64,000 nt of DNA from a virus. Of the stretch, positions 1-64,000 are shown one piece after another (position 1 is the stretch's first letter; each line of letters opens with the position of its first letter). Both the position numbers and the translations under genes were made by a program. The notes under the pieces are model-generated. The model was not told the origin of the DNA. It searched no databases and was given only the letters and a program-made list of their open reading frames with translations. The stretch lies in IMG/VR virus record IMGVR_UViG_3300037461_001096, positions 1 through 64,000 of that record, one strand, 5' to 3'.

Positions 1-1
1 C

Positions 2-124
2 AAAATGCGTAATTGGGAGACATGGGGCGATCTGAGGAGATTTCTGAATCGCTCAGACGTCGACGAATCCGTCCTCAGAGACGGGTTCGACCTCTGGTCC
101 GTCAGAGATATAATGTTGGCTTGA
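2..124 (+). CDS. Partial CDS (3' end) of a hypothetical protein carrying the shared C-terminal tag
   Basis: Manual translation from position 2: KMRNWETWGDLRRFLNRSDVDESVLRDGFDLWSVRDIMLA*; not in ORF track; followed directly by the intergenic element. Confidence 0.65.
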   Translation, partial: KMRNWETWGDLRRFLNRSDVDESVLRDGFDLWSVRDIMLA

Positions 125-193
125 TGATGGCCGGAACTGTGCGCCCGGAGAGCATATCCGATTATGCAGAATTCCAGATCGGAGATATCATGA
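122..193 (+). repeat. Conserved intergenic element, copy 1 (diverged)
   Basis: GCATATCCGATTATGCAGAATTCCAGATCGGAGATATCATGAATGCACAC aligns with GCGTATCCGATCGTGCGGGATTTCAGATCGGAGGTACCCTGAATGCACAC of the copy at 4701-4768. Confidence 0.8.
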
Positions 194-937
194 ATGCACA
201 CTGACATGAATCTGTTTGAAGCTGCTGAATGTGGACGTTTAGACGTTGTCCGATTTCTCGTAGAGAATGGGGTGGACGTCCATGCATACGATGACTATGC
301 GATCCGATGGGCTGCTGAGTGTGGACAATTAGACATTGTCCGATTTCTCGTAGAGAATGGGGCGGACATTCATGCATGTGATGACTCTGCGCTCCGGTGG
401 TCTGCTGGGAACGGACATTTAGACGTTGTCCGATTCCTTGTAGAAAATGGAGCGGACGTCCATGCAAATAATGACTTTGCGCTTCGATATACTGCTGGGA
501 ACGGACATTTAGACGTTGTCCGATTCCTTGTAGAAAATGGGGCAGACATCCATGCAGATAATGACTATGCGCTCCGATGGTCTGCTAGAGATGGGCATTT
601 AGACGTTGTCCGATATCTAGTAGAGAATGGTGCGGACATTCATGTAGATAATGACTATGCGCTCCGGTGGTCTGCTATGAATGGACGTTTAGACGTTGTC
701 CGATATCTAGTAGAGAATGGTGCGGACATTCATGCGGGTGATGACTTTGCGCTCCGGTGGACTGCTGTAAATGGTCAATTAGATATTGTCAAATACCTAG
801 TAGAGAATGAAGCAGATACATCATATCTTCTAGACAATGAAGGAAAACCAACCGAAATCGCAAAGCAAGTTCTTACGGAAGATCAAATAGAACAAGCGAA
901 ACAGCTATTCGCGGTCAGAAAGATCATGACTGACTGA
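194..937 (+). CDS. Ankyrin-repeat protein with conserved C-terminal tag
   Basis: About 7 tandem 30-aa repeats GADIHAxxDxALRWxAxNGHLDVVRFLVEN; ends QAKQLFAVRKIMTD. Confidence 0.95.
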   Translation: MHTDMNLFEAAECGRLDVVRFLVENGVDVHAYDDYAIRWAAECGQLDIVRFLVENGADIHACDDSALRWSAGNGHLDVVRFLVENGADVHANNDFALRYTAGNGHLDVVRFLVENGADIHADNDYALRWSARDGHLDVVRYLVENGADIHVDNDYALRWSAMNGRLDVVRYLVENGADIHAGDDFALRWTAVNGQLDIVKYLVENEADTSYLLDNEGKPTEIAKQVLTEDQIEQAKQLFAVRKIMTD

Positions 938-994
938 TGGTGACCGTGGGACCCTGCACATATCCGATCGTAACAAAAAGATCATAGGACATAA
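935..994 (+). repeat. Conserved intergenic element, copy 2
   Basis: TGATGGTGACCGTGGGACCCTGCACATATCCGATCGTAAC, starting at the ankyrin stop codon. Confidence 0.75.
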
Positions 995-1816
995 ATGAAC
1001 TTGATTGAGGCTGCCAAAAACGGACATTTAGATGTTGTTCAGTTTCTCATAAGAAATGGGGCAGACATCCATGCAGATAATGACCTTGCGCTCCGGTTGG
1101 CCGCTGAAAATGGACATTTAGAGACTGTCCGATTCCTCGTAGAGAATGGTGCGGACATCCATGCAGATAATGACCTTGCGCTCCGATGGTCTGCTGAAAA
1201 AGGGCGTTTAGATGTTATCCAATATCTCATAGAGAAGGGGGCAGACATCCATGCAGATAATGACCAGGCGCTCCGGTGGGCTGCTGAAAAGGGACATTTA
1301 TATGTTGTACGATCTCTCGTAGAGAATGGGGCAGACATCCATGCAGATAATGACTATGCGCTCCGGTTGGCTGCTAAATATGGTCATTTAGACGTTGTCC
1401 AATTCCTTATAGAAAATGGTGCGGATATCCATACATATGATGACTCTGCGCTCTGGTTTGCTGCTGTAAATGGGCATTTAAACATTATACAATATCTAGT
1501 AGAAAATGGAGCTGATATTAATGCAAATAATGACTGTGCGCTCCGATGGTCTGCTTGGGAAGGGCATTTAGACGTTGTCCGATTTCTCGTAGAGAATGGA
1601 GCAAATGTCCATGCATATGATGACTCTGCACTCCGACGGTCTGCCGGAAATGAACGTTTAGACGTTGTCCGATGTCTAATAGAGAATGGCGCGGACACGT
1701 CATGTCTTCTGAATGAAAAAGGTAACCCGACTAAAATTGCAAAGCAAGTCCTTACGAAAGATCAGATAAAACAAGCGAAACAACTTTTTGCAGTAAGAAA
1801 GGTTATGACTGATTGA
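995..1816 (+). CDS. Ankyrin-repeat protein with conserved C-terminal tag
   Basis: About 8 ankyrin repeats; ends QAKQLFAVRKVMTD. Confidence 0.95.
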   Translation: MNLIEAAKNGHLDVVQFLIRNGADIHADNDLALRLAAENGHLETVRFLVENGADIHADNDLALRWSAEKGRLDVIQYLIEKGADIHADNDQALRWAAEKGHLYVVRSLVENGADIHADNDYALRLAAKYGHLDVVQFLIENGADIHTYDDSALWFAAVNGHLNIIQYLVENGADINANNDCALRWSAWEGHLDVVRFLVENGANVHAYDDSALRRSAGNERLDVVRCLIENGADTSCLLNEKGNPTKIAKQVLTKDQIKQAKQLFAVRKVMTD

Positions 1817-1873
1817 CGATGACTGTGGGATCTCGCGCGTATTCGATCGTAACAAAACGGTAATAGGTCAAAA
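1814..1873 (+). repeat. Conserved intergenic element, copy 3
   Basis: TGACGATGACTGTGGGATCTCGCGCGTATTCGATCGTAAC. Confidence 0.75.
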
Positions 1874-2062
1874 ATGAACTTGATTGAAGCTTCCAGAAAT
1901 GGACATTTAGATATCGTCAGATATCTAGTGATGGATGGGGTGGACATTCATGCAGATTATGACTGGGCGGTCCAGTTGGCTGCTGAACATGAATATTTAA
2001 ATGCACACGTGTTAACGTCACCATCGATCTGCCGCGACGAAGCGCGGCTCGAGGAGGCATAA
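1874..2062 (+). pseudogene. Ankyrin gene truncated after ~1.5 repeats by the high-GC insertion
   Basis: MNLIEASRNGHLDIVRYLVMDGVDIHADYDWAVQLAAEHEYLN, then an abrupt switch to non-ankyrin, GC-rich sequence at ~2001. Confidence 0.8.
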
Positions 2063-2862
2063 TGGATCCATCGACGAACTATTACGCCAACGCGCGACAA
2101 GTCATGGTCCCCCTAGTGAGGCGAGACTCCATTGGGGCTAGCCATCACGTGCTCACGTTCGAGTACGAGACGCCGCTCGAGGCGCAGGCAGGCCAGTTTG
2201 CCATGGTGCGAGGCGCGCTGTGGGGTGAGACCCCGTTTCTGCCACGGCCCATGAGCTTGCTTACCGCCGGCAAGCGGCCTTCGATCCTGGTGAAGGTCGT
2301 GGGCGACGGCACGCGACGTATGGCTGCGAGCGAACCGGGCGATCTGTTCTCGGTGCTTGCGCCGCTTGGTAAACCTTGGTCGCCTTGTCCCAAGGACCGC
2401 ATTCCAGTGCTGGTGGCTGGTGGTGTGGGTGTCTGTCCGCTGCTGTTCTTGGCGCGAACTCTCGCCGCGCAAGGCCAGCGACCCATCGCCCTGTACGGCG
2501 GTCGATGCTCATCAGAGCTCGCGCTCGAAGATGAACTTGGCGAGACAAGCGAAATGCGTATCACCACTGAGGACGGAAGTCTTGGGGAAATGGGGCTGGT
2601 CACCATTGCTCTGCAGAAGGCGTTGGTCGAAACTCAAGGCCGGGCGAAGATCTATGCGTGCGGGCCGCAGAGGATGATGGCAAACGTCGTTGCAATGGCG
2701 CGCGCCGCGCGGGTACAGTGCGAAATATCGCTCGAGACTGTGATGGCGTGCGGTTATGGCGCGTGCCTTGGATGTGCAGTGCACAAGAATGGTGGTGGAT
2801 TCCTGTACGCGTGCTCCGACGGCGCGTGTGTGGACGCAGCACTCATTGACTGGGAGAAGTGA
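2062..2862 (+). CDS. pyrK: Dihydroorotate dehydrogenase electron transfer subunit
   Basis: GQFAMV, RPMS flavin motif, AGGVGVCP, YACGPxxM, and the 2Fe-2S motif MACGYGACLGC...C; adjacent to pyrD. Confidence 0.92.
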   Translation: MDPSTNYYANARQVMVPLVRRDSIGASHHVLTFEYETPLEAQAGQFAMVRGALWGETPFLPRPMSLLTAGKRPSILVKVVGDGTRRMAASEPGDLFSVLAPLGKPWSPCPKDRIPVLVAGGVGVCPLLFLARTLAAQGQRPIALYGGRCSSELALEDELGETSEMRITTEDGSLGEMGLVTIALQKALVETQGRAKIYACGPQRMMANVVAMARAARVQCEISLETVMACGYGACLGCAVHKNGGGFLYACSDGACVDAALIDWEK

Positions 2863-3782
2863 TCATGGAAGTCGCCGACCAGCACGTGAGCATTGGTGAT
2901 GTGACGCTCAAGAACCCGGTAATGACCGCATCCGGAACCTTCGGCTACGGCCTCGAGTATGAGGGCTTCTTCGACATCGCGCAGCTTGGTGGAATCTGCT
3001 CCAAGGGTCTGAGCCTTCACCCGCGTGCGGGTAACCCACCACCCCGGATTCGCGAGACCACCGCGGGTATGCTCAACGCGATCGGCCTGGCGAACATCGG
3101 AATTGAAGCCTTCTGCTTCGACAAGCTCCCTCGTTTGCGCGAACTTGGTGTCACCGTGATCCCCAACATCTTCGCCAGCAGCATTGAGGACTTCGTGGCG
3201 CTCGCCACGCGTCTGAACTGCGAAGACGGTATCGCGGCCATCGAGGTCAATATCTCATGTCCGAACGTCAGCAAGGGTGGCCTCGAGTTCGGCGTAGACC
3301 CGGCCGCCGCTGCGTCCGTCGTCAGCGCCCTGCGCAAGGTCACCAAGCGCGCTCTCTGGGTCAAGCTCTCGCCGGAAGCCGGACGCCTAGCGGACGTCGC
3401 CAAGGCCTGTGAGCAAGCTGGCGCTGATGCGCTTTGTGCCATCAACACTATCCGCGGCCTGTCGATCGATCCGGAAACGTGGCGTCCACACCTGGCCAAC
3501 CGCACCGGCGGCCTGTCAGGTCCCGCCATCAAGCCTATCGCTGTGCGCATGGTCTGGGAGGTGTCTCGTGCCGTGAGGATCCCGGTCATTGGCGTCGGCG
3601 GCATCGCCACCGCTGAAGACGCCGTTGAATTCATGCTCGCCGGAGCGAGCGCCGTGCAGGTTGGCAGCGCGAGCTTCCGTGACCCGTTGGCCGCCATCAA
3701 GGTGGTCAAAGGCCTGAAGGCCTACTGTGAGCGCAAAGGCCTCAGCGCCTCCGGGCTCACGGGCAAGGCGATGCTGGAGTGA
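2859..3782 (+). CDS. pyrD: Dihydroorotate dehydrogenase family 1B catalytic subunit
   Basis: LKNPVMTASGTFG, NAIGLxN, EVNISCPN, VKLSP, INT, GGLSGPAIKP, GVGGI, AGASAVQVG. Confidence 0.95.
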   Translation: MIMEVADQHVSIGDVTLKNPVMTASGTFGYGLEYEGFFDIAQLGGICSKGLSLHPRAGNPPPRIRETTAGMLNAIGLANIGIEAFCFDKLPRLRELGVTVIPNIFASSIEDFVALATRLNCEDGIAAIEVNISCPNVSKGGLEFGVDPAAAASVVSALRKVTKRALWVKLSPEAGRLADVAKACEQAGADALCAINTIRGLSIDPETWRPHLANRTGGLSGPAIKPIAVRMVWEVSRAVRIPVIGVGGIATAEDAVEFMLAGASAVQVGSASFRDPLAAIKVVKGLKAYCERKGLSASGLTGKAMLE

Positions 3783-3784
3783 AC

Positions 3785-3897
3785 ATGCATCGGCTTGCCA
3801 TTCCGATCGCAGCACTTGGCGCCATGTTGCTCATGGGCTGCCCCGATAATGCCGTGCGCACGAACAATCCTGAAGACGCTGGGTGTAGTCCTAACGC
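3785..3897 (+). pseudogene. 5' fragment of a host lipoprotein gene cut at the insertion boundary
   Basis: MHRLAIPIAALGAMLLMGC has a signal peptide and lipobox-like LMGC; the frame runs into the intergenic element. Confidence 0.6.
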
Positions 3898-3950
3898 CGC
3901 GCCCGCCCGCACGTATCCGATCGTGCGGTTGGGCGCGATCGCCACCGTCA
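3898..3950. repeat. Hybrid copy of the intergenic element with inverted core
   Basis: CGCGCCC-gc-CCGCACG-TATCCGAT-CGTGCGG-tt-GGGCGCG inverted repeat (3898-3937); the core is the reverse complement of ATCGGATA in the sister copies. Confidence 0.85.
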
Positions 3951-4700
3951 GTCAGTCATAACCTTTCTGACTGTGAAGAGTTGCTTCGCTTGTTCTATTT
4001 GATCTTTTGTGAGGACTTGCTTTGCAATTTTAGTCGGTTTTCCTTTGGTATCTAGAAGAGATGATATATCCGCGCCATTCTCTACGAGAAATCGAACAAC
4101 GTCTAAATGTCCGTTCCCAGCAGACCACCGGATCGCAAAGTCATTATTTGCATGGATGTCTGTCCCATTCTCTACTAGATGTTGGACAACTTCTAAACAC
4201 CCATCCATAGCGGCCCATCGGAGCGCCCGGTCATTATTTGCATGAATGTCAGCCCCATTCTCTACGAGAAATCGGACAACTTCTAAATACCCCCTCTCGG
4301 CAGCCAACTGGACCGCCCAGTCATCATCTGCATAGATATCTGCCCCATTTTCAACAAGGAATTGGATAACGTCTAAATGTCCATTTTCAGCAGACCACTG
4401 GAGCGCACAGTCATCACATGCATGGATATCCGCCCCATTCTCTACTAGATATTGGACAACGTCTAAATGTCCGTTCCAAGCAGCATACTGGAGCGCAGAG
4501 TCATTATTTGCATGGATGTCCGCACCATTCTCTACGAGAAATCGGACAACGTCTAAACGCCCATTTCCGGCAGCCAACTGGACCGCATAGTCATCATATT
4601 CATGAATGTCCGCCCCATTCTCTACTAGATGTTGGATAACGTCTAAGTGTCCCTTTTCAGCAGCTTCAAACAAATTCGTTGCTTTGATGTTGGTGTGCAT
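3948..4700 (-). CDS. Ankyrin-repeat protein with conserved C-terminal tag
   Basis: About 7 ankyrin repeats; ends QAKQLFTVRKVMTD. Confidence 0.95.
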   Translation of the reverse strand: MHTNIKATNLFEAAEKGHLDVIQHLVENGADIHEYDDYAVQLAAGNGRLDVVRFLVENGADIHANNDSALQYAAWNGHLDVVQYLVENGADIHACDDCALQWSAENGHLDVIQFLVENGADIYADDDWAVQLAAERGYLEVVRFLVENGADIHANNDRALRWAAMDGCLEVVQHLVENGTDIHANNDFAIRWSAGNGHLDVVRFLVENGADISSLLDTKGKPTKIAKQVLTKDQIEQAKQLFTVRKVMTD

Positions 4701-4768
4701 TCAGGGTACCTCCGATCTGAAATCCCGCACGATCGGATACGCGCGGTTGGGCGCGATCGCCACCGTCA
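4701..4768 (-). repeat. Conserved intergenic element, copy 5
   Basis: Minus strand TGACGGTGGCGATCGCGCCCAACCGCGCGTATCCGATCGTGCGGGATTTCAGATCGGAGGTACCCTGA, includes GGAGG SD. Confidence 0.9.
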
Positions 4769-5338
4769 GTCAGTCATGACCTTTCTTACCGCGAAGAGCT
4801 GTTTCGCTTCTTTTATTTGATCTTCCGTAAGTACTCGATTTGTAATTTCGGTTGGGTTTCCTTCAGTGTCTAGAAGGTATGACATATCCGCCCCATTCTC
4901 CACTAGATATTGGACAGTGTTCAAATGTCCATTTCTAGCAGACCACCAGAGCGCATAATCATTATTTGCATGGATGTCCGCACCATTCTCTACGAGAAAT
5001 CGGACAACGTCTAAACGCCCATTTCCGGCAGCCAACTGGACCGCATAGTCATCATATTCATGAATGTCCGCCCCATTTTCTATAAGAAATCGGACAACGT
5101 CTAAATGCCCTTTTTCAGCAGACCATCGGAGCGCCTGGTCATTATCTGCATGGATGTCTGCCCCCTTCTCTATGAGATATTGGATAACATCTAAACGCCC
5201 TTTTTCAGCAGACCATCGGAGCGCAAGGTCATTATCTGCATGGATGTCCGCACCATTCTCTACTAGATGTTGGACAGCGTCTAAGTGTCCATTTCTAGCA
5301 GCTTCAAACAAATCAGTTGCTTTGATGTTGGTGTGCAT
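4766..5338 (-). CDS. Ankyrin-repeat protein with conserved C-terminal tag
   Basis: About 5 ankyrin repeats; ends EAKQLFAVRKVMTD. Confidence 0.95.
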   Translation of the reverse strand: MHTNIKATDLFEAARNGHLDAVQHLVENGADIHADNDLALRWSAEKGRLDVIQYLIEKGADIHADNDQALRWSAEKGHLDVVRFLIENGADIHEYDDYAVQLAAGNGRLDVVRFLVENGADIHANNDYALWWSARNGHLNTVQYLVENGADMSYLLDTEGNPTEITNRVLTEDQIKEAKQLFAVRKVMTD

Positions 5339-5406
5339 TCAGGGTACCTCCGATCTGAAATCCCGCACGATCGGATATGCGCGGTTGGGCGCGATCGCCA
5401 CCGTCA
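5339..5406 (-). repeat. Conserved intergenic element, copy 6
   Basis: Near-identical to 4701-4768 (one CpG-to-CpA change on the minus strand). Confidence 0.9.
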
Positions 5407-5786
5407 GTCAGTCATGACCTTTCTTACCGCGAAGAGCTGTTTCGCTTCTTTTATTTGATCTTCCGTAAGTACTCGATTTGTAATTTCGGTTGGGTTTCCT
5501 TCAGTGTCTAGAAGGTATGACATATCCGCCCCATTCTCCATGAGAAATCGGACAACATCTAAATGCCTATTCATAGCAGACCACCAGAGCGCATAATCAT
5601 TATTTGCATGGATATCCGCCCCATTCTCCACTAGATATTGAACAGTGTTCAAATGTCCATTTCCGGCAGCATATCGGAGTGCAAAGTCATCACCCGCATG
5701 AATGTCCGCTCCACTCTCTACGAAAGATCGGACAACGTTTAGATCCATCTGTTATGGACTTCTATAGAGGCCAGGAAGAGTTTCAT
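5404..5786 (-). pseudogene. Ankyrin gene with frameshift near the 5' end
   Basis: ATG at 5786 gives MKLFLASIE (like MNLFEAAE) but is out of frame with the repeat ORF 5404..5748, which ends LFAVRKVMTD. Confidence 0.7.
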
Positions 5787-5947
5787 ATATGATATATATG
5801 ACACATAAAAGGGATCGCATTATCCAATGTACCGCATTCTGGATGGTATCCATTTAGAATTATATTTATCGTTGCTATCAAAACAGCTATCATAGTGACT
5901 AGAGTTGCTGACATGAGAAATCCTAGAATCGTGATAATGGTTTTCAT
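5783..5947 (-). CDS. Small membrane protein (54 aa)
   Basis: MKTIITILGFLMSATLVTMIAVLIATINIILNGYHPECGTLDNAIPFMCHIYHI*; its stop overlaps the next ATG (ATGA). Confidence 0.6.
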   Translation of the reverse strand: MKTIITILGFLMSATLVTMIAVLIATINIILNGYHPECGTLDNAIPFMCHIYHI

Positions 5948-6031
5948 GACTCCATGCTCATGGATTGTCGGTGTAACGACGATTTCGTCTAACTGACATT
6001 TTTTTGATCTTTGATCTTGTCAACTTTCGAC

Positions 6032-6076
6032 AGCATGGTGTTTATCTGAGCATATAGTATGCCCAAACACCATGCT
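6032..6076. terminator. Intergenic stem-loop (possible terminator or regulatory hairpin)
   Basis: AGCATGGTGTTT ... AAACACCATGCT 12-bp stem with inner GCATA/TATGC stem. Confidence 0.5.
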
Positions 6077-6116
6077 ATAACGATATTCAGTATTAGATTT
6101 CCAACCACAATATGGA

Positions 6117-6437
6117 CTAATTGACATCCAGCGTACTTGCGTTGGATAATTCTGTTATGAATTTTTCAGCTGCCGCGTCATTGTCGAGACACAACGCAAT
6201 TGTGACCTTATATGTTGGTCCGCAACATTTATCCCCACTGATCCAGTTCATAACGCATACACCGTCCGTTTCCAAAACTTCACGTTCAAATGGAAGCGTG
6301 CACGCTCGCTTCCAGGCGTCGCACACCCTTAGTTGTGCTAAGTCTGTCAGGTCTTTCCCATGCAAGCCCACTGGTAGGTCGACCTCTGTGACTTCAGGAT
6401 TGATCTCTCGGTCCCAACTGAACACTTTCACCTTCAT
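6117..6437 (-). CDS. Hypothetical protein
   Basis: 106-aa ORF with AAGGAG SD. Confidence 0.7.
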   Translation of the reverse strand: MKVKVFSWDREINPEVTEVDLPVGLHGKDLTDLAQLRVCDAWKRACTLPFEREVLETDGVCVMNWISGDKCCGPTYKVTIALCLDNDAAAEKFITELSNASTLDVN

Positions 6438-6493
6438 CTTAACGTCTCCTTTCCGTGCCCAATACGTGTATATATACGCGATTCCCGCTATTG

Positions 6494-7105
6494 CTATTCA
6501 TTCATCGTCTTTTCCACGAGAACTTCTCTCCACAGAGTCAATAGATCTTCTTCAGAAATACAGTCCTCGCCAATATTTTTAACTATTTTATGTAGGGAAT
6601 CTTTTACTTGTTGTAGCTTTCCCTCCAAATAGTTGGCCCGGGCTGTGGCTTGTCTTTCTGTTAACTCAGGGTTACGTTTATTCAATACACTCATTACCCG
6701 AGCGTATAATTTATTGACTTCATCCTTCGATGTTTCTATTAGTAAATCATACAATGCGTCAGAAATAACTTCTTCCGCTGTCGTCCAGCGAATGCTGGAA
6801 TAGTCTATTATATCATCATAGCGATGATGCTGGTGTCGCATTTCTAGCACTTCTAGAATGAATTTCTTGCAGTCTAGTTGCACTTTTTTGCTTCTAATCC
6901 AGCATGGACTGCTGCAGTCAATTTTAACACAAATTGAAACGTTAATTTTCCCATTGAATTCGTCAATCTTTGAGTGTATTCTAATCTTTCTAGAAAGCAA
7001 GATTTTCTTCATTTGAAGTATATCAGCCGTACTTGGGTGGTTTCGAATCAATTCTTTAACTTCCCCAGCGTCAATGTTAACTTGTGTAATCATATCATTC
7101 CTCAA
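6494..7105 (-). CDS. Hypothetical protein with C-terminal tag-like end
   Basis: 203-aa ORF; ends SEEDLLTLWREVLVEKTMNE. Confidence 0.8.
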   Translation of the reverse strand: MRNDMITQVNIDAGEVKELIRNHPSTADILQMKKILLSRKIRIHSKIDEFNGKINVSICVKIDCSSPCWIRSKKVQLDCKKFILEVLEMRHQHHRYDDIIDYSSIRWTTAEEVISDALYDLLIETSKDEVNKLYARVMSVLNKRNPELTERQATARANYLEGKLQQVKDSLHKIVKNIGEDCISEEDLLTLWREVLVEKTMNE

Positions 7106-7166
7106 AACATCTCAGGTAAATGGTTGACTTCGTTAAGCTTTGAACTTCTTTTGTTAGAGTAAAAAT

Positions 7167-7574
7167 ATGGCAAACACTGTAGTACTACAATCAAGCATAC
7201 AATGGACTCCGCCTTCTGCCCCAGCAAATTCGGGTCAGTCGGCTTTTACGACCCAGGCGAGTTATAACGCTCAGAACGTTGGGTCCATTGACGTTCCCTC
7301 AGGGACGATAGTGTCCACGGAAATTGACATTCCGTTTGGATCCGTTGAAAAAGCCCGTGTTTTCATTGTCAAAAGTCTAATGACATCGGACGTCGACGTG
7401 AAGATTAATGGGTCAGCTGATCCAATTTTCTCCCTAGCCCCTGGTGGGAGCTTCCGTTATGAAGCACCAATTGACCCGTCCACTGGAGTCTACCCAATCA
7501 CGTCGGCCTCTATTACGATCCTTGTTTCTCCGACACACATTGAACAACTAAACTTTTGGGTGATGGGTGATTAG
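7167..7574 (+). CDS. Hypothetical beta-rich protein, possibly virion-associated
   Basis: 135 aa, S/T/P/V-rich composition typical of structural proteins. Confidence 0.65.
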   Translation: MANTVVLQSSIQWTPPSAPANSGQSAFTTQASYNAQNVGSIDVPSGTIVSTEIDIPFGSVEKARVFIVKSLMTSDVDVKINGSADPIFSLAPGGSFRYEAPIDPSTGVYPITSASITILVSPTHIEQLNFWVMGD

Positions 7575-7575
7575 G

Positions 7576-8340
7576 TTATTGATTCATAACCCCCTCTATC
7601 CATGAAGCGCGAACAATATCTTCAAGCATGCGAAGAACATGACCGTCTTTAATAAGCCATTTTGGAGCCATTCTTTTTAGATCTTTTGCTTTTTGATTGA
7701 GGCAAAAACTCTCTTCTCGCTTCGAGTCTGCCACGATAATCCATTCGCCGATTGTATTGGCGACTGCCTCGATCGCTCCATAGGAGGCTCGAACTCTTGC
7801 AATAGTTGCCTCAACTGTCTTGCGTTTTTCAGTAACCGGAAAAGTATATCTCCCATTTTGGATCCAAGATATGGTATTCTTGTTTACACGCAGTTTACCG
7901 ATTACGACCCCGTCCCCATTACCTATGGGTTCCATAGATAGACTCTCATCTTTATGGTAGATATAATATTCCCCGCACAGTCTAACGGGGTACTCATCGC
8001 ATTTATGTCCACCGTATTGGGATCTATACCCTGTCGTCAAATCTAGACGAAGATCCGCTAGATTTGGCATGTCATCACGACTAATTGGCTGATACCTTGG
8101 GAATCGGCTAAACCGAATAGCCGGATGTGTACCACTCGTAGCCCATCCAACAATTTTATTGTAATGATGATTTTGTTCCAAAGATTGGAGCGCCTCCTCT
8201 GATGCTTTCCCTAGCGCTACCATTCTACGGAGCCCTTCAACGGCTTCTGTTATGGCCTTCACGTTTGAAGTGTTATCAACAACATACGCTGGCATTTCGA
8301 TCGATTCTTTTGAGCATTCCATTTTATCCTCCGTTGTCAT
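7576..8340 (-). CDS. Hypothetical protein with C-terminal tag-like end
   Basis: 254-aa ORF; ends LRMLEDIVRASWIEGVMNQ. Confidence 0.8.
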   Translation of the reverse strand: MTTEDKMECSKESIEMPAYVVDNTSNVKAITEAVEGLRRMVALGKASEEALQSLEQNHHYNKIVGWATSGTHPAIRFSRFPRYQPISRDDMPNLADLRLDLTTGYRSQYGGHKCDEYPVRLCGEYYIYHKDESLSMEPIGNGDGVVIGKLRVNKNTISWIQNGRYTFPVTEKRKTVEATIARVRASYGAIEAVANTIGEWIIVADSKREESFCLNQKAKDLKRMAPKWLIKDGHVLRMLEDIVRASWIEGVMNQ

Positions 8341-8374
8341 TGTCGGTGTGGTAGCCTGTGTGATCGCTTGCCCA

Positions 8375-8416
8375 CCCGCGATCGGTACGCGCGATCGCGC
8401 GCGATCGCGGCCGTCA
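8375..8416 (-). repeat. Conserved intergenic element, copy 7
   Basis: Minus strand TGACGGCCGCGATCGCGCGCGATCGCGCGTACCGATCGCGGG. Confidence 0.8.
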
Positions 8417-8490
8417 TTTGAAGCAATGGCTAATCGATTTGGCCGAAAGTCTTTTTGATTTATAGAGACTAGAGATTATCTTCAGTTGAA

Positions 8491-9129
8491 TCATTCACAT
8501 GATTGGAACTCGAAGAGTTCATCACATATGAACTCCTGTATTGCCCGCTTAAGCGTGTCATCCCCTAGGTGTTTATAACTGGATAAGGCTATCTTGATGT
8601 CATTTATTGCGCATTCAGTCAAGAATGAGTTAGCACCTTCAATCGTAGATTGATCAGTTAAAAGTTTACTAAACTCTTCTGAAACTCTGTTTTCGGCATT
8701 CTTTAGAATGGGATAAAATTCTTGGCTCAGATTTCGTCTGAGCCAAGAGACAAATGGAATCGTACCATTACGATCCTTCTTATTTAGAATCACATCTTTG
8801 TTACAATTATAGGTCGAAACTCGACCTTTCACACCGAAGTTCTCATTAACTAACGTTTCAACTTCGTTCGGAAGTAAGAACGGATATATATCGATATATA
8901 TTCTCGGTGGTGAACTGGGTTGGAAACTATATGTAAGTATACCAGCTATGGTATGAAATTTGACCATAACCTTTGCGGGCTGACCAAGCTCTTTCGGTCG
9001 TTCAAGTATGTATTCGATCTTGTCTATTTTAAAATTTTCAATACGCTCTAGAACACGAGCACGTAAAGCATGTCCATCTGGACAGTTACTCAAGAGCTCA
9101 TAAACTTTCTCATAGCTTGACTTTTCCAT
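8491..9129 (-). CDS. Hypothetical protein with C-terminal tag-like end
   Basis: 212 aa, GGAGG SD; ends DDTLKRAIQEFICDELFEFQSCE. Confidence 0.8.
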   Translation of the reverse strand: MEKSSYEKVYELLSNCPDGHALRARVLERIENFKIDKIEYILERPKELGQPAKVMVKFHTIAGILTYSFQPSSPPRIYIDIYPFLLPNEVETLVNENFGVKGRVSTYNCNKDVILNKKDRNGTIPFVSWLRRNLSQEFYPILKNAENRVSEEFSKLLTDQSTIEGANSFLTECAINDIKIALSSYKHLGDDTLKRAIQEFICDELFEFQSCE

Positions 9130-9139
9130 CTTGTCACCT

Positions 9140-9180
9140 CCCCGATCGGTACGCGCGGGCGCGCGCGATCGCCGCTGTCA
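9140..9180 (-). repeat. Conserved intergenic element, copy 8
   Basis: Minus strand TGACAGCGGCGATCGCGCGCGCCCGCGCGTACCGATCGGGG, preceded by ATGACTGAT as in the ankyrin ends. Confidence 0.85.
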
Positions 9181-9342
9181 ATCAGTCATAATTCACCCAA
9201 TGAAATAGTATGTATGACAACCCGACATAAATTATTCAGTTGTCATAGCATCGGATTTGTGGATGAGACTTACATAATCTATCGTAGCATATTCTCAGAG
9301 TCAATTATAGTTCGAGACGGAAGAGTGACCCGTGTTCACCAT
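9178..9342 (-). pseudogene. Decayed small gene ending in the IMTD tag
   Basis: MVNTGHSSVSNYN*L*EYATIDYVSLIHKSDAMTTE*FMSGCHTYYFIG*IMTD* (3 internal TGA, 1 internal TAA). Confidence 0.55.
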
Positions 9343-9767
9343 GGGTTACGCATGTTATATGAATCTTTTGAAAGATCGTCAACGACTTGTACAACGCAGC
9401 GTGCTACTGGAACGATCACAAGCCGTGCAATTCGTTCACCCCGAGACAATATGACTCTATCACCAAGATTGCGCACGCACACTTTGATCTCTCCACAAAG
9501 TTCCGAACTGATTGTGGTAACTGGCACATGCAATCTCAAGTTTTCCCCATTGAATATGGACCTAATTTGTCCTTCAAAACCCTCTGGAATTTGAACGGCG
9601 ACCCCGGTGCTTACGGTCACCATATCACCTTTCTCGATAGTGTATAATGGTGTTTTAGCATCGTCAATGTGGTGTAGATGTAGGTCTAGACCGTTAGATC
9701 CTTTATCGTGGCATTCTGGAATTATTGCATCGGAATATAATGCCTGAAATCGTAGAAATACAGTCAT
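9336..9767 (-). CDS. dUTPase-like protein with degenerate catalytic motifs
   Basis: SNGLDL, VSTGVAVQIPEGFEGQIRS, GEIKV, GERIARLVIVP; motif III lacks Asp; motif V absent. Start placed at MTVF (ATGA overlap). Confidence 0.8.
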   Translation of the reverse strand: MTVFLRFQALYSDAIIPECHDKGSNGLDLHLHHIDDAKTPLYTIEKGDMVTVSTGVAVQIPEGFEGQIRSIFNGENLRLHVPVTTISSELCGEIKVCVRNLGDRVILSRGERIARLVIVPVARCVVQVVDDLSKDSYNMRNPW

Positions 9768-9934
9768 AATACAGTCCAACCTTCCTTGTAAACGGAATAC
9801 ACCGCCGCTAACAGTTCGGTATGGACATCTGTTACTTCATCCGACTTCAGAATCATCTCAACGACTCTGACTACTGGACGCATACGTGCAACTTCAAGTT
9901 TGAGCGCAGCAATTTCGAATTCCGGATCCACCAT
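9764..9934 (-). CDS. Small hypothetical protein (56 aa)
   Basis: GAGGAG SD; MVDPEFEIAALKLEVARMRP...; stop overlaps the dUTPase-like ATG. Confidence 0.65.
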   Translation of the reverse strand: MVDPEFEIAALKLEVARMRPVVRVVEMILKSDEVTDVHTELLAAVYSVYKEGWTVL

Positions 9935-10078
9935 TTTATTAATCTCCTCGGGAAAACATACAGTTGAAATTTATCTCTCAGCGATACGGTATCTAAAGCT
10001 GAATTTCCTCATATGCCGGAAATTTTGACTGGGGTCGCGTAAGTATGATCGGAGTTATTCATAAAGGAGAAGGTACAT

Positions 10079-10570
10079 ATGTTTACACGTCATATCGCAA
10101 TTGGGTTGTTCATATTAACCGCTTCTTGTGCATCGCTCCCAAAAGTTTTGGCAGAAAGGCCAACAAGAATTCTATGGGTATCCGTCAAGGATGCCACATA
10201 TGAAGAATTTAATGAAGTTAAAGTGGCTGCTATTGCATGGGAAAAAGCTTCAAGGGGTGCTTTGGCTCTTCCTATCATTCATGGGGACGCTATCTCATCA
10301 CGTGATGTTATTGGAATGACATTTTTTCAAGATGTCCCAATTTCAGTAAAACCCACTGCTGGAGCTGATTGTGATACTACTACTTATCGACGCATCCGGA
10401 TTTTCCGCACAAATGCTTCGTATAACATGTCATGTGTCGTAGCCCATGAATTAGGTCACGCCCTCCGTGGAAACCCGATCCATGATTCTGATGGTATCAT
10501 GGCTCGCATGTTCACCAATTGTGTTGTTACGCCAGAGTTGGCTTCAGCTGTCGTTAATCTATCAAACTGA
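10079..10570 (+). CDS. Matrixin-like zinc metalloprotease, probable lipoprotein
   Basis: Signal peptide with LTASC lipobox; HELGHALRGNPIH zinc motif followed by Met-turn GIM. Confidence 0.75.
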   Translation: MFTRHIAIGLFILTASCASLPKVLAERPTRILWVSVKDATYEEFNEVKVAAIAWEKASRGALALPIIHGDAISSRDVIGMTFFQDVPISVKPTAGADCDTTTYRRIRIFRTNASYNMSCVVAHELGHALRGNPIHDSDGIMARMFTNCVVTPELASAVVNLSN

Positions 10571-10578
10571 GGAAAACT

Positions 10579-11169
10579 ATGCATATATCCTGGGACTCAT
10601 ATTTCATGCAGATTGCACGCGTGGTGGCATCTCGTTCCACATGCGATCTCAGGCACGCCGGAACCGTCCTTGTTCAGGATAATAGGATTGTTGCCACTGG
10701 TTATAACGACTCCCCTCCCGGAATTAAATCGTGTAAAGATGTCGGCCATTTAATAAATGGACAGTCTATACAAGGGGAAGTTAAAGAAGGATTTTTAACA
10801 GATGAATACGGACAACTCGTAAAGAGGTGTTGTGAGCGCATTATCCACAGTGAAGCCAATGCTATTTGTCAAGCCGCCCGTCATGGGGTTAGCCTGCAAG
10901 GTGCACATGCTTTTGTTACCCTTTCTCCGTGTCATGATTGCTTCAAACTTCTAATGTCAGCCGGAATATCCCGCGTTGTGTTTGATGTATCGGACGGAAA
11001 CAGTTCAATATTCAACCTAGCTAAACAGGCTGGTATTGAACTGAAGCGTTTGGAGGCTAGTATTCGTCCAGACAAAATGTATCAAGATAACACTCGAAAG
11101 ATGTCTTTCTCAGAAAACTGTCAAGACAAACAATTTTCAAGGTATTCTGTTATACAAAATAAAACGTAG
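10579..11169 (+). CDS. dCMP deaminase family protein
   Basis: SWDSYFMQIA..VASRSTC, TGYN, HSEANAI, TLSPCHDC. Confidence 0.9.
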   Translation: MHISWDSYFMQIARVVASRSTCDLRHAGTVLVQDNRIVATGYNDSPPGIKSCKDVGHLINGQSIQGEVKEGFLTDEYGQLVKRCCERIIHSEANAICQAARHGVSLQGAHAFVTLSPCHDCFKLLMSAGISRVVFDVSDGNSSIFNLAKQAGIELKRLEASIRPDKMYQDNTRKMSFSENCQDKQFSRYSVIQNKT

Positions 11170-11817
11170 GATACTTCAAAAGGCCACTTCTCAATGAAGA
11201 AACATTTTCGAAATGATGCTAAAAATCTTCCTCGAAGAATCCTTCCGTTAATAAAATTCCCTTGAAGTGTGTTATGCAAGGGATCCCTTCAAGTATTAAG
11301 GCGTTCCATATTAAGGAAAGCCACAATGTCAATAATGACATTGAAATATTTGGGGAATTTCCTAAATTTATGGTTCAGGATGATTTTGAAAATAAATGGA
11401 TCTTTCTATTGAAAATGATCAAAATCATGGAATTTGAGGAAGATTCGGTGCAAAAGATTAAAACAAGTAAAAATACCAGGCGTGGTAAAGCACAATAGCC
11501 CCACGAGTTCGAAGTTTGAGAAATTGATGACTGTCGTCGAAGATACAACCCGGGAGCTTAAGGATAACGTTCTTTTGAGAAGTACCTATGGCGACCGGAT
11601 CAGTAGGGTATGTGTATATTTGATAATTATATATATCCCGCTTTATTATGGCATATAATCGCGAATTATATATGATACACCTCGATTTATTATGATATAA
11701 TATGGGGACTGGGCTGGGGGTTTGTAACCATCTAACCTGTAATGGTTTCCTTAACTATGAAAAATGCTTTGCTTGTTCCATCTGATAAACTGTCAGAAAT
11801 TGTAACGTCGGAGACGT

Positions 11818-12282
11818 ATGAAGAAAATGGCTAATCACCCTGATCAGACGATGAGTTCAGGACTAGTTGAACCTCTTGTTAAGAATGTAGCGGATGATAA
11901 TTTGAAGGATGACTATGAAATGGTAAGACTAAGTATTGAAAATGTGAACGGGTCAACGATTTTGGTTAGGTGTGAAGCGGGAACACAAAAATCAACGGCT
12001 GCAGTGGACTATGACGGTTATGTCCGAAGGGCGATTGGGTGGCACCCACACGGTTTGACAGAGCCGCAAAAATCAGCACTAGCTGAACAACTCAAGAAGT
12101 TTGTTCTTACCTGTCAGGACCCACGGGTAGTAGCAATACGCAAATGCGAAGAGGATAAACGTGTATCACGGATTATGTCTAATTTTTTGATGGCTGCTAA
12201 TGCATTGCTAACTATTATGTCTCCGGATGACGCTAAGAATTTGTTAGACGAACACATTATATCTAAGATTTATGACAGCTAA
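11818..12282 (+). CDS. Hypothetical protein with C-terminal tag-like end
   Basis: 154 aa, GGAG SD; ends SPDDAKNLLDEHIISKIYDS. Confidence 0.75.
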   Translation: MKKMANHPDQTMSSGLVEPLVKNVADDNLKDDYEMVRLSIENVNGSTILVRCEAGTQKSTAAVDYDGYVRRAIGWHPHGLTEPQKSALAEQLKKFVLTCQDPRVVAIRKCEEDKRVSRIMSNFLMAANALLTIMSPDDAKNLLDEHIISKIYDS

Positions 12283-12398
12283 TCATACCGATGAGAAATC
12301 TATTTTTACGAATCTGGCTAGCATGGTTGCATCAGTTGTGCTTGGTAAGATTGTTATGTAATCTTATCCGGAGCATGCCTAAATTTTAGGAGATAACT

Positions 12399-12668
12399 AT
12401 GATTGGCGCTGCTAGACGATTCAGTGAACTGATGACTGACTTACTGCTGAGGCGTGAGATCTTTGGCGGTCCACTACCACAAGATGCTGAATCCGATACA
12501 GCGTCAGAGCTTGAACGTTGTTGGCTGGAAATGACAAACGAAGAGCAAAATGAGGCAAAGATTATATTTTCAACTGAACGCTGCCCGGACGCACCGACAC
12601 AGCTCGATTTGATCGACACGGTCGTTGAAATAGGGGAATGTATACCCCCGCGAAAAAAAGTAGGGTGA
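12399..12668 (+). CDS. Hypothetical protein
   Basis: 89 aa, AGGAG SD. Confidence 0.65.
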   Translation: MIGAARRFSELMTDLLLRREIFGGPLPQDAESDTASELERCWLEMTNEEQNEAKIIFSTERCPDAPTQLDLIDTVVEIGECIPPRKKVG

Positions 12669-12847
12669 CAACCGGTCACTACACGGCGCGCTTTGGGACG
12701 AACGTCGAAAGACAAGTGCATTATTATACGACACATTTTACGTTAGTAGATAACTATTTGGATGGTCTGGCTGGCCATCCCAATACCTCCATCTATGCCT
12801 CATGTACAATTCTGTCAATTCCATAACTCTTTCTGAAAAGACTGTTA

Positions 12848-13492
12848 ATGGAAGTTATAAACATGTCAAGAAGTAGTTTAGCACGTCAAACTAACACCTA
12901 TTCTTCCATTATGGAAGAGGCCGACCGCCACCGGTTTAAGCTTTGCGAACAGCATAAAACATCTTATCCCATAGAGAAACCTTGCACTCCGATTTCTTCA
13001 GGAAGTTGTAATCAAACTATAAACAGAATTGTCGTTAGGAAATTAGACGAGTCGAGACTCGAGTTAATACTTCCAGTTCTAGACGAGAAAATGTGTGATG
13101 AAACACAAGAAAAGATACCTAAGATACATTTTATATCAGGGAACCCGGACCTAACACATGATGAGTTTTGTCTTAACTATGCCGGGCCGATACTTGAAGC
13201 TGCCTTGGAGGGTGATGAATTTGTCGTTGGAGATGGGAGCGGAGCTGACCTTATGGCCCAGCGATTTTTGAAGGCTATTGATGCGAAAGTGATAGTTTAT
13301 CATGCACTATCTTCTCCAATGAACAATGAGGGGTTTCCCTCAATCGGCGGGTATCTCTCTAATGGGGAACGTGATACGGCAATGACTGAAGTGTCGGATT
13401 ATGACATTTTATGGGTTGGACCCAGAATGGATAATGCCGGGATTACGAAAAATTTAGAGAGACGAAAGAAAAAGACGTTTTCAGGAGAATAA
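12848..13492 (+). CDS. SLOG-superfamily (YspA-like) domain protein
   Basis: FISG...VVGDGSGADLMAQRF...ERDTAM pattern in the C-terminal half. Confidence 0.55.
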   Translation: MEVINMSRSSLARQTNTYSSIMEEADRHRFKLCEQHKTSYPIEKPCTPISSGSCNQTINRIVVRKLDESRLELILPVLDEKMCDETQEKIPKIHFISGNPDLTHDEFCLNYAGPILEAALEGDEFVVGDGSGADLMAQRFLKAIDAKVIVYHALSSPMNNEGFPSIGGYLSNGERDTAMTEVSDYDILWVGPRMDNAGITKNLERRKKKTFSGE

Positions 13493-13710
13493 TAAGAAAA
13501 TGAGATGACTCATGAATGAATCACCGAGGAAATTATATATATTGATATATATTCTAGCGTGTAATTGATATAGTTAAATCCTAAGATTAGGAAGATGTCA
13601 AAATATGACTTCAGTAGTTAGGGTTATCGAATCTTGATTTACGATGAATGTGATTGATTATATCACATATTTGAAGAATGCATTGTTAGCCGCAAGAAGG
13701 AGTATACGTC

Positions 13711-14223
13711 ATGGCTAACTGCTATTTCATCAGATTACAAAAAAAGATTTCAGAGAAAGTTTTTGAACGTCTTCTTAGACAGATATCAGCGGAATGGTTT
13801 GAGCTAAAACTAGCTGTTAAGAAGACTGAATGGGCCGACGGAGGCCCCGTGTGGTTAATGTACCTACCGGATTCTGCCCCCGTTGGCAACTCAGGACTAG
13901 TAGGAAAGGCTCCCGGAGAGGATTTCGGTTTTACCATAGCCTTACAAAATGACGGGAAAGTAGTATACTTCAGGCATCACGGTCTAAATCATTGGGAATC
14001 ATGGGCAAGAGGGTGTGCCGCTGAGCTTTTTTCTGAGAAAATAAACGCGCCACTTGAATACGGAACCACCGGAATAATATATAATCCAGGTGTAAAAAGC
14101 TGGAGACGGCGCCGAACTTTTATAGGGTATGCAGCAAGAAATATGAAAAAACCCTTATCGAAAGATGACTTAGATTTTTTGGAACGAACGTTCATAAACC
14201 ACGCACCGAAAGGGTGGGAATAA
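13711..14223 (+). CDS. Hypothetical protein
   Basis: 170 aa, AAGGAG SD. Confidence 0.75.
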   Translation: MANCYFIRLQKKISEKVFERLLRQISAEWFELKLAVKKTEWADGGPVWLMYLPDSAPVGNSGLVGKAPGEDFGFTIALQNDGKVVYFRHHGLNHWESWARGCAAELFSEKINAPLEYGTTGIIYNPGVKSWRRRRTFIGYAARNMKKPLSKDDLDFLERTFINHAPKGWE

Positions 14224-14502
14224 CATTGAACGTCAAAAATATTTTGAAAGTATAGGGGCGTGATGGAGAGGGAATCAATTATTAGATGTGTTGTATGGAC
14301 ATGTAGGTATACCGCCACAAATGCAGTCATTGCTACGGAAAATGGCTGGGGATGGTATAAACCAAATTGGGCAGATTATGTCGTGTGGAGATGCCCAAAT
14401 CATTTAGTCGGGCATGAGAATACTGGCTGTTCATCATGTCCATAATAATAGTCAAAGGATGTTAAAATTCGTCTTCAGAACGTTTTACCGCCATAAAGGA
14501 AA

Positions 14503-14769
14503 GTGACGAGAATGGCACTTAGAACATTCAGCAGATATAATGAACAAGACTATAAGCCCCGTGTGCCCCTCTTATGGCAGGTATACGATAAGCTTTTGGC
14601 GCTACCAAAAGGTGGTGATATTGGAAGTCATATACATGATATTGTCATAAACGACTTGCTTAAGTATACGTCTCCAAAAGACCATCGGGCTACTATTGAG
14701 AAGCTCATACAGGATTTACCGAATGAGTTCATCCCAGTTCTTAATGAGATACTAGCTAAGTTGCCATAA
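14503..14769 (+). CDS. Hypothetical protein
   Basis: 88-aa ORF co-oriented with neighbours. Confidence 0.6.
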   Translation: MTRMALRTFSRYNEQDYKPRVPLLWQVYDKLLALPKGGDIGSHIHDIVINDLLKYTSPKDHRATIEKLIQDLPNEFIPVLNEILAKLP

Positions 14770-14797
14770 AACCAGGCGCACTTGAAAGGAATGACCA

Positions 14798-15631
14798 ATG
14801 TGCTCTGATCAGGATAAGGCTCGTGCAAATGTGAAGGTGTTAATACTCACGGGGCTGGGGCTTAATTGCGAAGACGAAACTGCGCAAGCATTTCGAATGT
14901 GTGGTGCACAAGTAGAATTGGTTCATCTTGAAGATATGCTTGATGGTTCCGCCGGAAGATTAAATGATCGAAATATCATTGCAATGGTAGGTGGTTTTTC
15001 ATTTGGTGATCATATTGGTGCCGGTGTCGTTTATGCAAACCGACTTCGATATCGTTTATTTGACCAACTTTTGGAATTTATACAAAATGATGGTTTGGTA
15101 CTCGGTATTTGTAACGGTTTTCAAACGATGGTAAAACTTGGACTGCTGCCAGGATTGAATGGTGTATATGATAAACAATTAGTGACATTAACAGCTAACG
15201 ACAGGATTGGCTATCGAGATGCTTGGGTTCGAATAAAAATGGATATGCATTCACCATGTGTATGGACTAGTGGAATTGATTTTATGGACCTGCCAGCACG
15301 ACATGGTGAAGGTAAATTCCTAGTAGGAGATGAGGGTACACGGGAACAAATACAAAAACAGCATCTAATTGCGGTGCAATATGTAGACGAAAACGGGGAA
15401 CCAACTCAGCAGTGGCCCGATAATCCAAATGGGTCACCTGACGCTGTCGCTGGAATTTGTGACCCGTCAGGGCGTTTATTCGGGATGATGCCTCACCCGG
15501 ATGCATATTTGTATGGATTTCATCATCCTAGATGGATGCAACGAAAACTTGAGGGTAAGCTAACAGAGCTCGGAGACGGGGTCAAAATTTTTCAGAATGG
15601 CGTTGATTACGTGGCAAATAAGTTGCTTTGA
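14798..15631 (+). CDS. purQ: Phosphoribosylformylglycinamidine synthase glutaminase subunit
   Basis: GLNCEDET, GGFSFGD, LGICNGFQ catalytic Cys, HGEG, NPNGS, GMMPHPD. Confidence 0.92.
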   Translation: MCSDQDKARANVKVLILTGLGLNCEDETAQAFRMCGAQVELVHLEDMLDGSAGRLNDRNIIAMVGGFSFGDHIGAGVVYANRLRYRLFDQLLEFIQNDGLVLGICNGFQTMVKLGLLPGLNGVYDKQLVTLTANDRIGYRDAWVRIKMDMHSPCVWTSGIDFMDLPARHGEGKFLVGDEGTREQIQKQHLIAVQYVDENGEPTQQWPDNPNGSPDAVAGICDPSGRLFGMMPHPDAYLYGFHHPRWMQRKLEGKLTELGDGVKIFQNGVDYVANKLL

Positions 15632-15690
15632 CTAACTAACTGTAATAATAGTATATAACCGGATCGTGATATAATGGGAAAGGTATAAGT

Positions 15691-16044
15691 ATGATTACCT
15701 CGTTGAACGAAATACGCCAGCGTAAATGTATAGAAAACGCCACAACCATGGTATCACCCACACCCCCAATAGAATGCACTCATATACTTGATCCTGTAGA
15801 ACCCACAACCATGAGATCTAATAACATGGCTGCACCGGACTGTATCTTTGTGTCTACACGTGAACCTGTGAAACAGGATATGACAAAAACACGTCCGACA
15901 TGTATACGAAACGTTAACACTTCATTATCGATTGTGGCCGGATTAACGCTTGTGATTGGGTCACAGTCACAGCCGTTACTTGCTTTCATATGTATTCTCA
16001 ATGCTATTGTGCTATATGTGATATGCTGGAAGCTTCAAAGTTGA
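15691..16044 (+). CDS. Hypothetical membrane protein
   Basis: Two C-terminal hydrophobic segments. Confidence 0.5.
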   Translation: MITSLNEIRQRKCIENATTMVSPTPPIECTHILDPVEPTTMRSNNMAAPDCIFVSTREPVKQDMTKTRPTCIRNVNTSLSIVAGLTLVIGSQSQPLLAFICILNAIVLYVICWKLQS

Positions 16045-16089
16045 AAAGAACTATCCGGAAATTTCATCTCTTTAAAAGTATGCCCTGGC

Positions 16090-16362
16090 ATGAATTTACC
16101 GTGGTACAAACTAATTCAAATCGATCTAAAAAAGGGAAGCGGATATAGTCATCCTGATTTAAATGACAGAGACTATTTCCTGGCAGAATTCACCAGAAAT
16201 GGTTATAGGAGAATTGAAATTGGCAATTTTTCTAAACAGTCATGTGGGTGGGTTTTCAACTGCAAGCGTGATGCATTGAGCATACAATATAATAAACCTC
16301 TATCTAAGAATTCTAGTTGGTCCCGTGTTTGGAAGGTCATTCCACTACGAAAAATTAACTAG
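16090..16362 (+). CDS. Hypothetical protein
   Basis: 90-aa ORF in a run of + strand genes. Confidence 0.6.
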   Translation: MNLPWYKLIQIDLKKGSGYSHPDLNDRDYFLAEFTRNGYRRIEIGNFSKQSCGWVFNCKRDALSIQYNKPLSKNSSWSRVWKVIPLRKIN

Positions 16363-16397
16363 GCTCCTTCCGATGAAGGATAAACAGGAGGTATGTC

Positions 16398-16787
16398 ATG
16401 AAAGTTCGTTATTCATGGCCCGAATGTACATACGATTCACCCATGGCAGGGGTTACTTATGAGTCAAGTCCGCTTGACTGCTTTCTAGTGTCAACTTCGA
16501 ATGAAGAATTTGGAGAATTTGTTGCCCCGGTAATTTCAGAGATTCAGGAACATCGCAGACATGGAAAAGTCAATGACGGCATCTCTGAGTGGAGGTCCCA
16601 AGCTGGTGAGTCTATGTTTCTCATATCACGTGATTTATCACGCATTATTTCCGTTGGGTGGGTTTTTGTTTTGCAAGACTGGATGGCGTTAGCCTCGGCT
16701 ATTCCGATCGGGAATATTGGTGAAGATGGGGTGGCAGAAGGTGACAGTCTGATTTCGCTCGAGAGTCTCGCGTCCTATGGAGTATGA
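16398..16787 (+). CDS. Hypothetical protein
   Basis: 129 aa, AGGAGG SD. Confidence 0.7.
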   Translation: MKVRYSWPECTYDSPMAGVTYESSPLDCFLVSTSNEEFGEFVAPVISEIQEHRRHGKVNDGISEWRSQAGESMFLISRDLSRIISVGWVFVLQDWMALASAIPIGNIGEDGVAEGDSLISLESLASYGV

Positions 16788-17294
16788 TTGTTGTATAATC
16801 GGGAAAAAGCCAGAGATGCTTTTCACAGGGAAATCAGCCGAAGATTGGACCTTAAGTTATGCGCCGACAGCATTATGCACTTGATGCTTTCTAAATTCAT
16901 AAAGTCTATTAACATAGACGAGTATACTTCTGAGTTAGACTTTTCCGATAGTTATATAACTATTTATGATCATCATCTGGGGGATGAAGTTCTTAAACAG
17001 ACAAATATAGAACAAAAGTTTCTGGAGTTTGCTGGAGTTGGGAAATTTGTTGATATGTTTGGTGGCGAAGACGAAGAAGTTTCGGGTTCCGTTATGGCAG
17101 GCTTATCAAATAGCTTCGCCTTTATAATGGAAGATGTGTTTAGACATCGGGGATACCATCCTATTCTCGTACGGAAAGTCAGCCTACTTCTTAAGTCCAC
17201 CCAATGGTGGGCAGACAATAAGACGCAAATTTCAAAAACTTTGCAAAAGAATCGATACAAACTCAATTTAATGAGGGATATCTTAGATTCGTAG
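16788..17294 (+). CDS. Hypothetical protein with C-terminal tag-like end
   Basis: 168 aa; ends LQKNRYKLNLMRDILDS. Confidence 0.7.
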   Translation: MLYNREKARDAFHREISRRLDLKLCADSIMHLMLSKFIKSINIDEYTSELDFSDSYITIYDHHLGDEVLKQTNIEQKFLEFAGVGKFVDMFGGEDEEVSGSVMAGLSNSFAFIMEDVFRHRGYHPILVRKVSLLLKSTQWWADNKTQISKTLQKNRYKLNLMRDILDS

Positions 17295-17371
17295 AATTCT
17301 GTTTTCTCGTCACCATACTATTCAGTAGGCTGTAATGGTCATCACATGAACATTCAGTGTAAAATTGTCCA

Positions 17372-18163
17372 ATGAAATACTCATCAGAACAACTTTCCTC
17401 AATTCTTGAAGAAATTGCTACACTTTCGGTTGACCTGGTTGAAGATCCAACAGGTCCTGAACTCGGTGTTCGCTATTTAAACAGCCGTGTAGCTGAGTGT
17501 CGAAGGTACTTAAACCGTGTCATATACTATGTACAATCCGTTGGAAAACAGGTGAAAGATCTAACTGTCGAAACGCGGCAAATGGAGCTTGATCTGGAGT
17601 TAAAGCTAGCTCAGAAATTAGCTGATGATGAACTTGTCCGAAAACAGCCTTCCATAGAAGATAGGAAAGCTTTGGCTATGATGTTTCTTAAACCGGAACA
17701 TGATAATTTAGCTTCATTGAGGGTTGAACTTCTCGATGCGTCTGAAACATTGAAAATCATTAAAATGAAACATCAAGATCTAATTCGGACAGGTGCTGAT
17801 ATCAGGTCTCAACGACAATTTGTGAAAGACGACATGGATGCCAGGTTATCGGGAGGTCAGGGGTATGATAAGCCTCAGGCAAAACAGGATAGGTCTATTA
17901 CAGGAGGCATGCCCCCTCCAGTCATTCCAGGAGAAATAGACCCTAAAGATTTGTTGGACCCCAATAAACGACCTGATGATATGCCGGAGCCTGTGGACGA
18001 GATGCATGCCCAACAAATAGTAGAGTTTTTCAGTTCCAAACCCCATTTGGATTTGGAACAGGAAGACTCGGAATCATCTACTCAGGTATTGTCTGGATCA
18101 ATGCTACACGATGTTGACGTTAAACCCATCAAACACCTTGAAGATCTCGGAGACGAGATCTGA
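17372..18163 (+). CDS. Coiled-coil protein, possibly a UvsY-like recombination mediator
   Basis: Long helical heptad N-terminal region and acidic tail; sits before an SSB-like gene near recA; function inferred. Confidence 0.55.
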   Translation: MKYSSEQLSSILEEIATLSVDLVEDPTGPELGVRYLNSRVAECRRYLNRVIYYVQSVGKQVKDLTVETRQMELDLELKLAQKLADDELVRKQPSIEDRKALAMMFLKPEHDNLASLRVELLDASETLKIIKMKHQDLIRTGADIRSQRQFVKDDMDARLSGGQGYDKPQAKQDRSITGGMPPPVIPGEIDPKDLLDPNKRPDDMPEPVDEMHAQQIVEFFSSKPHLDLEQEDSESSTQVLSGSMLHDVDVKPIKHLEDLGDEI

Positions 18164-18240
18164 AATGCTTCCTTCGTTGTAAATTATTGTGAAAACGGTC
18201 AAAAAGTTAAAGGTTCAAAGGTTAACACAGGAGAGTCAAG

Positions 18241-19128
18241 ATGAGCAACGTAATTGATTTTGGATTCGACAGTGCGAAGGTTATTAAGGTATCCGGGGTT
18301 GAGGTATTCAAGCAGACCAGATCTGGAGAGAAACACCGGGTATCCATCGTGTCTTTCTATCGTCATCACGACATAATCCTAGCCAGAAAGACGGCCGAGG
18401 CAGGTCGGGACCTGACGGATGAAGAGAAAGCGCAGTATATGTCGAGAATCGATGCGAAGCTTGCTGAAAGACTTAAGAAACCAGTCGAAAAACTGACTGA
18501 AGTCGACCGGCTTGACATCACCAAGGTAAAGCTATCCATGGCGTACACACACTTCCATGATGGTGTTGGGACGATCCGCTGTCTTAGTAAATATGAAGGT
18601 CAAACAATGGTTAGACCTGAGGTGTGCTGTGACAGATTTGGCGAGGCAGATCAAAAGGTTGGGTCTGTCATTATGACATACCCAATTGATGATAAGGGTC
18701 AAGTTGACGCCGAATTACTTAAGATGCGTAAATACACAAATTTCTATGTGTGGGTCATGACTGCCAAGAAATATAAGAAACTTGAAGCAGCTTATACTGA
18801 TGCGAGGAATGATAAGCGTGAAGTCATTGACTTACGAGTCACACTCGATGGTGACCCAAAATATCAGAAACAACAGATTGAGGCAGCGAGCACTGCATTT
18901 TGGGCTAGAGAAGACGCCGACCCAGAAATACGGAATTGGGTGCTTGACCAAGGTTTGCGTGCACATAAACACGTTGGTTTTAACCTTGGCTTCGAAATCA
19001 CGCGAGATAAGCTCATGGAAAAGCTTAGTATGCTATCAAGCGGAGCTTCATCTTCCCAGGTTTCAGCTAGCGCTCAGTCTGACGCTCCCCGTCTAGTGTC
19101 GAGTTACGACGAACTACTTCAGGGATGA
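18241..19128 (+). CDS. Putative phage single-stranded DNA-binding / replication protein
   Basis: 295 aa, AGGAG SD; H/C/C residues, low-complexity linker and ..YDELLQG tail reminiscent of gp32-type SSBs. Confidence 0.45.
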   Translation: MSNVIDFGFDSAKVIKVSGVEVFKQTRSGEKHRVSIVSFYRHHDIILARKTAEAGRDLTDEEKAQYMSRIDAKLAERLKKPVEKLTEVDRLDITKVKLSMAYTHFHDGVGTIRCLSKYEGQTMVRPEVCCDRFGEADQKVGSVIMTYPIDDKGQVDAELLKMRKYTNFYVWVMTAKKYKKLEAAYTDARNDKREVIDLRVTLDGDPKYQKQQIEAASTAFWAREDADPEIRNWVLDQGLRAHKHVGFNLGFEITRDKLMEKLSMLSSGASSSQVSASAQSDAPRLVSSYDELLQG

Positions 19129-19221
19129 TGGGCTAGAAGCCCACAACGTCCTACTGAAATCCACATACGATAATATTCAAACTTCAGGTTAGTTTGTAAC
19201 TTTCATCAGTGTGGTTCTCTG

Positions 19222-19539
19222 ATGGAGAAAGTTATGAACAAACTTGAAATAATTGCTCTAAGAATAGCCAAAGACCACTCTAAAGATGATGTTCGGAATC
19301 GTGGAGATGTGGTCTTTCCAGCAGGTAGCAAGAAAGTCAAAGATAATAAGGACCACTTTCCGATAAATAGCGAAAATCAAGCTCGAAATGCTCTTAGTCG
19401 AGCTAATCAATATGATATTGTACCAGATTGGTATAATGGTTCTTTGAAGGAATTATTGAAAACAGTAGTTCATAAGGTCCATGGAAAGTACCCGGATATT
19501 GAAATTTCTGGAGCTTCGAAGAAATCAGGGAAGGGGTAG
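19222..19539 (+). CDS. Putative virion (head) protein
   Basis: N-terminal IIALRIA motif; FPINSENQARNALSRANQ resembles a small phage head-associated domain. Confidence 0.55.
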   Translation: MEKVMNKLEIIALRIAKDHSKDDVRNRGDVVFPAGSKKVKDNKDHFPINSENQARNALSRANQYDIVPDWYNGSLKELLKTVVHKVHGKYPDIEISGASKKSGKG

Positions 19540-19541
19540 TT

Positions 19542-20876
19542 CTATTCTAAAAATAACCGAATTTTTTCAGATTTCCTGAGTTTATTCAGTGCTTTTGCTT
19601 CAATTTGACGTGCTCGTTCGCGTGTGACACTGAATCGTTGCCCGATCTCTTCAAGCGTACATTCCTCCATACCGAAGCGTAACCGCAGCACTTCTTGCTC
19701 ACGTTCTGTTAAAGTTTTAAGTAACTCGTGGACTAAAGTGTTTAAGCGATTCTTGACGAGTATATCCCACGGACCAAGACATACATCCTGATAGTCATCG
19801 TTTAAGTTAGCTGATGTTTTAAGGTCGACAGTGTTATCTATCTCAAGCAGTTCTTTTGTCTTTTTAACTGGTATATTTATTTTAGTTGCAAATTCTTCCA
19901 CAGTAGGGTTGCTACCTGATTCTCGCGTTGTCATTTGATAAGTATATATAGCTTTCTTTCTCATTCTAAGAACCCCAATAGGTATATGGATCATGCGTGT
20001 CTGTTCATCAATTGCTTTGGATATTTCGTTACAAATCCAGTGAAAAGAATACGTTGAAAATCGGTTCCCACAACGGTAGTCAAATTTGTCTACCGCTTTT
20101 ATTAAACCGATGTTACCTTCTTGTATTAGGTCAATAATGTCTATATCTTTTTTACACTTATTGGCGATGTATATAACCAGTCTCAAATTCGCCTGGATGA
20201 ATTTTATCCTTGCCTGTTCCGCCGTATGTTGTCCACGTTTTATTTCGGCGCATACCTCGCGTGCACAGTTTATATCCATACCAAGTACATCACGAATTAT
20301 ACGCTCGTCGTTTTCAATTTGTTGCAGAAAGTTCGTGATGTGTATATTCAACTGCTTACGATGTAATCGTATATTAGCAAATAGTTTAAAGATCTCATTA
20401 TTGACAGCTTGTACATCAACTGATGGTACACACTCGCGTTTTGATTGAAGTTCTGGAAGTTTTCCAAATAAGTGGATTAGACTGTTTTTAGTTAATTTGT
20501 CGTCATTGTCGCCATTACGTAAAATTTCACTTAGCTTTATCCTATCAAGAGCAAGACATTTTCCTAGATAAATGAACTTGTTAACCGTCAGTCGTGAACG
20601 AAGTAGAGCATTCAGTATAATTCGTTCACCTTGTTCAATTTGTTGGGCCAGCTTAATCTCATCATCTCGACTTAACAAGTCGACATTCTTTGCTGCACGT
20701 AAATACACACTTTTACTGTCTGCAATATTAATCGTCGCAGATTCAGGTCGTTGTGTTTTGGACAACACTGTCTTGGTGTTGGTATGAAGTTCATTGTTAT
20801 GAACAGCGTGGAGTTTGCAATTTAGTGTGGGCATATGTGTGACAGAGTTATTATCAATGGTTACTAACATGCACAA
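19542..20876 (-). CDS. RpoD-like sigma70 factor (divergent)
   Basis: Region 1.2 YLR..LLSRDDEIKLA, region 2 NLRLV..DLIQEGNIGLIKAVDKFDY..FSTY, region 4 LTEREQEVLRLRFG..TLEEIGQRFSVTRERARQIEAKAL. Confidence 0.92.
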   Translation of the reverse strand: MCMLVTIDNNSVTHMPTLNCKLHAVHNNELHTNTKTVLSKTQRPESATINIADSKSVYLRAAKNVDLLSRDDEIKLAQQIEQGERIILNALLRSRLTVNKFIYLGKCLALDRIKLSEILRNGDNDDKLTKNSLIHLFGKLPELQSKRECVPSVDVQAVNNEIFKLFANIRLHRKQLNIHITNFLQQIENDERIIRDVLGMDINCAREVCAEIKRGQHTAEQARIKFIQANLRLVIYIANKCKKDIDIIDLIQEGNIGLIKAVDKFDYRCGNRFSTYSFHWICNEISKAIDEQTRMIHIPIGVLRMRKKAIYTYQMTTRESGSNPTVEEFATKINIPVKKTKELLEIDNTVDLKTSANLNDDYQDVCLGPWDILVKNRLNTLVHELLKTLTEREQEVLRLRFGMEECTLEEIGQRFSVTRERARQIEAKALNKLRKSEKIRLFLE

Positions 20877-21015
20877 GTTTACATCAACCGTGATGTTTTA
20901 GTATAAATTTATACATACTATTTATTTAACATTTTCCGCGTGTAATTTAACTATGATAACTAGTAATCGCGTTGATGCACAAATCCATAATCGGTTTTTC
21001 TGATAGTTATACTAT

Positions 21016-21723
21016 ATGTTAACCCTCGGTTTAGATCCAAGCATAAAAAATTATGGATGGGCATGCTATGATAGTCAGGCTGTTGACCCACGGCTTCGTT
21101 GTGTGGCTTCTGGTCATGAAGGAACTCTTCCGCCAACAGTTCCTGTTGCACGCTTCATGCATTTCCGATCGTTAGTTGCTGATCTATTACGTAGATTTGA
21201 AGTAGACGTCGTTGGGATAGAATCGCCAGCGTATTCGGCCGGATCTTTCAGTGAAAATCATTTTGGGCTCATGATGTTTTCACTTGAAGCTATATTTGAT
21301 CGACGCAAAGATTGCGTTTTATTTGACCCAACTACAATCAAGCATATTGTGGGGAAGTCAACATATGGAAAGCTTGACATACAACGGTTTGTTCAACTTG
21401 ACACGATGTCGTCAAAACTTATAGATAATAATGAGGCTGATGCTTATTGTATCGCCAGGTCAGCAGCTCGATTCATGGAAATTCGTTCTGGACTCCTATC
21501 CCCTAAAGATCTGTCCCCAAATGAGCTTTCAGTATTTTTGACTAGATCAAAAAAGAAAAAGAAAATTGATGGGTCGTTGTCCGTCAAAAAGACGGCGCAT
21601 ATCTTTCGCGAAAATTCTCGGTTTTTTGAATTCAGTCGAGTCCCAGTAGGAAGTGTAAATCTCCCAATAAAATCAAACATCAGTCCTGCACTTATAAAGT
21701 GGTTGGAAGCTAACTCGATCTAA
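21016..21723 (+). CDS. RuvC-like Holliday junction resolvase
   Basis: LGLDPS..YGW, VGIE, PTTIK..VG, NNEADAYCIA. Confidence 0.8.
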   Translation: MLTLGLDPSIKNYGWACYDSQAVDPRLRCVASGHEGTLPPTVPVARFMHFRSLVADLLRRFEVDVVGIESPAYSAGSFSENHFGLMMFSLEAIFDRRKDCVLFDPTTIKHIVGKSTYGKLDIQRFVQLDTMSSKLIDNNEADAYCIARSAARFMEIRSGLLSPKDLSPNELSVFLTRSKKKKKIDGSLSVKKTAHIFRENSRFFEFSRVPVGSVNLPIKSNISPALIKWLEANSI

Positions 21724-21769
21724 ATAAACGTACGGATCGATGGTTAAATGCCTGTCATAGGAGGATCTT

Positions 21770-23107
21770 GTGTCCAAATCCAGTCAAGTGAAACTGCACC
21801 CAAAACTAAAGAAGTTCACCGAATCAGTAGAGAAAAGGACAAACATTAAGGGTGTTTTTGTGACACCAAAATTCCAACAGGAGTATACCCCGTCAGGGAG
21901 CACAATCCTGAATCTTCTCATAGGCGGGTCTCGTCTTCCCGATGGAACATTTGTTTGTCCAGGGTGGCCGCGCGGAAAGATTTCAGAGGTATTCGGTCGC
22001 GAAAGTTCGGGTAAGTCAACGATAGCCATGACTGGGATGGCACGTGCTATTCAGCATAGTGATAATGGATGTGGTTTATATGTGGACTTGGAATGTGCTG
22101 TCCAGGATCATTATGCCATTAGACTTGGCGTCGATTTTAGACCTCCAGAAGTTGGGGGTGACGGTAGGGCAATTCGTGTTCAGCCACACACATTCGAAGA
22201 AACTGAAGCCCTGGTCATGATGGCGGCGTTAAACGGTGTGGACTTCATTGTTATCGATTCGGTTGCAGGCCTAGTGTCAAATCGCGAAATCAAGCGCGAC
22301 ACTTCTGACGAAGACCAAAAACAAGGGGTGGCGGAAATTCCAAGGTTGATGTCAAACTGGATGCCAAAGCTCCAACCTGTTATTTCTAGGACAGGGTCTC
22401 ATGTGATGTTCTTGAATCAAACACGAGATAAGATCGGTGCTTCTCCGATGTCGAGAAGCGAAGAATCGTTGAAGACAACGACTGGCGGAAATGCTTTAAA
22501 ATTCTGGGCCTCAATCCGGCTTATGCTTAAACCCCGCATGTCAGCTAAGGCAAAGTTATGGAACCCATTAACACGCAAAAAAGAAGATATTCAGATTTCG
22601 ACAGATGTTGAAGTCAAAATGATTAAAAACAAGATTGACGCCACACAAGGTCACTCTGGGCTTATTACAATCCGATATGGCGTTGGCATTGATGAGCTAC
22701 GGACCATGCTAAACGTGGCCCAAGCATATAACCTCGTAAAGGTTAGTAAAAATAAGCAAAGACAAGAGGTATTCACATACATTCCTGCTGGTGGCCAAAA
22801 AATTGAGGTTGTTGGCATGGAGAAGTTTCGTGCAGAGTTATCAAAACGCAGACTCATTGACGAGCTGATCAGTGGGTGCACAGAAAATATTTTGAACGGA
22901 TTCAAAATGCTAGATGATGAACAGCTTGCCCAGCTTGCTGAAGACGCTGTCACAAAGCGCGAAGGAGATGATGAGGATTATGAGTCAGATGATGGCGGAG
23001 AAGTAGTAAATGTAGACGGTAAGGGCCTATGTGAGTATGGATATAACGAAAGCGACGGAGGTGGGACGATTGCAACCCCAGAGATCACAGATGAGATGAT
23101 TTCTTAA
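21770..23107 (+). CDS. recA: RecA-like recombinase
   Basis: GWPRGKISEVFGRESSGKST Walker A, YVDLE, IVIDSVAGL, FLNQTR, TTGGNALKFWASIRL, KNK; acidic tail. Confidence 0.9.
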   Translation: MSKSSQVKLHPKLKKFTESVEKRTNIKGVFVTPKFQQEYTPSGSTILNLLIGGSRLPDGTFVCPGWPRGKISEVFGRESSGKSTIAMTGMARAIQHSDNGCGLYVDLECAVQDHYAIRLGVDFRPPEVGGDGRAIRVQPHTFEETEALVMMAALNGVDFIVIDSVAGLVSNREIKRDTSDEDQKQGVAEIPRLMSNWMPKLQPVISRTGSHVMFLNQTRDKIGASPMSRSEESLKTTTGGNALKFWASIRLMLKPRMSAKAKLWNPLTRKKEDIQISTDVEVKMIKNKIDATQGHSGLITIRYGVGIDELRTMLNVAQAYNLVKVSKNKQRQEVFTYIPAGGQKIEVVGMEKFRAELSKRRLIDELISGCTENILNGFKMLDDEQLAQLAEDAVTKREGDDEDYESDDGGEVVNVDGKGLCEYGYNESDGGGTIATPEITDEMIS

Positions 23108-23118
23108 ATGGGTGTAAC

Positions 23119-24429
23119 ATGAAACTAAAGCCAGTCCACGTTAAAATAAAGGATTTTCAATCTATCGAAGAGATAGGTATAGAAATCGCCGGATTCACGT
23201 GTATCACTGGAAAGACTAATGTTGGCAAAAGTGCCATACTGCGTGCTATTTCCGGCGCTCTTCTAAACAAGCCTGTCACCAATCTCATCAGGACCGGCAG
23301 CAAATCCTGTCTAGTTAGGATTGTGTCAGAAGATCAGGACAAACCATGGGGATTTACATGGGAGAAGGCTGAAAAAGGCCTGAACCGTTACACAATAGAC
23401 GGTAAGTCAGAGAAGTTAGAAAACGTTGGACAAAAGCGACCGGACCTAATATCAGCTTTTGGGTTTAGTAGTGTTCATTTGGGGGATAAGGATCTATACC
23501 CCTGGTATGCATCTCAATGGACTCCGTTGTTTCTACTTGATGAAGGTGGTTCAACGGTTACTCAATTTATCTCTGAAATATCTGGACTGAACGTCCTTCA
23601 AGATGCCATATCTCTTTCACTCAAGAATAAGAGAAAAGCACTTGACGACCTCAGGACAGCGCAATCCGAGACAATTCAAATAGAACTACGTCTTAATAAG
23701 CTCACAAAGCTTGACGACCTAGGGGAGATCACTAAGGAGCTTGAACGCCAGGCTGAATCAATTGCAGGGTATGAGAGACGGATAACAAGAGGTAAGGAAT
23801 TAAACGAGTCAGTGCTCGAGTTATCTTCCAAAATTTCAAAATTAAAAGACGTTGAAACGGTTCGAATTTCAGATGGTAACATGGAAGATCAAATAAGCAT
23901 TATACTCTCCATGAAGACTAGACTGGAAAAGTTAGAAGTTGCTGCCAAAGCAGTTATAGCCATGCGAGGAAAGATAACTAGCCTGCCCGAGGTTCCACAG
24001 AAGGAGTATAATATATGGGAAAAGATTAAAAGATTTGAAGGGATAGACAGCCTAGAACAATCGGTTCAAGCTTTAGATCCGATTAAGTCGGTAAGCATCC
24101 CGGATGCTATCGACCCAAAGCTTTCTGAAGAACTTAACACTGCTTATCAGTATGAACGCCAAATCAGTAGGCTACGTAAATCTGTCGAAAAACTCGAAAC
24201 ACCAGTTCCTTTACCAAGCGATTTCAAAGAAACCTCAGAGCTTGAATCTTTGACGAGGGTAAAATCCGCCGCTGCAGAGATTAAACATCTCGAAAAGGAT
24301 ATTATGGAACTTGGGCGTGAAAAAGCGAAGATCGAATCTGAACTGGGGGACATTGTTAAAGAGCTGGGTTATATACCGAGCTGTCCAACATGCAGTCGTC
24401 CAATTATTTCACCCCATAATCACGTCTAA
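23119..24429 (+). CDS. SbcC/Rad50-like ATPase, N-terminal half ending at the zinc hook
   Basis: IKDFQS, GKTNVGKS Walker A, long coiled coil, terminal CPTC; no signature or Walker B motif. Confidence 0.75.
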   Translation: MKLKPVHVKIKDFQSIEEIGIEIAGFTCITGKTNVGKSAILRAISGALLNKPVTNLIRTGSKSCLVRIVSEDQDKPWGFTWEKAEKGLNRYTIDGKSEKLENVGQKRPDLISAFGFSSVHLGDKDLYPWYASQWTPLFLLDEGGSTVTQFISEISGLNVLQDAISLSLKNKRKALDDLRTAQSETIQIELRLNKLTKLDDLGEITKELERQAESIAGYERRITRGKELNESVLELSSKISKLKDVETVRISDGNMEDQISIILSMKTRLEKLEVAAKAVIAMRGKITSLPEVPQKEYNIWEKIKRFEGIDSLEQSVQALDPIKSVSIPDAIDPKLSEELNTAYQYERQISRLRKSVEKLETPVPLPSDFKETSELESLTRVKSAAAEIKHLEKDIMELGREKAKIESELGDIVKELGYIPSCPTCSRPIISPHNHV

Positions 24430-24489
24430 TTACTTCATTCCTTCGGGGATATAAGGTGGGGGCTTACTTTTCTTGCACACTCTATGATT

Positions 24490-25029
24490 TCAGATTTGTG
24501 GGGTTGGATCATCTGGTGGCAGGGTACCCTTACCCATAAGTACTGGAATCAGTTTCATCATCTCGTGTAGAACCATTGATAGCGGGCCGCCCGCGGCAAG
24601 AATTAAAGCTTGCCACCAGGGAATTCCAAACCCCATATTCGTTGTTAGAAATATGCCTAGGGTTACCACTAGTATGGATATACGAATTCCAGCCTTACCT
24701 TTGTCACTTTGGAAAAGAGTATTCTTCCATGATGTTAGCAGGTTGAGTAAGATTTTCAACACGATTGCAAGAGTCCCCATTGCTCCAATAAATTTTGTCG
24801 TCCTTGTATCCTGATCTTCTTGCTGAGATTTTAGAGTCAAAACAACTCTTTTGCTATCAATCTCGGCTTTTTTGGCATCGGCCGCCAGTTTTCTTTGAGA
24901 GTCAAGATCCTTTTGAAGTTGGAAGATATGAGCGCACAATTCTTCCGGTCCTTCACATTTCTGGGCTCTTGCAACAGCTGGTACCGAAATTGCCAGAATG
25001 GCAAACGATAAAATGAGTAATTTTTTCAT
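24490..25029 (-). CDS. Membrane protein with signal peptide and coiled coil
   Basis: MKKLLILSFAILAISVPAVARA signal; 2-3 hydrophobic segments; GAGGAG SD. Confidence 0.7.
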   Translation of the reverse strand: MKKLLILSFAILAISVPAVARAQKCEGPEELCAHIFQLQKDLDSQRKLAADAKKAEIDSKRVVLTLKSQQEDQDTRTTKFIGAMGTLAIVLKILLNLLTSWKNTLFQSDKGKAGIRISILVVTLGIFLTTNMGFGIPWWQALILAAGGPLSMVLHEMMKLIPVLMGKGTLPPDDPTPQI

Positions 25030-25091
25030 ATAAATCTCCTCTTGACACCCGAAAAATTAAGGTCGGAAATATCGACTCTTCCGACGTATCA

Positions 25092-25688
25092 TTGGGAATG
25101 AAAATCCAAATTAAGAATGCACAGGTAGCAGGTCCAGAACACCCGTCCTTCGGTTTACACAGAGCTTGGTACACATTTGGGGTGTTCTCCTCTGATGGGT
25201 CAGTTAAGCGGCTTATGCTAGTTGAAGCAGAGAATGTGTACGCAATTAACTTCTTAGAGTCTGTTGTGCAAGTCGATGGGGCAGTAAGTGATACATGCGG
25301 ACTAGTCTCTATATCCAGTCAAGAACCTCAAATAAGGTCAATATTTTTGAATGAAATCTCATATATTGATTTCGTATTGGACATGGTGGACGCTAATCGA
25401 TGGTTTGAGTCTCCCTTCTTAGTCGACATTTTCCAAAAGTCTCTATCAGACGTTGATAAAGTAGTCGCAACAATGAAAATGAACGCATTAATCAGGCGAC
25501 AAAAACGAGAGACACAAAACAAAAAGGTAAGTCAAGAACCGGACACAGAAAAACTTTCTCAACTCAAATCGGGCTTGATAAACCTTGGTTTTTCAAAGAA
25601 AGATGTCAAGAAGTTTATCGAATCAATTAACGATCAAACAAAGTCTATACGTGATTTGATGGCCGAAGGAATCGGAGCCCTGTCATGA
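25092..25688 (+). CDS. Protein with C-terminal RuvA domain III-like helices
   Basis: LKSGLINLGFSKKDVKKFI...IRDLMAEGI resembles RuvA C-terminal ALxxLGF motif. Confidence 0.55.
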   Translation: MGMKIQIKNAQVAGPEHPSFGLHRAWYTFGVFSSDGSVKRLMLVEAENVYAINFLESVVQVDGAVSDTCGLVSISSQEPQIRSIFLNEISYIDFVLDMVDANRWFESPFLVDIFQKSLSDVDKVVATMKMNALIRRQKRETQNKKVSQEPDTEKLSQLKSGLINLGFSKKDVKKFIESINDQTKSIRDLMAEGIGALS

Positions 25689-25990
25689 TATATTGTAAAG
25701 TCTGCGGGATAGAAGTGTCAGGTAAGACATACTGCTGCAAGCCAGTGGCGTCACGATGTGTCCCAGTTCATATCCCAATTGATGGGTACATAACATTTAA
25801 ACAACTGTCGGAGCTATCTGATATAGTGAGCCCACAGCCTTTTATAACTCCCCCTCAAGAGGAAGCTCTGACTCGTCCAAAGATCGACATATTCACGTTG
25901 TCCATGGGACTAGTAAAGTGGCTTGGGGTTATAGTGATATGCCTTACAATCGTAATATTTACAATAGTTGTTCTCAAAGCGTTCGCATAA
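25685..25990 (+). CDS. Zinc-ribbon membrane protein
   Basis: N-terminal CKVC..CC, C-terminal hydrophobic helix; ATGA overlap. Confidence 0.55.
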   Translation: MIYCKVCGIEVSGKTYCCKPVASRCVPVHIPIDGYITFKQLSELSDIVSPQPFITPPQEEALTRPKIDIFTLSMGLVKWLGVIVICLTIVIFTIVVLKAFA

Positions 25991-26436
25991 TAGGGTACTT
26001 TCCGGTCAAGTTAGACCCCCATATCCCTGACAGGGTTCTAGCAGAAATTGACGGTGAAACCGTCATTCTGGAAAAGAACGGTTTCTTTAGTTCTTACCAA
26101 GAGCAAGAAAAATCGTCAGTCATTAAAGCCGAAGCGGTTCTCTTCGAGGGAGAATGGGTGGTTATCTCGAATAGAGAAATGCGAGTGATGCCGCTTGCTG
26201 ATATGGACTGTTGGAAGAATAACATGGCTTCCAAACTTGTACAAGAGGCTATGACTATAAAAGGAAATCCCCTGAAGACGTTGAATATGCTTGAAAGTGC
26301 TGCTTTTCTTAGGAATCTGGATCTTGGTGGTTTTGTTTCGACATTGAAGACACAACGCGGAAACGAGGACGAGAGTCTAGAATCGGTGTTTCTCCGGGTT
26401 CGCGGCATCCGGGCGGGAGGAAAAACAAACGGATGA
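25918..26436 (+). CDS. Hypothetical protein (start uncertain)
   Basis: 172-aa ORF continuing the + strand run. Confidence 0.5.
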   Translation: MAWGYSDMPYNRNIYNSCSQSVRIIGYFPVKLDPHIPDRVLAEIDGETVILEKNGFFSSYQEQEKSSVIKAEAVLFEGEWVVISNREMRVMPLADMDCWKNNMASKLVQEAMTIKGNPLKTLNMLESAAFLRNLDLGGFVSTLKTQRGNEDESLESVFLRVRGIRAGGKTNG

Positions 26437-26733
26437 ACGACCGTTTCTTATTATCCATGAGAGCGTTATAAAACTTACCCGCAAATTCCCCATCCTCTTT
26501 AATTCTTTTAAAGAGGATCCCACTTTTTTGTCCAAAAGTTCCACGGCATTTTTCGCAGCAGTAATCTTGAATTCTAGACCTTTTCATACATCCGGAACAA
26601 ATGCCGATTTCAATAATATCAGCGTCAGTTCCACCCTCTTGTTTTTTTAGCGTATCTTTTTGCATTCTGATAGAGATGTCTATAACTTTCATGGGGAATG
26701 ATACGTCTAACATTGTAAAATTTACGGAAAGTC

Positions 26734-26937
26734 ATGAACCGATTTTATGTCATAGAGTATACTGACGAAGAGGGAGAACTGGTAATTAAACATGCGCTTC
26801 TCAGTCCAGAAGAGGCTAGAAAAATCCTCGATGCTATGGCCGAATCTGGTATAAATGGATCTATTATGGATATATCACCCACTCCAGATGCCATAGGTTT
26901 AAGACTGGAAGAAGTGGACAATGGACTTGAACCTTAA
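26734..26937 (+). CDS. Small hypothetical protein
   Basis: 67 aa, protein-like acidic composition. Confidence 0.55.
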   Translation: MNRFYVIEYTDEEGELVIKHALLSPEEARKILDAMAESGINGSIMDISPTPDAIGLRLEEVDNGLEP

Positions 26938-27046
26938 GAGTTGAAGCATATGATGTGCATCAATGATGGGGCTGCAAGTGTGATTGTGCGATCCATAAAA
27001 GGTTATCTCCTGCGTTTGTATATGGACTGTGCTTGACTGAATCCAC

Positions 27047-27313
27047 TCAGTCATGATTTCGTTTTTGGGAAGATTGACGGGGCTGACGGTCATAGTCACT
27101 GATGGAACACTGGATATCGGCGATAATTTCTTCACGTTCATCGACATCTGGTTCGTTATACCATAGGGCCATGAGGTCGTAAACACCCTGGTCAACACAA
27201 GCCAACGTGTTGGCAGCCATAATGAATTTTGAGTCTAGTCCAGACTTACTCATTTCGTTCACAATGTGTGTGAGGTTTAGTATTTGTTCTGGTGTGGTTT
27301 TGAACGGAATCAT
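27047..27313 (-). CDS. Hypothetical helical protein
   Basis: 88 aa, GAGGT SD. Confidence 0.6.
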   Translation of the reverse strand: MIPFKTTPEQILNLTHIVNEMSKSGLDSKFIMAANTLACVDQGVYDLMALWYNEPDVDEREEIIADIQCSISDYDRQPRQSSQKRNHD

Positions 27314-27371
27314 AACTTACCTCGGTGCCGATATCTTCCTTAGAATGGGGGACTCTTTATGGTCATTGCCA

Positions 27372-29057
27372 TTACAATACTGCAAGCCATACAGTTTTAG
27401 GCTCTTCTATGATTTTTTCAAGACCAGCTTGACGCACAAATTCTGACTCTGTCATATGATTCTGTCTAGCTGAGTCCCATACAGTCCGTTTATGGATACG
27501 CTTCCCAGAGTTGATGTCCAAATAATGATATGATAAACTTGTGCTTGGAAGTTGCTTCCAATTCGACGCTTTATATATAGTTCCAGCATCGTCCACTGTA
27601 GTATCAGAGAAACTCAAAATAGCAAGAACATCTTTAAAATCTTGCGCATATGCGTGCAAGAAGCGTCGTAGACAATAGCTGCCCATATTTTTAGTTCTGG
27701 CATTGGGACGTATGCAAAAGCGTCGAAGTTCTTTAAGTTGCTTGGGGCCATAACTGGCCCCAACAGCGTTGTTTACCTTAAGAATTGATTGTGCACGTGT
27801 TACACCGCCAAAAGCACATACAGCCACTAAAGTTTCTTCAAGGTAAGCGCCATAACAACTAGCTATAGTTCCAAGATTTCCAAGATAGTGGAACTGTGTT
27901 AAAAACGCGTGGGCCTCGGAATTTTGTATTTTTTTGAAGTGCAACTTAACAAGTTTCACATCTATTGGCGGTTCACAACAGCCACCAATATGAAAGTCGA
28001 GTACTTTCTTGACACGACCAAGGTTTAACTCATGTTCCCATATCCATACAAGTTTATATCCAGTATGGGTTTCAACCCAACTAGCTTTCGCTCTATCCTT
28101 TGGTAACCCCGAGTATCCATATTGTTTGAAACCATGAAAAAAGTCGCCTTGGCATTCTATGAGTAAGTTAGACTCAGGCACAAAGAAATCAAAACTATAT
28201 GGGCCAAGTATATACTCACGTACAAATTTGACTTTATATGCATTCTGCAATAGTATTTCTATAAGTTGTTCAGTCTTCGGGTTAGACAGCTTTTCACGAA
28301 CTTTTGGGATGTCAAGTGTGTTAATGACTCCATATCTAGTTTCAAGTGTTTTAACTGTTTTTGATCTAATACAGGCTGAGCACGCTATATTTCCTTCTCG
28401 CTGTGCATACTTTGACATAGATATTCGAACTGGGTTCTTACAGTATAAGCAGTCAGCTATAACTTTTTTGGTAGTAAATGGGCTAAGTGAAGCTGGGTCA
28501 TACCCAAACTCAGCCAATGTCGCAGCTGAGTTTACGCCAGAGATGTTAACTCGTGTGCGAAGCCAAAATGCATGACGGTCTTCCTTACGTCCAAGTCTGC
28601 TCCAATGTGAGGCTACGGCGTCACATTTTTTACATGCAGCCGTAGATGTTGGTGTTGTTAAAACGCATAACGATGTTTGATATAAACCCAAACAAAATGT
28701 GCAGTGCGCAACAACAGGTCGGGTTGATCCAGCACTAAGCGATGACAGTTCATAGCCAAAAACAGTTTTCGTTGCCTCTGCGTCTATGCAGTCAGGCAGT
28801 TTTGGACAACGAGCTTCCCGAAAAGCTCGTTTGTCGCCACATGCCCCCGCTCTAGTATATGACGCCGCTATAGAACGACAACGCTTACACGCAGCAGAGT
28901 GCGATCTAGATACAGCCTTCAAAGTCGATTCAAAATTACTTCCACAAAATTCGCATGTAAACACTGCTGGTTTGCGTGAGCCTGGTGTTAATGCTGAAGG
29001 TTTATAACCGAATCGGGAAAGAGTAGCAGCGTCATTTGGTAAACGAGGTGACTGCAT
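27372..29057 (-). CDS. Zn-ribbon repeat + PD-(D/E)xK (DUF559/Vsr-like) nuclease + Mom-like GNAT fusion
   Basis: Three CxxC..CxxC repeats; FDFFVPESNLLIECQGDFFH..WIWEHE; FHYLG, ELRRFC, SFSDTTVDDAGTIYKASNW. Confidence 0.8.
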   Translation of the reverse strand: MQSPRLPNDAATLSRFGYKPSALTPGSRKPAVFTCEFCGSNFESTLKAVSRSHSAACKRCRSIAASYTRAGACGDKRAFREARCPKLPDCIDAEATKTVFGYELSSLSAGSTRPVVAHCTFCLGLYQTSLCVLTTPTSTAACKKCDAVASHWSRLGRKEDRHAFWLRTRVNISGVNSAATLAEFGYDPASLSPFTTKKVIADCLYCKNPVRISMSKYAQREGNIACSACIRSKTVKTLETRYGVINTLDIPKVREKLSNPKTEQLIEILLQNAYKVKFVREYILGPYSFDFFVPESNLLIECQGDFFHGFKQYGYSGLPKDRAKASWVETHTGYKLVWIWEHELNLGRVKKVLDFHIGGCCEPPIDVKLVKLHFKKIQNSEAHAFLTQFHYLGNLGTIASCYGAYLEETLVAVCAFGGVTRAQSILKVNNAVGASYGPKQLKELRRFCIRPNARTKNMGSYCLRRFLHAYAQDFKDVLAILSFSDTTVDDAGTIYKASNWKQLPSTSLSYHYLDINSGKRIHKRTVWDSARQNHMTESEFVRQAGLEKIIEEPKTVWLAVL

Positions 29058-29159
29058 GAAAAATAATACAGCCTACCCAAGTTTAGATCATGGCTCTTTG
29101 GACAGTCACTAGATCAGGGGACGGAAGGACGGGTGTCGTCTCCGGTCTTCAACTTTATC

Positions 29160-32100
29160 CTAGCTAGACACCCGAATTTGAAGACTCGAAAGGATATACT
29201 CGAGCGGGAAGACTGGAACGTAAATCGATTCGGTCCTCATAATCGTTGGATCGTTCGCATCGATACTAGTTAGGATCCCAGCAACCTGAGACACAATTTG
29301 CTGCGAAATCTTATTGCTAAACATCCCTGTAACTGCAGTTTCAGATGATTTGAGCAGTGATCCCGTAAACTTTTGACCGATGAACGGATCGAGAACCAAC
29401 CGCGTTGACTGCTGAATATCTTGAATGACCAGTGTAACAGACGGCGTTCTGGTAATAACGGTGTCCATGCGAGTGGTTAGACCATGACGAATGCGAGTCC
29501 CGGTGTCAACTTGTTCCATAACCGTGACGCCGGATACAGCAATTTGGTTGGCCTCAGTTGGGTCAAGAACGCGCCCAATCCTCTTAAATCCTTGGACTGT
29601 TCGACGGGTCCAAGGAGTTGCAACATCGAACGATGGGTTGCAAGTTGAGCCCGCAACAGCTGCCGCCATAAACGAACCGTCTACAGCTTGGTCGACTGAA
29701 TTTCCCTGGTCATCAACCACTGAAATTACGTAAACATCTGGGTAAACAACAACCATGACTTCGGACAACAACCCCTTTGCAAGGGATTGAACGCCAAGCG
29801 AAGAGGTCCCAGATGCAGGGCCAACGACACCAATGCGTTCGCCTTCTTGGCGAGGAGCGCTCATGAACACGCAATGCTGATTCAGGAATGCAAAAATCTG
29901 TGGATCCGTCGCCAGTGGCGTGACAACGTCAGGCTTTACATTTCCTGTAATCGGTTTGCGTTGTTCATTAATGGCCGTTGTATATGCCGACACAGAAGCT
30001 TGCGAAGAACCAGTATCCCGCAAGACTTGTTTCAATCCAACAAGAACGGCACCGTTTAGCATTGCCAAACGTGCTCCAAGCGACAATGGGTACGAAGGAT
30101 TCGGCGGGCCAAAGTTTGCCTGGATTGCTTTCAAGTCCCGATAAAGGCCAGTCGATAGGTCCGTCTTCATATAATCGTATGAGACGTAATAAACATCACC
30201 GATTTGGGGCTCTGCGCCTGTTCTACTATAGGTAGACAGAGTGGCAGTGCTGCCTAGTCCAACGTTCACAGTGTTGAAGACAGTCGTTTCGACGCCTGGA
30301 ATAGCCTTCCACGGAAGGTTTGCGTCGCAAATGAAGGTAGGATCGACGATCAAAGTGAAGCTACCTCCGTTTGCATAATCACTGACGGTAAGTGGCAAAA
30401 CTGTAAAACGAAGGCCGGTTAGGGCGTCCGTGTACGTTTGGCCAGGAATCCCTGTTCCAGAGGAACCGGCAGAACCAGCGGATGATGTAACGTTAAAGCC
30501 GCTCTTTGCTGCCTCTCCGATATCTCCGCTTGTTCCTGGGACAATGCCAAGGCCAGTATCAGTGATGAATGCTGTGTTCGTGGTACTGGAAAACGACAAA
30601 GTTGACGTTAAACCAGTAGTTAACGAATCGATCTTCAGGTAGGTGCCTAGGCCAGACGCGGTGACAGTCCAAGCAGCAGCAAGTGCAATAAATGAACTGT
30701 CAGCGTTTAGGACCCCCACGATCCTAGACGCCGTGGGTTGACTACGAACAGCCGAAGTGTTGTTGGTGAACCCAAGCTTAACGTTTGCTGTTCCAATCCC
30801 AACAACAACAGACGAAGTGGCGTCGTTAACCTTCGAGAATAGAGTCAATAGACCTTCATTCAGTCCCTGACCGGTCTTTGCAACAATCTCGGAAAGCCCT
30901 AGGCTCACATTGTCCGATGTATCAACAACAAGGTGAACATTTGGTGGGGCGCCAGCAGGTGTGTAAGCAATATGTGCGTTGAACTTAACCTTAAGTTCAT
31001 AAGCCAAAATCAGTAAAGTACGCAGATTTGTAGCGTCTGCAACCGTGACAACATTGGTTACATCCGCAGATCCGTGGACTGGGCTACCACCAACTGTTGC
31101 AATGTGTAGGTTGTACTTCGTTTTGATTTGATTCGCAAGTGTTACTGCTGTTGACAAATCAGTGGCATCTGGAGCTGCTACTGTGTTTGTGACATCAGCG
31201 TTTGTGTGATAAACAACACTTGCCCGGTGGGTGTTATACTTAGTTTTCAGGCTGTTAAGTAAAGCTTCCACGTCAGTCAGAAGAGTTGCTTGATCTGCAG
31301 CGGGGGCTGACCCTGCATACCAGGAGTTGATATAATTCACGACTGCATCTAGTGTGACAGCCGACCCGGACGGAATAGTTGCAGAGTAGCTGACTCCATC
31401 GACACCAAACAAGAATGTGTCATTAACGCCGGCAGTAATAGTGAATGGTTCTGCATTAGAACCAACCATGAAGGCAGGCTGGTTGATGGCGTTCCAAGAG
31501 CCATCAGCAGAACGACCAGGCAACAGACCGAGCTTCGATGAAGCGTCAACTTGTCCAGACCCAGTCGGGGTAAGGACGGTAACATTTGATGAGTATCCAT
31601 TTGTTTGTGTTTTAACGTTTCGACCAGCAACCTTCAGCATGGCCTGCGTTCCGTATGTAACGGTAGAAGCAAGCGCCAAGCTTGTAAATGTTGCCGCCAA
31701 GGCAGAAATCGTGTTCGTTGCGTCGCCAGTTCCACTGTGGATAGCTGGGGCGCCAGTGATATCCACACGATGAGCCTCATACTTCGTGCGGAGATTGTTG
31801 GCTAAAGCAAGAGCGGCTGCCAACCTGGCTGCGGTCGGATCTCCAACAGAGATTGCCGGAGCGGTTAGCACATTCGTCAGGTCGGCAGATCCATGCCATG
31901 TCCCGGCCGCCAAGTGTGCGGAGTACTTCGTGCGCAGGTCGTTTAACAATGTTACAGCGGAGGCCCAGTCAGTAGCAGCAGAAGCAGTGAGAACATTTAC
32001 CGTGTCCGCTGCTAGATGCCACGTTCCGGCTGCCAAGTGACCTGTATATTTCGTACGTAGGTCGTTGGCAAGCGTGACAATGGTAGCAAACCCACTGCTA

Positions 32101-34268
32101 TATGCGAATGTTGCAGATCCGTCAGCATGAGTTTGGACATCGACGTCAATAAAATCATTTATAGCCGTTGCAACGGCGGTCAAAGTGGTAATACCAGTAA
32201 GGGGAACTGGTGAAGCATCTACACCGTCAACCCGAAGTGCGAGATAATCGCTCGAGGCGAATGTCATAGCACCAGGGCTTGAGACTGGGTCACTAAGTAA
32301 TTGAGCCGCGAATCCAGTGCTCAAGTCCACGCTGACTGGACTGCCATCGACGACAACACTTCCGAACGTGTCGGAATATGTGTAAATATCATATGGTCCA
32401 GGACTGCTGTTAGAAAATGACGCATGCGTCGCCGGAAGTAATGAACTGTCAAATGTAACAGTAACAGTCTCCGCGACCGGTGTTCCACCGTAGTGAATAG
32501 CGTCCGGAAGACTTTCAACCCCAGACGGCCACTGAATTGTTTGAGGCAAGTTATTTTTCGCGCCAAAGCGGACCTCGTGTGCGGGATTCCCATTGGACGC
32601 AGCAGTAACAGAGAATTTTCCAATCCCACTTGGGCCCGAGGCTAGGCATGTAAGAACATACTGTTCATCAACGATTGTGTTATACCAGAACGTTGCGTAT
32701 GCATTGTAATCAGCAGGAACTGGGTTCTTCAGTGTTACAAGACCAGTAGCCGATTCCACGGCCATAACAGAAACAGCCGGGCGAGAGTATGCATCTCGGA
32801 ATGTTTTGCCAACATACACTGTCACCAGATCAGGGCGATTGGTTGGTAAGTCTATACGACCATTCGTTATGGTCTGATACAAAGATGTCCCAAGGGGCGT
32901 GTCACGACCGTTTCCAGTCGTTGGGGCAAGAGGGAGCACGAACTTCGTAGTAGATACCGCGTATGTGACTGGGTCGGAATAGCGCGTACACTCTGCGCCA
33001 TATATCCGATTGTCAACTAGTAATCCGTAGACTTGCGTTGAATCGAATGATACACTGCCAGTTTTCGTACCGCTAGCGACCTGGAACGCAGTTCCCCACT
33101 GGATAGTAGACTGATCGCCATTGTTAACAACAACAAAATCCAACCCATTGACGTAGTCACGTCTTCCAGGCGCAACTCCGACGTTCCCAACCGTGATGAC
33201 ATTACTATTCGGTAGGTAGTCAAATGTATCCTGGAATGTATTGAAATAGTATTGAATTGTTACGACAGACCCGGCCTTCGGGGCAAACGGAAGTGTGACA
33301 AGCCTATTTGCTCCGTCAACTGCCGACGCAATGACTTGAACGCCGTTTACCATCACAACAACCTTCGAAGTATCAGTAGTTGTGTAGCCGCCGTCAAGAC
33401 CATCTACGATTGGACCATTGAAAACACGGAATGTAGAACTGCGTCCTGTGTAATCACCCGGATTGAACCCAAGAGCGGTAGACGCGTTTGGGCTATTGGT
33501 TGAAATTCGAAGGTTGCTTTGTGCAGCTAGTTGCACATGATCATATCCCTGAGCATCAGTATGGACAGATGCAGACAATCCAGTAACGGCAGCTGCCGTA
33601 ATATCATTTGCTACCTCAGTTGCAGTGCGGCTTCCGCCGGCAATGGTGACGCTTACGGGGGTTTGATCATCCAAGATCAAATATAAGATGTCATTTGACC
33701 CAGTTGTGATTTGGTAAGGCTCTGCTTGAGGAGCAATAAGAGTCGCCGCACCGTCTGTGACCTGGGATGAAACGTCGTCCGTCGTTCTTGTGTCTTTTCG
33801 ATGAAAATAATAATTAACAGAAACTTGGTCGGTCGGATTGGGGGCTAGGAGCAATGACACAATTCCATTTGTCCCGTCAAGCTGTGAGACCACAACTTGT
33901 TGCCCATTCACAGTTACTGATACTTTCGACGGGTCGAAAGTAACCCTTCCGGCCCCGTTACCGTCTACGACCGGATAGTTTCTTACTCGGAACTTTGTTT
34001 CCGAACCAGTTTGGGAGCCAAGAGTAGGATTAGTGTTAGACCCACTCACAACCCAACGGCCGGAAGCATCTTCCCCAAATATTGGGGTGTCGGCAATACT
34101 ACTTGACCCTCTAATGATCTCAAAGTCAGTTTGAGACAACGCTTCTTTACCAGTTCCAATGAGAACTGGAACACGCAAACCGCCGAGAAGTTGGCCAACA
34201 GAAGGTTCCGAAGTGGTTCGGGTGTAAACGCCCGGAGGCGCGTAGGTACTAAACGGTCCGATGCCCAT
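29160..34268 (-). CDS. Contractile tail sheath protein with large insertions
   Basis: N-terminal YAPPGVYT; C-terminal sheath-like region (GFKRIGRVLDPTEANQIAVSGVTV..IRHGLTT..YVPVFPLEYI); 1702 aa; AAGGAG SD. Confidence 0.85.
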   Translation of the reverse strand: MGIGPFSTYAPPGVYTRTTSEPSVGQLLGGLRVPVLIGTGKEALSQTDFEIIRGSSSIADTPIFGEDASGRWVVSGSNTNPTLGSQTGSETKFRVRNYPVVDGNGAGRVTFDPSKVSVTVNGQQVVVSQLDGTNGIVSLLLAPNPTDQVSVNYYFHRKDTRTTDDVSSQVTDGAATLIAPQAEPYQITTGSNDILYLILDDQTPVSVTIAGGSRTATEVANDITAAAVTGLSASVHTDAQGYDHVQLAAQSNLRISTNSPNASTALGFNPGDYTGRSSTFRVFNGPIVDGLDGGYTTTDTSKVVVMVNGVQVIASAVDGANRLVTLPFAPKAGSVVTIQYYFNTFQDTFDYLPNSNVITVGNVGVAPGRRDYVNGLDFVVVNNGDQSTIQWGTAFQVASGTKTGSVSFDSTQVYGLLVDNRIYGAECTRYSDPVTYAVSTTKFVLPLAPTTGNGRDTPLGTSLYQTITNGRIDLPTNRPDLVTVYVGKTFRDAYSRPAVSVMAVESATGLVTLKNPVPADYNAYATFWYNTIVDEQYVLTCLASGPSGIGKFSVTAASNGNPAHEVRFGAKNNLPQTIQWPSGVESLPDAIHYGGTPVAETVTVTFDSSLLPATHASFSNSSPGPYDIYTYSDTFGSVVVDGSPVSVDLSTGFAAQLLSDPVSSPGAMTFASSDYLALRVDGVDASPVPLTGITTLTAVATAINDFIDVDVQTHADGSATFAYSSGFATIVTLANDLRTKYTGHLAAGTWHLAADTVNVLTASAATDWASAVTLLNDLRTKYSAHLAAGTWHGSADLTNVLTAPAISVGDPTAARLAAALALANNLRTKYEAHRVDITGAPAIHSGTGDATNTISALAATFTSLALASTVTYGTQAMLKVAGRNVKTQTNGYSSNVTVLTPTGSGQVDASSKLGLLPGRSADGSWNAINQPAFMVGSNAEPFTITAGVNDTFLFGVDGVSYSATIPSGSAVTLDAVVNYINSWYAGSAPAADQATLLTDVEALLNSLKTKYNTHRASVVYHTNADVTNTVAAPDATDLSTAVTLANQIKTKYNLHIATVGGSPVHGSADVTNVVTVADATNLRTLLILAYELKVKFNAHIAYTPAGAPPNVHLVVDTSDNVSLGLSEIVAKTGQGLNEGLLTLFSKVNDATSSVVVGIGTANVKLGFTNNTSAVRSQPTASRIVGVLNADSSFIALAAAWTVTASGLGTYLKIDSLTTGLTSTLSFSSTTNTAFITDTGLGIVPGTSGDIGEAAKSGFNVTSSAGSAGSSGTGIPGQTYTDALTGLRFTVLPLTVSDYANGGSFTLIVDPTFICDANLPWKAIPGVETTVFNTVNVGLGSTATLSTYSRTGAEPQIGDVYYVSYDYMKTDLSTGLYRDLKAIQANFGPPNPSYPLSLGARLAMLNGAVLVGLKQVLRDTGSSQASVSAYTTAINEQRKPITGNVKPDVVTPLATDPQIFAFLNQHCVFMSAPRQEGERIGVVGPASGTSSLGVQSLAKGLLSEVMVVVYPDVYVISVVDDQGNSVDQAVDGSFMAAAVAGSTCNPSFDVATPWTRRTVQGFKRIGRVLDPTEANQIAVSGVTVMEQVDTGTRIRHGLTTRMDTVITRTPSVTLVIQDIQQSTRLVLDPFIGQKFTGSLLKSSETAVTGMFSNKISQQIVSQVAGILTSIDANDPTIMRTESIYVPVFPLEYILSSLQIRVSS

Positions 34269-34397
34269 GGCTGCTCCTTAGGAGTGGTGATCTGCGTGTA
34301 AATATGACAACTTGCATGATCTGCGTATCATTCTGAATGTGGCATAAAGGCTTCATTAGAAGCTCTGATTTTATCGTTTCAATAGAATAGAAGGCTA

Positions 34398-36320
34398 TTG
34401 ATGCTGACACCATTACCGAACCAAGATATCCCGTCTAAAGGATCGTCCCGTTTAGTGGACTTTGCATGCTCGTGTGGACAAACTGCTAAGAAACCATGGA
34501 AGGCGTTCATATCAGGACATGTGAATAGTTGCGGAAAATGCAAGGTCGTCAATGCAGATGAATGGCGTCTAGCAAAGTATGGAAAACTCTGCATGCAAAA
34601 TCCCATTGACATCCATGCAAAATCCCACAAACGCGTTGCATGGATATGCGATTGTGGGGCAACGGTTGAATTGCCCGTGGTACAGGTCACATCCGGAAAA
34701 ACATCATCCTGTGGAAAATGCCACCTAGTCTTAGCTTCTGAAGCTGCAAGCATGAAGTTTGGACTCCTACGGCTAAAGCACCCGACGAACCTATCACGTG
34801 GGTCACATGTTAAAACCACTTGGGTTTGTGACTGTGGGAAAGAAACGGTGGCTGAGATCGGGAATGTGGTTCGGGGACTCACAAAATCATGTGGGAAATG
34901 CTCAGTGCTGGCAGCAGATCATTTCAAAAAGGAAAAATATGGAAAATTAAGAATGAAACAGCCTGCGGCTTTCCATCCAGGTTCAGAACAAGAAACCACT
35001 TGGGTTTGCGACTGTGGGAATGAGTTAAACACACGCGTCGGATATGTAGTATCTGGACAAATGAAGTCATGTGGATGGTGTAATGCCGTCAATGCTGAGC
35101 CGACGCCTAAATATGGTAAATTGCGGATGAAGGATCCGGCTAGATTTAAACCGGGGTCTCACGTCAAAATAACTTGGATTTGCGACTGCGGCGGAGAAAT
35201 TGTTGTACCAGTATTTAATGTGACACGAAAACTCACAACAAGCTGTGGTCGATGCCATGAGAGGGCCATGGAGTGGTATACCTCAAATAAGGGAATAATA
35301 AGAGCGCTACGCCCGCCAATATCTTGCGATCAAGTTCCTTCCGGCTTCTTGCGTGTGCTTGAACCAGTTTTAAACACTGAAAAACCTTTCTTGGTGGTAT
35401 GTGGAGCATGTAAGAATGAGTATAAACCGTCATGGGATAACATTAGGAGAGGGCATTCCTTAACATGTGGATGCTGCACGCATCGTATATCTCGTGGTCA
35501 GTCAGAATTGGCTGATTTTATTCGATCCTTGGGTGTAAGCGTTGTAGTAGAACAACGAATTGGGGACTTAACGTATGATATATCGGTGAAGTCCAAAAGT
35601 ATTCTCATTGAATATAACGGACTGAAATGGCACCAAGGTCAAAGTGGACAACGAAGAGATATGATAAAATATCGGAACGCGTTGGCTCATGGGTGGAAAT
35701 TTATTTCAATATTTGAAGACGAGTGGATCTGGCAAAGGCCAAAGATCGAATCCGTCGTCAAACATAAACTAGGGCTTTACAGCCCCATGTCCGTTAGGCC
35801 GTCCCGGTGTAGCATACAGTTAGTGCCAGCCAAAGAGGCTGATGAATTTTACGAAAAACACCATTATATAGGTCGTGCAAAAGCTCCCATTAATTATATA
35901 GTACGTTATAATGATAATCCAGTGGCTTGTATGTCGTTCAGTCACCCAACTAGACAGTCAAAGTATACTTGGGAACTCGTGCGCATGGCTTCTTGTCCAA
36001 ATGTTAGGGTGCACGGAATATGGTCCAAGTTATTCCGTAATTTTGTGGCAACTAAGGAGCCACAATCTGTGGTTAGCTTTTCCGACAACCGTCTATTTGA
36101 TGGGGGTGTTTATGAACGCCTCGGGTTTAAATTAGACGGAGAGATTCCAGCGGATTATTATTGGTGCAAGGGACAGCGGCGCTGGCATAAAAGCGGACTT
36201 AGAAAGACCCCTGAAGAACGTGAAAGCGGTTTGACAGAGTTTGAGCTTCGTACAGGGCAGGGGTACTTCCGCGTATGGGACGTCGGGAAAAAGAGGTGGG
36301 TGTGGACTTGTCCAGGTTAA
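34398..36320 (+). CDS. Zn-ribbon repeat + PD-(D/E)xK nuclease + GNAT-like (Hef-type) fusion
   Basis: Repeated WxCDCG..SCGKC units; YDI..LIEYNGLKWH..IFEDEW; HHYIG, WELVRM, SFSDNRLFDGGVY, WDVGKKRWVW. Confidence 0.8.
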   Translation: MMLTPLPNQDIPSKGSSRLVDFACSCGQTAKKPWKAFISGHVNSCGKCKVVNADEWRLAKYGKLCMQNPIDIHAKSHKRVAWICDCGATVELPVVQVTSGKTSSCGKCHLVLASEAASMKFGLLRLKHPTNLSRGSHVKTTWVCDCGKETVAEIGNVVRGLTKSCGKCSVLAADHFKKEKYGKLRMKQPAAFHPGSEQETTWVCDCGNELNTRVGYVVSGQMKSCGWCNAVNAEPTPKYGKLRMKDPARFKPGSHVKITWICDCGGEIVVPVFNVTRKLTTSCGRCHERAMEWYTSNKGIIRALRPPISCDQVPSGFLRVLEPVLNTEKPFLVVCGACKNEYKPSWDNIRRGHSLTCGCCTHRISRGQSELADFIRSLGVSVVVEQRIGDLTYDISVKSKSILIEYNGLKWHQGQSGQRRDMIKYRNALAHGWKFISIFEDEWIWQRPKIESVVKHKLGLYSPMSVRPSRCSIQLVPAKEADEFYEKHHYIGRAKAPINYIVRYNDNPVACMSFSHPTRQSKYTWELVRMASCPNVRVHGIWSKLFRNFVATKEPQSVVSFSDNRLFDGGVYERLGFKLDGEIPADYYWCKGQRRWHKSGLRKTPEERESGLTEFELRTGQGYFRVWDVGKKRWVWTCPG

Positions 36321-36420
36321 GTCCTTGTGCACCAAGCAAAATGCTTCCTTATTTCAATTTGTTAGATGGAGTAATAACCGTCTAATTCTAGACTTGAATG
36401 AAAATTATTATGCGGGGAGC

Positions 36421-36837
36421 TTAATCATTAGGTTTAGATTTTCTTGCAGCATTGAAAGCCTGAATTGACTGCTCCCGAAGTTTTAGTCTCTCAGGAGAAG
36501 TTGGAACCACATTGTCTCCAACTTGTGTGACGGCGTGCTGCCCGGACTCCCGACGAATTTTGTCACGTTTCTCCTTTTTTTCATGGAAGTTCTTCCACTT
36601 TTCAGCCGAAGATCTCCCAACAGCCTTATCTAATGTAGGATAGTCTAAATCGTGAGAACCGGACTGACCTGGCGTTCCAGTGAATTGAAAATTTGTTGAT
36701 GACAAAACGCGCCTAGCGATGGCGTCGCATGACTTACATGGGTAAGCATGTCGATAAAGCTCAGCTTCCTTGAGGCTTATAAACACCTCTTCAAACATCG
36801 ATTCACAAGCGTCGCATATATATTCATAAGTAGGAAT
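36421..36837 (-). CDS. FmdB-family zinc-ribbon protein (ATT start)
   Basis: AAGGAG-7nt-ATT CCT ACT TAT GAA TAT gives (M)PTYEYICDAC..CKSC, the FmdB-type N-terminus. Confidence 0.75.
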   Translation of the reverse strand: MPTYEYICDACESMFEEVFISLKEAELYRHAYPCKSCDAIARRVLSSTNFQFTGTPGQSGSHDLDYPTLDKAVGRSSAEKWKNFHEKKEKRDKIRRESGQHAVTQVGDNVVPTSPERLKLREQSIQAFNAARKSKPND

Positions 36838-36853
36838 GGTCGGGCTCCTTGTA

Positions 36854-36877
36854 ATGTGACATTGACAAATGTCACAT
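36854..36877. promoter_or_regulatory. Palindromic operator-like site between divergent genes
   Basis: ATGTGACATT-GACA-AATGTCACAT; contains TTGACA. Confidence 0.45.
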
Positions 36878-36921
36878 GTTGTTAAATCAATTGTAACTAT
36901 ACTTAATAGGAAGTTTGAGAT

Positions 36922-37473
36922 ATGATTGGTATCAATTTTAAACTGAAGTTAACACTTTTTACATGCATCATTGCCTTTATGGCAAATTCAACCGGACGTT
37001 TAGAATCGACTGAACAACCTAGACTGGCTAAATATTCCAAACTAACTAGATATCCTAAACAAGTCTTTTGGTTGGCAGTAAATGGTGCAAACAGTATTGA
37101 ATTTGTTGAAATCCTAAAAGCTGCGAAGTCTTGGGAACAGGCGACGAATGGGATTATTTCATTACCAGTCTACCTAGGGAAGTCAAAAATATCGGAGTCA
37201 ACAGTATCTATACAAATGATAGACGATATTCCTAACGATGTCAATGCTGACACATGTGCAGACATTGATACTGCCACATATAGGCACATTAGAGTCTTCA
37301 GGTCTAGGTCTAAAGATTATCTATCCTGTTTTGTAGCACACGAAATTGGACATGTACTACGGAACAGTCCAACACACGATAAAACTGGGCTTATGTCAAG
37401 TTATGTAGAAAGTTGTGATATAAGCCCAGAACTCGCGAAGCAAGTAATGACACTTACCAACGCTAGTCTTTAG
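36922..37473 (+). CDS. Matrixin-like zinc metalloprotease, paralog of 10079..10570
   Basis: N-terminal hydrophobic segment; DTATYRHIRVFR; HEIGHVLRNSPTHDKTGLM. Confidence 0.75.
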   Translation: MIGINFKLKLTLFTCIIAFMANSTGRLESTEQPRLAKYSKLTRYPKQVFWLAVNGANSIEFVEILKAAKSWEQATNGIISLPVYLGKSKISESTVSIQMIDDIPNDVNADTCADIDTATYRHIRVFRSRSKDYLSCFVAHEIGHVLRNSPTHDKTGLMSSYVESCDISPELAKQVMTLTNASL

Positions 37474-37530
37474 CTCACACGAAAAACCAAATAATCCAAT
37501 TTTAGAATCGATCTATTTCGTCATTACTAC

Positions 37531-37833
37531 TCAGTCCTTTAGCATCCTTGTCATCTCTCTCAGTCCATCAATTGTTGCTGTTTTCATGCACCACATCCAA
37601 CCCTGAACAAAACCGAGCCATCGTGCGGCTTTTTGTTGATCATCCATTGACCGAATCTGTTCAAGCATCCATAACACGTGTTCTACTTCTTCCTTTATAG
37701 AGCCAGTGAATCGTGGTTCTTGTAGCAGATATGATTGCATTTGCTTGGCGCAGAGATCACGTTTCCCGTCCCTGAGTGTACTGAACCGCTCCCTAATTAC
37801 AGTGTCCATTGCGTCCGCTAGCCTAGTATTCAT
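37531..37833 (-). CDS. Phage hypothetical protein
   Basis: KAARWLGFVQG segment; start placed at MNTRL after AAGGA. Confidence 0.65.
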   Translation of the reverse strand: MNTRLADAMDTVIRERFSTLRDGKRDLCAKQMQSYLLQEPRFTGSIKEEVEHVLWMLEQIRSMDDQQKAARWLGFVQGWMWCMKTATIDGLREMTRMLKD

Positions 37834-37986
37834 GGTGTTATCCTTAAAAATCTGGGGTCTCTTACGATGCGCACTAACCACATAATAGTTACATTTACAT
37901 TAGTGTCGGAGTTTCTTTTCTTAGAAAAACGAAAATGATCAAACCATAATTATATCTTAATTAAACGAACTCTTCGTTATTGTCTA

Positions 37987-39198
37987 TTATCTTATACGTG
38001 GGAAAGTGATCCTGCTTCCTATTGTTGTGGACATCCCGGCAACATCTATCAGGTTCCCAATTCTTAGTAGATCCAGAACAAACGATCCATCTGCGTATCC
38101 CTTAACTTGTTCTTCGGCCTTGGACGTTTGTTCAATGCGGAAGTTTTGTATAGGCAGAGGAATATATGATTCCCAATCAGTCCGCAATGTCATTGAAACA
38201 GCGCTGTCATAAAAATAGTCATCAGTTTCTGCGTTATAAATTTCTTCGGTTTCACCTCCAGGTGACACATCTAACAATTCTAATCCTTCAAACCCCCAAG
38301 CATGCTTCTTATCCATGATAGCATGGACAACATAATCCGAGAGTTTCTCCCTATCTTCAGAATCTCGGGAAAAGATTGTTAAATCAAAGTGAACTTCAAA
38401 TTTCCCGCCAAAAATTTCAGCAACGTCCACTCTGTTCTCTGTGATGACAACAACCATTTTATCACAGTCTTGTGCCCTATCCCCGAATGCCAATACGACT
38501 CCAGGGATGGCGTCAACATTGTACTTCTCTAAATCGTAGTTGAAAGGCCCGCGCTCGGGAAGGGTATACCTATAATCGGCGTCGATCGTTGCACCAGGTG
38601 GAAGTGTTTTCAAGAAGACAATACGCCCACTGTCCCAATCGACGTCATAATCCACATCTTGAAGCAAAGGTCTCCTACCGTTCAGCCAAAGCTTCATAGC
38701 CCCGTTATATAACGGTAAATTGGTTATTTGGGCTTCATCACCGGCGGGATCTGACATAATAAGTAGGGGTTCGCCATTCACAGTTGGATACGGTTTTACT
38801 GTGAATGTCCCAGGAATACTCCTGCCTCTATCAGGGACACTCTTAATTTCTATGAGATACGCCCCGGGAGGACTCGGAAATATATCCCTGCGGGGGGATA
38901 TCTGTTCTAATAGTGAAAAATTCTCACGTGCCCATTCAATAGTTGTTCCAGGCCAATCATTATAATTAGTAAGCATAACGAATGACGAATGCCGGCCTAT
39001 ATAATCATTTGCAGAAAGACCGACTCTATCGGCTGATGTTCCACTAACCACAATCCCACGCTGTGGTCTTTCTTTGAAAGAAAATTTGTTTACAACATTC
39101 TGTGAGTCGTTTCGATAGCGTGGATGTTCGTATAAGATTTGCCGGAGCTCTTGAATGATCCTTTTTTTAGTGGCGTTCGTAAGCCATGTCATCATCAT
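37987..39198 (-). CDS. Putative tail completion / neck structural protein
   Basis: 403 aa in the structural operon; DVDYDVDWDSGRIVF beta-motif; function from context. Confidence 0.55.
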   Translation of the reverse strand: MMMTWLTNATKKRIIQELRQILYEHPRYRNDSQNVVNKFSFKERPQRGIVVSGTSADRVGLSANDYIGRHSSFVMLTNYNDWPGTTIEWARENFSLLEQISPRRDIFPSPPGAYLIEIKSVPDRGRSIPGTFTVKPYPTVNGEPLLIMSDPAGDEAQITNLPLYNGAMKLWLNGRRPLLQDVDYDVDWDSGRIVFLKTLPPGATIDADYRYTLPERGPFNYDLEKYNVDAIPGVVLAFGDRAQDCDKMVVVITENRVDVAEIFGGKFEVHFDLTIFSRDSEDREKLSDYVVHAIMDKKHAWGFEGLELLDVSPGGETEEIYNAETDDYFYDSAVSMTLRTDWESYIPLPIQNFRIEQTSKAEEQVKGYADGSFVLDLLRIGNLIDVAGMSTTIGSRITFPRIR

Positions 39199-39207
39199 GG
39201 GACAAAC

Positions 39208-39435
39208 TCACCGCGTCCGACGTTTTTTCTTGCTACTTACGGATGCCTTAGAAGTTGAATTTGTGAGTGGGGCTGCTTCGGGGGCTGCTTCGGGGGCTGC
39301 TTCGGGGGCTGCTTCGGGGGCTGCTTCGGGGGCTGCTTCCTTGTCTAATGCGATCTTTCCCTGTCTGTTAAACAGGTCAATCTCAGTTAAAACATGGATG
39401 CTAACACCTTTGAAACTATCCATACTACCGCTCAT
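39208..39435 (-). CDS. Small protein with AAPE repeats and basic tail
   Basis: (EAAP)x6 followed by KKKRRTR. Confidence 0.55.
   Translation of the reverse strand: MSGSMDSFKGVSIHVLTEIDLFNRQGKIALDKEAAPEAAPEAAPEAAPEAAPEAAPLTNSTSKASVSSKKKRRTR
39269..39339. repeat. 12-bp tandem repeat, ~5.9 copies
   Basis: GGGGCTGCTTCG units, perfect copies. Confidence 0.95.
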
Positions 39436-39452
39436 TAATAAAGGATTCAGTT

Positions 39453-40118
39453 CTATGTAAAACGTTTTGTCAATATAGTTTCCAATTCGGTTGAAAATCT
39501 ATTTGAAATAGCATCATATAGACGATCCATAAAGTCACCCATAATACCCTGAAAAGCATTTTTCGGAAGCTTGATGCCAAATTTTCCGGTTGACACTGAT
39601 CGCTCTATTGTCAGAGCAAGCTTTCCGTCATCAGTTATACTCATACCGTGTGGGTTTTCTATACGTTTATCATTTAGTTTTTTCCTAGCATCAAGTGCAG
39701 GGTATCTAGCGTCTTTAATTCGATGCTTGGCGTCAAAAGTAGACTTACGCGCGTCCACTTGGGGTGTTCGCAAATCACGAACGATGCGTCGGGGGCCTTC
39801 CATACCTATTTCGAAAGATTTTGTCACGCGATCTAGCATTTGTTTACGAATTTTTGAAGCCTCAGACCTAATGGCATTCATCGTCTTCTGATCTGTTGCT
39901 ACAACTCTGGAAGAATCGACGATAATTTCAAACAAAACAGAGTCACCAGCCACGTGCGAGTATACCTCACATTGCTTTAAACGTTCTGACACACCAGCGT
40001 CATCTAGTGTTTGTTTCAGCGCAATCAAACCGTCTATAGCAATTTTCTCCATGATGCCGTCCATAGCTCTATTCATAGCCGCATGGAGCGTTGTGGAAAT
40101 TTCACCAGGCATGGCCAT
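39453..40118 (-). CDS. Putative virion morphogenesis protein
   Basis: 221 aa coupled to the upstream gene; internal 7-residue DA[RK] repeats. Confidence 0.65.
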   Translation of the reverse strand: MAMPGEISTTLHAAMNRAMDGIMEKIAIDGLIALKQTLDDAGVSERLKQCEVYSHVAGDSVLFEIIVDSSRVVATDQKTMNAIRSEASKIRKQMLDRVTKSFEIGMEGPRRIVRDLRTPQVDARKSTFDAKHRIKDARYPALDARKKLNDKRIENPHGMSITDDGKLALTIERSVSTGKFGIKLPKNAFQGIMGDFMDRLYDAISNRFSTELETILTKRFT

Positions 40119-41443
40119 TAACGGGTTTCATTCGAAAATGAAACTGTGTTGCCGCGTTCTTGACGTCCGGCAGAAACTTGAGTATTATCAGTTATCATCG
40201 GGGTTGCCTCACCATGATCAGGAATTATATACCTCGTTTTTGGATAGGAAAACGTGGCCGGGTCAATGGCTGGGACTTTATACCGAATATCTGGATCATC
40301 CAGTTGAGATATAATAAAAAACTGCTGTAGACGCATACCACGATTACTTGGAGTCCTCACCGGTCCAATGCCGAATCTATCTCCGTTCAGCTTCAAAATA
40401 AAATCACGCTGTGATAGAAGTGGACTTGGGCCAGTCCAAGTCTCATATTGCTTATTCATTGTCCTACCACGCATATCCTGCTTATAACCCATTTCCGCGT
40501 CGTCGGGGGCTATCGTGATGTCGTAGGGACCGTCATACCCACCAATAAATCCTGTTCCGAAGCAGGTGTCACAATTTGATTCTGGCTGACCGTGCAGGTC
40601 TGATTGACACCCACAAGAGACCCCGGCATTCTTCTTTATGAAGACCTTTACCCTTTCCCCACCCTGGTCCAGTATCCAGTGGTTCCTACGTATGGCTTCA
40701 CGCCATATGTAATTCAGTTTTTCTATCTCGTAACTATCGCATTTTGCCCCATCTTCGATCGGCGTCTCAAGTAGACTCCCATCTTGTGCATAAGCCACAG
40801 TTGTGACTCTATAAAAAATCCTCTTATCAAGCGAACTTGGGATCTTGTTATCGGTATATCGATAACTGGCCAGCACTATGCTACTGCCATCAACTTCAGG
40901 AAGAACTGCCGGGATCATTTTCTGACTGATAACGTCGAAAGAATCCTCCCTCGATAAACGCACAACTCCGTTAGCAGCGTCAAGCCAGTCCACAACACCA
41001 GGTTGTCCATCGACAGTTACACGCATATTCATTCGAACACAATTCAGCCCTCCAGGAATTGGGTCTATAATTATTGGACTGTATTGTGTTTTGAACAGGA
41101 AGTCCCCATTTGGGGCAGTTCCGGGGCCATTCGGAATGAAATTGGAAGACACGTCCTCTTGCAAGACGACCTTAGTCGTCGACATATCTCTCCAGAATAG
41201 AGCTCCGACAGGAACGGCGTTTATCCTATAAAATGGCCCATATTCGGATCCAAAACTTCTGTAAATGTTTACGCCAAGTATATTAAAACGTCCATTCCCG
41301 GGAAGTTCAGCCGGGCCCGACCATCTAACATCATAAACATTACGGGCCGTCCCGGATAGACAGAAAGCTTGCAATGGAGCAAGCGGGAGGCTTGGCATAA
41401 GCCGCTCTCGCGGGTCTAGCTTCCTGTCTCTCGGCCCTGGCAT
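40118..41443 (-). CDS. Putative head-closure / neck protein with zinc finger
   Basis: GERVKVF..CGC..CDTCFGTGFIGGY; structural operon context. Confidence 0.55.
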   Translation of the reverse strand: MPGPRDRKLDPRERLMPSLPLAPLQAFCLSGTARNVYDVRWSGPAELPGNGRFNILGVNIYRSFGSEYGPFYRINAVPVGALFWRDMSTTKVVLQEDVSSNFIPNGPGTAPNGDFLFKTQYSPIIIDPIPGGLNCVRMNMRVTVDGQPGVVDWLDAANGVVRLSREDSFDVISQKMIPAVLPEVDGSSIVLASYRYTDNKIPSSLDKRIFYRVTTVAYAQDGSLLETPIEDGAKCDSYEIEKLNYIWREAIRRNHWILDQGGERVKVFIKKNAGVSCGCQSDLHGQPESNCDTCFGTGFIGGYDGPYDITIAPDDAEMGYKQDMRGRTMNKQYETWTGPSPLLSQRDFILKLNGDRFGIGPVRTPSNRGMRLQQFFIISQLDDPDIRYKVPAIDPATFSYPKTRYIIPDHGEATPMITDNTQVSAGRQERGNTVSFSNETR

Positions 41444-41444
41444 T

Positions 41445-41750
41445 CTAGCCTCCTGGCGATGCTTTCATTTGAAATGGATCCGGCGGTTGCTGTGGCTGCT
41501 GAGGCCTAATCACAACCGTGTTGTTATTGATTGTGCTAACATCACAATCTTTAACGTCAATTTCCTGAGTCTTCAAATCCTCCAATATGGCAGATTTCTT
41601 AAAATCGTATAAACCACTAATTTGGGCTTCAACTTCACGCAGTCTCATTGTTAGCTGTCCCAACTGAACAGACCAAAACATGATGGAGTTATCAATTTGG
41701 GTAATCTTTATAGAAGTTTCTTCTTTGAGTTTAACGGTTTTTGATTCCAT
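41445..41750 (-). CDS. Hypothetical protein
   Basis: 101 aa, tightly packed in operon. Confidence 0.65.
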   Translation of the reverse strand: MESKTVKLKEETSIKITQIDNSIMFWSVQLGQLTMRLREVEAQISGLYDFKKSAILEDLKTQEIDVKDCDVSTINNNTVVIRPQQPQQPPDPFQMKASPGG

Positions 41751-41758
41751 ATACGACG

Positions 41759-42130
41759 TTACCGATTTTCCCTCTCTCCAACAGACGTCTGGTCATTTAA
41801 CGCGGAACTGATTGTCATCGGGCTAATAACAATTCCGTCAGCTCTTAGCTGAAAATCATCAGCAGCCATGAGAACTGCACCCTTGACCGCTGCCATCAAT
41901 TCATTTTTGAGCTTATTACGCAACCGACTCTCGGATACTTCAACGCCATTCCCTTCAAAATCAACTGTAAGGGATAAGTCAACTTTAAAAGAGTATTCAA
42001 TGCCGGGGTCTAACACATTCTCCTGAATTTCAGGTATTTCAGGAAGCGGAGTCTTCTTCGAAGGAGTCTTCAGGGGCTTTTTTTGTTTTTTGGGTTTGCT
42101 TATCCGCTTAGCAACACGAATTAGATCCAT
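41759..42130 (-). CDS. Putative virion protein
   Basis: Start placed at MDLIRVAKRIS (N-terminal motif) followed by K/P-rich linker. Confidence 0.6.
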   Translation of the reverse strand: MDLIRVAKRISKPKKQKKPLKTPSKKTPLPEIPEIQENVLDPGIEYSFKVDLSLTVDFEGNGVEVSESRLRNKLKNELMAAVKGAVLMAADDFQLRADGIVISPMTISSALNDQTSVGERENR

Positions 42131-42191
42131 GCTAAAGATAACAATGAACAGTTTAAACTGACCTTGAAGAATATGAAATGTAAAGTCAGTC

Positions 42192-42548
42192 ATGCACTTT
42201 GAGTTGGAATGTGTCAAAGAAATCTCGGATGAAGCTCTGAAAGAACTCTCTACAACAATGTCAGCGCGAATTAAAGAGACTAAGCGGAAAATCGCTCAGA
42301 TGCTAAAAAAAGATCAGCATCTAATGTATATGTGGGTTAATAAGCTCAGTGCATGCCCCCCGAAAGCTCTTCCAGAAGAGATTGCCGAGATGCGGAGTCA
42401 ACGCAAGCGCGAATTTGAACTTGCACTTCTATCAAATCCAGAAGCATTTATAGCGTTCCAGATAAACACGTTTTTAATAATGCTAAACGATGAACTAAGG
42501 CAAGAGAGAATTCGGAGAGCCCCAGCTCCAAAAAATAGATGTAAATAA
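42192..42548 (+). CDS. Hypothetical helical protein
   Basis: 118-aa ORF filling the gap between minus-strand genes. Confidence 0.6.
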   Translation: MHFELECVKEISDEALKELSTTMSARIKETKRKIAQMLKKDQHLMYMWVNKLSACPPKALPEEIAEMRSQRKREFELALLSNPEAFIAFQINTFLIMLNDELRQERIRRAPAPKNRCK

Positions 42549-43181
42549 CTAGCGGAGTTTTCGCAAGAGTTCTTCCCAAGACGGGTCCTCTGGTTTTTTG
42601 TCCTCTTCCGGCTTCTTCTCCGGCTTCTTCTTTGGACGGAGTGGTAATTTTTCACCGGGTTCATAAGTCGGAAGTCTTTTGGGCTTCATTCCGGGTGGGA
42701 TGGCTGGCTGTTCCTTAATTTGTTTTGTGCGCAGTGGTTCCGGGGACTTTGGTGGTTCAAAGCCACGTGAAATCCATTCCTCATCTGACATCGGTCTTGT
42801 TCTCAGCAATGGGGTCGACGGAACCGGTGGCTTGACCGGTGGTAGACGGGGTGGTTCAACATAGTTTCGGCTTTGTAGATAAAACCCCCACTCGTCATGA
42901 AGATCCCTGTGGATACTGGAATTTGTTACATCAAATTGTCCGGGTGAGCCCATTTCTTTCCATTGCCAATATAAACTCATCTTCATGAGCTCTAGTTCGT
43001 TGGCTGTGAAAAAATCTTTATTTTCGTTAATAAGATAATTAGCAAAAGATTCAATAGAAGCAAAATGTTCTGGAATACCATGCTTAAGCAAAAGATCTTC
43101 GATTTGTTTAGGAGTTAGGGTACTCTCGGAAGTTATGATCCATTTACTTGCAACACGAATAGCTAAAGAACTTATATTCAT
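42549..43181 (-). CDS. Putative virion protein, proline-rich C-terminus
   Basis: Begins MNISSLAIRVAS. Confidence 0.7.
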   Translation of the reverse strand: MNISSLAIRVASKWIITSESTLTPKQIEDLLLKHGIPEHFASIESFANYLINENKDFFTANELELMKMSLYWQWKEMGSPGQFDVTNSSIHRDLHDEWGFYLQSRNYVEPPRLPPVKPPVPSTPLLRTRPMSDEEWISRGFEPPKSPEPLRTKQIKEQPAIPPGMKPKRLPTYEPGEKLPLRPKKKPEKKPEEDKKPEDPSWEELLRKLR

Positions 43182-43284
43182 AACTTCTATTTAAGTATAA
43201 AAGTTATACAATAATTTTACTCAGTCACGTCAGCACCAGGATCATGACCACGTCTTCTAACCTTATTCCTGAGCTGTCTAGCAG

Positions 43285-43479
43285 TTATTGACAGTTATAA
43301 CAATTACCACAATAGTGCCATTCAAGCTTATCTGTACCTGGTCCATGATCTTAACCTATCTTCATCCAGCCGCTGTCAGGTGGGATCGGAGGCCGTATTC
43401 GTGCGCCACATCTATCACAGATCAGTGCGACAAGAATCAGCCGTTCTGGGTTAAGCTCACTTCTTGCATATTCTCGCAC
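43285..43479 (-). pseudogene. Zinc-ribbon gene with one internal TAA
   Basis: GGAGG SD + GTG; MREYARSELNPERLILVALICDRCGARIRPPIPPDSGWMKIG*DHGPGTDKLEWHYCGNCYNCQ*; CxxC motifs on both sides of the stop. Confidence 0.6.
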
Positions 43480-43522
43480 AATGCACCTCCATGCTTTTAA
43501 GAGAGATTCTACTCGAGAAGAA

Positions 43523-44494
43523 TCAAATACCTAGATTATGCCGCATGCGTATATATGGGTCATCCATATTCGGTTCGAACGGCTGACCGGTAATGGCTTC
43601 ATAAATCTCAATATACCTCAGCGCAGCTTCTATTCGCACATCATCGGGAATGACTGGTACTGAGCCATGACCCCTAAATCCCTGATCGACCAACCAACGT
43701 CGTACATATTCCTTATCAAAGGATTTCTGTTCCTGTCCAGCTTCAAAACGATTCTGATATGAATCGGCATACCAGAATCGTGACGAATCAGGTGTATGTA
43801 TTTCATCAATAACAACCAATGACCCATCGGGCGTTTTACCAAATTCATACTTAGTGTCAACAAGGATCAAGCCACGTTGCTCACAGATTTTCTGTCCAAA
43901 CGCAAATAACCTCATTGCCATGTCAGCAGCTTGGTCAAAATCTTCCTTACAAACATAATCCATCGTTAGAATTTCGTCACGTGAGACCGAAATGTCGTGG
44001 TCACCTTTTGACGCTTTAGTACTTGGTGTGAGGATTGGCTCTGGTAGACGTTCGTTGAATCGCAACCCATCAGGAAGTATATGTCCACAAAATGATCTAA
44101 CCCCTCGTTGGTAGTGCGTCCAAATGCTTGTTGACGAGACCCCGGTAGCATACGCACGTACAATCATTTCCACCGGAAGTGGCGTACACTCAACAACTTG
44201 CACAATATTGGGGTCAACCTCACGTATCATATGATTTTGTACAGTGTCTCTAGACTGTGCAAACCACCAAGTGGCAATACGGTTCAACACTTGTCCCTTT
44301 AGGGGAAGTGTCCCGAGAACCCGGTCAAACGCGCTAATCCGGTCAGTTACAACAATGAAACGACTCCCATCACGGGCGATATAATTATCACGCACCTTCC
44401 CGATATATGGTCTACCTAGACCATGAAAATCTGTATTTTCAATTGTTGTCGCGAGGGCTTCTCTCAACGTCTCGTGTGTTACGTTTCTAGTCAT
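43523..44494 (-). CDS. purC: SAICAR synthase
   Basis: GKVRD, TDRISAFD, KGQVL, PVEMIVR, PILTPSTK, LVDTKYEFG, DEIHTPDSSRFW, DKEYVR; start at MTRN after AGGAG. Confidence 0.95.
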   Translation of the reverse strand: MTRNVTHETLREALATTIENTDFHGLGRPYIGKVRDNYIARDGSRFIVVTDRISAFDRVLGTLPLKGQVLNRIATWWFAQSRDTVQNHMIREVDPNIVQVVECTPLPVEMIVRAYATGVSSTSIWTHYQRGVRSFCGHILPDGLRFNERLPEPILTPSTKASKGDHDISVSRDEILTMDYVCKEDFDQAADMAMRLFAFGQKICEQRGLILVDTKYEFGKTPDGSLVVIDEIHTPDSSRFWYADSYQNRFEAGQEQKSFDKEYVRRWLVDQGFRGHGSVPVIPDDVRIEAALRYIEIYEAITGQPFEPNMDDPYIRMRHNLGI

Positions 44495-44703
44495 GTCATA
44501 TGACTCCTGTAGAAAACTCCCCAAATTTTGTTCGTCCTTATAAACTGTCTAGTTTCATTGGTACTTCGCCATCAGAAGTATGGGCGATAACCATATGACC
44601 CCCAGACCACTACTGGGTAGCTAATTCAATCTCCGACCCTATAACACGCTGGTTGACCTGCAATAATATGGTGTATTATCTGAGGTGAATTGCACTGCTG
44701 CAT
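44491..44703 (-). pseudogene. Small gene with two internal TGA stops
   Basis: TATAAT + GAGGAG + ATG; MQQCNSPQIIHHIIAGQPACYRVGD*ISYPVVVWGSYGYRPYF*WRSTNETRQFIRTNKIWGVFYRSHMT*; final stop overlaps purC ATG. Confidence 0.5.
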
Positions 44704-44760
44704 ATCTCCTCATTATACTATCTCGAACTTTGATCTTTCATATTTAACTTCCAAGTTTCC

Positions 44761-45315
44761 TCAATCAGTCATTATTTTTCTAATTATGAAGAGATGCTTT
44801 GCTTGTTCTATTTGATCTTTTGTAAGGACCCGCCTTGTGATTTCGATTGGATTTCCTCTTTTGTCCAGAAGATATGATATATCCGCCCCATTTTCCATAA
44901 GATAATGTGCAACTTCTAGATGTCCGTTATAGGCAGCGGATCGAAGTGCATAGTTATTGTCTGCATGAATATCCGCCCCGTTCTCCACGAGGAGTTTAAT
45001 GATCTCTAAATGTCCATATATAGCAGCATATTGTAGAGCCTCGTTATCCTCTGCGTGAATATTTGCTCCATTTTTTACAAGATATTTGACAACCTCTACA
45101 TGCCCATAAAAAATGGCCCATCGAAGTGCGCCATTATTACCTGCGTGAATATCTGCCCCATTTTCCATGAGGAATTTAACAGTTTCTAGATATCCATTTG
45201 CAGCGGCCAACTGAAATGCCAAGTCATTTTCTACATGAATGTCTACTCCGTTATTCATCAGGAAGCGAACATCCTCTAAACGACCGTTACATGCAGCTTC
45301 AATTATACCCGTCAT
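44761..45315 (-). CDS. Ankyrin-repeat protein with conserved C-terminal tag
   Basis: About 5 repeats; ends QAKHLFIIRKIMTD. Confidence 0.95.
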   Translation of the reverse strand: MTGIIEAACNGRLEDVRFLMNNGVDIHVENDLAFQLAAANGYLETVKFLMENGADIHAGNNGALRWAIFYGHVEVVKYLVKNGANIHAEDNEALQYAAIYGHLEIIKLLVENGADIHADNNYALRSAAYNGHLEVAHYLMENGADISYLLDKRGNPIEITRRVLTKDQIEQAKHLFIIRKIMTD

Positions 45316-45512
45316 TGCCCAATTTTTCAGTCAGCCATTGTTTTCTAGTCACGAAGGCATACGCCGTTCATGATACACCGCCTTCAAGGAAGGCACGCGG
45401 CAAGCCTCGGATGTCTCAATCGAAGCCAAACTTATACCCTACGTGACGGTCATCCACTGGCTTATGACTCCCACAAATCTACGAATCTGCGGCATGACTA
45501 ACAATGTGGAAG

Positions 45513-46169
45513 TTACACCCCTAGCTCCATGATTTGCCGGCATACGTCAAATGGTAGCCCATACATGCTACAAAAAGCAATGATTTCTGCCGTTCTAAAT
45601 CGGGTCCCTAAACGTTCATGATATTTGAACATGCGAGCCGATGTGCGAATTGGATATATAACTGACGCCATATAAATGTCACTGACACCGGAGTCCAAAG
45701 CTGCACGACATTGCGGAGTCATATGTACGCCGTTCGGGCCAAGATTGCACATGACGACTGACATATCATGAAGTTCGTGCGGCTCATCAATATAGAAATT
45801 CACGTCGATAGTCGGATCGTCAATAACGGCAAGATGCGCCATAACATAGGAAATTTCGTCTTTAAAATAAAAATCTATATCTTTAGTTTCGAACGCGCCA
45901 GTGGTAAAAGCAAGAGCCGCGCCCCCGCTCACCACACCGCCCATTTCAAACAGCCGGTCAACGTTCTCGGCAGTCTTGACGCGGTCCTGGGCAGCGTCGG
46001 AGTTCTTATGAAACTTTTGCTCAGTCCATTTTAGCAGAACAGTCTCACGCGCACCGGCAGAGACGATTGATCGAAACAGGTCACCACTCTGGCCGATAGA
46101 GTGCAGACGACAAACACGATTTGAAATTTCGATACGTTTATCCTGCAAAGAATGGGGAAGCTTCATCAC
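45513..46169 (-). CDS. Pol-beta-type nucleotidyltransferase-like protein
   Basis: GGVVSGGAA..KDIDFYF motif. Confidence 0.55.
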   Translation of the reverse strand: MMKLPHSLQDKRIEISNRVCRLHSIGQSGDLFRSIVSAGARETVLLKWTEQKFHKNSDAAQDRVKTAENVDRLFEMGGVVSGGAALAFTTGAFETKDIDFYFKDEISYVMAHLAVIDDPTIDVNFYIDEPHELHDMSVVMCNLGPNGVHMTPQCRAALDSGVSDIYMASVIYPIRTSARMFKYHERLGTRFRTAEIIAFCSMYGLPFDVCRQIMELGV

Positions 46170-46461
46170 CGTATGCTTGCGTCAAATATCCCACTGCTTC
46201 TTGACACTTAACTTGATCAATGCCGTTATCGGCACAATACTGCCTGACCTTTGCGACCTGAGTCGCAAGGTCTTCTGGCGACTCCGTCGCCAATCCATGC
46301 AGGAGAGCTTGAGAGCATACTTGTGACGGAGTCTGCGGATCAAGTTCTGCTGCCACTCGACGCAGTTCTGCTGCCACAAGACTGCGGTCGGGCCGCTTCG
46401 AATTGTTGATTCCGGTAACAACACTTGCCAGGTGACTTGCAATTTGGGATGGATTACGCAT
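46138..46461 (-). CDS. Putative virion protein
   Basis: PSQIASHL..INNSKRPDRSLVAAELRRVAA module shared with 52753..53595. Confidence 0.7.
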   Translation of the reverse strand: MRNPSQIASHLASVVTGINNSKRPDRSLVAAELRRVAAELDPQTPSQVCSQALLHGLATESPEDLATQVAKVRQYCADNGIDQVKCQEAVGYLTQAYGDEASPFFAG

Positions 46462-46557
46462 GAGTACTACTCCAGATGGGCCGGTCCAGATGACCCTATG
46501 TCAGGTGACTTGCAGTCTGAGATAGACTACACACAGCGTTCCTTAGGAATAAAAGAT

Positions 46558-46683
46558 TCATGAAATGTCGGAGAGGATCTTATTATCTAAATTCTTGGCG
46601 GCGGTCTTCATAAGTTCTTCCATCAATACCATAGAATTCAAAATGTCGACATCGACTTCCATATCACCTCTAATTGTTGATAT
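46558..46683 (-). CDS. Short paralog of the N-terminus of 47682..48176 (ATA start)
   Basis: AGGAGG-TTTCC-ATA; (M)STIRGDMEVDVDILNSMVLMEELMKTAAKNLDNKILSDIS*. Confidence 0.5.
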   Translation of the reverse strand: MSTIRGDMEVDVDILNSMVLMEELMKTAAKNLDNKILSDIS

Positions 46684-46714
46684 GGAAACCTCCTGTGTGT
46701 CAGAAGGTTACACT

Positions 46715-46783
46715 TCAGCAGAGATCATAAACAAACTTTATCCTGGGAACCGTGTAAGACCGCCGAAAACCAAGAGCAGCAGC
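46715..46783 (-). pseudogene. Relic 3' end of an HNH-Mom fusion gene
   Basis: AAALGFRRSYTVPRIKFVYDLC* versus AEALGYKKVHTPPKIKFVYDLR* at the end of 48207..49835. Confidence 0.75.
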
Positions 46784-47563
46784 TTATTCGGCGTCCAACT
46801 GGCTCAAAGCAGCGTCCGACCCACCTCCAGAATCCACATTCTCTGATTCAACAATCGAAACCGGAACGACCACGGCAGATTTTATCTGACTAACTTCCGA
46901 TTTGATCATGTCAATATCGGACATCATGGAAGCCATACCATCCTTAATTCTTCTGGAATGGTTTTTGTTCTCGTCCAAAACAACCCTGGCTTCTCCGAGG
47001 CTGTTGTTCACTTCAGAAAGAGTCGATATCACGACAGATAAACGCTCTTTCGTCAAGTTCATGTCGTTTCCGGCCAAGCGCTTAACCTCGAGAATCATGC
47101 GGCTAAGAGTCGGATCGGAAACACGCGCGTTTATGGCAGAAAGTTTTTCTTGAAGCACAGAAAGTTTTTCTTGAAGTGTGGCCAAACGATTTCTGGCGTT
47201 TTCAGCCTCCACCATGTACGCTTTTGTTTGTTCCCATCGCTTTTTTCCGTCGTCAGAAGCTTGATCCAGCTTCCCCTGCATGACAAGGACCCTGTCGTTT
47301 GCAGCTTTTTTCTCCGCGGACGACTCAGCCTCTTTTGATAGGTTCAAAATTTCGTTCCCGACGCCAAGGCAAAACGTCAAGCAAACACAAGCTGCGCACG
47401 TTTTCCCATATACGGTCAAACGGCCGTTGTCGTTCACTGTCTTCTTGAAAATGCCAAGAAACGCAGTGATGAAAGCCGCAGCACATAGAGAAATTTTTAA
47501 AAAAAGCTCGAGACTGGTCATTCCGAAAACAGGTAAAAACAGCCTACTTCGGAATACGCTCAA
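46784..47563 (-). CDS. Membrane-anchored coiled-coil protein
   Basis: Two N-terminal hydrophobic helices and a long heptad region; start uncertain. Confidence 0.7.
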   Translation of the reverse strand: MSVFRSRLFLPVFGMTSLELFLKISLCAAAFITAFLGIFKKTVNDNGRLTVYGKTCAACVCLTFCLGVGNEILNLSKEAESSAEKKAANDRVLVMQGKLDQASDDGKKRWEQTKAYMVEAENARNRLATLQEKLSVLQEKLSAINARVSDPTLSRMILEVKRLAGNDMNLTKERLSVVISTLSEVNNSLGEARVVLDENKNHSRRIKDGMASMMSDIDMIKSEVSQIKSAVVVPVSIVESENVDSGGGSDAALSQLDAE

Positions 47564-47681
47564 TGCAGCTTATCATGCCCCCGTCTTCAATCAAGCGAGA
47601 AGAATCTGGATCCTGATCTGAAATAATGCTTCGTCATGTCGAAGCTTGAAAAAGTTCTGAACCCACAATTCGAACAGCGCA

Positions 47682-48176
47682 TCATTCCTCCATTATTTCT
47701 TCCACATCCTCTTCGTGAAACCCTGGCGCAAGGCCAAGACCAACGCGGGGAGACCCACACAGCTCTGGTTCCATATGTCCTGGCTTCGGCATATGTCCAT
47801 CCAAGCCGCACACGTCGCAACCTTGACCAAACTCATACATTACGTAATGTGAACCAGCAGGCTTCGGGCCTCCGCAATTCGGACACCAATGAATTCCCGC
47901 ACATTCAACATGAGGACACGCGAACCCGCATCTAGCGCAATGCATGTGGCGAGGAACTTCCACGCGTCCGCACATGGGGCAGTCAAACGACCCGTCAGGA
48001 TAAACTTTCAAGTCAGCAAATTTTTTACAAGAATGGCACCACTGCATGCGGAAACGTACACTCAAGACGAGTTGAAGAAGATAATTCTTGGCTGCGCCTT
48101 TTACAAACTTTTCTGTCGATCTCACAGAGTTCAAAACGTCGACGTCGACTTGCGGATCGCCTCTAACTGTTGATAT
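47682..48176 (-). CDS. Multi-zinc-ribbon protein (ATA start)
   Basis: TATAAT, AGGAGG-TTTCC-ATA in frame with ORF 47682..48134; six CxxC-type motifs. Confidence 0.65.
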   Translation of the reverse strand: MSTVRGDPQVDVDVLNSVRSTEKFVKGAAKNYLLQLVLSVRFRMQWCHSCKKFADLKVYPDGSFDCPMCGRVEVPRHMHCARCGFACPHVECAGIHWCPNCGGPKPAGSHYVMYEFGQGCDVCGLDGHMPKPGHMEPELCGSPRVGLGLAPGFHEEDVEEIMEE

Positions 48177-48206
48177 GGAAACCTCCTTTGTCAGGAGATT
48201 ATACCT

Positions 48207-49835
48207 TTAGCGAAGGTCATAAACAAACTTAATCTTGGGAGGCGTATGGACTTTCTTGTAACCAAGAGCCTCAGCACACTGGCGCTCCTGCATGTTTCTC
48301 GCTTTAGCAAATTCGTACAAGGTCTTTTTGTTTACTTCATACCCTTTAGTATCTTCGTAATAATAGCTGCGAGCAGTCTCCCCGACGCGCTGCCAGTTTG
48401 AGGCCACATAAATAGTACCAACATGGCCGAAGCGCGGATCTGCAAAGGACACAAGCTTCACAATTTGAGGTTTATTTGCAGCAATCCATTTTATAGCTTT
48501 TGACATAAAGAATGAAGCAAAATTCTTGGCATGATACATCGGATGAATACAAAAACGATCAAGTTCAAGCACTTGTCCATTTTCCAGTCCCACAGCTTTG
48601 GCGATCCCCTGTCTGACCGGCGGGGCAAACTTAGCCACGCCAATAAGATTTTCTTCAACCCAGGCACCATATACAAGACTGGATGAACGACCAAACCCGG
48701 CATAATGATGCTGAGTCAAAAACTCTTGACATTCTTTGAGAGAAGCTGCCGATGTTAAAACACTTGATAGTTTAAATTGCGTCTGTGGAACATTCAAATT
48801 AGTAATTTTATTTCGAGTTGTTCTAGCAGGAGTCCCATTGAGAGCAGATTGTCTGCTGCGCTGATGTATGCACAACCCATGTCCTCTATGCTTACTATGG
48901 TTACAGTTCCAGCACAATAATTGATAATCAGATTTATCTAAGTCTCCACGCAAAATGGCGGTCATCAGACTCATTCCGGTGCGTTGACCGTCCGCTCTAA
49001 GGGTAGACCCGTTGTTCTGCATGTGGTCAACCACAAGTTTATGCCACTCATTTATACCACAACACCGACATGTCCCACCGAGCGCGTGTATGGCAGCCAT
49101 ACGTTGTTGTGTCCGGTGACGATTCTCACACGAAAGGCATCTTAAAACATGCCCCCGTGGGAGAAACATGGATTTATCAAGATGCTGACAGCAATCCGGA
49201 CAAAATCTGGTCTCCCCGGTCAATGGTTTCTGCACAAAATTGTTGACTGGGTATAAACGGTATCTACCAACATTGCAGTTATGACACAGCACCTGATATC
49301 TGGACTTATCAAACGTGCCGTCCAAGATTTTACGTTTCCATCCAAGAGACCCCATATGGCGCTCTTTATTACCATCATCATTAATATGATCTATCGTTAA
49401 AAACTCCTTCTCCGATTCCCCACATATTTGACAAACCCCGCCGAGTGCAAGAAGGGCTGCTTCAATGATAGACTTGCGATACTGTTTGCTCTTTGACACT
49501 AGAGCGTGTTTATTTTGCTCTCGCCATTTTGCAACACGTTCTGAGATTTTTGATTTATTGGTATGCCAATACTCAGTCTTTTTAGTAAGCAGGTGTTCAG
49601 CATTATCACGATAATACTGCTTTTTCTGTTCTAAAATCGTTTCCCGGTTTAATGCATACTTCTCCCTTCGCTGTTCAGAAATTTGAGAAGAATGTTCCAC
49701 CCGGTATCTTCTAGCCATAGAAGAACGGCATAACTTGCACTTAGCATCATAACCATTTGCTTTTATACTATTACGATAAAAATCATTTTCTAATGTTTTT
49801 TCTTGACCACACCCAACGCATATTTGTATAGTCAT
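48207..49835 (-). CDS. Tandem HNH nuclease + Mom-like GNAT fusion
   Basis: Two LGGxCxxCG..DH..DG..LCxNCN units; HHYAG, LELDRFC, NFAS, SFADPRFGHVGTIYVASNW. Confidence 0.85.
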   Translation of the reverse strand: MTIQICVGCGQEKTLENDFYRNSIKANGYDAKCKLCRSSMARRYRVEHSSQISEQRREKYALNRETILEQKKQYYRDNAEHLLTKKTEYWHTNKSKISERVAKWREQNKHALVSKSKQYRKSIIEAALLALGGVCQICGESEKEFLTIDHINDDGNKERHMGSLGWKRKILDGTFDKSRYQVLCHNCNVGRYRLYPVNNFVQKPLTGETRFCPDCCQHLDKSMFLPRGHVLRCLSCENRHRTQQRMAAIHALGGTCRCCGINEWHKLVVDHMQNNGSTLRADGQRTGMSLMTAILRGDLDKSDYQLLCWNCNHSKHRGHGLCIHQRSRQSALNGTPARTTRNKITNLNVPQTQFKLSSVLTSAASLKECQEFLTQHHYAGFGRSSSLVYGAWVEENLIGVAKFAPPVRQGIAKAVGLENGQVLELDRFCIHPMYHAKNFASFFMSKAIKWIAANKPQIVKLVSFADPRFGHVGTIYVASNWQRVGETARSYYYEDTKGYEVNKKTLYEFAKARNMQERQCAEALGYKKVHTPPKIKFVYDLR

Positions 49836-49857
49836 ACAACCCCTGGATTCTGAAAGA

Positions 49858-50067
49858 GTTTAGTTGCAAGCTGAACTGGATTTCATTGGATTGCAGAAAT
49901 ATACAATCTGGTAATCCAATAAGATTACAAAATGTACAATAAAAAGTCTGGTAGATGACCTTCATGGGATGGATAACTGAAAAATTTCGAGGCAATAAAC
50001 AAGTGAGAAACCATAAAACAAAGGTTTCTGGATTACTGAGAAATTCAGATGTGTCAATAAATGTCTG
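49858..50067 (+). ncRNA. Candidate structured RNA (four hairpins)
   Basis: Stems at 49858-49876, 49885-49920, 50006-50029, 50046-50067; mismatches read as G-U on the + strand. Confidence 0.3.
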
Positions 50068-50094
50068 CAGAAGAGATTATAGTATTTTATTTAC

Positions 50095-51000
50095 TTAGAT
50101 GCCAAGAAACCTGCGCGGAGTAAGTGCACCACGGCCTACACTCGGACCAAATGAAGAACGAATTCCTAGGCCATATCTTGACTGCTTCAAACCGCGGATT
50201 ATTTTTACCGTCTCTTTTGCGGCGGTAATCATATCATTAAATCTAGTTTGAGCATCGTTTGCCATGCTCTGATATTTAGAAGATTTTTCCAGACTCAATG
50301 AAACACCGCCTATTGAATACTCGAATTCGTCTGCAATCCAATTTGTTGATATAGCAGTAAGTGCATGCACCATTGCCCCGACAAATAAAACAGCTCGCCA
50401 GTTTCTATGATGGGTGATGAGCTGGTCCAGGGTGTTATAGAATGTCTGTGGCGCATAAGAATTAATTACATCCAATGATACGTTTAAGAACTCTTTTAGT
50501 TCTTCGTCTAGCCACAGATGCCCAAACACCCTAGTGAGTTGGTTGATTGATTCTTCGCTGGCGGGTGGTACAAAATGATAATGTCTATCCGGATTTGCGT
50601 CACGAAGCATAATCCTAAGACCACGGATTAAGTCAATTTCTATTTGTGTTATTCCTGGAACGGTAATGATTTGTTGCGAATTCCCAACGATGTTGAATTC
50701 TTGTAAAACTTCAGCTTGTTTAGAGTTTAAAAACTCGCGGAAGTGCCATCGTATTCGATATCTCCCAATATTGGCATCGGGTGGTATTTTAAAAGCTGCA
50801 TAATACTCCCCAACGGATGGATTTTCAGGTCGGCGCTCAGAAGGAGGCAACAGTATTTCTACCCCCGTTGTAAAATCATAAATATCATAGAAAATTTCTG
50901 CGGCATTCTTCGGTGTACCATCTCTTTTCTTCAGAAAAATGTTCAGCCCATCAGCACGGGTTAGCTCTTGGCATCGCTTGAAGACAACACTCATGCTCAA
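50095..51000 (-). CDS. Putative head-tail adaptor / neck protein
   Basis: N-terminal Ig-like GEYYA..GRYRIRW; C-terminal YSIGGVSLSL..YQS pattern seen in adaptor proteins. Confidence 0.55.
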   Translation of the reverse strand: MSMSVVFKRCQELTRADGLNIFLKKRDGTPKNAAEIFYDIYDFTTGVEILLPPSERRPENPSVGEYYAAFKIPPDANIGRYRIRWHFREFLNSKQAEVLQEFNIVGNSQQIITVPGITQIEIDLIRGLRIMLRDANPDRHYHFVPPASEESINQLTRVFGHLWLDEELKEFLNVSLDVINSYAPQTFYNTLDQLITHHRNWRAVLFVGAMVHALTAISTNWIADEFEYSIGGVSLSLEKSSKYQSMANDAQTRFNDMITAAKETVKIIRGLKQSRYGLGIRSSFGPSVGRGALTPRRFLGI

Positions 51001-51038
51001 ACACTACAGAATAAATCTATAATATGATATGGAATTAA

Positions 51039-52742
51039 ATGATATACACCAAAAAATGTGTCAAATGTGGTGAGATAAAGGATGAGAATGACTTTACTAA
51101 GAGATCAGAATTTTCGTTCCGAAATGAATGTAAATCGTGTATATGCAAATTAAGAAAGAAACACTATGAAATAAGAAAGTCCCTAGAAAAATGCGAAGTC
51201 ACACATAAGACGTGTATTCATTGTAAAGAGACTAAAAATAGGGACGAATTCAGAAAACATCCATCAAATAAGGACGGTATGGACGCTGTATGTAAAGAAT
51301 GTATGTCAGAATACTATAAATCAGACGTTATGAAGGCGTATTTACTACGCAAAAAGTTAAGCGGACGACAAAAAGAAATCGTAAACAGATATCGTATATC
51401 CCATGCCGAACAAATAAAAGAACGAAAGAGAGATACGAGAACATCGTTTGCTCATTCAATACAAATTGCAGAGTCCAGGATGAGGTCCGAACTTAGGACT
51501 AAAGTTCACCAGATAATTGGCGGAAAGTGTGTGATATGTGGTGAGGAAAGAACAGAAAGACTGTGTATAGATCATATAAACGACGATGGGTCAAAAGAAA
51601 GGCTTAGTCAGGCAGGAAGTTTCAGAACAATAGCTTTGAAAATTGTGAATGGCGAAAAATGGGATGAAAAATATCAATTATTATGTTTCAATTGTAATAA
51701 ACAGAAACAATTAAATAGACTTAGGTCGATCGACAAAAACAACAAGCCAGAAATAAAAGAAACAAAAACTTGTACTCAATGTAGCCGAGTTTTGCCGATC
51801 GGTATGTTTGCTGAGTCAAAAGGCAAACTAAGAGGTAAATCTTATTGTAAAGATTGTGGATGCGTTTATAACCAAAAACGAAAGAAATTCTGTATAGATA
51901 AACTGGGAGGAAAGTGCACAATCTGTGGTGAAACTAGAATTGATATATTAGAATTAGATCATATTAATAATGATGGGGCCGAAAAACGAAAACTTGGACA
52001 AGACAGCCAGATCATTTTAAAGATTTATTCTGGAAAACGGGATGTTGGTGGTCTTCAAATTTTATGTGCAAATTGTAATGCGGCAAGGTATTATTGGTCG
52101 ATAAAAGAAAAAGTTGGTGTAGTCCCCACAAAACGACAGCCAAAACCAAAAGAAGTCATAGACTTTTCGATCAAAAATCTTGTAATTAGTCAAATACCAC
52201 AAAAAACAGCAAGAGACTTTCTGAATGAGCACCATTATGCTGGGTGTGGGAGAAGTGGAAAGGTTTATTATGGCGCGTTTCTTGATAGTCAAACCGTGGC
52301 AGTGGCTAAATTTGCGCCAGTTGTACGAAAAGAGGTAGCTACTTCCATGGGTCTTAGTCATCAGTCAGTAATCGAACTAGACAGGTTCTGTATAAACCCT
52401 GTCTTTCAAAAGAAAAACGCAGCGTCTTTTATTCTGTCAAAAGTAGTCAAAATGCTTCCAAAGATTTTTTCGGAAGTTACACACATAGTTTCATTCGCCG
52501 ATACAGCACAGGGACACAGAGGCACGATTTATGCGGCTTGTGGATGGAAAAAGATCGGAGTGACGTCAAAGAGTTATCATTATATTGGAAAATCAGGGAA
52601 TGTGATTAATAAGAAAACACTTTATGGACGGGCAATTCGTCAGGGTATGACAGAACGAGAATATGCAGCATTTTATGAATATGAGAAAATAGAGACACCT
52701 GAAAAAATTAAATTTGCGTTACAGGTAAACAATTTACAATAA
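51039..52742 (+). CDS. Tandem HNH nuclease + Mom-like GNAT fusion
   Basis: CxxC zinc fingers; two GGKCxICGE..DHINxDG..LCxNCN units; HHYAG, IELDRFC, SFADTAQGHRGTIYAACGW. Confidence 0.85.
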   Translation: MIYTKKCVKCGEIKDENDFTKRSEFSFRNECKSCICKLRKKHYEIRKSLEKCEVTHKTCIHCKETKNRDEFRKHPSNKDGMDAVCKECMSEYYKSDVMKAYLLRKKLSGRQKEIVNRYRISHAEQIKERKRDTRTSFAHSIQIAESRMRSELRTKVHQIIGGKCVICGEERTERLCIDHINDDGSKERLSQAGSFRTIALKIVNGEKWDEKYQLLCFNCNKQKQLNRLRSIDKNNKPEIKETKTCTQCSRVLPIGMFAESKGKLRGKSYCKDCGCVYNQKRKKFCIDKLGGKCTICGETRIDILELDHINNDGAEKRKLGQDSQIILKIYSGKRDVGGLQILCANCNAARYYWSIKEKVGVVPTKRQPKPKEVIDFSIKNLVISQIPQKTARDFLNEHHYAGCGRSGKVYYGAFLDSQTVAVAKFAPVVRKEVATSMGLSHQSVIELDRFCINPVFQKKNAASFILSKVVKMLPKIFSEVTHIVSFADTAQGHRGTIYAACGWKKIGVTSKSYHYIGKSGNVINKKTLYGRAIRQGMTEREYAAFYEYEKIETPEKIKFALQVNNLQ

Positions 52743-52752
52743 TTAAAATTTT

Positions 52753-53595
52753 TTATTTACGAGACTGTTTCCTCTGACGTTCAGCCTTAGCACGAAACTC
52801 GTAATTCTTTAGTTGTTCAACAATCTTTGGGACAACTTTCTCAAGCTTTTCGGGGCTTTTACCTTTCAAAGCAAACACGAGTTCTTCACTCAGTTTAAGC
52901 AGAGCGTTATCATCAAGCCACTCCATGCCAGGGACGGTAGCCTCATGCTCAAGAGCCGTGATCATTCTGTTGATATCCTTAACAACAAGGGAGACGGAAG
53001 GTCTTTTCGAACTGTCAATAACACCGGCAATAGTTCGAAGCTCAGCAGCAACGTCAGTTGGCTTCATTTGTTTGCTTACCTTTCCAATAATCGCAGCAAG
53101 TCTTGGGTTCGAAATTGCTACCCTATTCAACTCAGCGTCAAGGCAAGCCTTTGACGCTGCAATCGGGTTTTGTCTTTTTGTTTTCTCTTCATCTTTAGAT
53201 TTAATAGCGTCAGATACGTCATCGCGTTTGTGCAGAAGCTCGTCGAGCTCTGAAAGCTGTTCGACCTCTTCGTCTACTTGCGTAGGAACACATTCACTAT
53301 CCTTAGTTGTGTTAATGGCTTGGGTCAGCTCATCGAAGCGCTCATAAATATCTGCCCCAGCGAATTTTTCGGCGTAAGAAAGATACTGATTAAACAGGTC
53401 AATAGGTTCGGAACTCTTACGCTTTTTACTTTTCATATGCTTGAACATTTCAACACGGGCTAGTGCTTTCTCCGCTTCCGCTTTTGTGTTATAACATCCA
53501 CCAGACCAGTTTGGGTTTTTCTTTGATTTGACGCAGTATTTCCCATTCTTCTTTTGGATGTATGAACTTCGGTACATACCGTTATGTTGACACAA
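52753..53595 (-). CDS. Putative internal head protein
   Basis: IQKKNGKYCVKS..GCYNTKAEAEKALARVEMFKH domain; SKRP module shared with 46138..46461; start probably 53577. Confidence 0.7.
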   Translation of the reverse strand: MCQHNGMYRSSYIQKKNGKYCVKSKKNPNWSGGCYNTKAEAEKALARVEMFKHMKSKKRKSSEPIDLFNQYLSYAEKFAGADIYERFDELTQAINTTKDSECVPTQVDEEVEQLSELDELLHKRDDVSDAIKSKDEEKTKRQNPIAASKACLDAELNRVAISNPRLAAIIGKVSKQMKPTDVAAELRTIAGVIDSSKRPSVSLVVKDINRMITALEHEATVPGMEWLDDNALLKLSEELVFALKGKSPEKLEKVVPKIVEQLKNYEFRAKAERQRKQSRK

Positions 53596-53606
53596 TAAGC
53601 TGAATA

Positions 53607-53894
53607 TTAGAACTCCGGCGTCTCTTCAAGTGTAGGAGAATCAGATAACTCCTGGGCTTGAAGATCTAGGTCAGCAATCGGGCCAGATGCAAGTTGGCGA
53701 ATTAAGTCAGCCTGGTCAAGGACCACGTCCATATATTCTGGGGGGACATTTCCGTCACCTATGGCAGTCTCACCCCAAGCAATAACCGCATCTGCGAAAG
53801 CTTCAAGTGCAGGTTGAACAAGTTCATAGTCATAAATGTTTACAAGGCCGGGTCGGCCAGTTGCAATACGGGACGCAATTTTCTCGAACTTCAT
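53607..53894 (-). CDS. Putative virion protein
   Basis: Begins MKFEKIASRIA; acidic body. Confidence 0.7.
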   Translation of the reverse strand: MKFEKIASRIATGRPGLVNIYDYELVQPALEAFADAVIAWGETAIGDGNVPPEYMDVVLDQADLIRQLASGPIADLDLQAQELSDSPTLEETPEF

Positions 53895-54089
53895 GGAAAA
53901 ACCACCATTTCGTTAGGAACCTTCTTAACACTCCAAAAAGAAATTTAGTTTGTTGTAGTATTTCTTTGACCAAATTTTCGAATGTGAATCAGGAAAGGTC
54001 AAAGAAGAGTCGCAATAATGTGTTATTGCGCGTAGTTCAGCGTCTTCTAATTCAAAAGAGTAATATATTACCAGACGGTGGTCATACTA

Positions 54090-54767
54090 TCATAGACCAA
54101 CAGACACAACCCCAACGCGCGGGTTTTTCGGATCAACGACTTGAAATGAATCAGCGAAGCTGGTCAGTGGGCCTCCGGGAAATTCGGACCACTTCCATCG
54201 AACAAAGTATAACCCACCTTGAACACTAACCGTCCAGTCTACCCCATATAACCCAGTTGAAAGTCGAACAGCTGAGGTTTCTGGCCAAACGGTAAACCCC
54301 TTGGAGCATTCAATACTCCAAACTACATTGGAAACATCTTTTTGACACCCAATACTGTCAACAACTCTCAAAACAATTTCATTCCCCGAGATTCTTGCAC
54401 CAGGTTCAAAGACATAACCTCCAGGCGGAGGAAGCCCGTGAATATGACCAGATTTACACGTCGGATCATCCAGATCCATTATGAAAAAGCGTTCAGTCTT
54501 TTTCTCAATCGGGAAGTCAACATCACGTTGGTATTCCCAAGTGATTTCATAAGCGCCAGTTGGATCGTCAGCATACCATGGAGCGTAGTATTGACCGACC
54601 CCTTTACGTACGGCTTTCATGCGAAGGCCTGATATTTGTTTTCCATTAAATCCTGACGACACTGTCCAAACCACGTATTGGGCGTCCTGGGGCTGCCCAA
54701 GCTCATTCTCCAGAGACAGGGATAGTCCTCCCATTGACAATGTTGAACAGCGCAGATATGCAGTCAT
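54090..54767 (-). CDS. Putative structural protein with two Ig-like repeats
   Basis: Duplicated VVWxx..AVR..GxY..W..GxYxxxW units. Confidence 0.65.
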   Translation of the reverse strand: MTAYLRCSTLSMGGLSLSLENELGQPQDAQYVVWTVSSGFNGKQISGLRMKAVRKGVGQYYAPWYADDPTGAYEITWEYQRDVDFPIEKKTERFFIMDLDDPTCKSGHIHGLPPPGGYVFEPGARISGNEIVLRVVDSIGCQKDVSNVVWSIECSKGFTVWPETSAVRLSTGLYGVDWTVSVQGGLYFVRWKWSEFPGGPLTSFADSFQVVDPKNPRVGVVSVGL

Positions 54768-55132
54768 GGGACAGTTCTCGCCACAAGTCCGGACATTTGT
54801 GAATCTGCAGGTACAGAGTCGAATTCTAAAATCTGTTCAGTGCCAAGAGTTGGATGTTTGAAAACTAAGCGCCAAAATCCAACTCTGTCAACGAAAAATC
54901 GGACCAAATAATATCCTGAAGCACCAACAACTTCGTTGAAAAATATGGCACCAGCGCCTATAGTCTGATCACTGATTCCAACTCCATCAGATATGGGCCA
55001 AGGCAGCATATAACTGTCAACAAATGTCGACAGTTGTAAATCTGACCAAATAACCCCTGTCTTTCTGGAGCTTGAATAAAAGAAATCGAGTTGAGCGAAA
55101 GCGAGCCGTCCGGCTATGACTATTCTTGCCAT
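54764..55132 (-). CDS. Putative structural protein
   Basis: GYYLVRF..GFWRL Ig-like pattern; ATGA overlap. Confidence 0.6.
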   Translation of the reverse strand: MARIVIAGRLAFAQLDFFYSSSRKTGVIWSDLQLSTFVDSYMLPWPISDGVGISDQTIGAGAIFFNEVVGASGYYLVRFFVDRVGFWRLVFKHPTLGTEQILEFDSVPADSQMSGLVARTVP

Positions 55133-55154
55133 ATCGGAAAGCTACATCGGAAGG

Positions 55155-55412
55155 CTACAAATTCTTCTCTCTCCCATCAAGACATAAATTCTTCATGGCT
55201 ATAATTTGCTGTGAATACTGATGAGCAGGGACTTTTGCTTGCCCAGAGAAAAATGCTTCTCTAAGCTCCTGTACAGATCCAACTGAACTGGTGAACACAA
55301 AATAAACCCTAGTGCCCAATTTTCTTTTCCGGACCATTTTGCATCCAGAAACTATGAAATAAGCAGCTAAGTAAATGTTATGCGTTTCGAATTCTTTATC
55401 TTCGGTATCCAT
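55155..55412 (-). CDS. DUF5659-like small phage protein
   Basis: FETHNIYLAAYF..RVYFVF..FFSGQAKV. Confidence 0.6.
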   Translation of the reverse strand: MDTEDKEFETHNIYLAAYFIVSGCKMVRKRKLGTRVYFVFTSSVGSVQELREAFFSGQAKVPAHQYSQQIIAMKNLCLDGREKNL

Positions 55413-55484
55413 GTAATATCCAGATAAACACTACCAGGGTTTCAATTGTATTAACAATACCAGAAGGTTATAATTAATTAAATT

Positions 55485-57260
55485 ATGTTAACAATATCAG
55501 AAAATGAAATTCCGAGGTCACAATGGTCTACATCTCTAGTTAAATTTGATTGTTCATGCGGTCGAAAAGGGGTACTGAAACCATGGGCAAAGGTTATCAG
55601 TGGACACATAAAATCCTGTGGACAGTGCAATATACTGTTGAAACATCATTGGGAAATAACCAAATATGGCCGTTTAAGAATGACGCAGCCGTTCGATTGC
55701 AAGAGGGGGTCAAATACTCCAGTCGAATGGACATGTGACTGTGGCCGTGTCACCCTACTGCCAGTCAATAGAGTGACCAGTGGTAATACTGCATCATGCG
55801 GGAAATGCAACGAAATAGACACAGGGACTATGAGTCATTTTAAGTTTGGAAAACTTAAAATGAAATTTCCGGCTCCAGTGTCGCGCGCTTCAGGTAAACG
55901 TGTGTTGTGGGTGTGCGACTGTGGTAACGAAGTATTGGTGTCAATAATTGATGTTTTACGTGGTCACACCGCATCATGCGGGAAATGTGGTATACTGCCC
56001 CAAGAATTTTGGGAAAAAACCAAATTCGGCCGACTTCGTCTTTTACATCCGCAAAGTATGACAATTAGATCAAACCGAAAGATGGAATGGCATTGCGACT
56101 GTGGTGAAGTTTTAACGGCCGTGGTTGAAAATGTAACCACGGGGCGCACCACATGCTGTGGGAAATGCAGAAACAATGTCGACGAATGGTTTATTCAAAA
56201 TCGATCTAAAATTCGAATGATGAAACCACCAATTCAACCAAGTGACTTACCATCAGGATCTTTTACCATTCTTGATACTGTAACACGGACTGCTGACCCA
56301 ATCCGTGCCATATGCGGCGTATGTGGCGCAGAGTATTTTCCACGTTGGGACCATGTGAGATCTGGGGTGGCGTTAACCTGTGGTTGTAGCACAAATCGTG
56401 TTTCAAAAGGACAACAGGAATTGGCAGATTTTATACACAGTCTTGGCGTCAATGTGCTTGTTGAACATAAAATCGGAAAACTAGCATATGATATATTTGT
56501 ACCAGAAGCAAACATAGCAGTTGAATTTCAGGGAATAAAATGGCATTCTGTTCCGGGATCAAAACAACGTGATATGGCAAAGTATAGAAACGCCGAAAAT
56601 CACGGAGTGAGCGTAATCGCTATATTTGAAGATGAATGGCAGCTACGTCGAAAACAAATTAGTCAATTGGTTAGTAATAGACTTAGGAAGAATTTCCCAA
56701 CGCACACGCTTCGAGCGTCATCTGTGCTAATAAGACATGTGCCAAGTACTGATGCAAATAAATTTTATGAAGCATTCCACTATATTGGAAAATGTCGTGC
56801 AACAGTCAGTTACGGGGCTTTCGTCAATGATATAATGGTAGCTTGTTGTTCATTTTCTAGACCAACCAGGCAGTCATCCCATCCGTGGGAATTAGTCCGA
56901 ATGTCATCAAACTCTGATTATAGGGTACATGGTATATGGTCTAAGATCTTGCATCATTTTATTAATGATTTCCATCCGACGTCAATTGTATCATTTTCAG
57001 ATAATCGAGTATTTGTTGGCCGTGTTTATGACAAACTCGGGTTCAAACATGACGGAAACGTTCCACAAAGTTATTACTGGGCAAAGGGTGGCAAAAGATT
57101 CAACAAATCTGGCTTACGTAAACATGGCCTGGAACGTAATAGTCAAGTAACAGAAACACAATTACGTGAGTTTCAAGGATTCAACAAAATATGGGACCTT
57201 GGTAAAAAGCGTTGGGTGTGGCGAAGTCAACTACAGGAGATAACAACTAAAACAACGTAA
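55485..57260 (+). CDS. Zn-ribbon repeat + PD-(D/E)xK nuclease + GNAT-like (Hef-type) fusion
   Basis: Paralog of 34398..36320: WxCDCG..SCGKC repeats, YDIFVP..VEFQGIKWH, FHYIG, SFSDNRVF, WDLGKKRWVW. Confidence 0.8.
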   Translation: MLTISENEIPRSQWSTSLVKFDCSCGRKGVLKPWAKVISGHIKSCGQCNILLKHHWEITKYGRLRMTQPFDCKRGSNTPVEWTCDCGRVTLLPVNRVTSGNTASCGKCNEIDTGTMSHFKFGKLKMKFPAPVSRASGKRVLWVCDCGNEVLVSIIDVLRGHTASCGKCGILPQEFWEKTKFGRLRLLHPQSMTIRSNRKMEWHCDCGEVLTAVVENVTTGRTTCCGKCRNNVDEWFIQNRSKIRMMKPPIQPSDLPSGSFTILDTVTRTADPIRAICGVCGAEYFPRWDHVRSGVALTCGCSTNRVSKGQQELADFIHSLGVNVLVEHKIGKLAYDIFVPEANIAVEFQGIKWHSVPGSKQRDMAKYRNAENHGVSVIAIFEDEWQLRRKQISQLVSNRLRKNFPTHTLRASSVLIRHVPSTDANKFYEAFHYIGKCRATVSYGAFVNDIMVACCSFSRPTRQSSHPWELVRMSSNSDYRVHGIWSKILHHFINDFHPTSIVSFSDNRVFVGRVYDKLGFKHDGNVPQSYYWAKGGKRFNKSGLRKHGLERNSQVTETQLREFQGFNKIWDLGKKRWVWRSQLQEITTKTT

Positions 57261-57478
57261 CCTGCCTTTGTTATCCTAAAAATTACTTCAACGCTTTCCC
57301 CGGATCTCGGAAATTTATATTCACGGAATGATATAAATTTCATTAACGAGAAATCATACCTCTTCGATTCAACCTCAAGGTACCCCGAGTTAGTCAAAGT
57401 GCTAAAATAGGTAATTTTGCCAACTTTAGTTATATAATGCATTCTATATACACAAATCAATAAAAATGAACACAGTGT

Positions 57479-58090
57479 TTATGTTTGTCGGACGAGGATA
57501 GCAGACTCGAGCATAATGCCGAATAATGCAGATAATTGAACACTGAACGGCCATGAATTTTTTGACATCTTAATTTGCTCATGACGTAAATCGGAAACCA
57601 TTCGTTCATAAAATGGGCCGACACTTTTGTTTCCACGCATCCATTCACGAACCATATATTGTTGTAAAGACATAAAGTCGGCAGTCTTAACGACCGCCAT
57701 AATGTAATCATGCTCGTCATCTTCTTCATCTGCACATAGTTGTTGTAGTGCTGAAGGCAAGGACGCCATCATGTTAGCTTCTGCTTCAGAAATAGCAGAA
57801 CGAAGCTTTTCTGATGAATATTTAAAAGTTCGTACAAAGTCCCCAGTCCAACCTTCTATGAGGTCATGTGTAGCTGCCATAGTCATAATCCTTCCAAGCA
57901 AATGTTTATCAGATGGTCGAATAGTTGAATGAATCAGTGCCGCGTATAATCCAACCCAGTATTGATGGGTACTAACAAGTTCGTGAACAACTACTGGAAT
58001 GCTGCTAAACCGAACAACATCGTCTAATCGACGAACGTCTCCTGTAGCTGCTTCGAACATAGCTTTAAGATTTTCTAAAATATTTTCCAT
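57479..58090 (-). CDS. HD-domain 5'-deoxynucleotidase (YfbR-like)
   Basis: VVRFS..ELVSTH..THDLIEGWTGD..VKTAD; GAGGAG SD. Confidence 0.8.
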   Translation of the reverse strand: MENILENLKAMFEAATGDVRRLDDVVRFSSIPVVVHELVSTHQYWVGLYAALIHSTIRPSDKHLLGRIMTMAATHDLIEGWTGDFVRTFKYSSEKLRSAISEAEANMMASLPSALQQLCADEEDDEHDYIMAVVKTADFMSLQQYMVREWMRGNKSVGPFYERMVSDLRHEQIKMSKNSWPFSVQLSALFGIMLESAILVRQT

Positions 58091-58299
58091 GTAAAAATCT
58101 CCTCAGAAATACGTTGGAAATTTAAAATACAGTCACCACAGCATTTCTGGATTTGGAAATGATAAAGTTAAATAACTACTCGGGACAAATAAACCTCTCG
58201 TTAAGAATGAAGCAAATTGAACACCTACAAAAGCCTTTAAGAAATGAACGTCTAGGGGGTGTAAATTTCTAGTATGAGAATCATACAGGGGGTGAATTC

Positions 58300-59064
58300 A
58301 TGAATGACATACCCGAGTCTAGAAACGGCGAAGTGTCTTTGATTGAAGCTGCTAAAAATGGGGACTTGGAGACCATTAAACTTCTCACGGAGAATGGGGT
58401 AGACATCCATGCGAACAATGACTGGGCACTGTGGACGGCTGCCCACAACGGCCATCTGGATGTTACTCGTTTTCTAATAGAAAATGGAGCGGACATTCAC
58501 GCAGTAGAAGACATTACTCTTCGGTCTGCTGCTCACAACGGCCATTTGGAAGTTGTTCGTTTTTTGGTGGAGAAGGGGGCGGACATTCATGCACGTGATA
58601 ACCATGCACTCCAGTTTGCCGCTCTAAGTGGGCATTTTAGAATAGTTCGTTTTCTAGTAGAAAACGGGGCAGATATTCACGCAGATAATGAATTGGCATT
58701 TCGATTTTCTGCTAGAAACGGACACTTGAAAATTGTTCAGTTTCTAGCAGAAAATGGAGCAGACATCCGTATAGACAATGACTGGGCACTACGGTTTGCT
58801 ACTTTTTATGGACGTTTGGGGGTTGTCCGTTTTTTGGTGGAAAACGGGGCAGACATTCACGCAGTAGATCGTTTGGCACTTAGACTGGCTGCTGAAAAAA
58901 GATATGTAGAAGTTACCCGTTTTCTTGTAGAAAACGGGGCAGATCCATCATACCTCTTAACCGACAATGGCGACTCGACTAGAATCATGGAAGAAGTTCT
59001 TACAGAAGCTCAAATAGAGCAGGCAAAGCAACTTTTCGAAATTAGGAGAATTATGACAGACTAA
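58300..59064 (+). CDS. Ankyrin-repeat protein with conserved C-terminal tag
   Basis: About 7 repeats; ends QAKQLFEIRRIMTD. Confidence 0.95.
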   Translation: MNDIPESRNGEVSLIEAAKNGDLETIKLLTENGVDIHANNDWALWTAAHNGHLDVTRFLIENGADIHAVEDITLRSAAHNGHLEVVRFLVEKGADIHARDNHALQFAALSGHFRIVRFLVENGADIHADNELAFRFSARNGHLKIVQFLAENGADIRIDNDWALRFATFYGRLGVVRFLVENGADIHAVDRLALRLAAEKRYVEVTRFLVENGADPSYLLTDNGDSTRIMEEVLTEAQIEQAKQLFEIRRIMTD

Positions 59065-59133
59065 ATAATTTCATATTAATAATATGTAAAATATAAAGAG
59101 TAGTGTTTAACACAAACGAGATCCTGGTGAAAA

Positions 59134-59844
59134 ATGATACATTCTGTTAAAAAAGGTCAAATCATAACTTTCAGGGGAAATATATATATGGTTACCGATG
59201 TCAGTGATGCATTTAACCTCCTATGGCTAACGCCTAAGCCACAGGGGGAGGGCATGTGTGATGGTGTATACTGCAAGTCGACGGTGATGAAAGAAGCAGA
59301 CATCTTTACCTCAAAGTATACAAAGTTAGAAATTGACGCGATACTTGATGAACTTCGCTTGCTCCTCGAAAATTCATCTAAGGAAAGGGCATTATCTGAT
59401 AACAACAGTGGCCGAAAAATCCAGGAAGCCTTGAGATTACGTGTCGAACAGCTCGAAAAAGAACGCGATCTCGCTCCAAGTGATATTTTTTCAGCTACTG
59501 TCGAATCGCATAAAATCTTATGTGATGTCAAGCAGATGGGAGAGAAGGAAGCCTATGGGCAAGACCCAGCCTTCTATTACGGATCAGCCATTAGTGGCGA
59601 GGCCGGTGAAATGGTCAACAAAATGATAAAAGCTCTCAGGAACGGAGGTGATGCTACGAACAGGTTATTTGAGGCTGTAGTTTCTGAATTACCAGATATA
59701 TGTATCTACTCATTTGTACTAGCCTATGTACTTGACATTGACCTTACACATTTAGTATCAGAGAAGGCAAAAATAGTTATCCAAAGAGCAAAAAATGGGT
59801 ATTACGGCGGGCCCCTGGTCAGAACAACGCCAGATTGCACTTAG
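59134..59844 (+). CDS. MazG-like nucleotide pyrophosphohydrolase domain protein
   Basis: C-terminal AISGEAGEM..VVSELPDICIY..LDIDL (ExxE..ExxD). Confidence 0.7.
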   Translation: MIHSVKKGQIITFRGNIYMVTDVSDAFNLLWLTPKPQGEGMCDGVYCKSTVMKEADIFTSKYTKLEIDAILDELRLLLENSSKERALSDNNSGRKIQEALRLRVEQLEKERDLAPSDIFSATVESHKILCDVKQMGEKEAYGQDPAFYYGSAISGEAGEMVNKMIKALRNGGDATNRLFEAVVSELPDICIYSFVLAYVLDIDLTHLVSEKAKIVIQRAKNGYYGGPLVRTTPDCT

Positions 59845-59859
59845 CAATTTGAAGCAAGC

Positions 59860-61656
59860 ATGAATTTTAGTGTATGGCTTACAGAGTTTGTTAAATCCGG
59901 AAGTAATGAAATAAATGGGAATCTATTACTGTCAGTAATAGATCCAAACGGGAAATTCACTCAGTTAATTAAAGTGAAATGTAAATGTGGGGCTATTAGA
60001 ACAGTGTCCCTGTATGCATTTATATCACAAAATAAACAGGTTACTTGTGGTCGTTGCCATCTGTCAAAAATAAAAGAATCTGGTCAAACAACCTTTAATA
60101 ACTTAACCATCTTAAGTAACCTCGAAGAGTCTCGCGGATCTGATAGAGTTAAAGTTAAATGTTCATGCGGGAACGTTGTAGACAACGTCATTTTGCGACA
60201 GGTGTTCGCTGGTAATAAAAAGTCATGCGGATCATGCTCAGTGAACAAAGTCAAAAAATTTGGTCAAACCAAATTTGATAAACTACTAATACTGACACCC
60301 CTTGATTCGATCAAATTAATCTCTCAAAAAGTTGATGTTATATGTGACTGCGGGAACAAAGTTAAAGTTATTTATAGAAATTTAGTCACAGGTAATAGTA
60401 AGAGTTGTGGAAAATGTGAACTATTTTCATTGAAACAATCAGGGGTTGTTAAATGGGGGAGGCTGTCACTTATTGATGACCCATCAACGCTCAAATCATT
60501 GAGTCAACAAACCAGTTTCTTGTGTAATTGTGGGAGAGTTACACGGTTAAAATTATACAACGTTGTTTCTGGCCACACCACAACTTGTGGGAAATGTTAT
60601 GAACAAGTGAGGGCAGCGTTTGATAATCGAAAAGAAGAATTCAAAGAAATGCAGTTCCCAATTCCTCCAGGGAAGTTATTCGGGGTTATAGAATTCAAAA
60701 ATACCATATATAGTAGCAATACGAAATTAGATGCTAAATGTCCAATATGTAATAATAAATGGGCACCCGCATTCAAAGACATTAAGAGAGGTTATTCGCT
60801 AAGTTGTGGATGTTCACTTCATATTACGTCGGGACCACAAAGAGAAATCTTTGAACATATCATATCGACTGGTTTTGAAGCAATGTGTGAGGCTCGCATA
60901 GGCGGATTGAAATATGACATATTCATACCGTCTGCTTCTCTTGCTATTGAATATCATGGTCTCAAGTGGCATTCAACAGATTCAAGCAGGCGTTCTGACC
61001 TAAATAAATATAAAACTGCCATTGCCAGTGAGATTGATCTCATGGTAGTATACGAAGATGAATGGGAAAATAAAAGAAAACAGATTTGCGACATAATTAA
61101 TAACAGATTGAACGTAGCAAAGACAAAGTTTAGAATACGTCCTTCTAGATGTAGAATACTACACATTTCGAGTAATGCAGCTGACACATTCTATGATCAA
61201 AATCATTATATTGGAAAGACTTGTTCTAACATGAATATATGTGCCGAGTTTGATGGAAAAATTATTGCATGTATGTCTTTTAAACACCCAAATAGGCAGT
61301 CAAAATACACATTCGAGTTAACTAGAATGGCGTCTGACCTGGATTTTCGTGTTCATGGTATTTGGTCAAAACTTTTCAAAAAATTTGTGAATGAAACCAG
61401 TCCAGAATCGATCGTCTCATTTTCAGATAACAGACTTTTTACTGGAAAAGTATATGAAAAACTTGGGTTCAAATTTGATGGGAACGTAAAGCCTGATTAT
61501 TATTGGGCGAAAGGAAGACGTAGATTTAATAAATCTGGACTGAGAAAACCCCTGGGAACTATTGAAACAGAACAAGATCTACGCACGAGTCAGGGTTTTT
61601 TTAAAATTTGGGATCTAGGTAAAAAGAGATGGGTGTGGAAAACTCCCGAAAAATAG
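59860..61656 (+). CDS. Zn-ribbon repeat + PD-(D/E)xK nuclease + GNAT-like (Hef-type) fusion
   Basis: CxCG..SCGxC repeats, YDIFIP..IEYHGLKWH..YEDEW, NHYIG, SFSDNRLF, WDLGKKRWVW. Confidence 0.8.
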   Translation: MNFSVWLTEFVKSGSNEINGNLLLSVIDPNGKFTQLIKVKCKCGAIRTVSLYAFISQNKQVTCGRCHLSKIKESGQTTFNNLTILSNLEESRGSDRVKVKCSCGNVVDNVILRQVFAGNKKSCGSCSVNKVKKFGQTKFDKLLILTPLDSIKLISQKVDVICDCGNKVKVIYRNLVTGNSKSCGKCELFSLKQSGVVKWGRLSLIDDPSTLKSLSQQTSFLCNCGRVTRLKLYNVVSGHTTTCGKCYEQVRAAFDNRKEEFKEMQFPIPPGKLFGVIEFKNTIYSSNTKLDAKCPICNNKWAPAFKDIKRGYSLSCGCSLHITSGPQREIFEHIISTGFEAMCEARIGGLKYDIFIPSASLAIEYHGLKWHSTDSSRRSDLNKYKTAIASEIDLMVVYEDEWENKRKQICDIINNRLNVAKTKFRIRPSRCRILHISSNAADTFYDQNHYIGKTCSNMNICAEFDGKIIACMSFKHPNRQSKYTFELTRMASDLDFRVHGIWSKLFKKFVNETSPESIVSFSDNRLFTGKVYEKLGFKFDGNVKPDYYWAKGRRRFNKSGLRKPLGTIETEQDLRTSQGFFKIWDLGKKRWVWKTPEK

Positions 61657-61685
61657 GTAATCATGGATTTCATCCATGATTACCT
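61655..61685. terminator. Perfect 14-bp hairpin between convergent genes
   Basis: AGGTAATCATGGAT-TTC-ATCCATGATTACCT. Confidence 0.6.
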
Positions 61686-61775
61686 TCCGTCAAGTAGCGT
61701 AGGTCGACTAAACCACCAAATCATACTTGGTACAATAAATCAGCTGAATACCGAAGACGACGCGGCCCATGGAGA

Positions 61776-62492
61776 TTAGAATCCACGGTGTAACAGGGCG
61801 TCATTGATCTCAGCCACGATGGTGCGTGCGGCGTCAGCGGGGGATGAGGCGTCGCGGATCGGGCGGCCGATGACAAGCACATCGGCGCCATCGCTGATCG
61901 CGGATGCGGGCGTGGCGACACGTTTCTGGTCCTGGGTGGATGAGCCGGAAGGCCTGATGCCCGGAGTGATGAAAAACGCGGCAGCACCGAGGGCCTGGCG
62001 CAGGCTACGCACCTCGCGTGGGGAGCAAACGAAGGCGCGAACCCCGACGCTCCATGCCATGCGCGCAAGGTGAAGCACCTGGTCGGTGGACGAGCGAGTA
62101 CAGCCGATCGCCGACAGGTCACCATCGTCAAGGGAGGTTAGAACGGTAACGCCGACGACACGAAGGCCGGTGGCTTCGCGCGCGGCTCGAGAGACGGCGT
62201 GCTGGAGCATGGCAGGGCCGCCGGAGGTATGCACCGTGAGCAGATGAACGCCCATCGCGCAGGCGTTCGCGACGGCGCGTTCGACGGTGGCGGGGATGTC
62301 GTGGAGTTTCAGGTCGAGGAACACGTCGAATCCAGCGTCTCTGAGCTCGCGGGAGGCAGCAGGCCCCTCCCGGGTGAACATTTCAAGGCCGATCTTGGCG
62401 TAGCCGACGTGAGGGGCGAGCGAAGGCAGCAACTCACGCGCCGCAGCGAGCGAGGGGTAATCAAGAGCGAAGGCAAGGTGGTGCTTCGTCAT
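61776..62492 (-). CDS. pyrF: Orotidine-5'-phosphate decarboxylase (high-GC patch)
   Basis: ALD, KIG, FLDLKLHDIPATV, VTVLTS, TPGIR, DQKR, VIGRPI; start placed at MTKHH. Confidence 0.95.
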   Translation of the reverse strand: MTKHHLAFALDYPSLAAARELLPSLAPHVGYAKIGLEMFTREGPAASRELRDAGFDVFLDLKLHDIPATVERAVANACAMGVHLLTVHTSGGPAMLQHAVSRAAREATGLRVVGVTVLTSLDDGDLSAIGCTRSSTDQVLHLARMAWSVGVRAFVCSPREVRSLRQALGAAAFFITPGIRPSGSSTQDQKRVATPASAISDGADVLVIGRPIRDASSPADAARTIVAEINDALLHRGF

Positions 62493-62673
62493 GGGACACC
62501 GATGGGGTTGAAGGTTGGGGCGCGGCAGACTAAAGGTAGGAGCACATCGGGTCACCTTCGATGTACATATAAGTGGACCCGGGACTGCTAGGCCTCCTGC
62601 TGGAGTCATCATGATTCATAGCCCCTAGTGTGCTGAAGACACACGTCATGACCAAAAGAGCTATATAAGGGTG

Positions 62674-63075
62674 TCACAAAGACCCGTCTATATTTCCTTT
62701 AAGGACTGTATACATCGGAAGACTATTCTCATGCAACTTCTTACGCATCCGTTCGTCCTCATCATGGGGACTTTCGACAAGTTTGGAACTTTCAGCCATA
62801 CGGACTAGAATTGGGTCATCTGTGATGCGTAAAAGGTCCGACTTAGCTTTAGGTACTCTCTGTAAAAGTATCCACACTTGGGAATAAGTCAGCTCGTCCA
62901 ACACACACTTCGGAGGATATCCAGGGGCCCTGGGGACAAAGAATATATTGTCTGAGGTATCCCCGGTACATAAGGTGCAGTTATTCGGATCCGGATTTAC
63001 CCCGGCATCCGGGTCATACTCTTGGTTCGGGTCTCGATGACATGAATTTGAATTACAGTTACTATCATTACTCAT
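62674..63075 (-). CDS. Hypothetical protein
   Basis: 133 aa, GAGGT SD, coupled to the upstream hydrolase. Confidence 0.7.
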   Translation of the reverse strand: MSNDSNCNSNSCHRDPNQEYDPDAGVNPDPNNCTLCTGDTSDNIFFVPRAPGYPPKCVLDELTYSQVWILLQRVPKAKSDLLRITDDPILVRMAESSKLVESPHDEDERMRKKLHENSLPMYTVLKGNIDGSL

Positions 63076-63082
63076 GCATACC

Positions 63083-63835
63083 TCACAGTTCTACCATAGC
63101 TGCGACGACGCTGTCAGCTCCGAAAACAAGACCTTCAATATGCGGCTTTACATCTTTCCCTATGATAACTGACCCGCCTTGACCAAAATCATGAACAAAT
63201 GATTTGTTATATTCTTTACCCCATTTGTTAGCTACGGCTAGAACGCACGAATTATTCTTCACAAAGTCAATCCAATCAACCGAAGGAAATCCTGCGCCAC
63301 CCCAGTTCATAGGAGCTGCCACAATGTCAATCTTACGCCCAGAAAAAAGTCTTCCACCCGATTGGTTTCTATCTAAGATGTCCCTGCATACAACAACAGA
63401 CATCCACCCTAAGTCTGTTTGAATAATGTCGGGAGGTTTTTCAGCTGGCGTGGCCCAAAGGAAATCATTCCCCCATAAATTTAGTTTACGAACTGTCAAA
63501 ATTATATTACCGCTAGGATCGGCGATAGAAGCCGAATTATATAGGAAATCTTCATCCGTTTCCACAAAACCCCACACAGTATAGGCTTTCAAAGCCTTAG
63601 CTATATGAACCATTCGTTTCGCTGTTAGTCCGTCTGGTTTTTCCGCAACCTTGGCCGCGTCATCCCAGCATAGGAAGCTATAACCCGTAAAAGTTAGCTC
63701 AGGAAAAACGAGCATCTGGGTTCCAAGAGACGCTGCCTGTCTGATTAATGGTTCACAACGCCTAAAGTTATCAGATACGTCGGCCGGGCCTGCAGCGAAA
63801 CGAGGTTTATACTGGATTACTGTTATAATTGGCAC
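63083..63835 (-). CDS. Carbon-nitrogen hydrolase (nitrilase superfamily)
   Basis: Catalytic triad context FPEL..TGY, YNSA..RKLNL, VVCRD. Confidence 0.85.
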   Translation of the reverse strand: MPIITVIQYKPRFAAGPADVSDNFRRCEPLIRQAASLGTQMLVFPELTFTGYSFLCWDDAAKVAEKPDGLTAKRMVHIAKALKAYTVWGFVETDEDFLYNSASIADPSGNIILTVRKLNLWGNDFLWATPAEKPPDIIQTDLGWMSVVVCRDILDRNQSGGRLFSGRKIDIVAAPMNWGGAGFPSVDWIDFVKNNSCVLAVANKWGKEYNKSFVHDFGQGGSVIIGKDVKPHIEGLVFGADSVVAAMVEL

Positions 63836-64000
63836 GGAAAGACTCTCTAATGAGAGGTTTACTTTATTGTTATAAATCCATTTGACAGCATTCTGTTCTC
63901 ATCGCGTTGTTTCATGTTTTCGAATTTTTTCCTCATGGACATTGTGTTTGCTTCTATGACTGAAATAGCTTCCACCACAGTTTTGAATCTAACGTCCGCA

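Follow-up and report, generated by a model that had tools for sequence, protein, structure and literature searches.

The analysed window, a 64-kb stretch of a 139-kb fragment of an uncultured jumbo phage, contains six genes in which a nuclease head is joined to a common type of C-terminal tail. Two additional copies lie beyond the window (approximately 75925-77766 and 98550-100469 in record coordinates, both on the minus strand), bringing the record to eight. All six reading frames delimited by an earlier, sequence-only reading of this DNA were indeed open. That reading had also noted that several of the genes oppose the direction of the operon, and three of the six (P0002, P0004 and P0005, starting at 34398, 51039 and 55485) run against both of their neighbours.

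Four of the genes encode DUF4379 treble-clef zinc ribbons together with a Vsr/DUF559/MTES_1575-like nuclease. P0001 (27372..29057, minus strand, 561 aa) combines three zinc ribbons, a Vsr/DUF559-like nuclease (about 27978-28292) and a Mom-type tail, a Mom-family GNAT domain (27381..27965, minus strand). It exceeded the Pfam cut-offs for Mom (75.5 bits), DUF559 (22.7 bits, cut-off 20.6) and DUF4379 (25.0 bits, cut-off 24.5). P0002 (34398..36320, plus strand, 640 aa, TTG start) comprises 5+1 zinc-ribbon units, a Vsr-like nuclease (35463-35762) and a Hef-type Mom-like tail (35787..36308, plus strand), and matched PHROG 559 (E = 7.4e-81) and PHROG 3339 (E = 7.9e-57), each over nearly its full length. 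Both P0005 (55485..57260, plus strand, 591 aa; nuclease 56379-56684, tail 56703-57224) and P0006 (59860..61656, plus strand, 598 aa; nuclease 60805-61119, tail 61129-61641) combine 4+1 zinc ribbons with a Vsr-like nuclease and a Hef-type tail. P0005 matched PHROG 559 (E = 1.5e-73) and PHROG 3339 (E = 1.6e-62), while P0006 matched PHROG 559 (E = 7.6e-71) and remained below the cut-offs of Pfam Mom (15.2 bits) and of the Pfam GNAT families. The nuclease domains of all four proteins carry the E...D...(N/Q/H)G..H...D pattern of I-Bth0305I (PDB 3R3P), a member of the Vsr-like EDxHD family to which Hef-type proteins belong (PMC3239194). The 3r3p structure was the top PDB sequence match of the P0002 nuclease domain, at an E-value of only 0.26. 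I-Bth0305I differs in being intron-encoded, in binding DNA through NUMOD/HTH modules and in having no GNAT tail (PMC3239194).

The two remaining genes encode a zinc/coil head, two HNH/endonuclease-VII-like modules and a Mom-type tail, so each chain would carry two cutting sites. P0003 (48207..49835, minus strand, 542 aa) has its zinc/coil region at the N-terminus, HNH modules at 49236-49475 and 48861-49100 and a Mom-family GNAT tail at 48216..48782 (minus strand); it scored 92.8 bits against Pfam Mom and matched the endonuclease VII (E = 8.5e-11) and HNH (E = 1.4e-9 and 2.9e-7) families of PHROGs. P0004 (51039..52742, plus strand, 567 aa) has HNH modules at 51489-51728 and 51879-52103 and its Mom-family GNAT tail at 52158..52724 (plus strand), with 88.8 bits for Pfam Mom and a match to the HNH family PHROG 2255 (E = 9.4e-26) in two stretches. 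The HNH modules had little structural support, with a best Foldseek E-value of 0.05, VIA Z values that all stayed below 5 and a model pLDDT of 72.7. The GC content of P0004 (0.361) and P0006 (0.359) was lower than that of the record (0.434).

The sequence-only reading had divided these genes into three architectures sharing a C-terminal domain with the motifs H-Y-x-G, E-L-x-R and S-F-x-D...G..Y. The motifs were recovered among 19 invariant columns of the six-tail alignment, and the tandem HNH heads and the zinc-ribbon-plus-nuclease heads stood, the latter nuclease being Vsr-like. The Hef-type tail did not hold up as a separate type, since it forms, within the same Mom-like domain, a clade that is sister to the Mom-type tails. 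Three of the six genes (27372, 48207 and 51039) exceeded the 27.1-bit cut-off of Pfam Mom (PF25680), which gave no match for the 34398 and 55485 tails; however, the Hef-type and Mom-type tails aligned to each other in hhalign with a probability of 99.45% (E = 4.8e-22, 174 columns). The P0003 tail matched Mu Mom (PDB 8bv8) in phmmer (E = 1.2e-8), and a profile of 21 tails searched against the PDB placed 8bv8 first (E = 7.7e-12), with the runner-up at E = 0.0063. The AlphaFold2 model of the P0002 tail (mean pLDDT 92.9) had the two chains of Mu Mom as its top Foldseek matches (8bv8_A, E = 2e-7; 8bv8_B, E = 4.7e-7). VIA-align superposed 146 residues on Mu Mom (Z = 13.7, rmsd 3.1), a score tied with those of generic GNATs (Z = 13.0-13.7). 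In line with the earlier proposal, the tail is thus GNAT-fold and Mom-related, and Mu Mom (PDB 8BV8; PMC13219725, PMC7261163) is its nearest solved relative in both structure and sequence. The model also has a helical segment at the place of the HTH-like insertion of Mom. Mu Mom differs in being a stand-alone enzyme without a nuclease (crystallised chain, 232 residues), and the Hef-type tail is only 12-16% identical to it. Taken together, the six genes very probably encode homing-type nucleases with a Mom-family tail.

Seven residues of Mu Mom (H58, Y59, R111, S124, D149, R151 and Y159), whose roles are described in section 13 of PMC13219725, were compared with the tails. In that work, R111, D149 and R151 are placed around the flipped adenine, R151 is essential, the S124A variant is inactive and Y59A shows a severe loss of activity. 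Judged from the six-tail alignment, every window tail retains five of these seven activity-determining residues and most likely a sixth: equivalents of H58, Y59, R111, S124, D149 and Y159 were present throughout. At the R151 position P0001 has T and P0004 has A, while P0003 has R and with it all seven residues; the equivalent of Mom W181 was not conserved. In the P0003 search set of 70 tails, the H58, Y59, R111, D149 and Y159 equivalents were present in all 70 and S124 in 67, and R151 was R in only 31. The pattern was different in 147 Hef-type representatives. There, the histidine (146), R111 (147), D149 (144), R151 (143) and Y159 (146) were nearly invariant, while Y59 was kept in 93 and S124 in 125, and the PA5oct copy appears to have neither of the latter two in one pairwise alignment. 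Catalysis may therefore have been lost in part of the family.

This distribution would suit a tail that is a non-catalytic DNA-handling module, either an adenine-flipping clamp or a dimeriser, positioning the nuclease of an ordinary homing endonuclease without any modification. The near-invariance of the adenine-surrounding residues in the Hef-type representatives fits a clamp, as does the looser conservation of the two positions whose substitution impairs Mu Mom. Mu Mom is moreover a tight dimer (PMC13219725), and I-Bth0305I, a Vsr-like enzyme, likewise works as a dimer (PMC3239194). However, the six window tails and nearly all of the Mom-type clade retain the Y59 and S124 equivalents, DNA reading is already served by three to six zinc ribbons or zinc/coil heads, and the twin-HNH type could make a double-strand break without a dimer. 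We consequently regard a purely DNA-handling tail as unlikely, although it is the strongest of the alternatives. A tail acting as a reader, the alternative raised by the sequence-only reading, which would recognise adenines already modified in competitor DNA and direct a modification-dependent nuclease there, seems far less probable still. Some nucleases do carry reader domains derived from enzymes. However, the catalysis-linked residues kept by the window copies and the Mom-type tails argue against such a role, and no reader-specific feature was found in the tails.

The earlier proposal of a constant tail with interchangeable nuclease and DNA-binding heads was borne out. On the tail tree, the nuclease type changed at least 4 times, compared with 30.5 changes expected for shuffled labels (0 of 500 shuffles were as low). 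The tails of P0048 and P0032 were 91% identical over 209 aa and were attached to unrelated heads, and P0001 unites a Vsr-type head with a tail of the Mom-type clade, unlike the Hef-type genes. In all three ortholog pairs the tail was the best conserved region (71, 68 and 72% identity versus 34-64% elsewhere in the protein). The twin-HNH and Mom-type tail architecture occurred in 39 of the 76 proteins examined, including P0003 and P0004, and DUF7487 heads were also seen.

P0002, P0005 and P0006 match the Hef-like families (PHROG 559/3339) over nearly their full length (E = 1e-57 to 1e-81). Among Hef-like proteins, cleavage and homing have reportedly been shown only for Hef of phage U5. A tblastn search with P0002 returned 408 phage records, including the 'Hef-like homing endonuclease' genes of PA5oct, AR9 and the Campylobacter phages CP30A and PC5; P0002 was only 24-31% identical to any deposited phage. 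The annotated PA5oct gene likewise consists of a Vsr-like nuclease and a Mom-like tail. Hef-like genes are also found in AR9/PBS1 and in LIMEstone1 (F-LimIII, VII, VIII and X), and, like the window genes, they are free-standing genes next to conserved ones, with many copies in each genome (Table 1 of PMC3296691).

Neither the gene design nor the cut-and-protect idea is new in kind, as both have been published. Mom-endoDNase fusions, in which a Mom-family GNAT is paired with a nuclease of the restriction-endonuclease fold and which occur several times in a jumbo phage, were given the same protect-and-cut interpretation by Iyer, Anantharaman, Krishnan, Burroughs and Aravind (2021, Viruses 13:63; PMC7824862). 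The text of their section 3.4.7 names REase-fold partners only, with no mention there of twin-HNH or DUF7487 heads. Their paper assumes acyl-CoA chemistry, which has been superseded by later work; the donor of Mu Mom is Gly-tRNA(Gly) and not acyl-CoA (PMC13219725), which also amends the earlier reading. Section 3.4.7 of Iyer et al. describes the fusions as weapons akin to restriction-modification rather than homing genes. The tails would modify phage adenines broadly against host restriction and the phage's own nucleases, and the nuclease halves would degrade unmodified host or superinfecting-phage DNA. The five fusions counted in PA5oct (PMC7824862) match five P0002-matching places there, one of which carries both domains and the Hef-like annotation, and Mu Mom itself targets a short SAS motif that takes in roughly 20% of adenines (PMC13219725). 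On the other hand, Hef of the T-even phage U5 is referred to as a homing endonuclease cleaving nrdB (PMC2988022), the long zinc-ribbon arrays suggest long and rare target sites, and a single broad modifier would suffice, yet each nuclease has its own. A weapon function for the window genes therefore appears improbable, more so than a DNA-handling tail, and the distribution among relatives described below also fits selfish genes better.

A complete 362-kb relative carries 13 copies, and two partial, more distant relatives carry none. The latter share 40-53% protein identity and are 18% and 53% complete, so their absence of copies is weak evidence of mobility. Comparison of the six window genes with the 362-kb relative revealed a same-junction ortholog for three, a remnant of one, the absence of another and one unseen in the portions compared. 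P0002 is inverted at the same junction (62% identity) and P0005 retains its orientation there (63% identity), and P0003 has a syntenic ortholog in L003 (60% identity). At the P0004 junction, a remnant of the N-terminus, about 159 aa long, is all that is left. No same-site ortholog of P0001 was found, its best match (39% identical) being located elsewhere, and no P0006 ortholog was found among the portions of that genome compared. In the junction comparison with the partial relatives L001 and L002, the window genes were missing at these junctions, including P0002 in L002. The genes have diverged from the 362-kb relative faster (60-63% identity) than the flanking genes (66-80%). Copies that are kept, inverted, truncated or absent are expected of mobile genes, and the earlier description of free-standing, homing-endonuclease-like genes with patchy presence is consistent with these data.

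We therefore favour homing genes with a self-marking Mom-like tail as the best overall explanation, with a probability of roughly 0.6. All six are free-standing genes, very probably of homing-endonuclease type, and four of them belong to the widespread Hef-like family, in which the zinc-ribbon array would read DNA ahead of a Vsr-like 'EDxHD' nuclease and the tail. The nuclease would cut gene-less alleles in co-infecting relatives, and repair would then copy the gene into the cut allele. The tail would bind double-stranded DNA, flip out an adenine and, most likely, transfer an aminoacyl group from a charged tRNA in the manner of Mu Mom. Marked in this way at the nuclease's own site or close to it, the carrier genome would be spared. 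Against this, a genome with 8-13 paralogs would need a general modifier just once, so that self-marking would have to be site-specific. Taken on its own and read from sequence, self-marking is a tentative role for the tail, and we place it somewhat short of even odds.

The P0003 and P0004 genes flank a conserved gene (50095..51000, minus strand, 301 aa), as previously noted, which is 80% identical in L003 and 51-53% identical in L001 and L002. P0004 is divergent from it. Family searches assigned it no function (no match in Pfam, PHROGs or NCBIfam), and it is a possible candidate for a homing target. None of the neighbouring genes received the sheath label of the sequence-only reading from Pfam, PHROGs, NCBIfam or PDB sequences. 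The gene meant may be the 1702-aa one between P0001 and P0002 (29160..34268, minus strand), which had no match in NCBIfam or PDB sequences, a DUF2460 score below the cut-off (22.9 versus 30.4 bits), a weak match to an unnamed PHROG and a 71% identical homolog in the 362-kb relative. The L002 homolog of the 50095..51000 gene is broken into three pieces.

The six genes that the sequence-only reading had described as nuclease fusions with a common C-terminal domain were all found to be open, at 27372-29057 (-), 34398-36320 (+), 48207-49835 (-), 51039-52742 (+), 55485-57260 (+) and 59860-61656 (+); their products are referred to, in that order, as P0001 to P0006. The alignment of the six C-terminal domains (tails) contained 19 invariant columns, including those of the H-Y-x-G, E-L-x-R and S-F-x-D...G..Y motifs. 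Both kinds of head were recovered as well, with DUF4379 treble-clef zinc ribbons and a Vsr/DUF559/MTES_1575-like nuclease in four proteins (P0001, P0002, P0005 and P0006) and two HNH/endonuclease VII-like modules in each of P0003 and P0004. Three of the six genes (34398, 51039 and 55485) opposed both of their neighbours, in agreement with the earlier remark that several run against the operon direction. A profile of the six tails detected two more copies outside the window, giving eight in the 139-kb record, and the G+C content of four of these eight was 0.36-0.39, compared with 0.434 for the record. The gene at 51039-52742 is listed in the protein collection as a 403-aa product (P0044), a call that begins at a codon inside the gene; homology of residues 1-134 to a remnant at locus L003 of a relative genome supported the longer form. 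The window forms the first 64 kb of a viral record of 139,067 bp, for which CheckV gave a completeness of 33%; the record accordingly represents part of a jumbo phage genome that probably lies near 400 kb. A megablast search with 20 kb returned no match among 50,697 phage records and revealed no close deposited phage.

The assignment of the tail to the Mom family was evaluated at the level of sequence, profile and predicted structure. The Pfam family Mom (PF25680, gathering cut-off of 27.1 bits) matched P0001, P0003 and P0004 with 75.5, 92.8 and 88.8 bits, respectively, and P0006 with 15.2 bits; the same search gave no match for P0002 and P0005. PHROG 1384, annotated as 'Mom-like DNA modification protein', matched all six proteins (E = 1.2e-34 to 1.7e-4). 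The tails of P0001, P0003 and P0004 are referred to as Mom-type and those of P0002, P0005 and P0006 as Hef-type. Both types were compared in a set of 21 tails (12 Hef-type and 9 Mom-type), comprising the eight copies of this record and 13 of its relative G001. The hhalign comparison of the 12 Hef-type with the 9 Mom-type tails gave a probability of 99.45% with E = 4.8e-22 over 174 columns. The joint profile of the 21 tails reached the crystal structure of Mu Mom (8bv8) with E = 7.7e-12, the second-best PDB match being at 0.0063, and P0003 alone reached it with E = 1.2e-8. Profiles of the Hef-type tails only, searched against PDB sequences, did not reach 8bv8 and retrieved only generic GNATs (E = 0.035-0.48); the link of this type to Mom thus required the profile-profile comparison and a structural model. 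The AlphaFold2 model of the P0002 tail, built on the 21-row alignment, had a mean pLDDT of 92.9, and the Foldseek comparison with Mu Mom envisaged in the sequence-only reading placed 8bv8_A and 8bv8_B first (E = 2e-7 and 4.7e-7), with generic GNATs below Mom from E = 2.3e-5. The VIA-align superposition on Mom was the longest of the list (146 residues aligned, rmsd 3.1), and its Z score of 13.7 was tied with those of generic GNATs (13.0-13.7). Judged from sequence and model together, the GNAT fold of the tail is beyond doubt, and Mom is the closest known relative of the tail, both in the sequence profile search and in the Foldseek ranking. The model of the P0002 tail contained a short helical segment where Mom has an HTH-like insertion. 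The two-copy complex prediction for a Hef-type tail returned a score of 0.00 ('no answer'), which counts for neither side. One homolog, P0029 (874 aa), carried two complete Mom-like tails (residues 323-508 and 684-872), which may reflect a tandem fusion or two genes read through as one.

The heads were assigned to two nuclease families. PHROGs 559 and 3339, which comprise Hef-like homing endonucleases, matched P0002, P0005 and P0006 with E = 1e-57 to 1e-81 and P0001 with E = 7.3e-22 and 1.7e-16. The Pfam family DUF559 scored above its cut-off in P0001 (22.7 versus 20.6), and MTES_1575 scored below its cut-off in P0002, P0005 and P0006 (22.7-32.3 versus 38.2). The catalytic E, D, H, D pattern of the Vsr-like nuclease was present in the alignment; the top PDB match was 3r3p, but with an E value of only 0.26. 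In P0003 and P0004, HNH/endonuclease VII PHROGs matched two stretches per protein (E = 8.5e-11 to 9.4e-26). The four HNH modules shared invariant C, C, D, H, C, N, C and N residues in the motif C-x2-C ... D-H ... N ... C-x2-C-N. The Pfam HNH score of P0003 was below the cut-off (16.8 versus 21.4), and PF01844 is on record for the homologs P0016 and P0038. Searched against the PDB by sequence profile, the HNH modules gave nothing but spurious matches (E >= 0.43). A model of this module, obtained from a four-row alignment only, had a pLDDT of 72.7; in Foldseek its best match was the Gme HNH nicking endonuclease (E = 0.05), with none reaching E = 0.001, and in VIA-align all Z scores were below 5, many rows being HNH nucleases (Cap5, Cas9 HNH, T4 endonuclease VII and McrA).

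The exchange of heads on a constant tail, proposed in the sequence-only reading, was borne out by the tail tree, by similar tails on unrelated heads and by tail conservation in orthologs. Among the 76 proteins examined (the six window proteins and 70 matches of P0003), 39 combined twin HNH modules with Mom, 22 combined Vsr with Mom and seven carried another head with Mom; two had one HNH module with Mom, and six had twin HNH modules without Mom. Pfam DUF7487 heads occurred among the remaining proteins. A FastTree phylogeny of 109 tails resolved two clades, each with a support of 100. The Hef-type clade (43 rows) contained 36 Vsr and no HNH heads, and the Mom-type clade (66 rows) contained 40 HNH and 18 Vsr heads. 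At least four changes of nuclease type were counted on this tree, two of them forced by well-supported branches; label shuffling gave a mean of 30.5 changes, and none of the 500 shuffles was as low as four. The tails of P0048 (DUF7487 head) and P0032 (twin HNH) were 91% identical over 209 residues on dissimilar heads, and those of P0049 and P0022 were 61% identical, likewise on dissimilar heads. In all three ortholog pairs, the tail was the best-conserved part (71, 68 and 72% versus 34-64% for the other parts).

The distribution of the genes among relatives was patchy, as the sequence-only reading had anticipated. The closest relative found, G001, is complete (362,524 bp, with terminal repeats) and carried 13 copies, and two more distant relatives, represented by partial records (18% and 53% complete), carried none. 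Against G001, three window genes had an ortholog at the same junction, one of which was inverted, one had left a remnant, one was absent and one was not seen. The P0003 ortholog was 60% identical (flanking genes, 66-80%), and the P0005 ortholog, which also had the same orientation, was 63% identical. The P0002 ortholog, 62% identical, was inverted between identical flanks, and no flanking inverted repeats explaining this inversion were found. P0004 was represented by an N-terminal remnant of approximately 159 aa, without nuclease or tail. P0001 had no ortholog at its site in G001, its best match (39% identical) being located elsewhere, and an ortholog of P0006 was not seen within the fetched parts of G001. 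The genes were missing at comparable junctions of the two distant relatives (loci L001 and L002), whose shared genes were only 40-53% identical; no close allele without the genes was found, and the phage is uncultured. Judged from the loci compared, the pattern is that of free-standing homing endonuclease genes, namely invasion, decay and loss. We regard it as very likely that the window genes are selfish nuclease genes of the homing type whose products end in a Mom-family tail. Target-site duplications or terminal repeats were also considered at the six window genes and rejected: the longest direct repeats shared by the two ends of a gene measured 0-8 nt in the 60 nt next to the ends and 0-9 nt in the 150 nt next to them, lengths that random position pairs also gave. 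At a Hef-type copy outside the window (75925-77766), an exact 11-nt direct repeat was present at 75908 and 77686. In 150-nt windows, 41 of 1000 random pairs had repeats of at least 11 nt, and this repeat is not clearly above chance.

The possible activity of the tails was judged by reference to Mu Mom, which was shown in 2026 (PMC13219725) to use Gly-tRNA(Gly). In that paper, S124A is catalytically dead, R111, D149 and R151 are essential or almost essential, and an important part is also played by H58, Y59, Y159 and W181. These residues were mapped onto the tails through the alignment with 8bv8, the register being set by the alanine of the crystal at the S124 position. Equivalents of H58, Y59, R111, S124, D149 and Y159 were invariant in all six window tails. 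The R151 equivalent was arginine in P0002, P0003, P0005 and P0006, threonine in P0001 and alanine in P0004, and the W181 equivalent was not conserved in the alignments. Of the 70 tails from the search with P0003, all kept H, Y, R111, D149 and Y159, 67 kept S124 and only 31 kept R151. The reverse was observed among 147 Hef-type representatives, where R111 (147), D149 (144), R151 (143), Y159 (146) and H (146) were retained, and the equivalents of Y59 and S124 were present in only 93 and 125, respectively. In an annotated Hef-like gene of phage PA5oct, the Y59 and S124 equivalents were apparently missing in a pairwise alignment. The main rival explanation, in which the tail acts without catalysis as a clamp or positioning module, draws on these losses, since some members of the Hef clade lack the Y59 and S124 equivalents and some of the Mom-type clade lack that of R151; we consider this explanation rather unlikely. 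In our reading, the tail domain is under strong selection, with the adenine pocket kept throughout; catalysis by the copies in the window is plausible, and catalysis is probably not universal across the tail family. No tRNA genes were detected within the window, which is uninformative for or against a transfer of glycine by the tails from Gly-tRNA(Gly) to adenine N6 in double-stranded DNA.

The leading reading, to which we assign a probability of about 0.35-0.4, is that the tail would take an aminoacyl group from a charged tRNA and use it to mark the genome of its carrier, either at the site of its own nuclease or close by. It is favoured because every nuclease comes with a tail of its own, no other part is as well conserved, the residues of Mom are kept within the window and the heads already provide the reading of DNA. 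Tentatively, the genes may be homing endonucleases with built-in epigenetic immunity, the exchangeable tail, found with Vsr, twin-HNH and DUF7487 heads, being a portable immunity module. With a charged tRNA as donor, the tail would add an amino-acid-derived group to an adenine within the long target of the nuclease; the carrier genome would escape cutting with its sequence unchanged, and unmarked alleles of co-infecting phages would be cut and then converted. The modification-sensing function also raised in the sequence-only reading, with the tail as a reader, ranked last with no specific support and seems highly improbable. Should the tails be active, homing endonucleases would gain an epigenetic route to self-immunity; to our knowledge, sequence polymorphism is the sole route known today. 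Active tails would also make the Hef-like family the largest known reservoir of DNA-adenine hypermodifying enzymes (the Hef-tail profile matched 16,930 representative clusters at E <= 1e-3, a count that includes other Mom relatives) and would provide DNA-cutting and DNA-marking activities as programmable pairs. The window alone is an ordinary result, adding eight diverged members and a clear tail exchange to a described design.

The tblastn search with P0002 matched 408 phage records. The matches annotated as 'Hef-like homing endonuclease' included those of PA5oct (five places), AR9/PBS1 and the Campylobacter phages CP30A and PC5 (ten each). One PA5oct gene annotated as Hef-like combined a Vsr-like domain with a Mom-like tail, as in the Vsr-type genes of the window. 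Hef of phage U5 is cited in PMC2988022 as an endonuclease cleaving nrdB, and Taylor et al. 2011 (PMC3239194) assigned Hef-type proteins to the Vsr-like EDxHD family. Iyer et al. (PMC7824862) counted five momylating enzymes in PA5oct, proposed that momylation shields the phage and the nuclease attacks other DNA, and printed as a prediction that the modification by one protein would block its own cleavage (cut-and-protect). Neither the gene design nor the cut-and-protect idea, both already published, is thus new. The reading of Iyer et al., a restriction-modification-like weapon, appears improbable to us for the window genes. Among the papers found, none linked Hef or a homing endonuclease to Mom or GNAT in the present sense, and none described a twin-HNH partner of Mom, although the supplements of PMC7824862 and PMC13219725 may list HNH fusions.

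The proposed placement beside conserved genes was confirmed at 50095-51000: this gene, flanked by P0003 (48207) and P0004 (51039), is conserved, its function being unassigned. No library named a sheath gene in the region, and Pfam, PHROGs, NCBIfam and the PDB sequence search gave no other structural name for the neighbours; the 1702-aa ORF between P0001 and P0002 had only sub-threshold DUF2460 and weak unnamed PHROG matches. In PA5oct (MK797984.1, 121410-123026), the tail sheath gene is immediately followed by one for a Hef-like homing endonuclease, a position resembling that described for the window in the sequence-only reading. At locus L002 (6584-9149) of a distant relative, the homolog of the 301-aa gene at 50095-51000 was interrupted, its three pieces lying in different frames and accompanied by approximately 1.3 kb of additional sequence, possibly from an intron, an intein or a gene inserted there. 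At L003 of G001, approximately 2 kb (17928-20000) separated the homologs of two genes that are neighbours in the window (39453-40118 and 37987-39198), and this stretch had no match from the ORFs of the record at E = 1e-8. Elsewhere in G001 (118000-120794, locus L025), synteny broke approximately 8 kb past the 1702-aa gene, with other genes between; past the break, the homologs were those of the far end of the record (134328-139065) and not of the 1-27000 region of the window. The G+C content of the block at 2001-4000 was 0.619, compared with 0.38-0.50 elsewhere in the window. Nucleotide-metabolism genes were present among the nuclease genes, encoding OMP decarboxylase (61776-62612, -; Pfam E = 3.8e-50) and SAICAR synthetase (43523-44524, -; Pfam E = 4.5e-66). 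The G+C content of the OMP decarboxylase gene (0.642 versus 0.434 for the record) suggests its recent capture from a GC-rich host.
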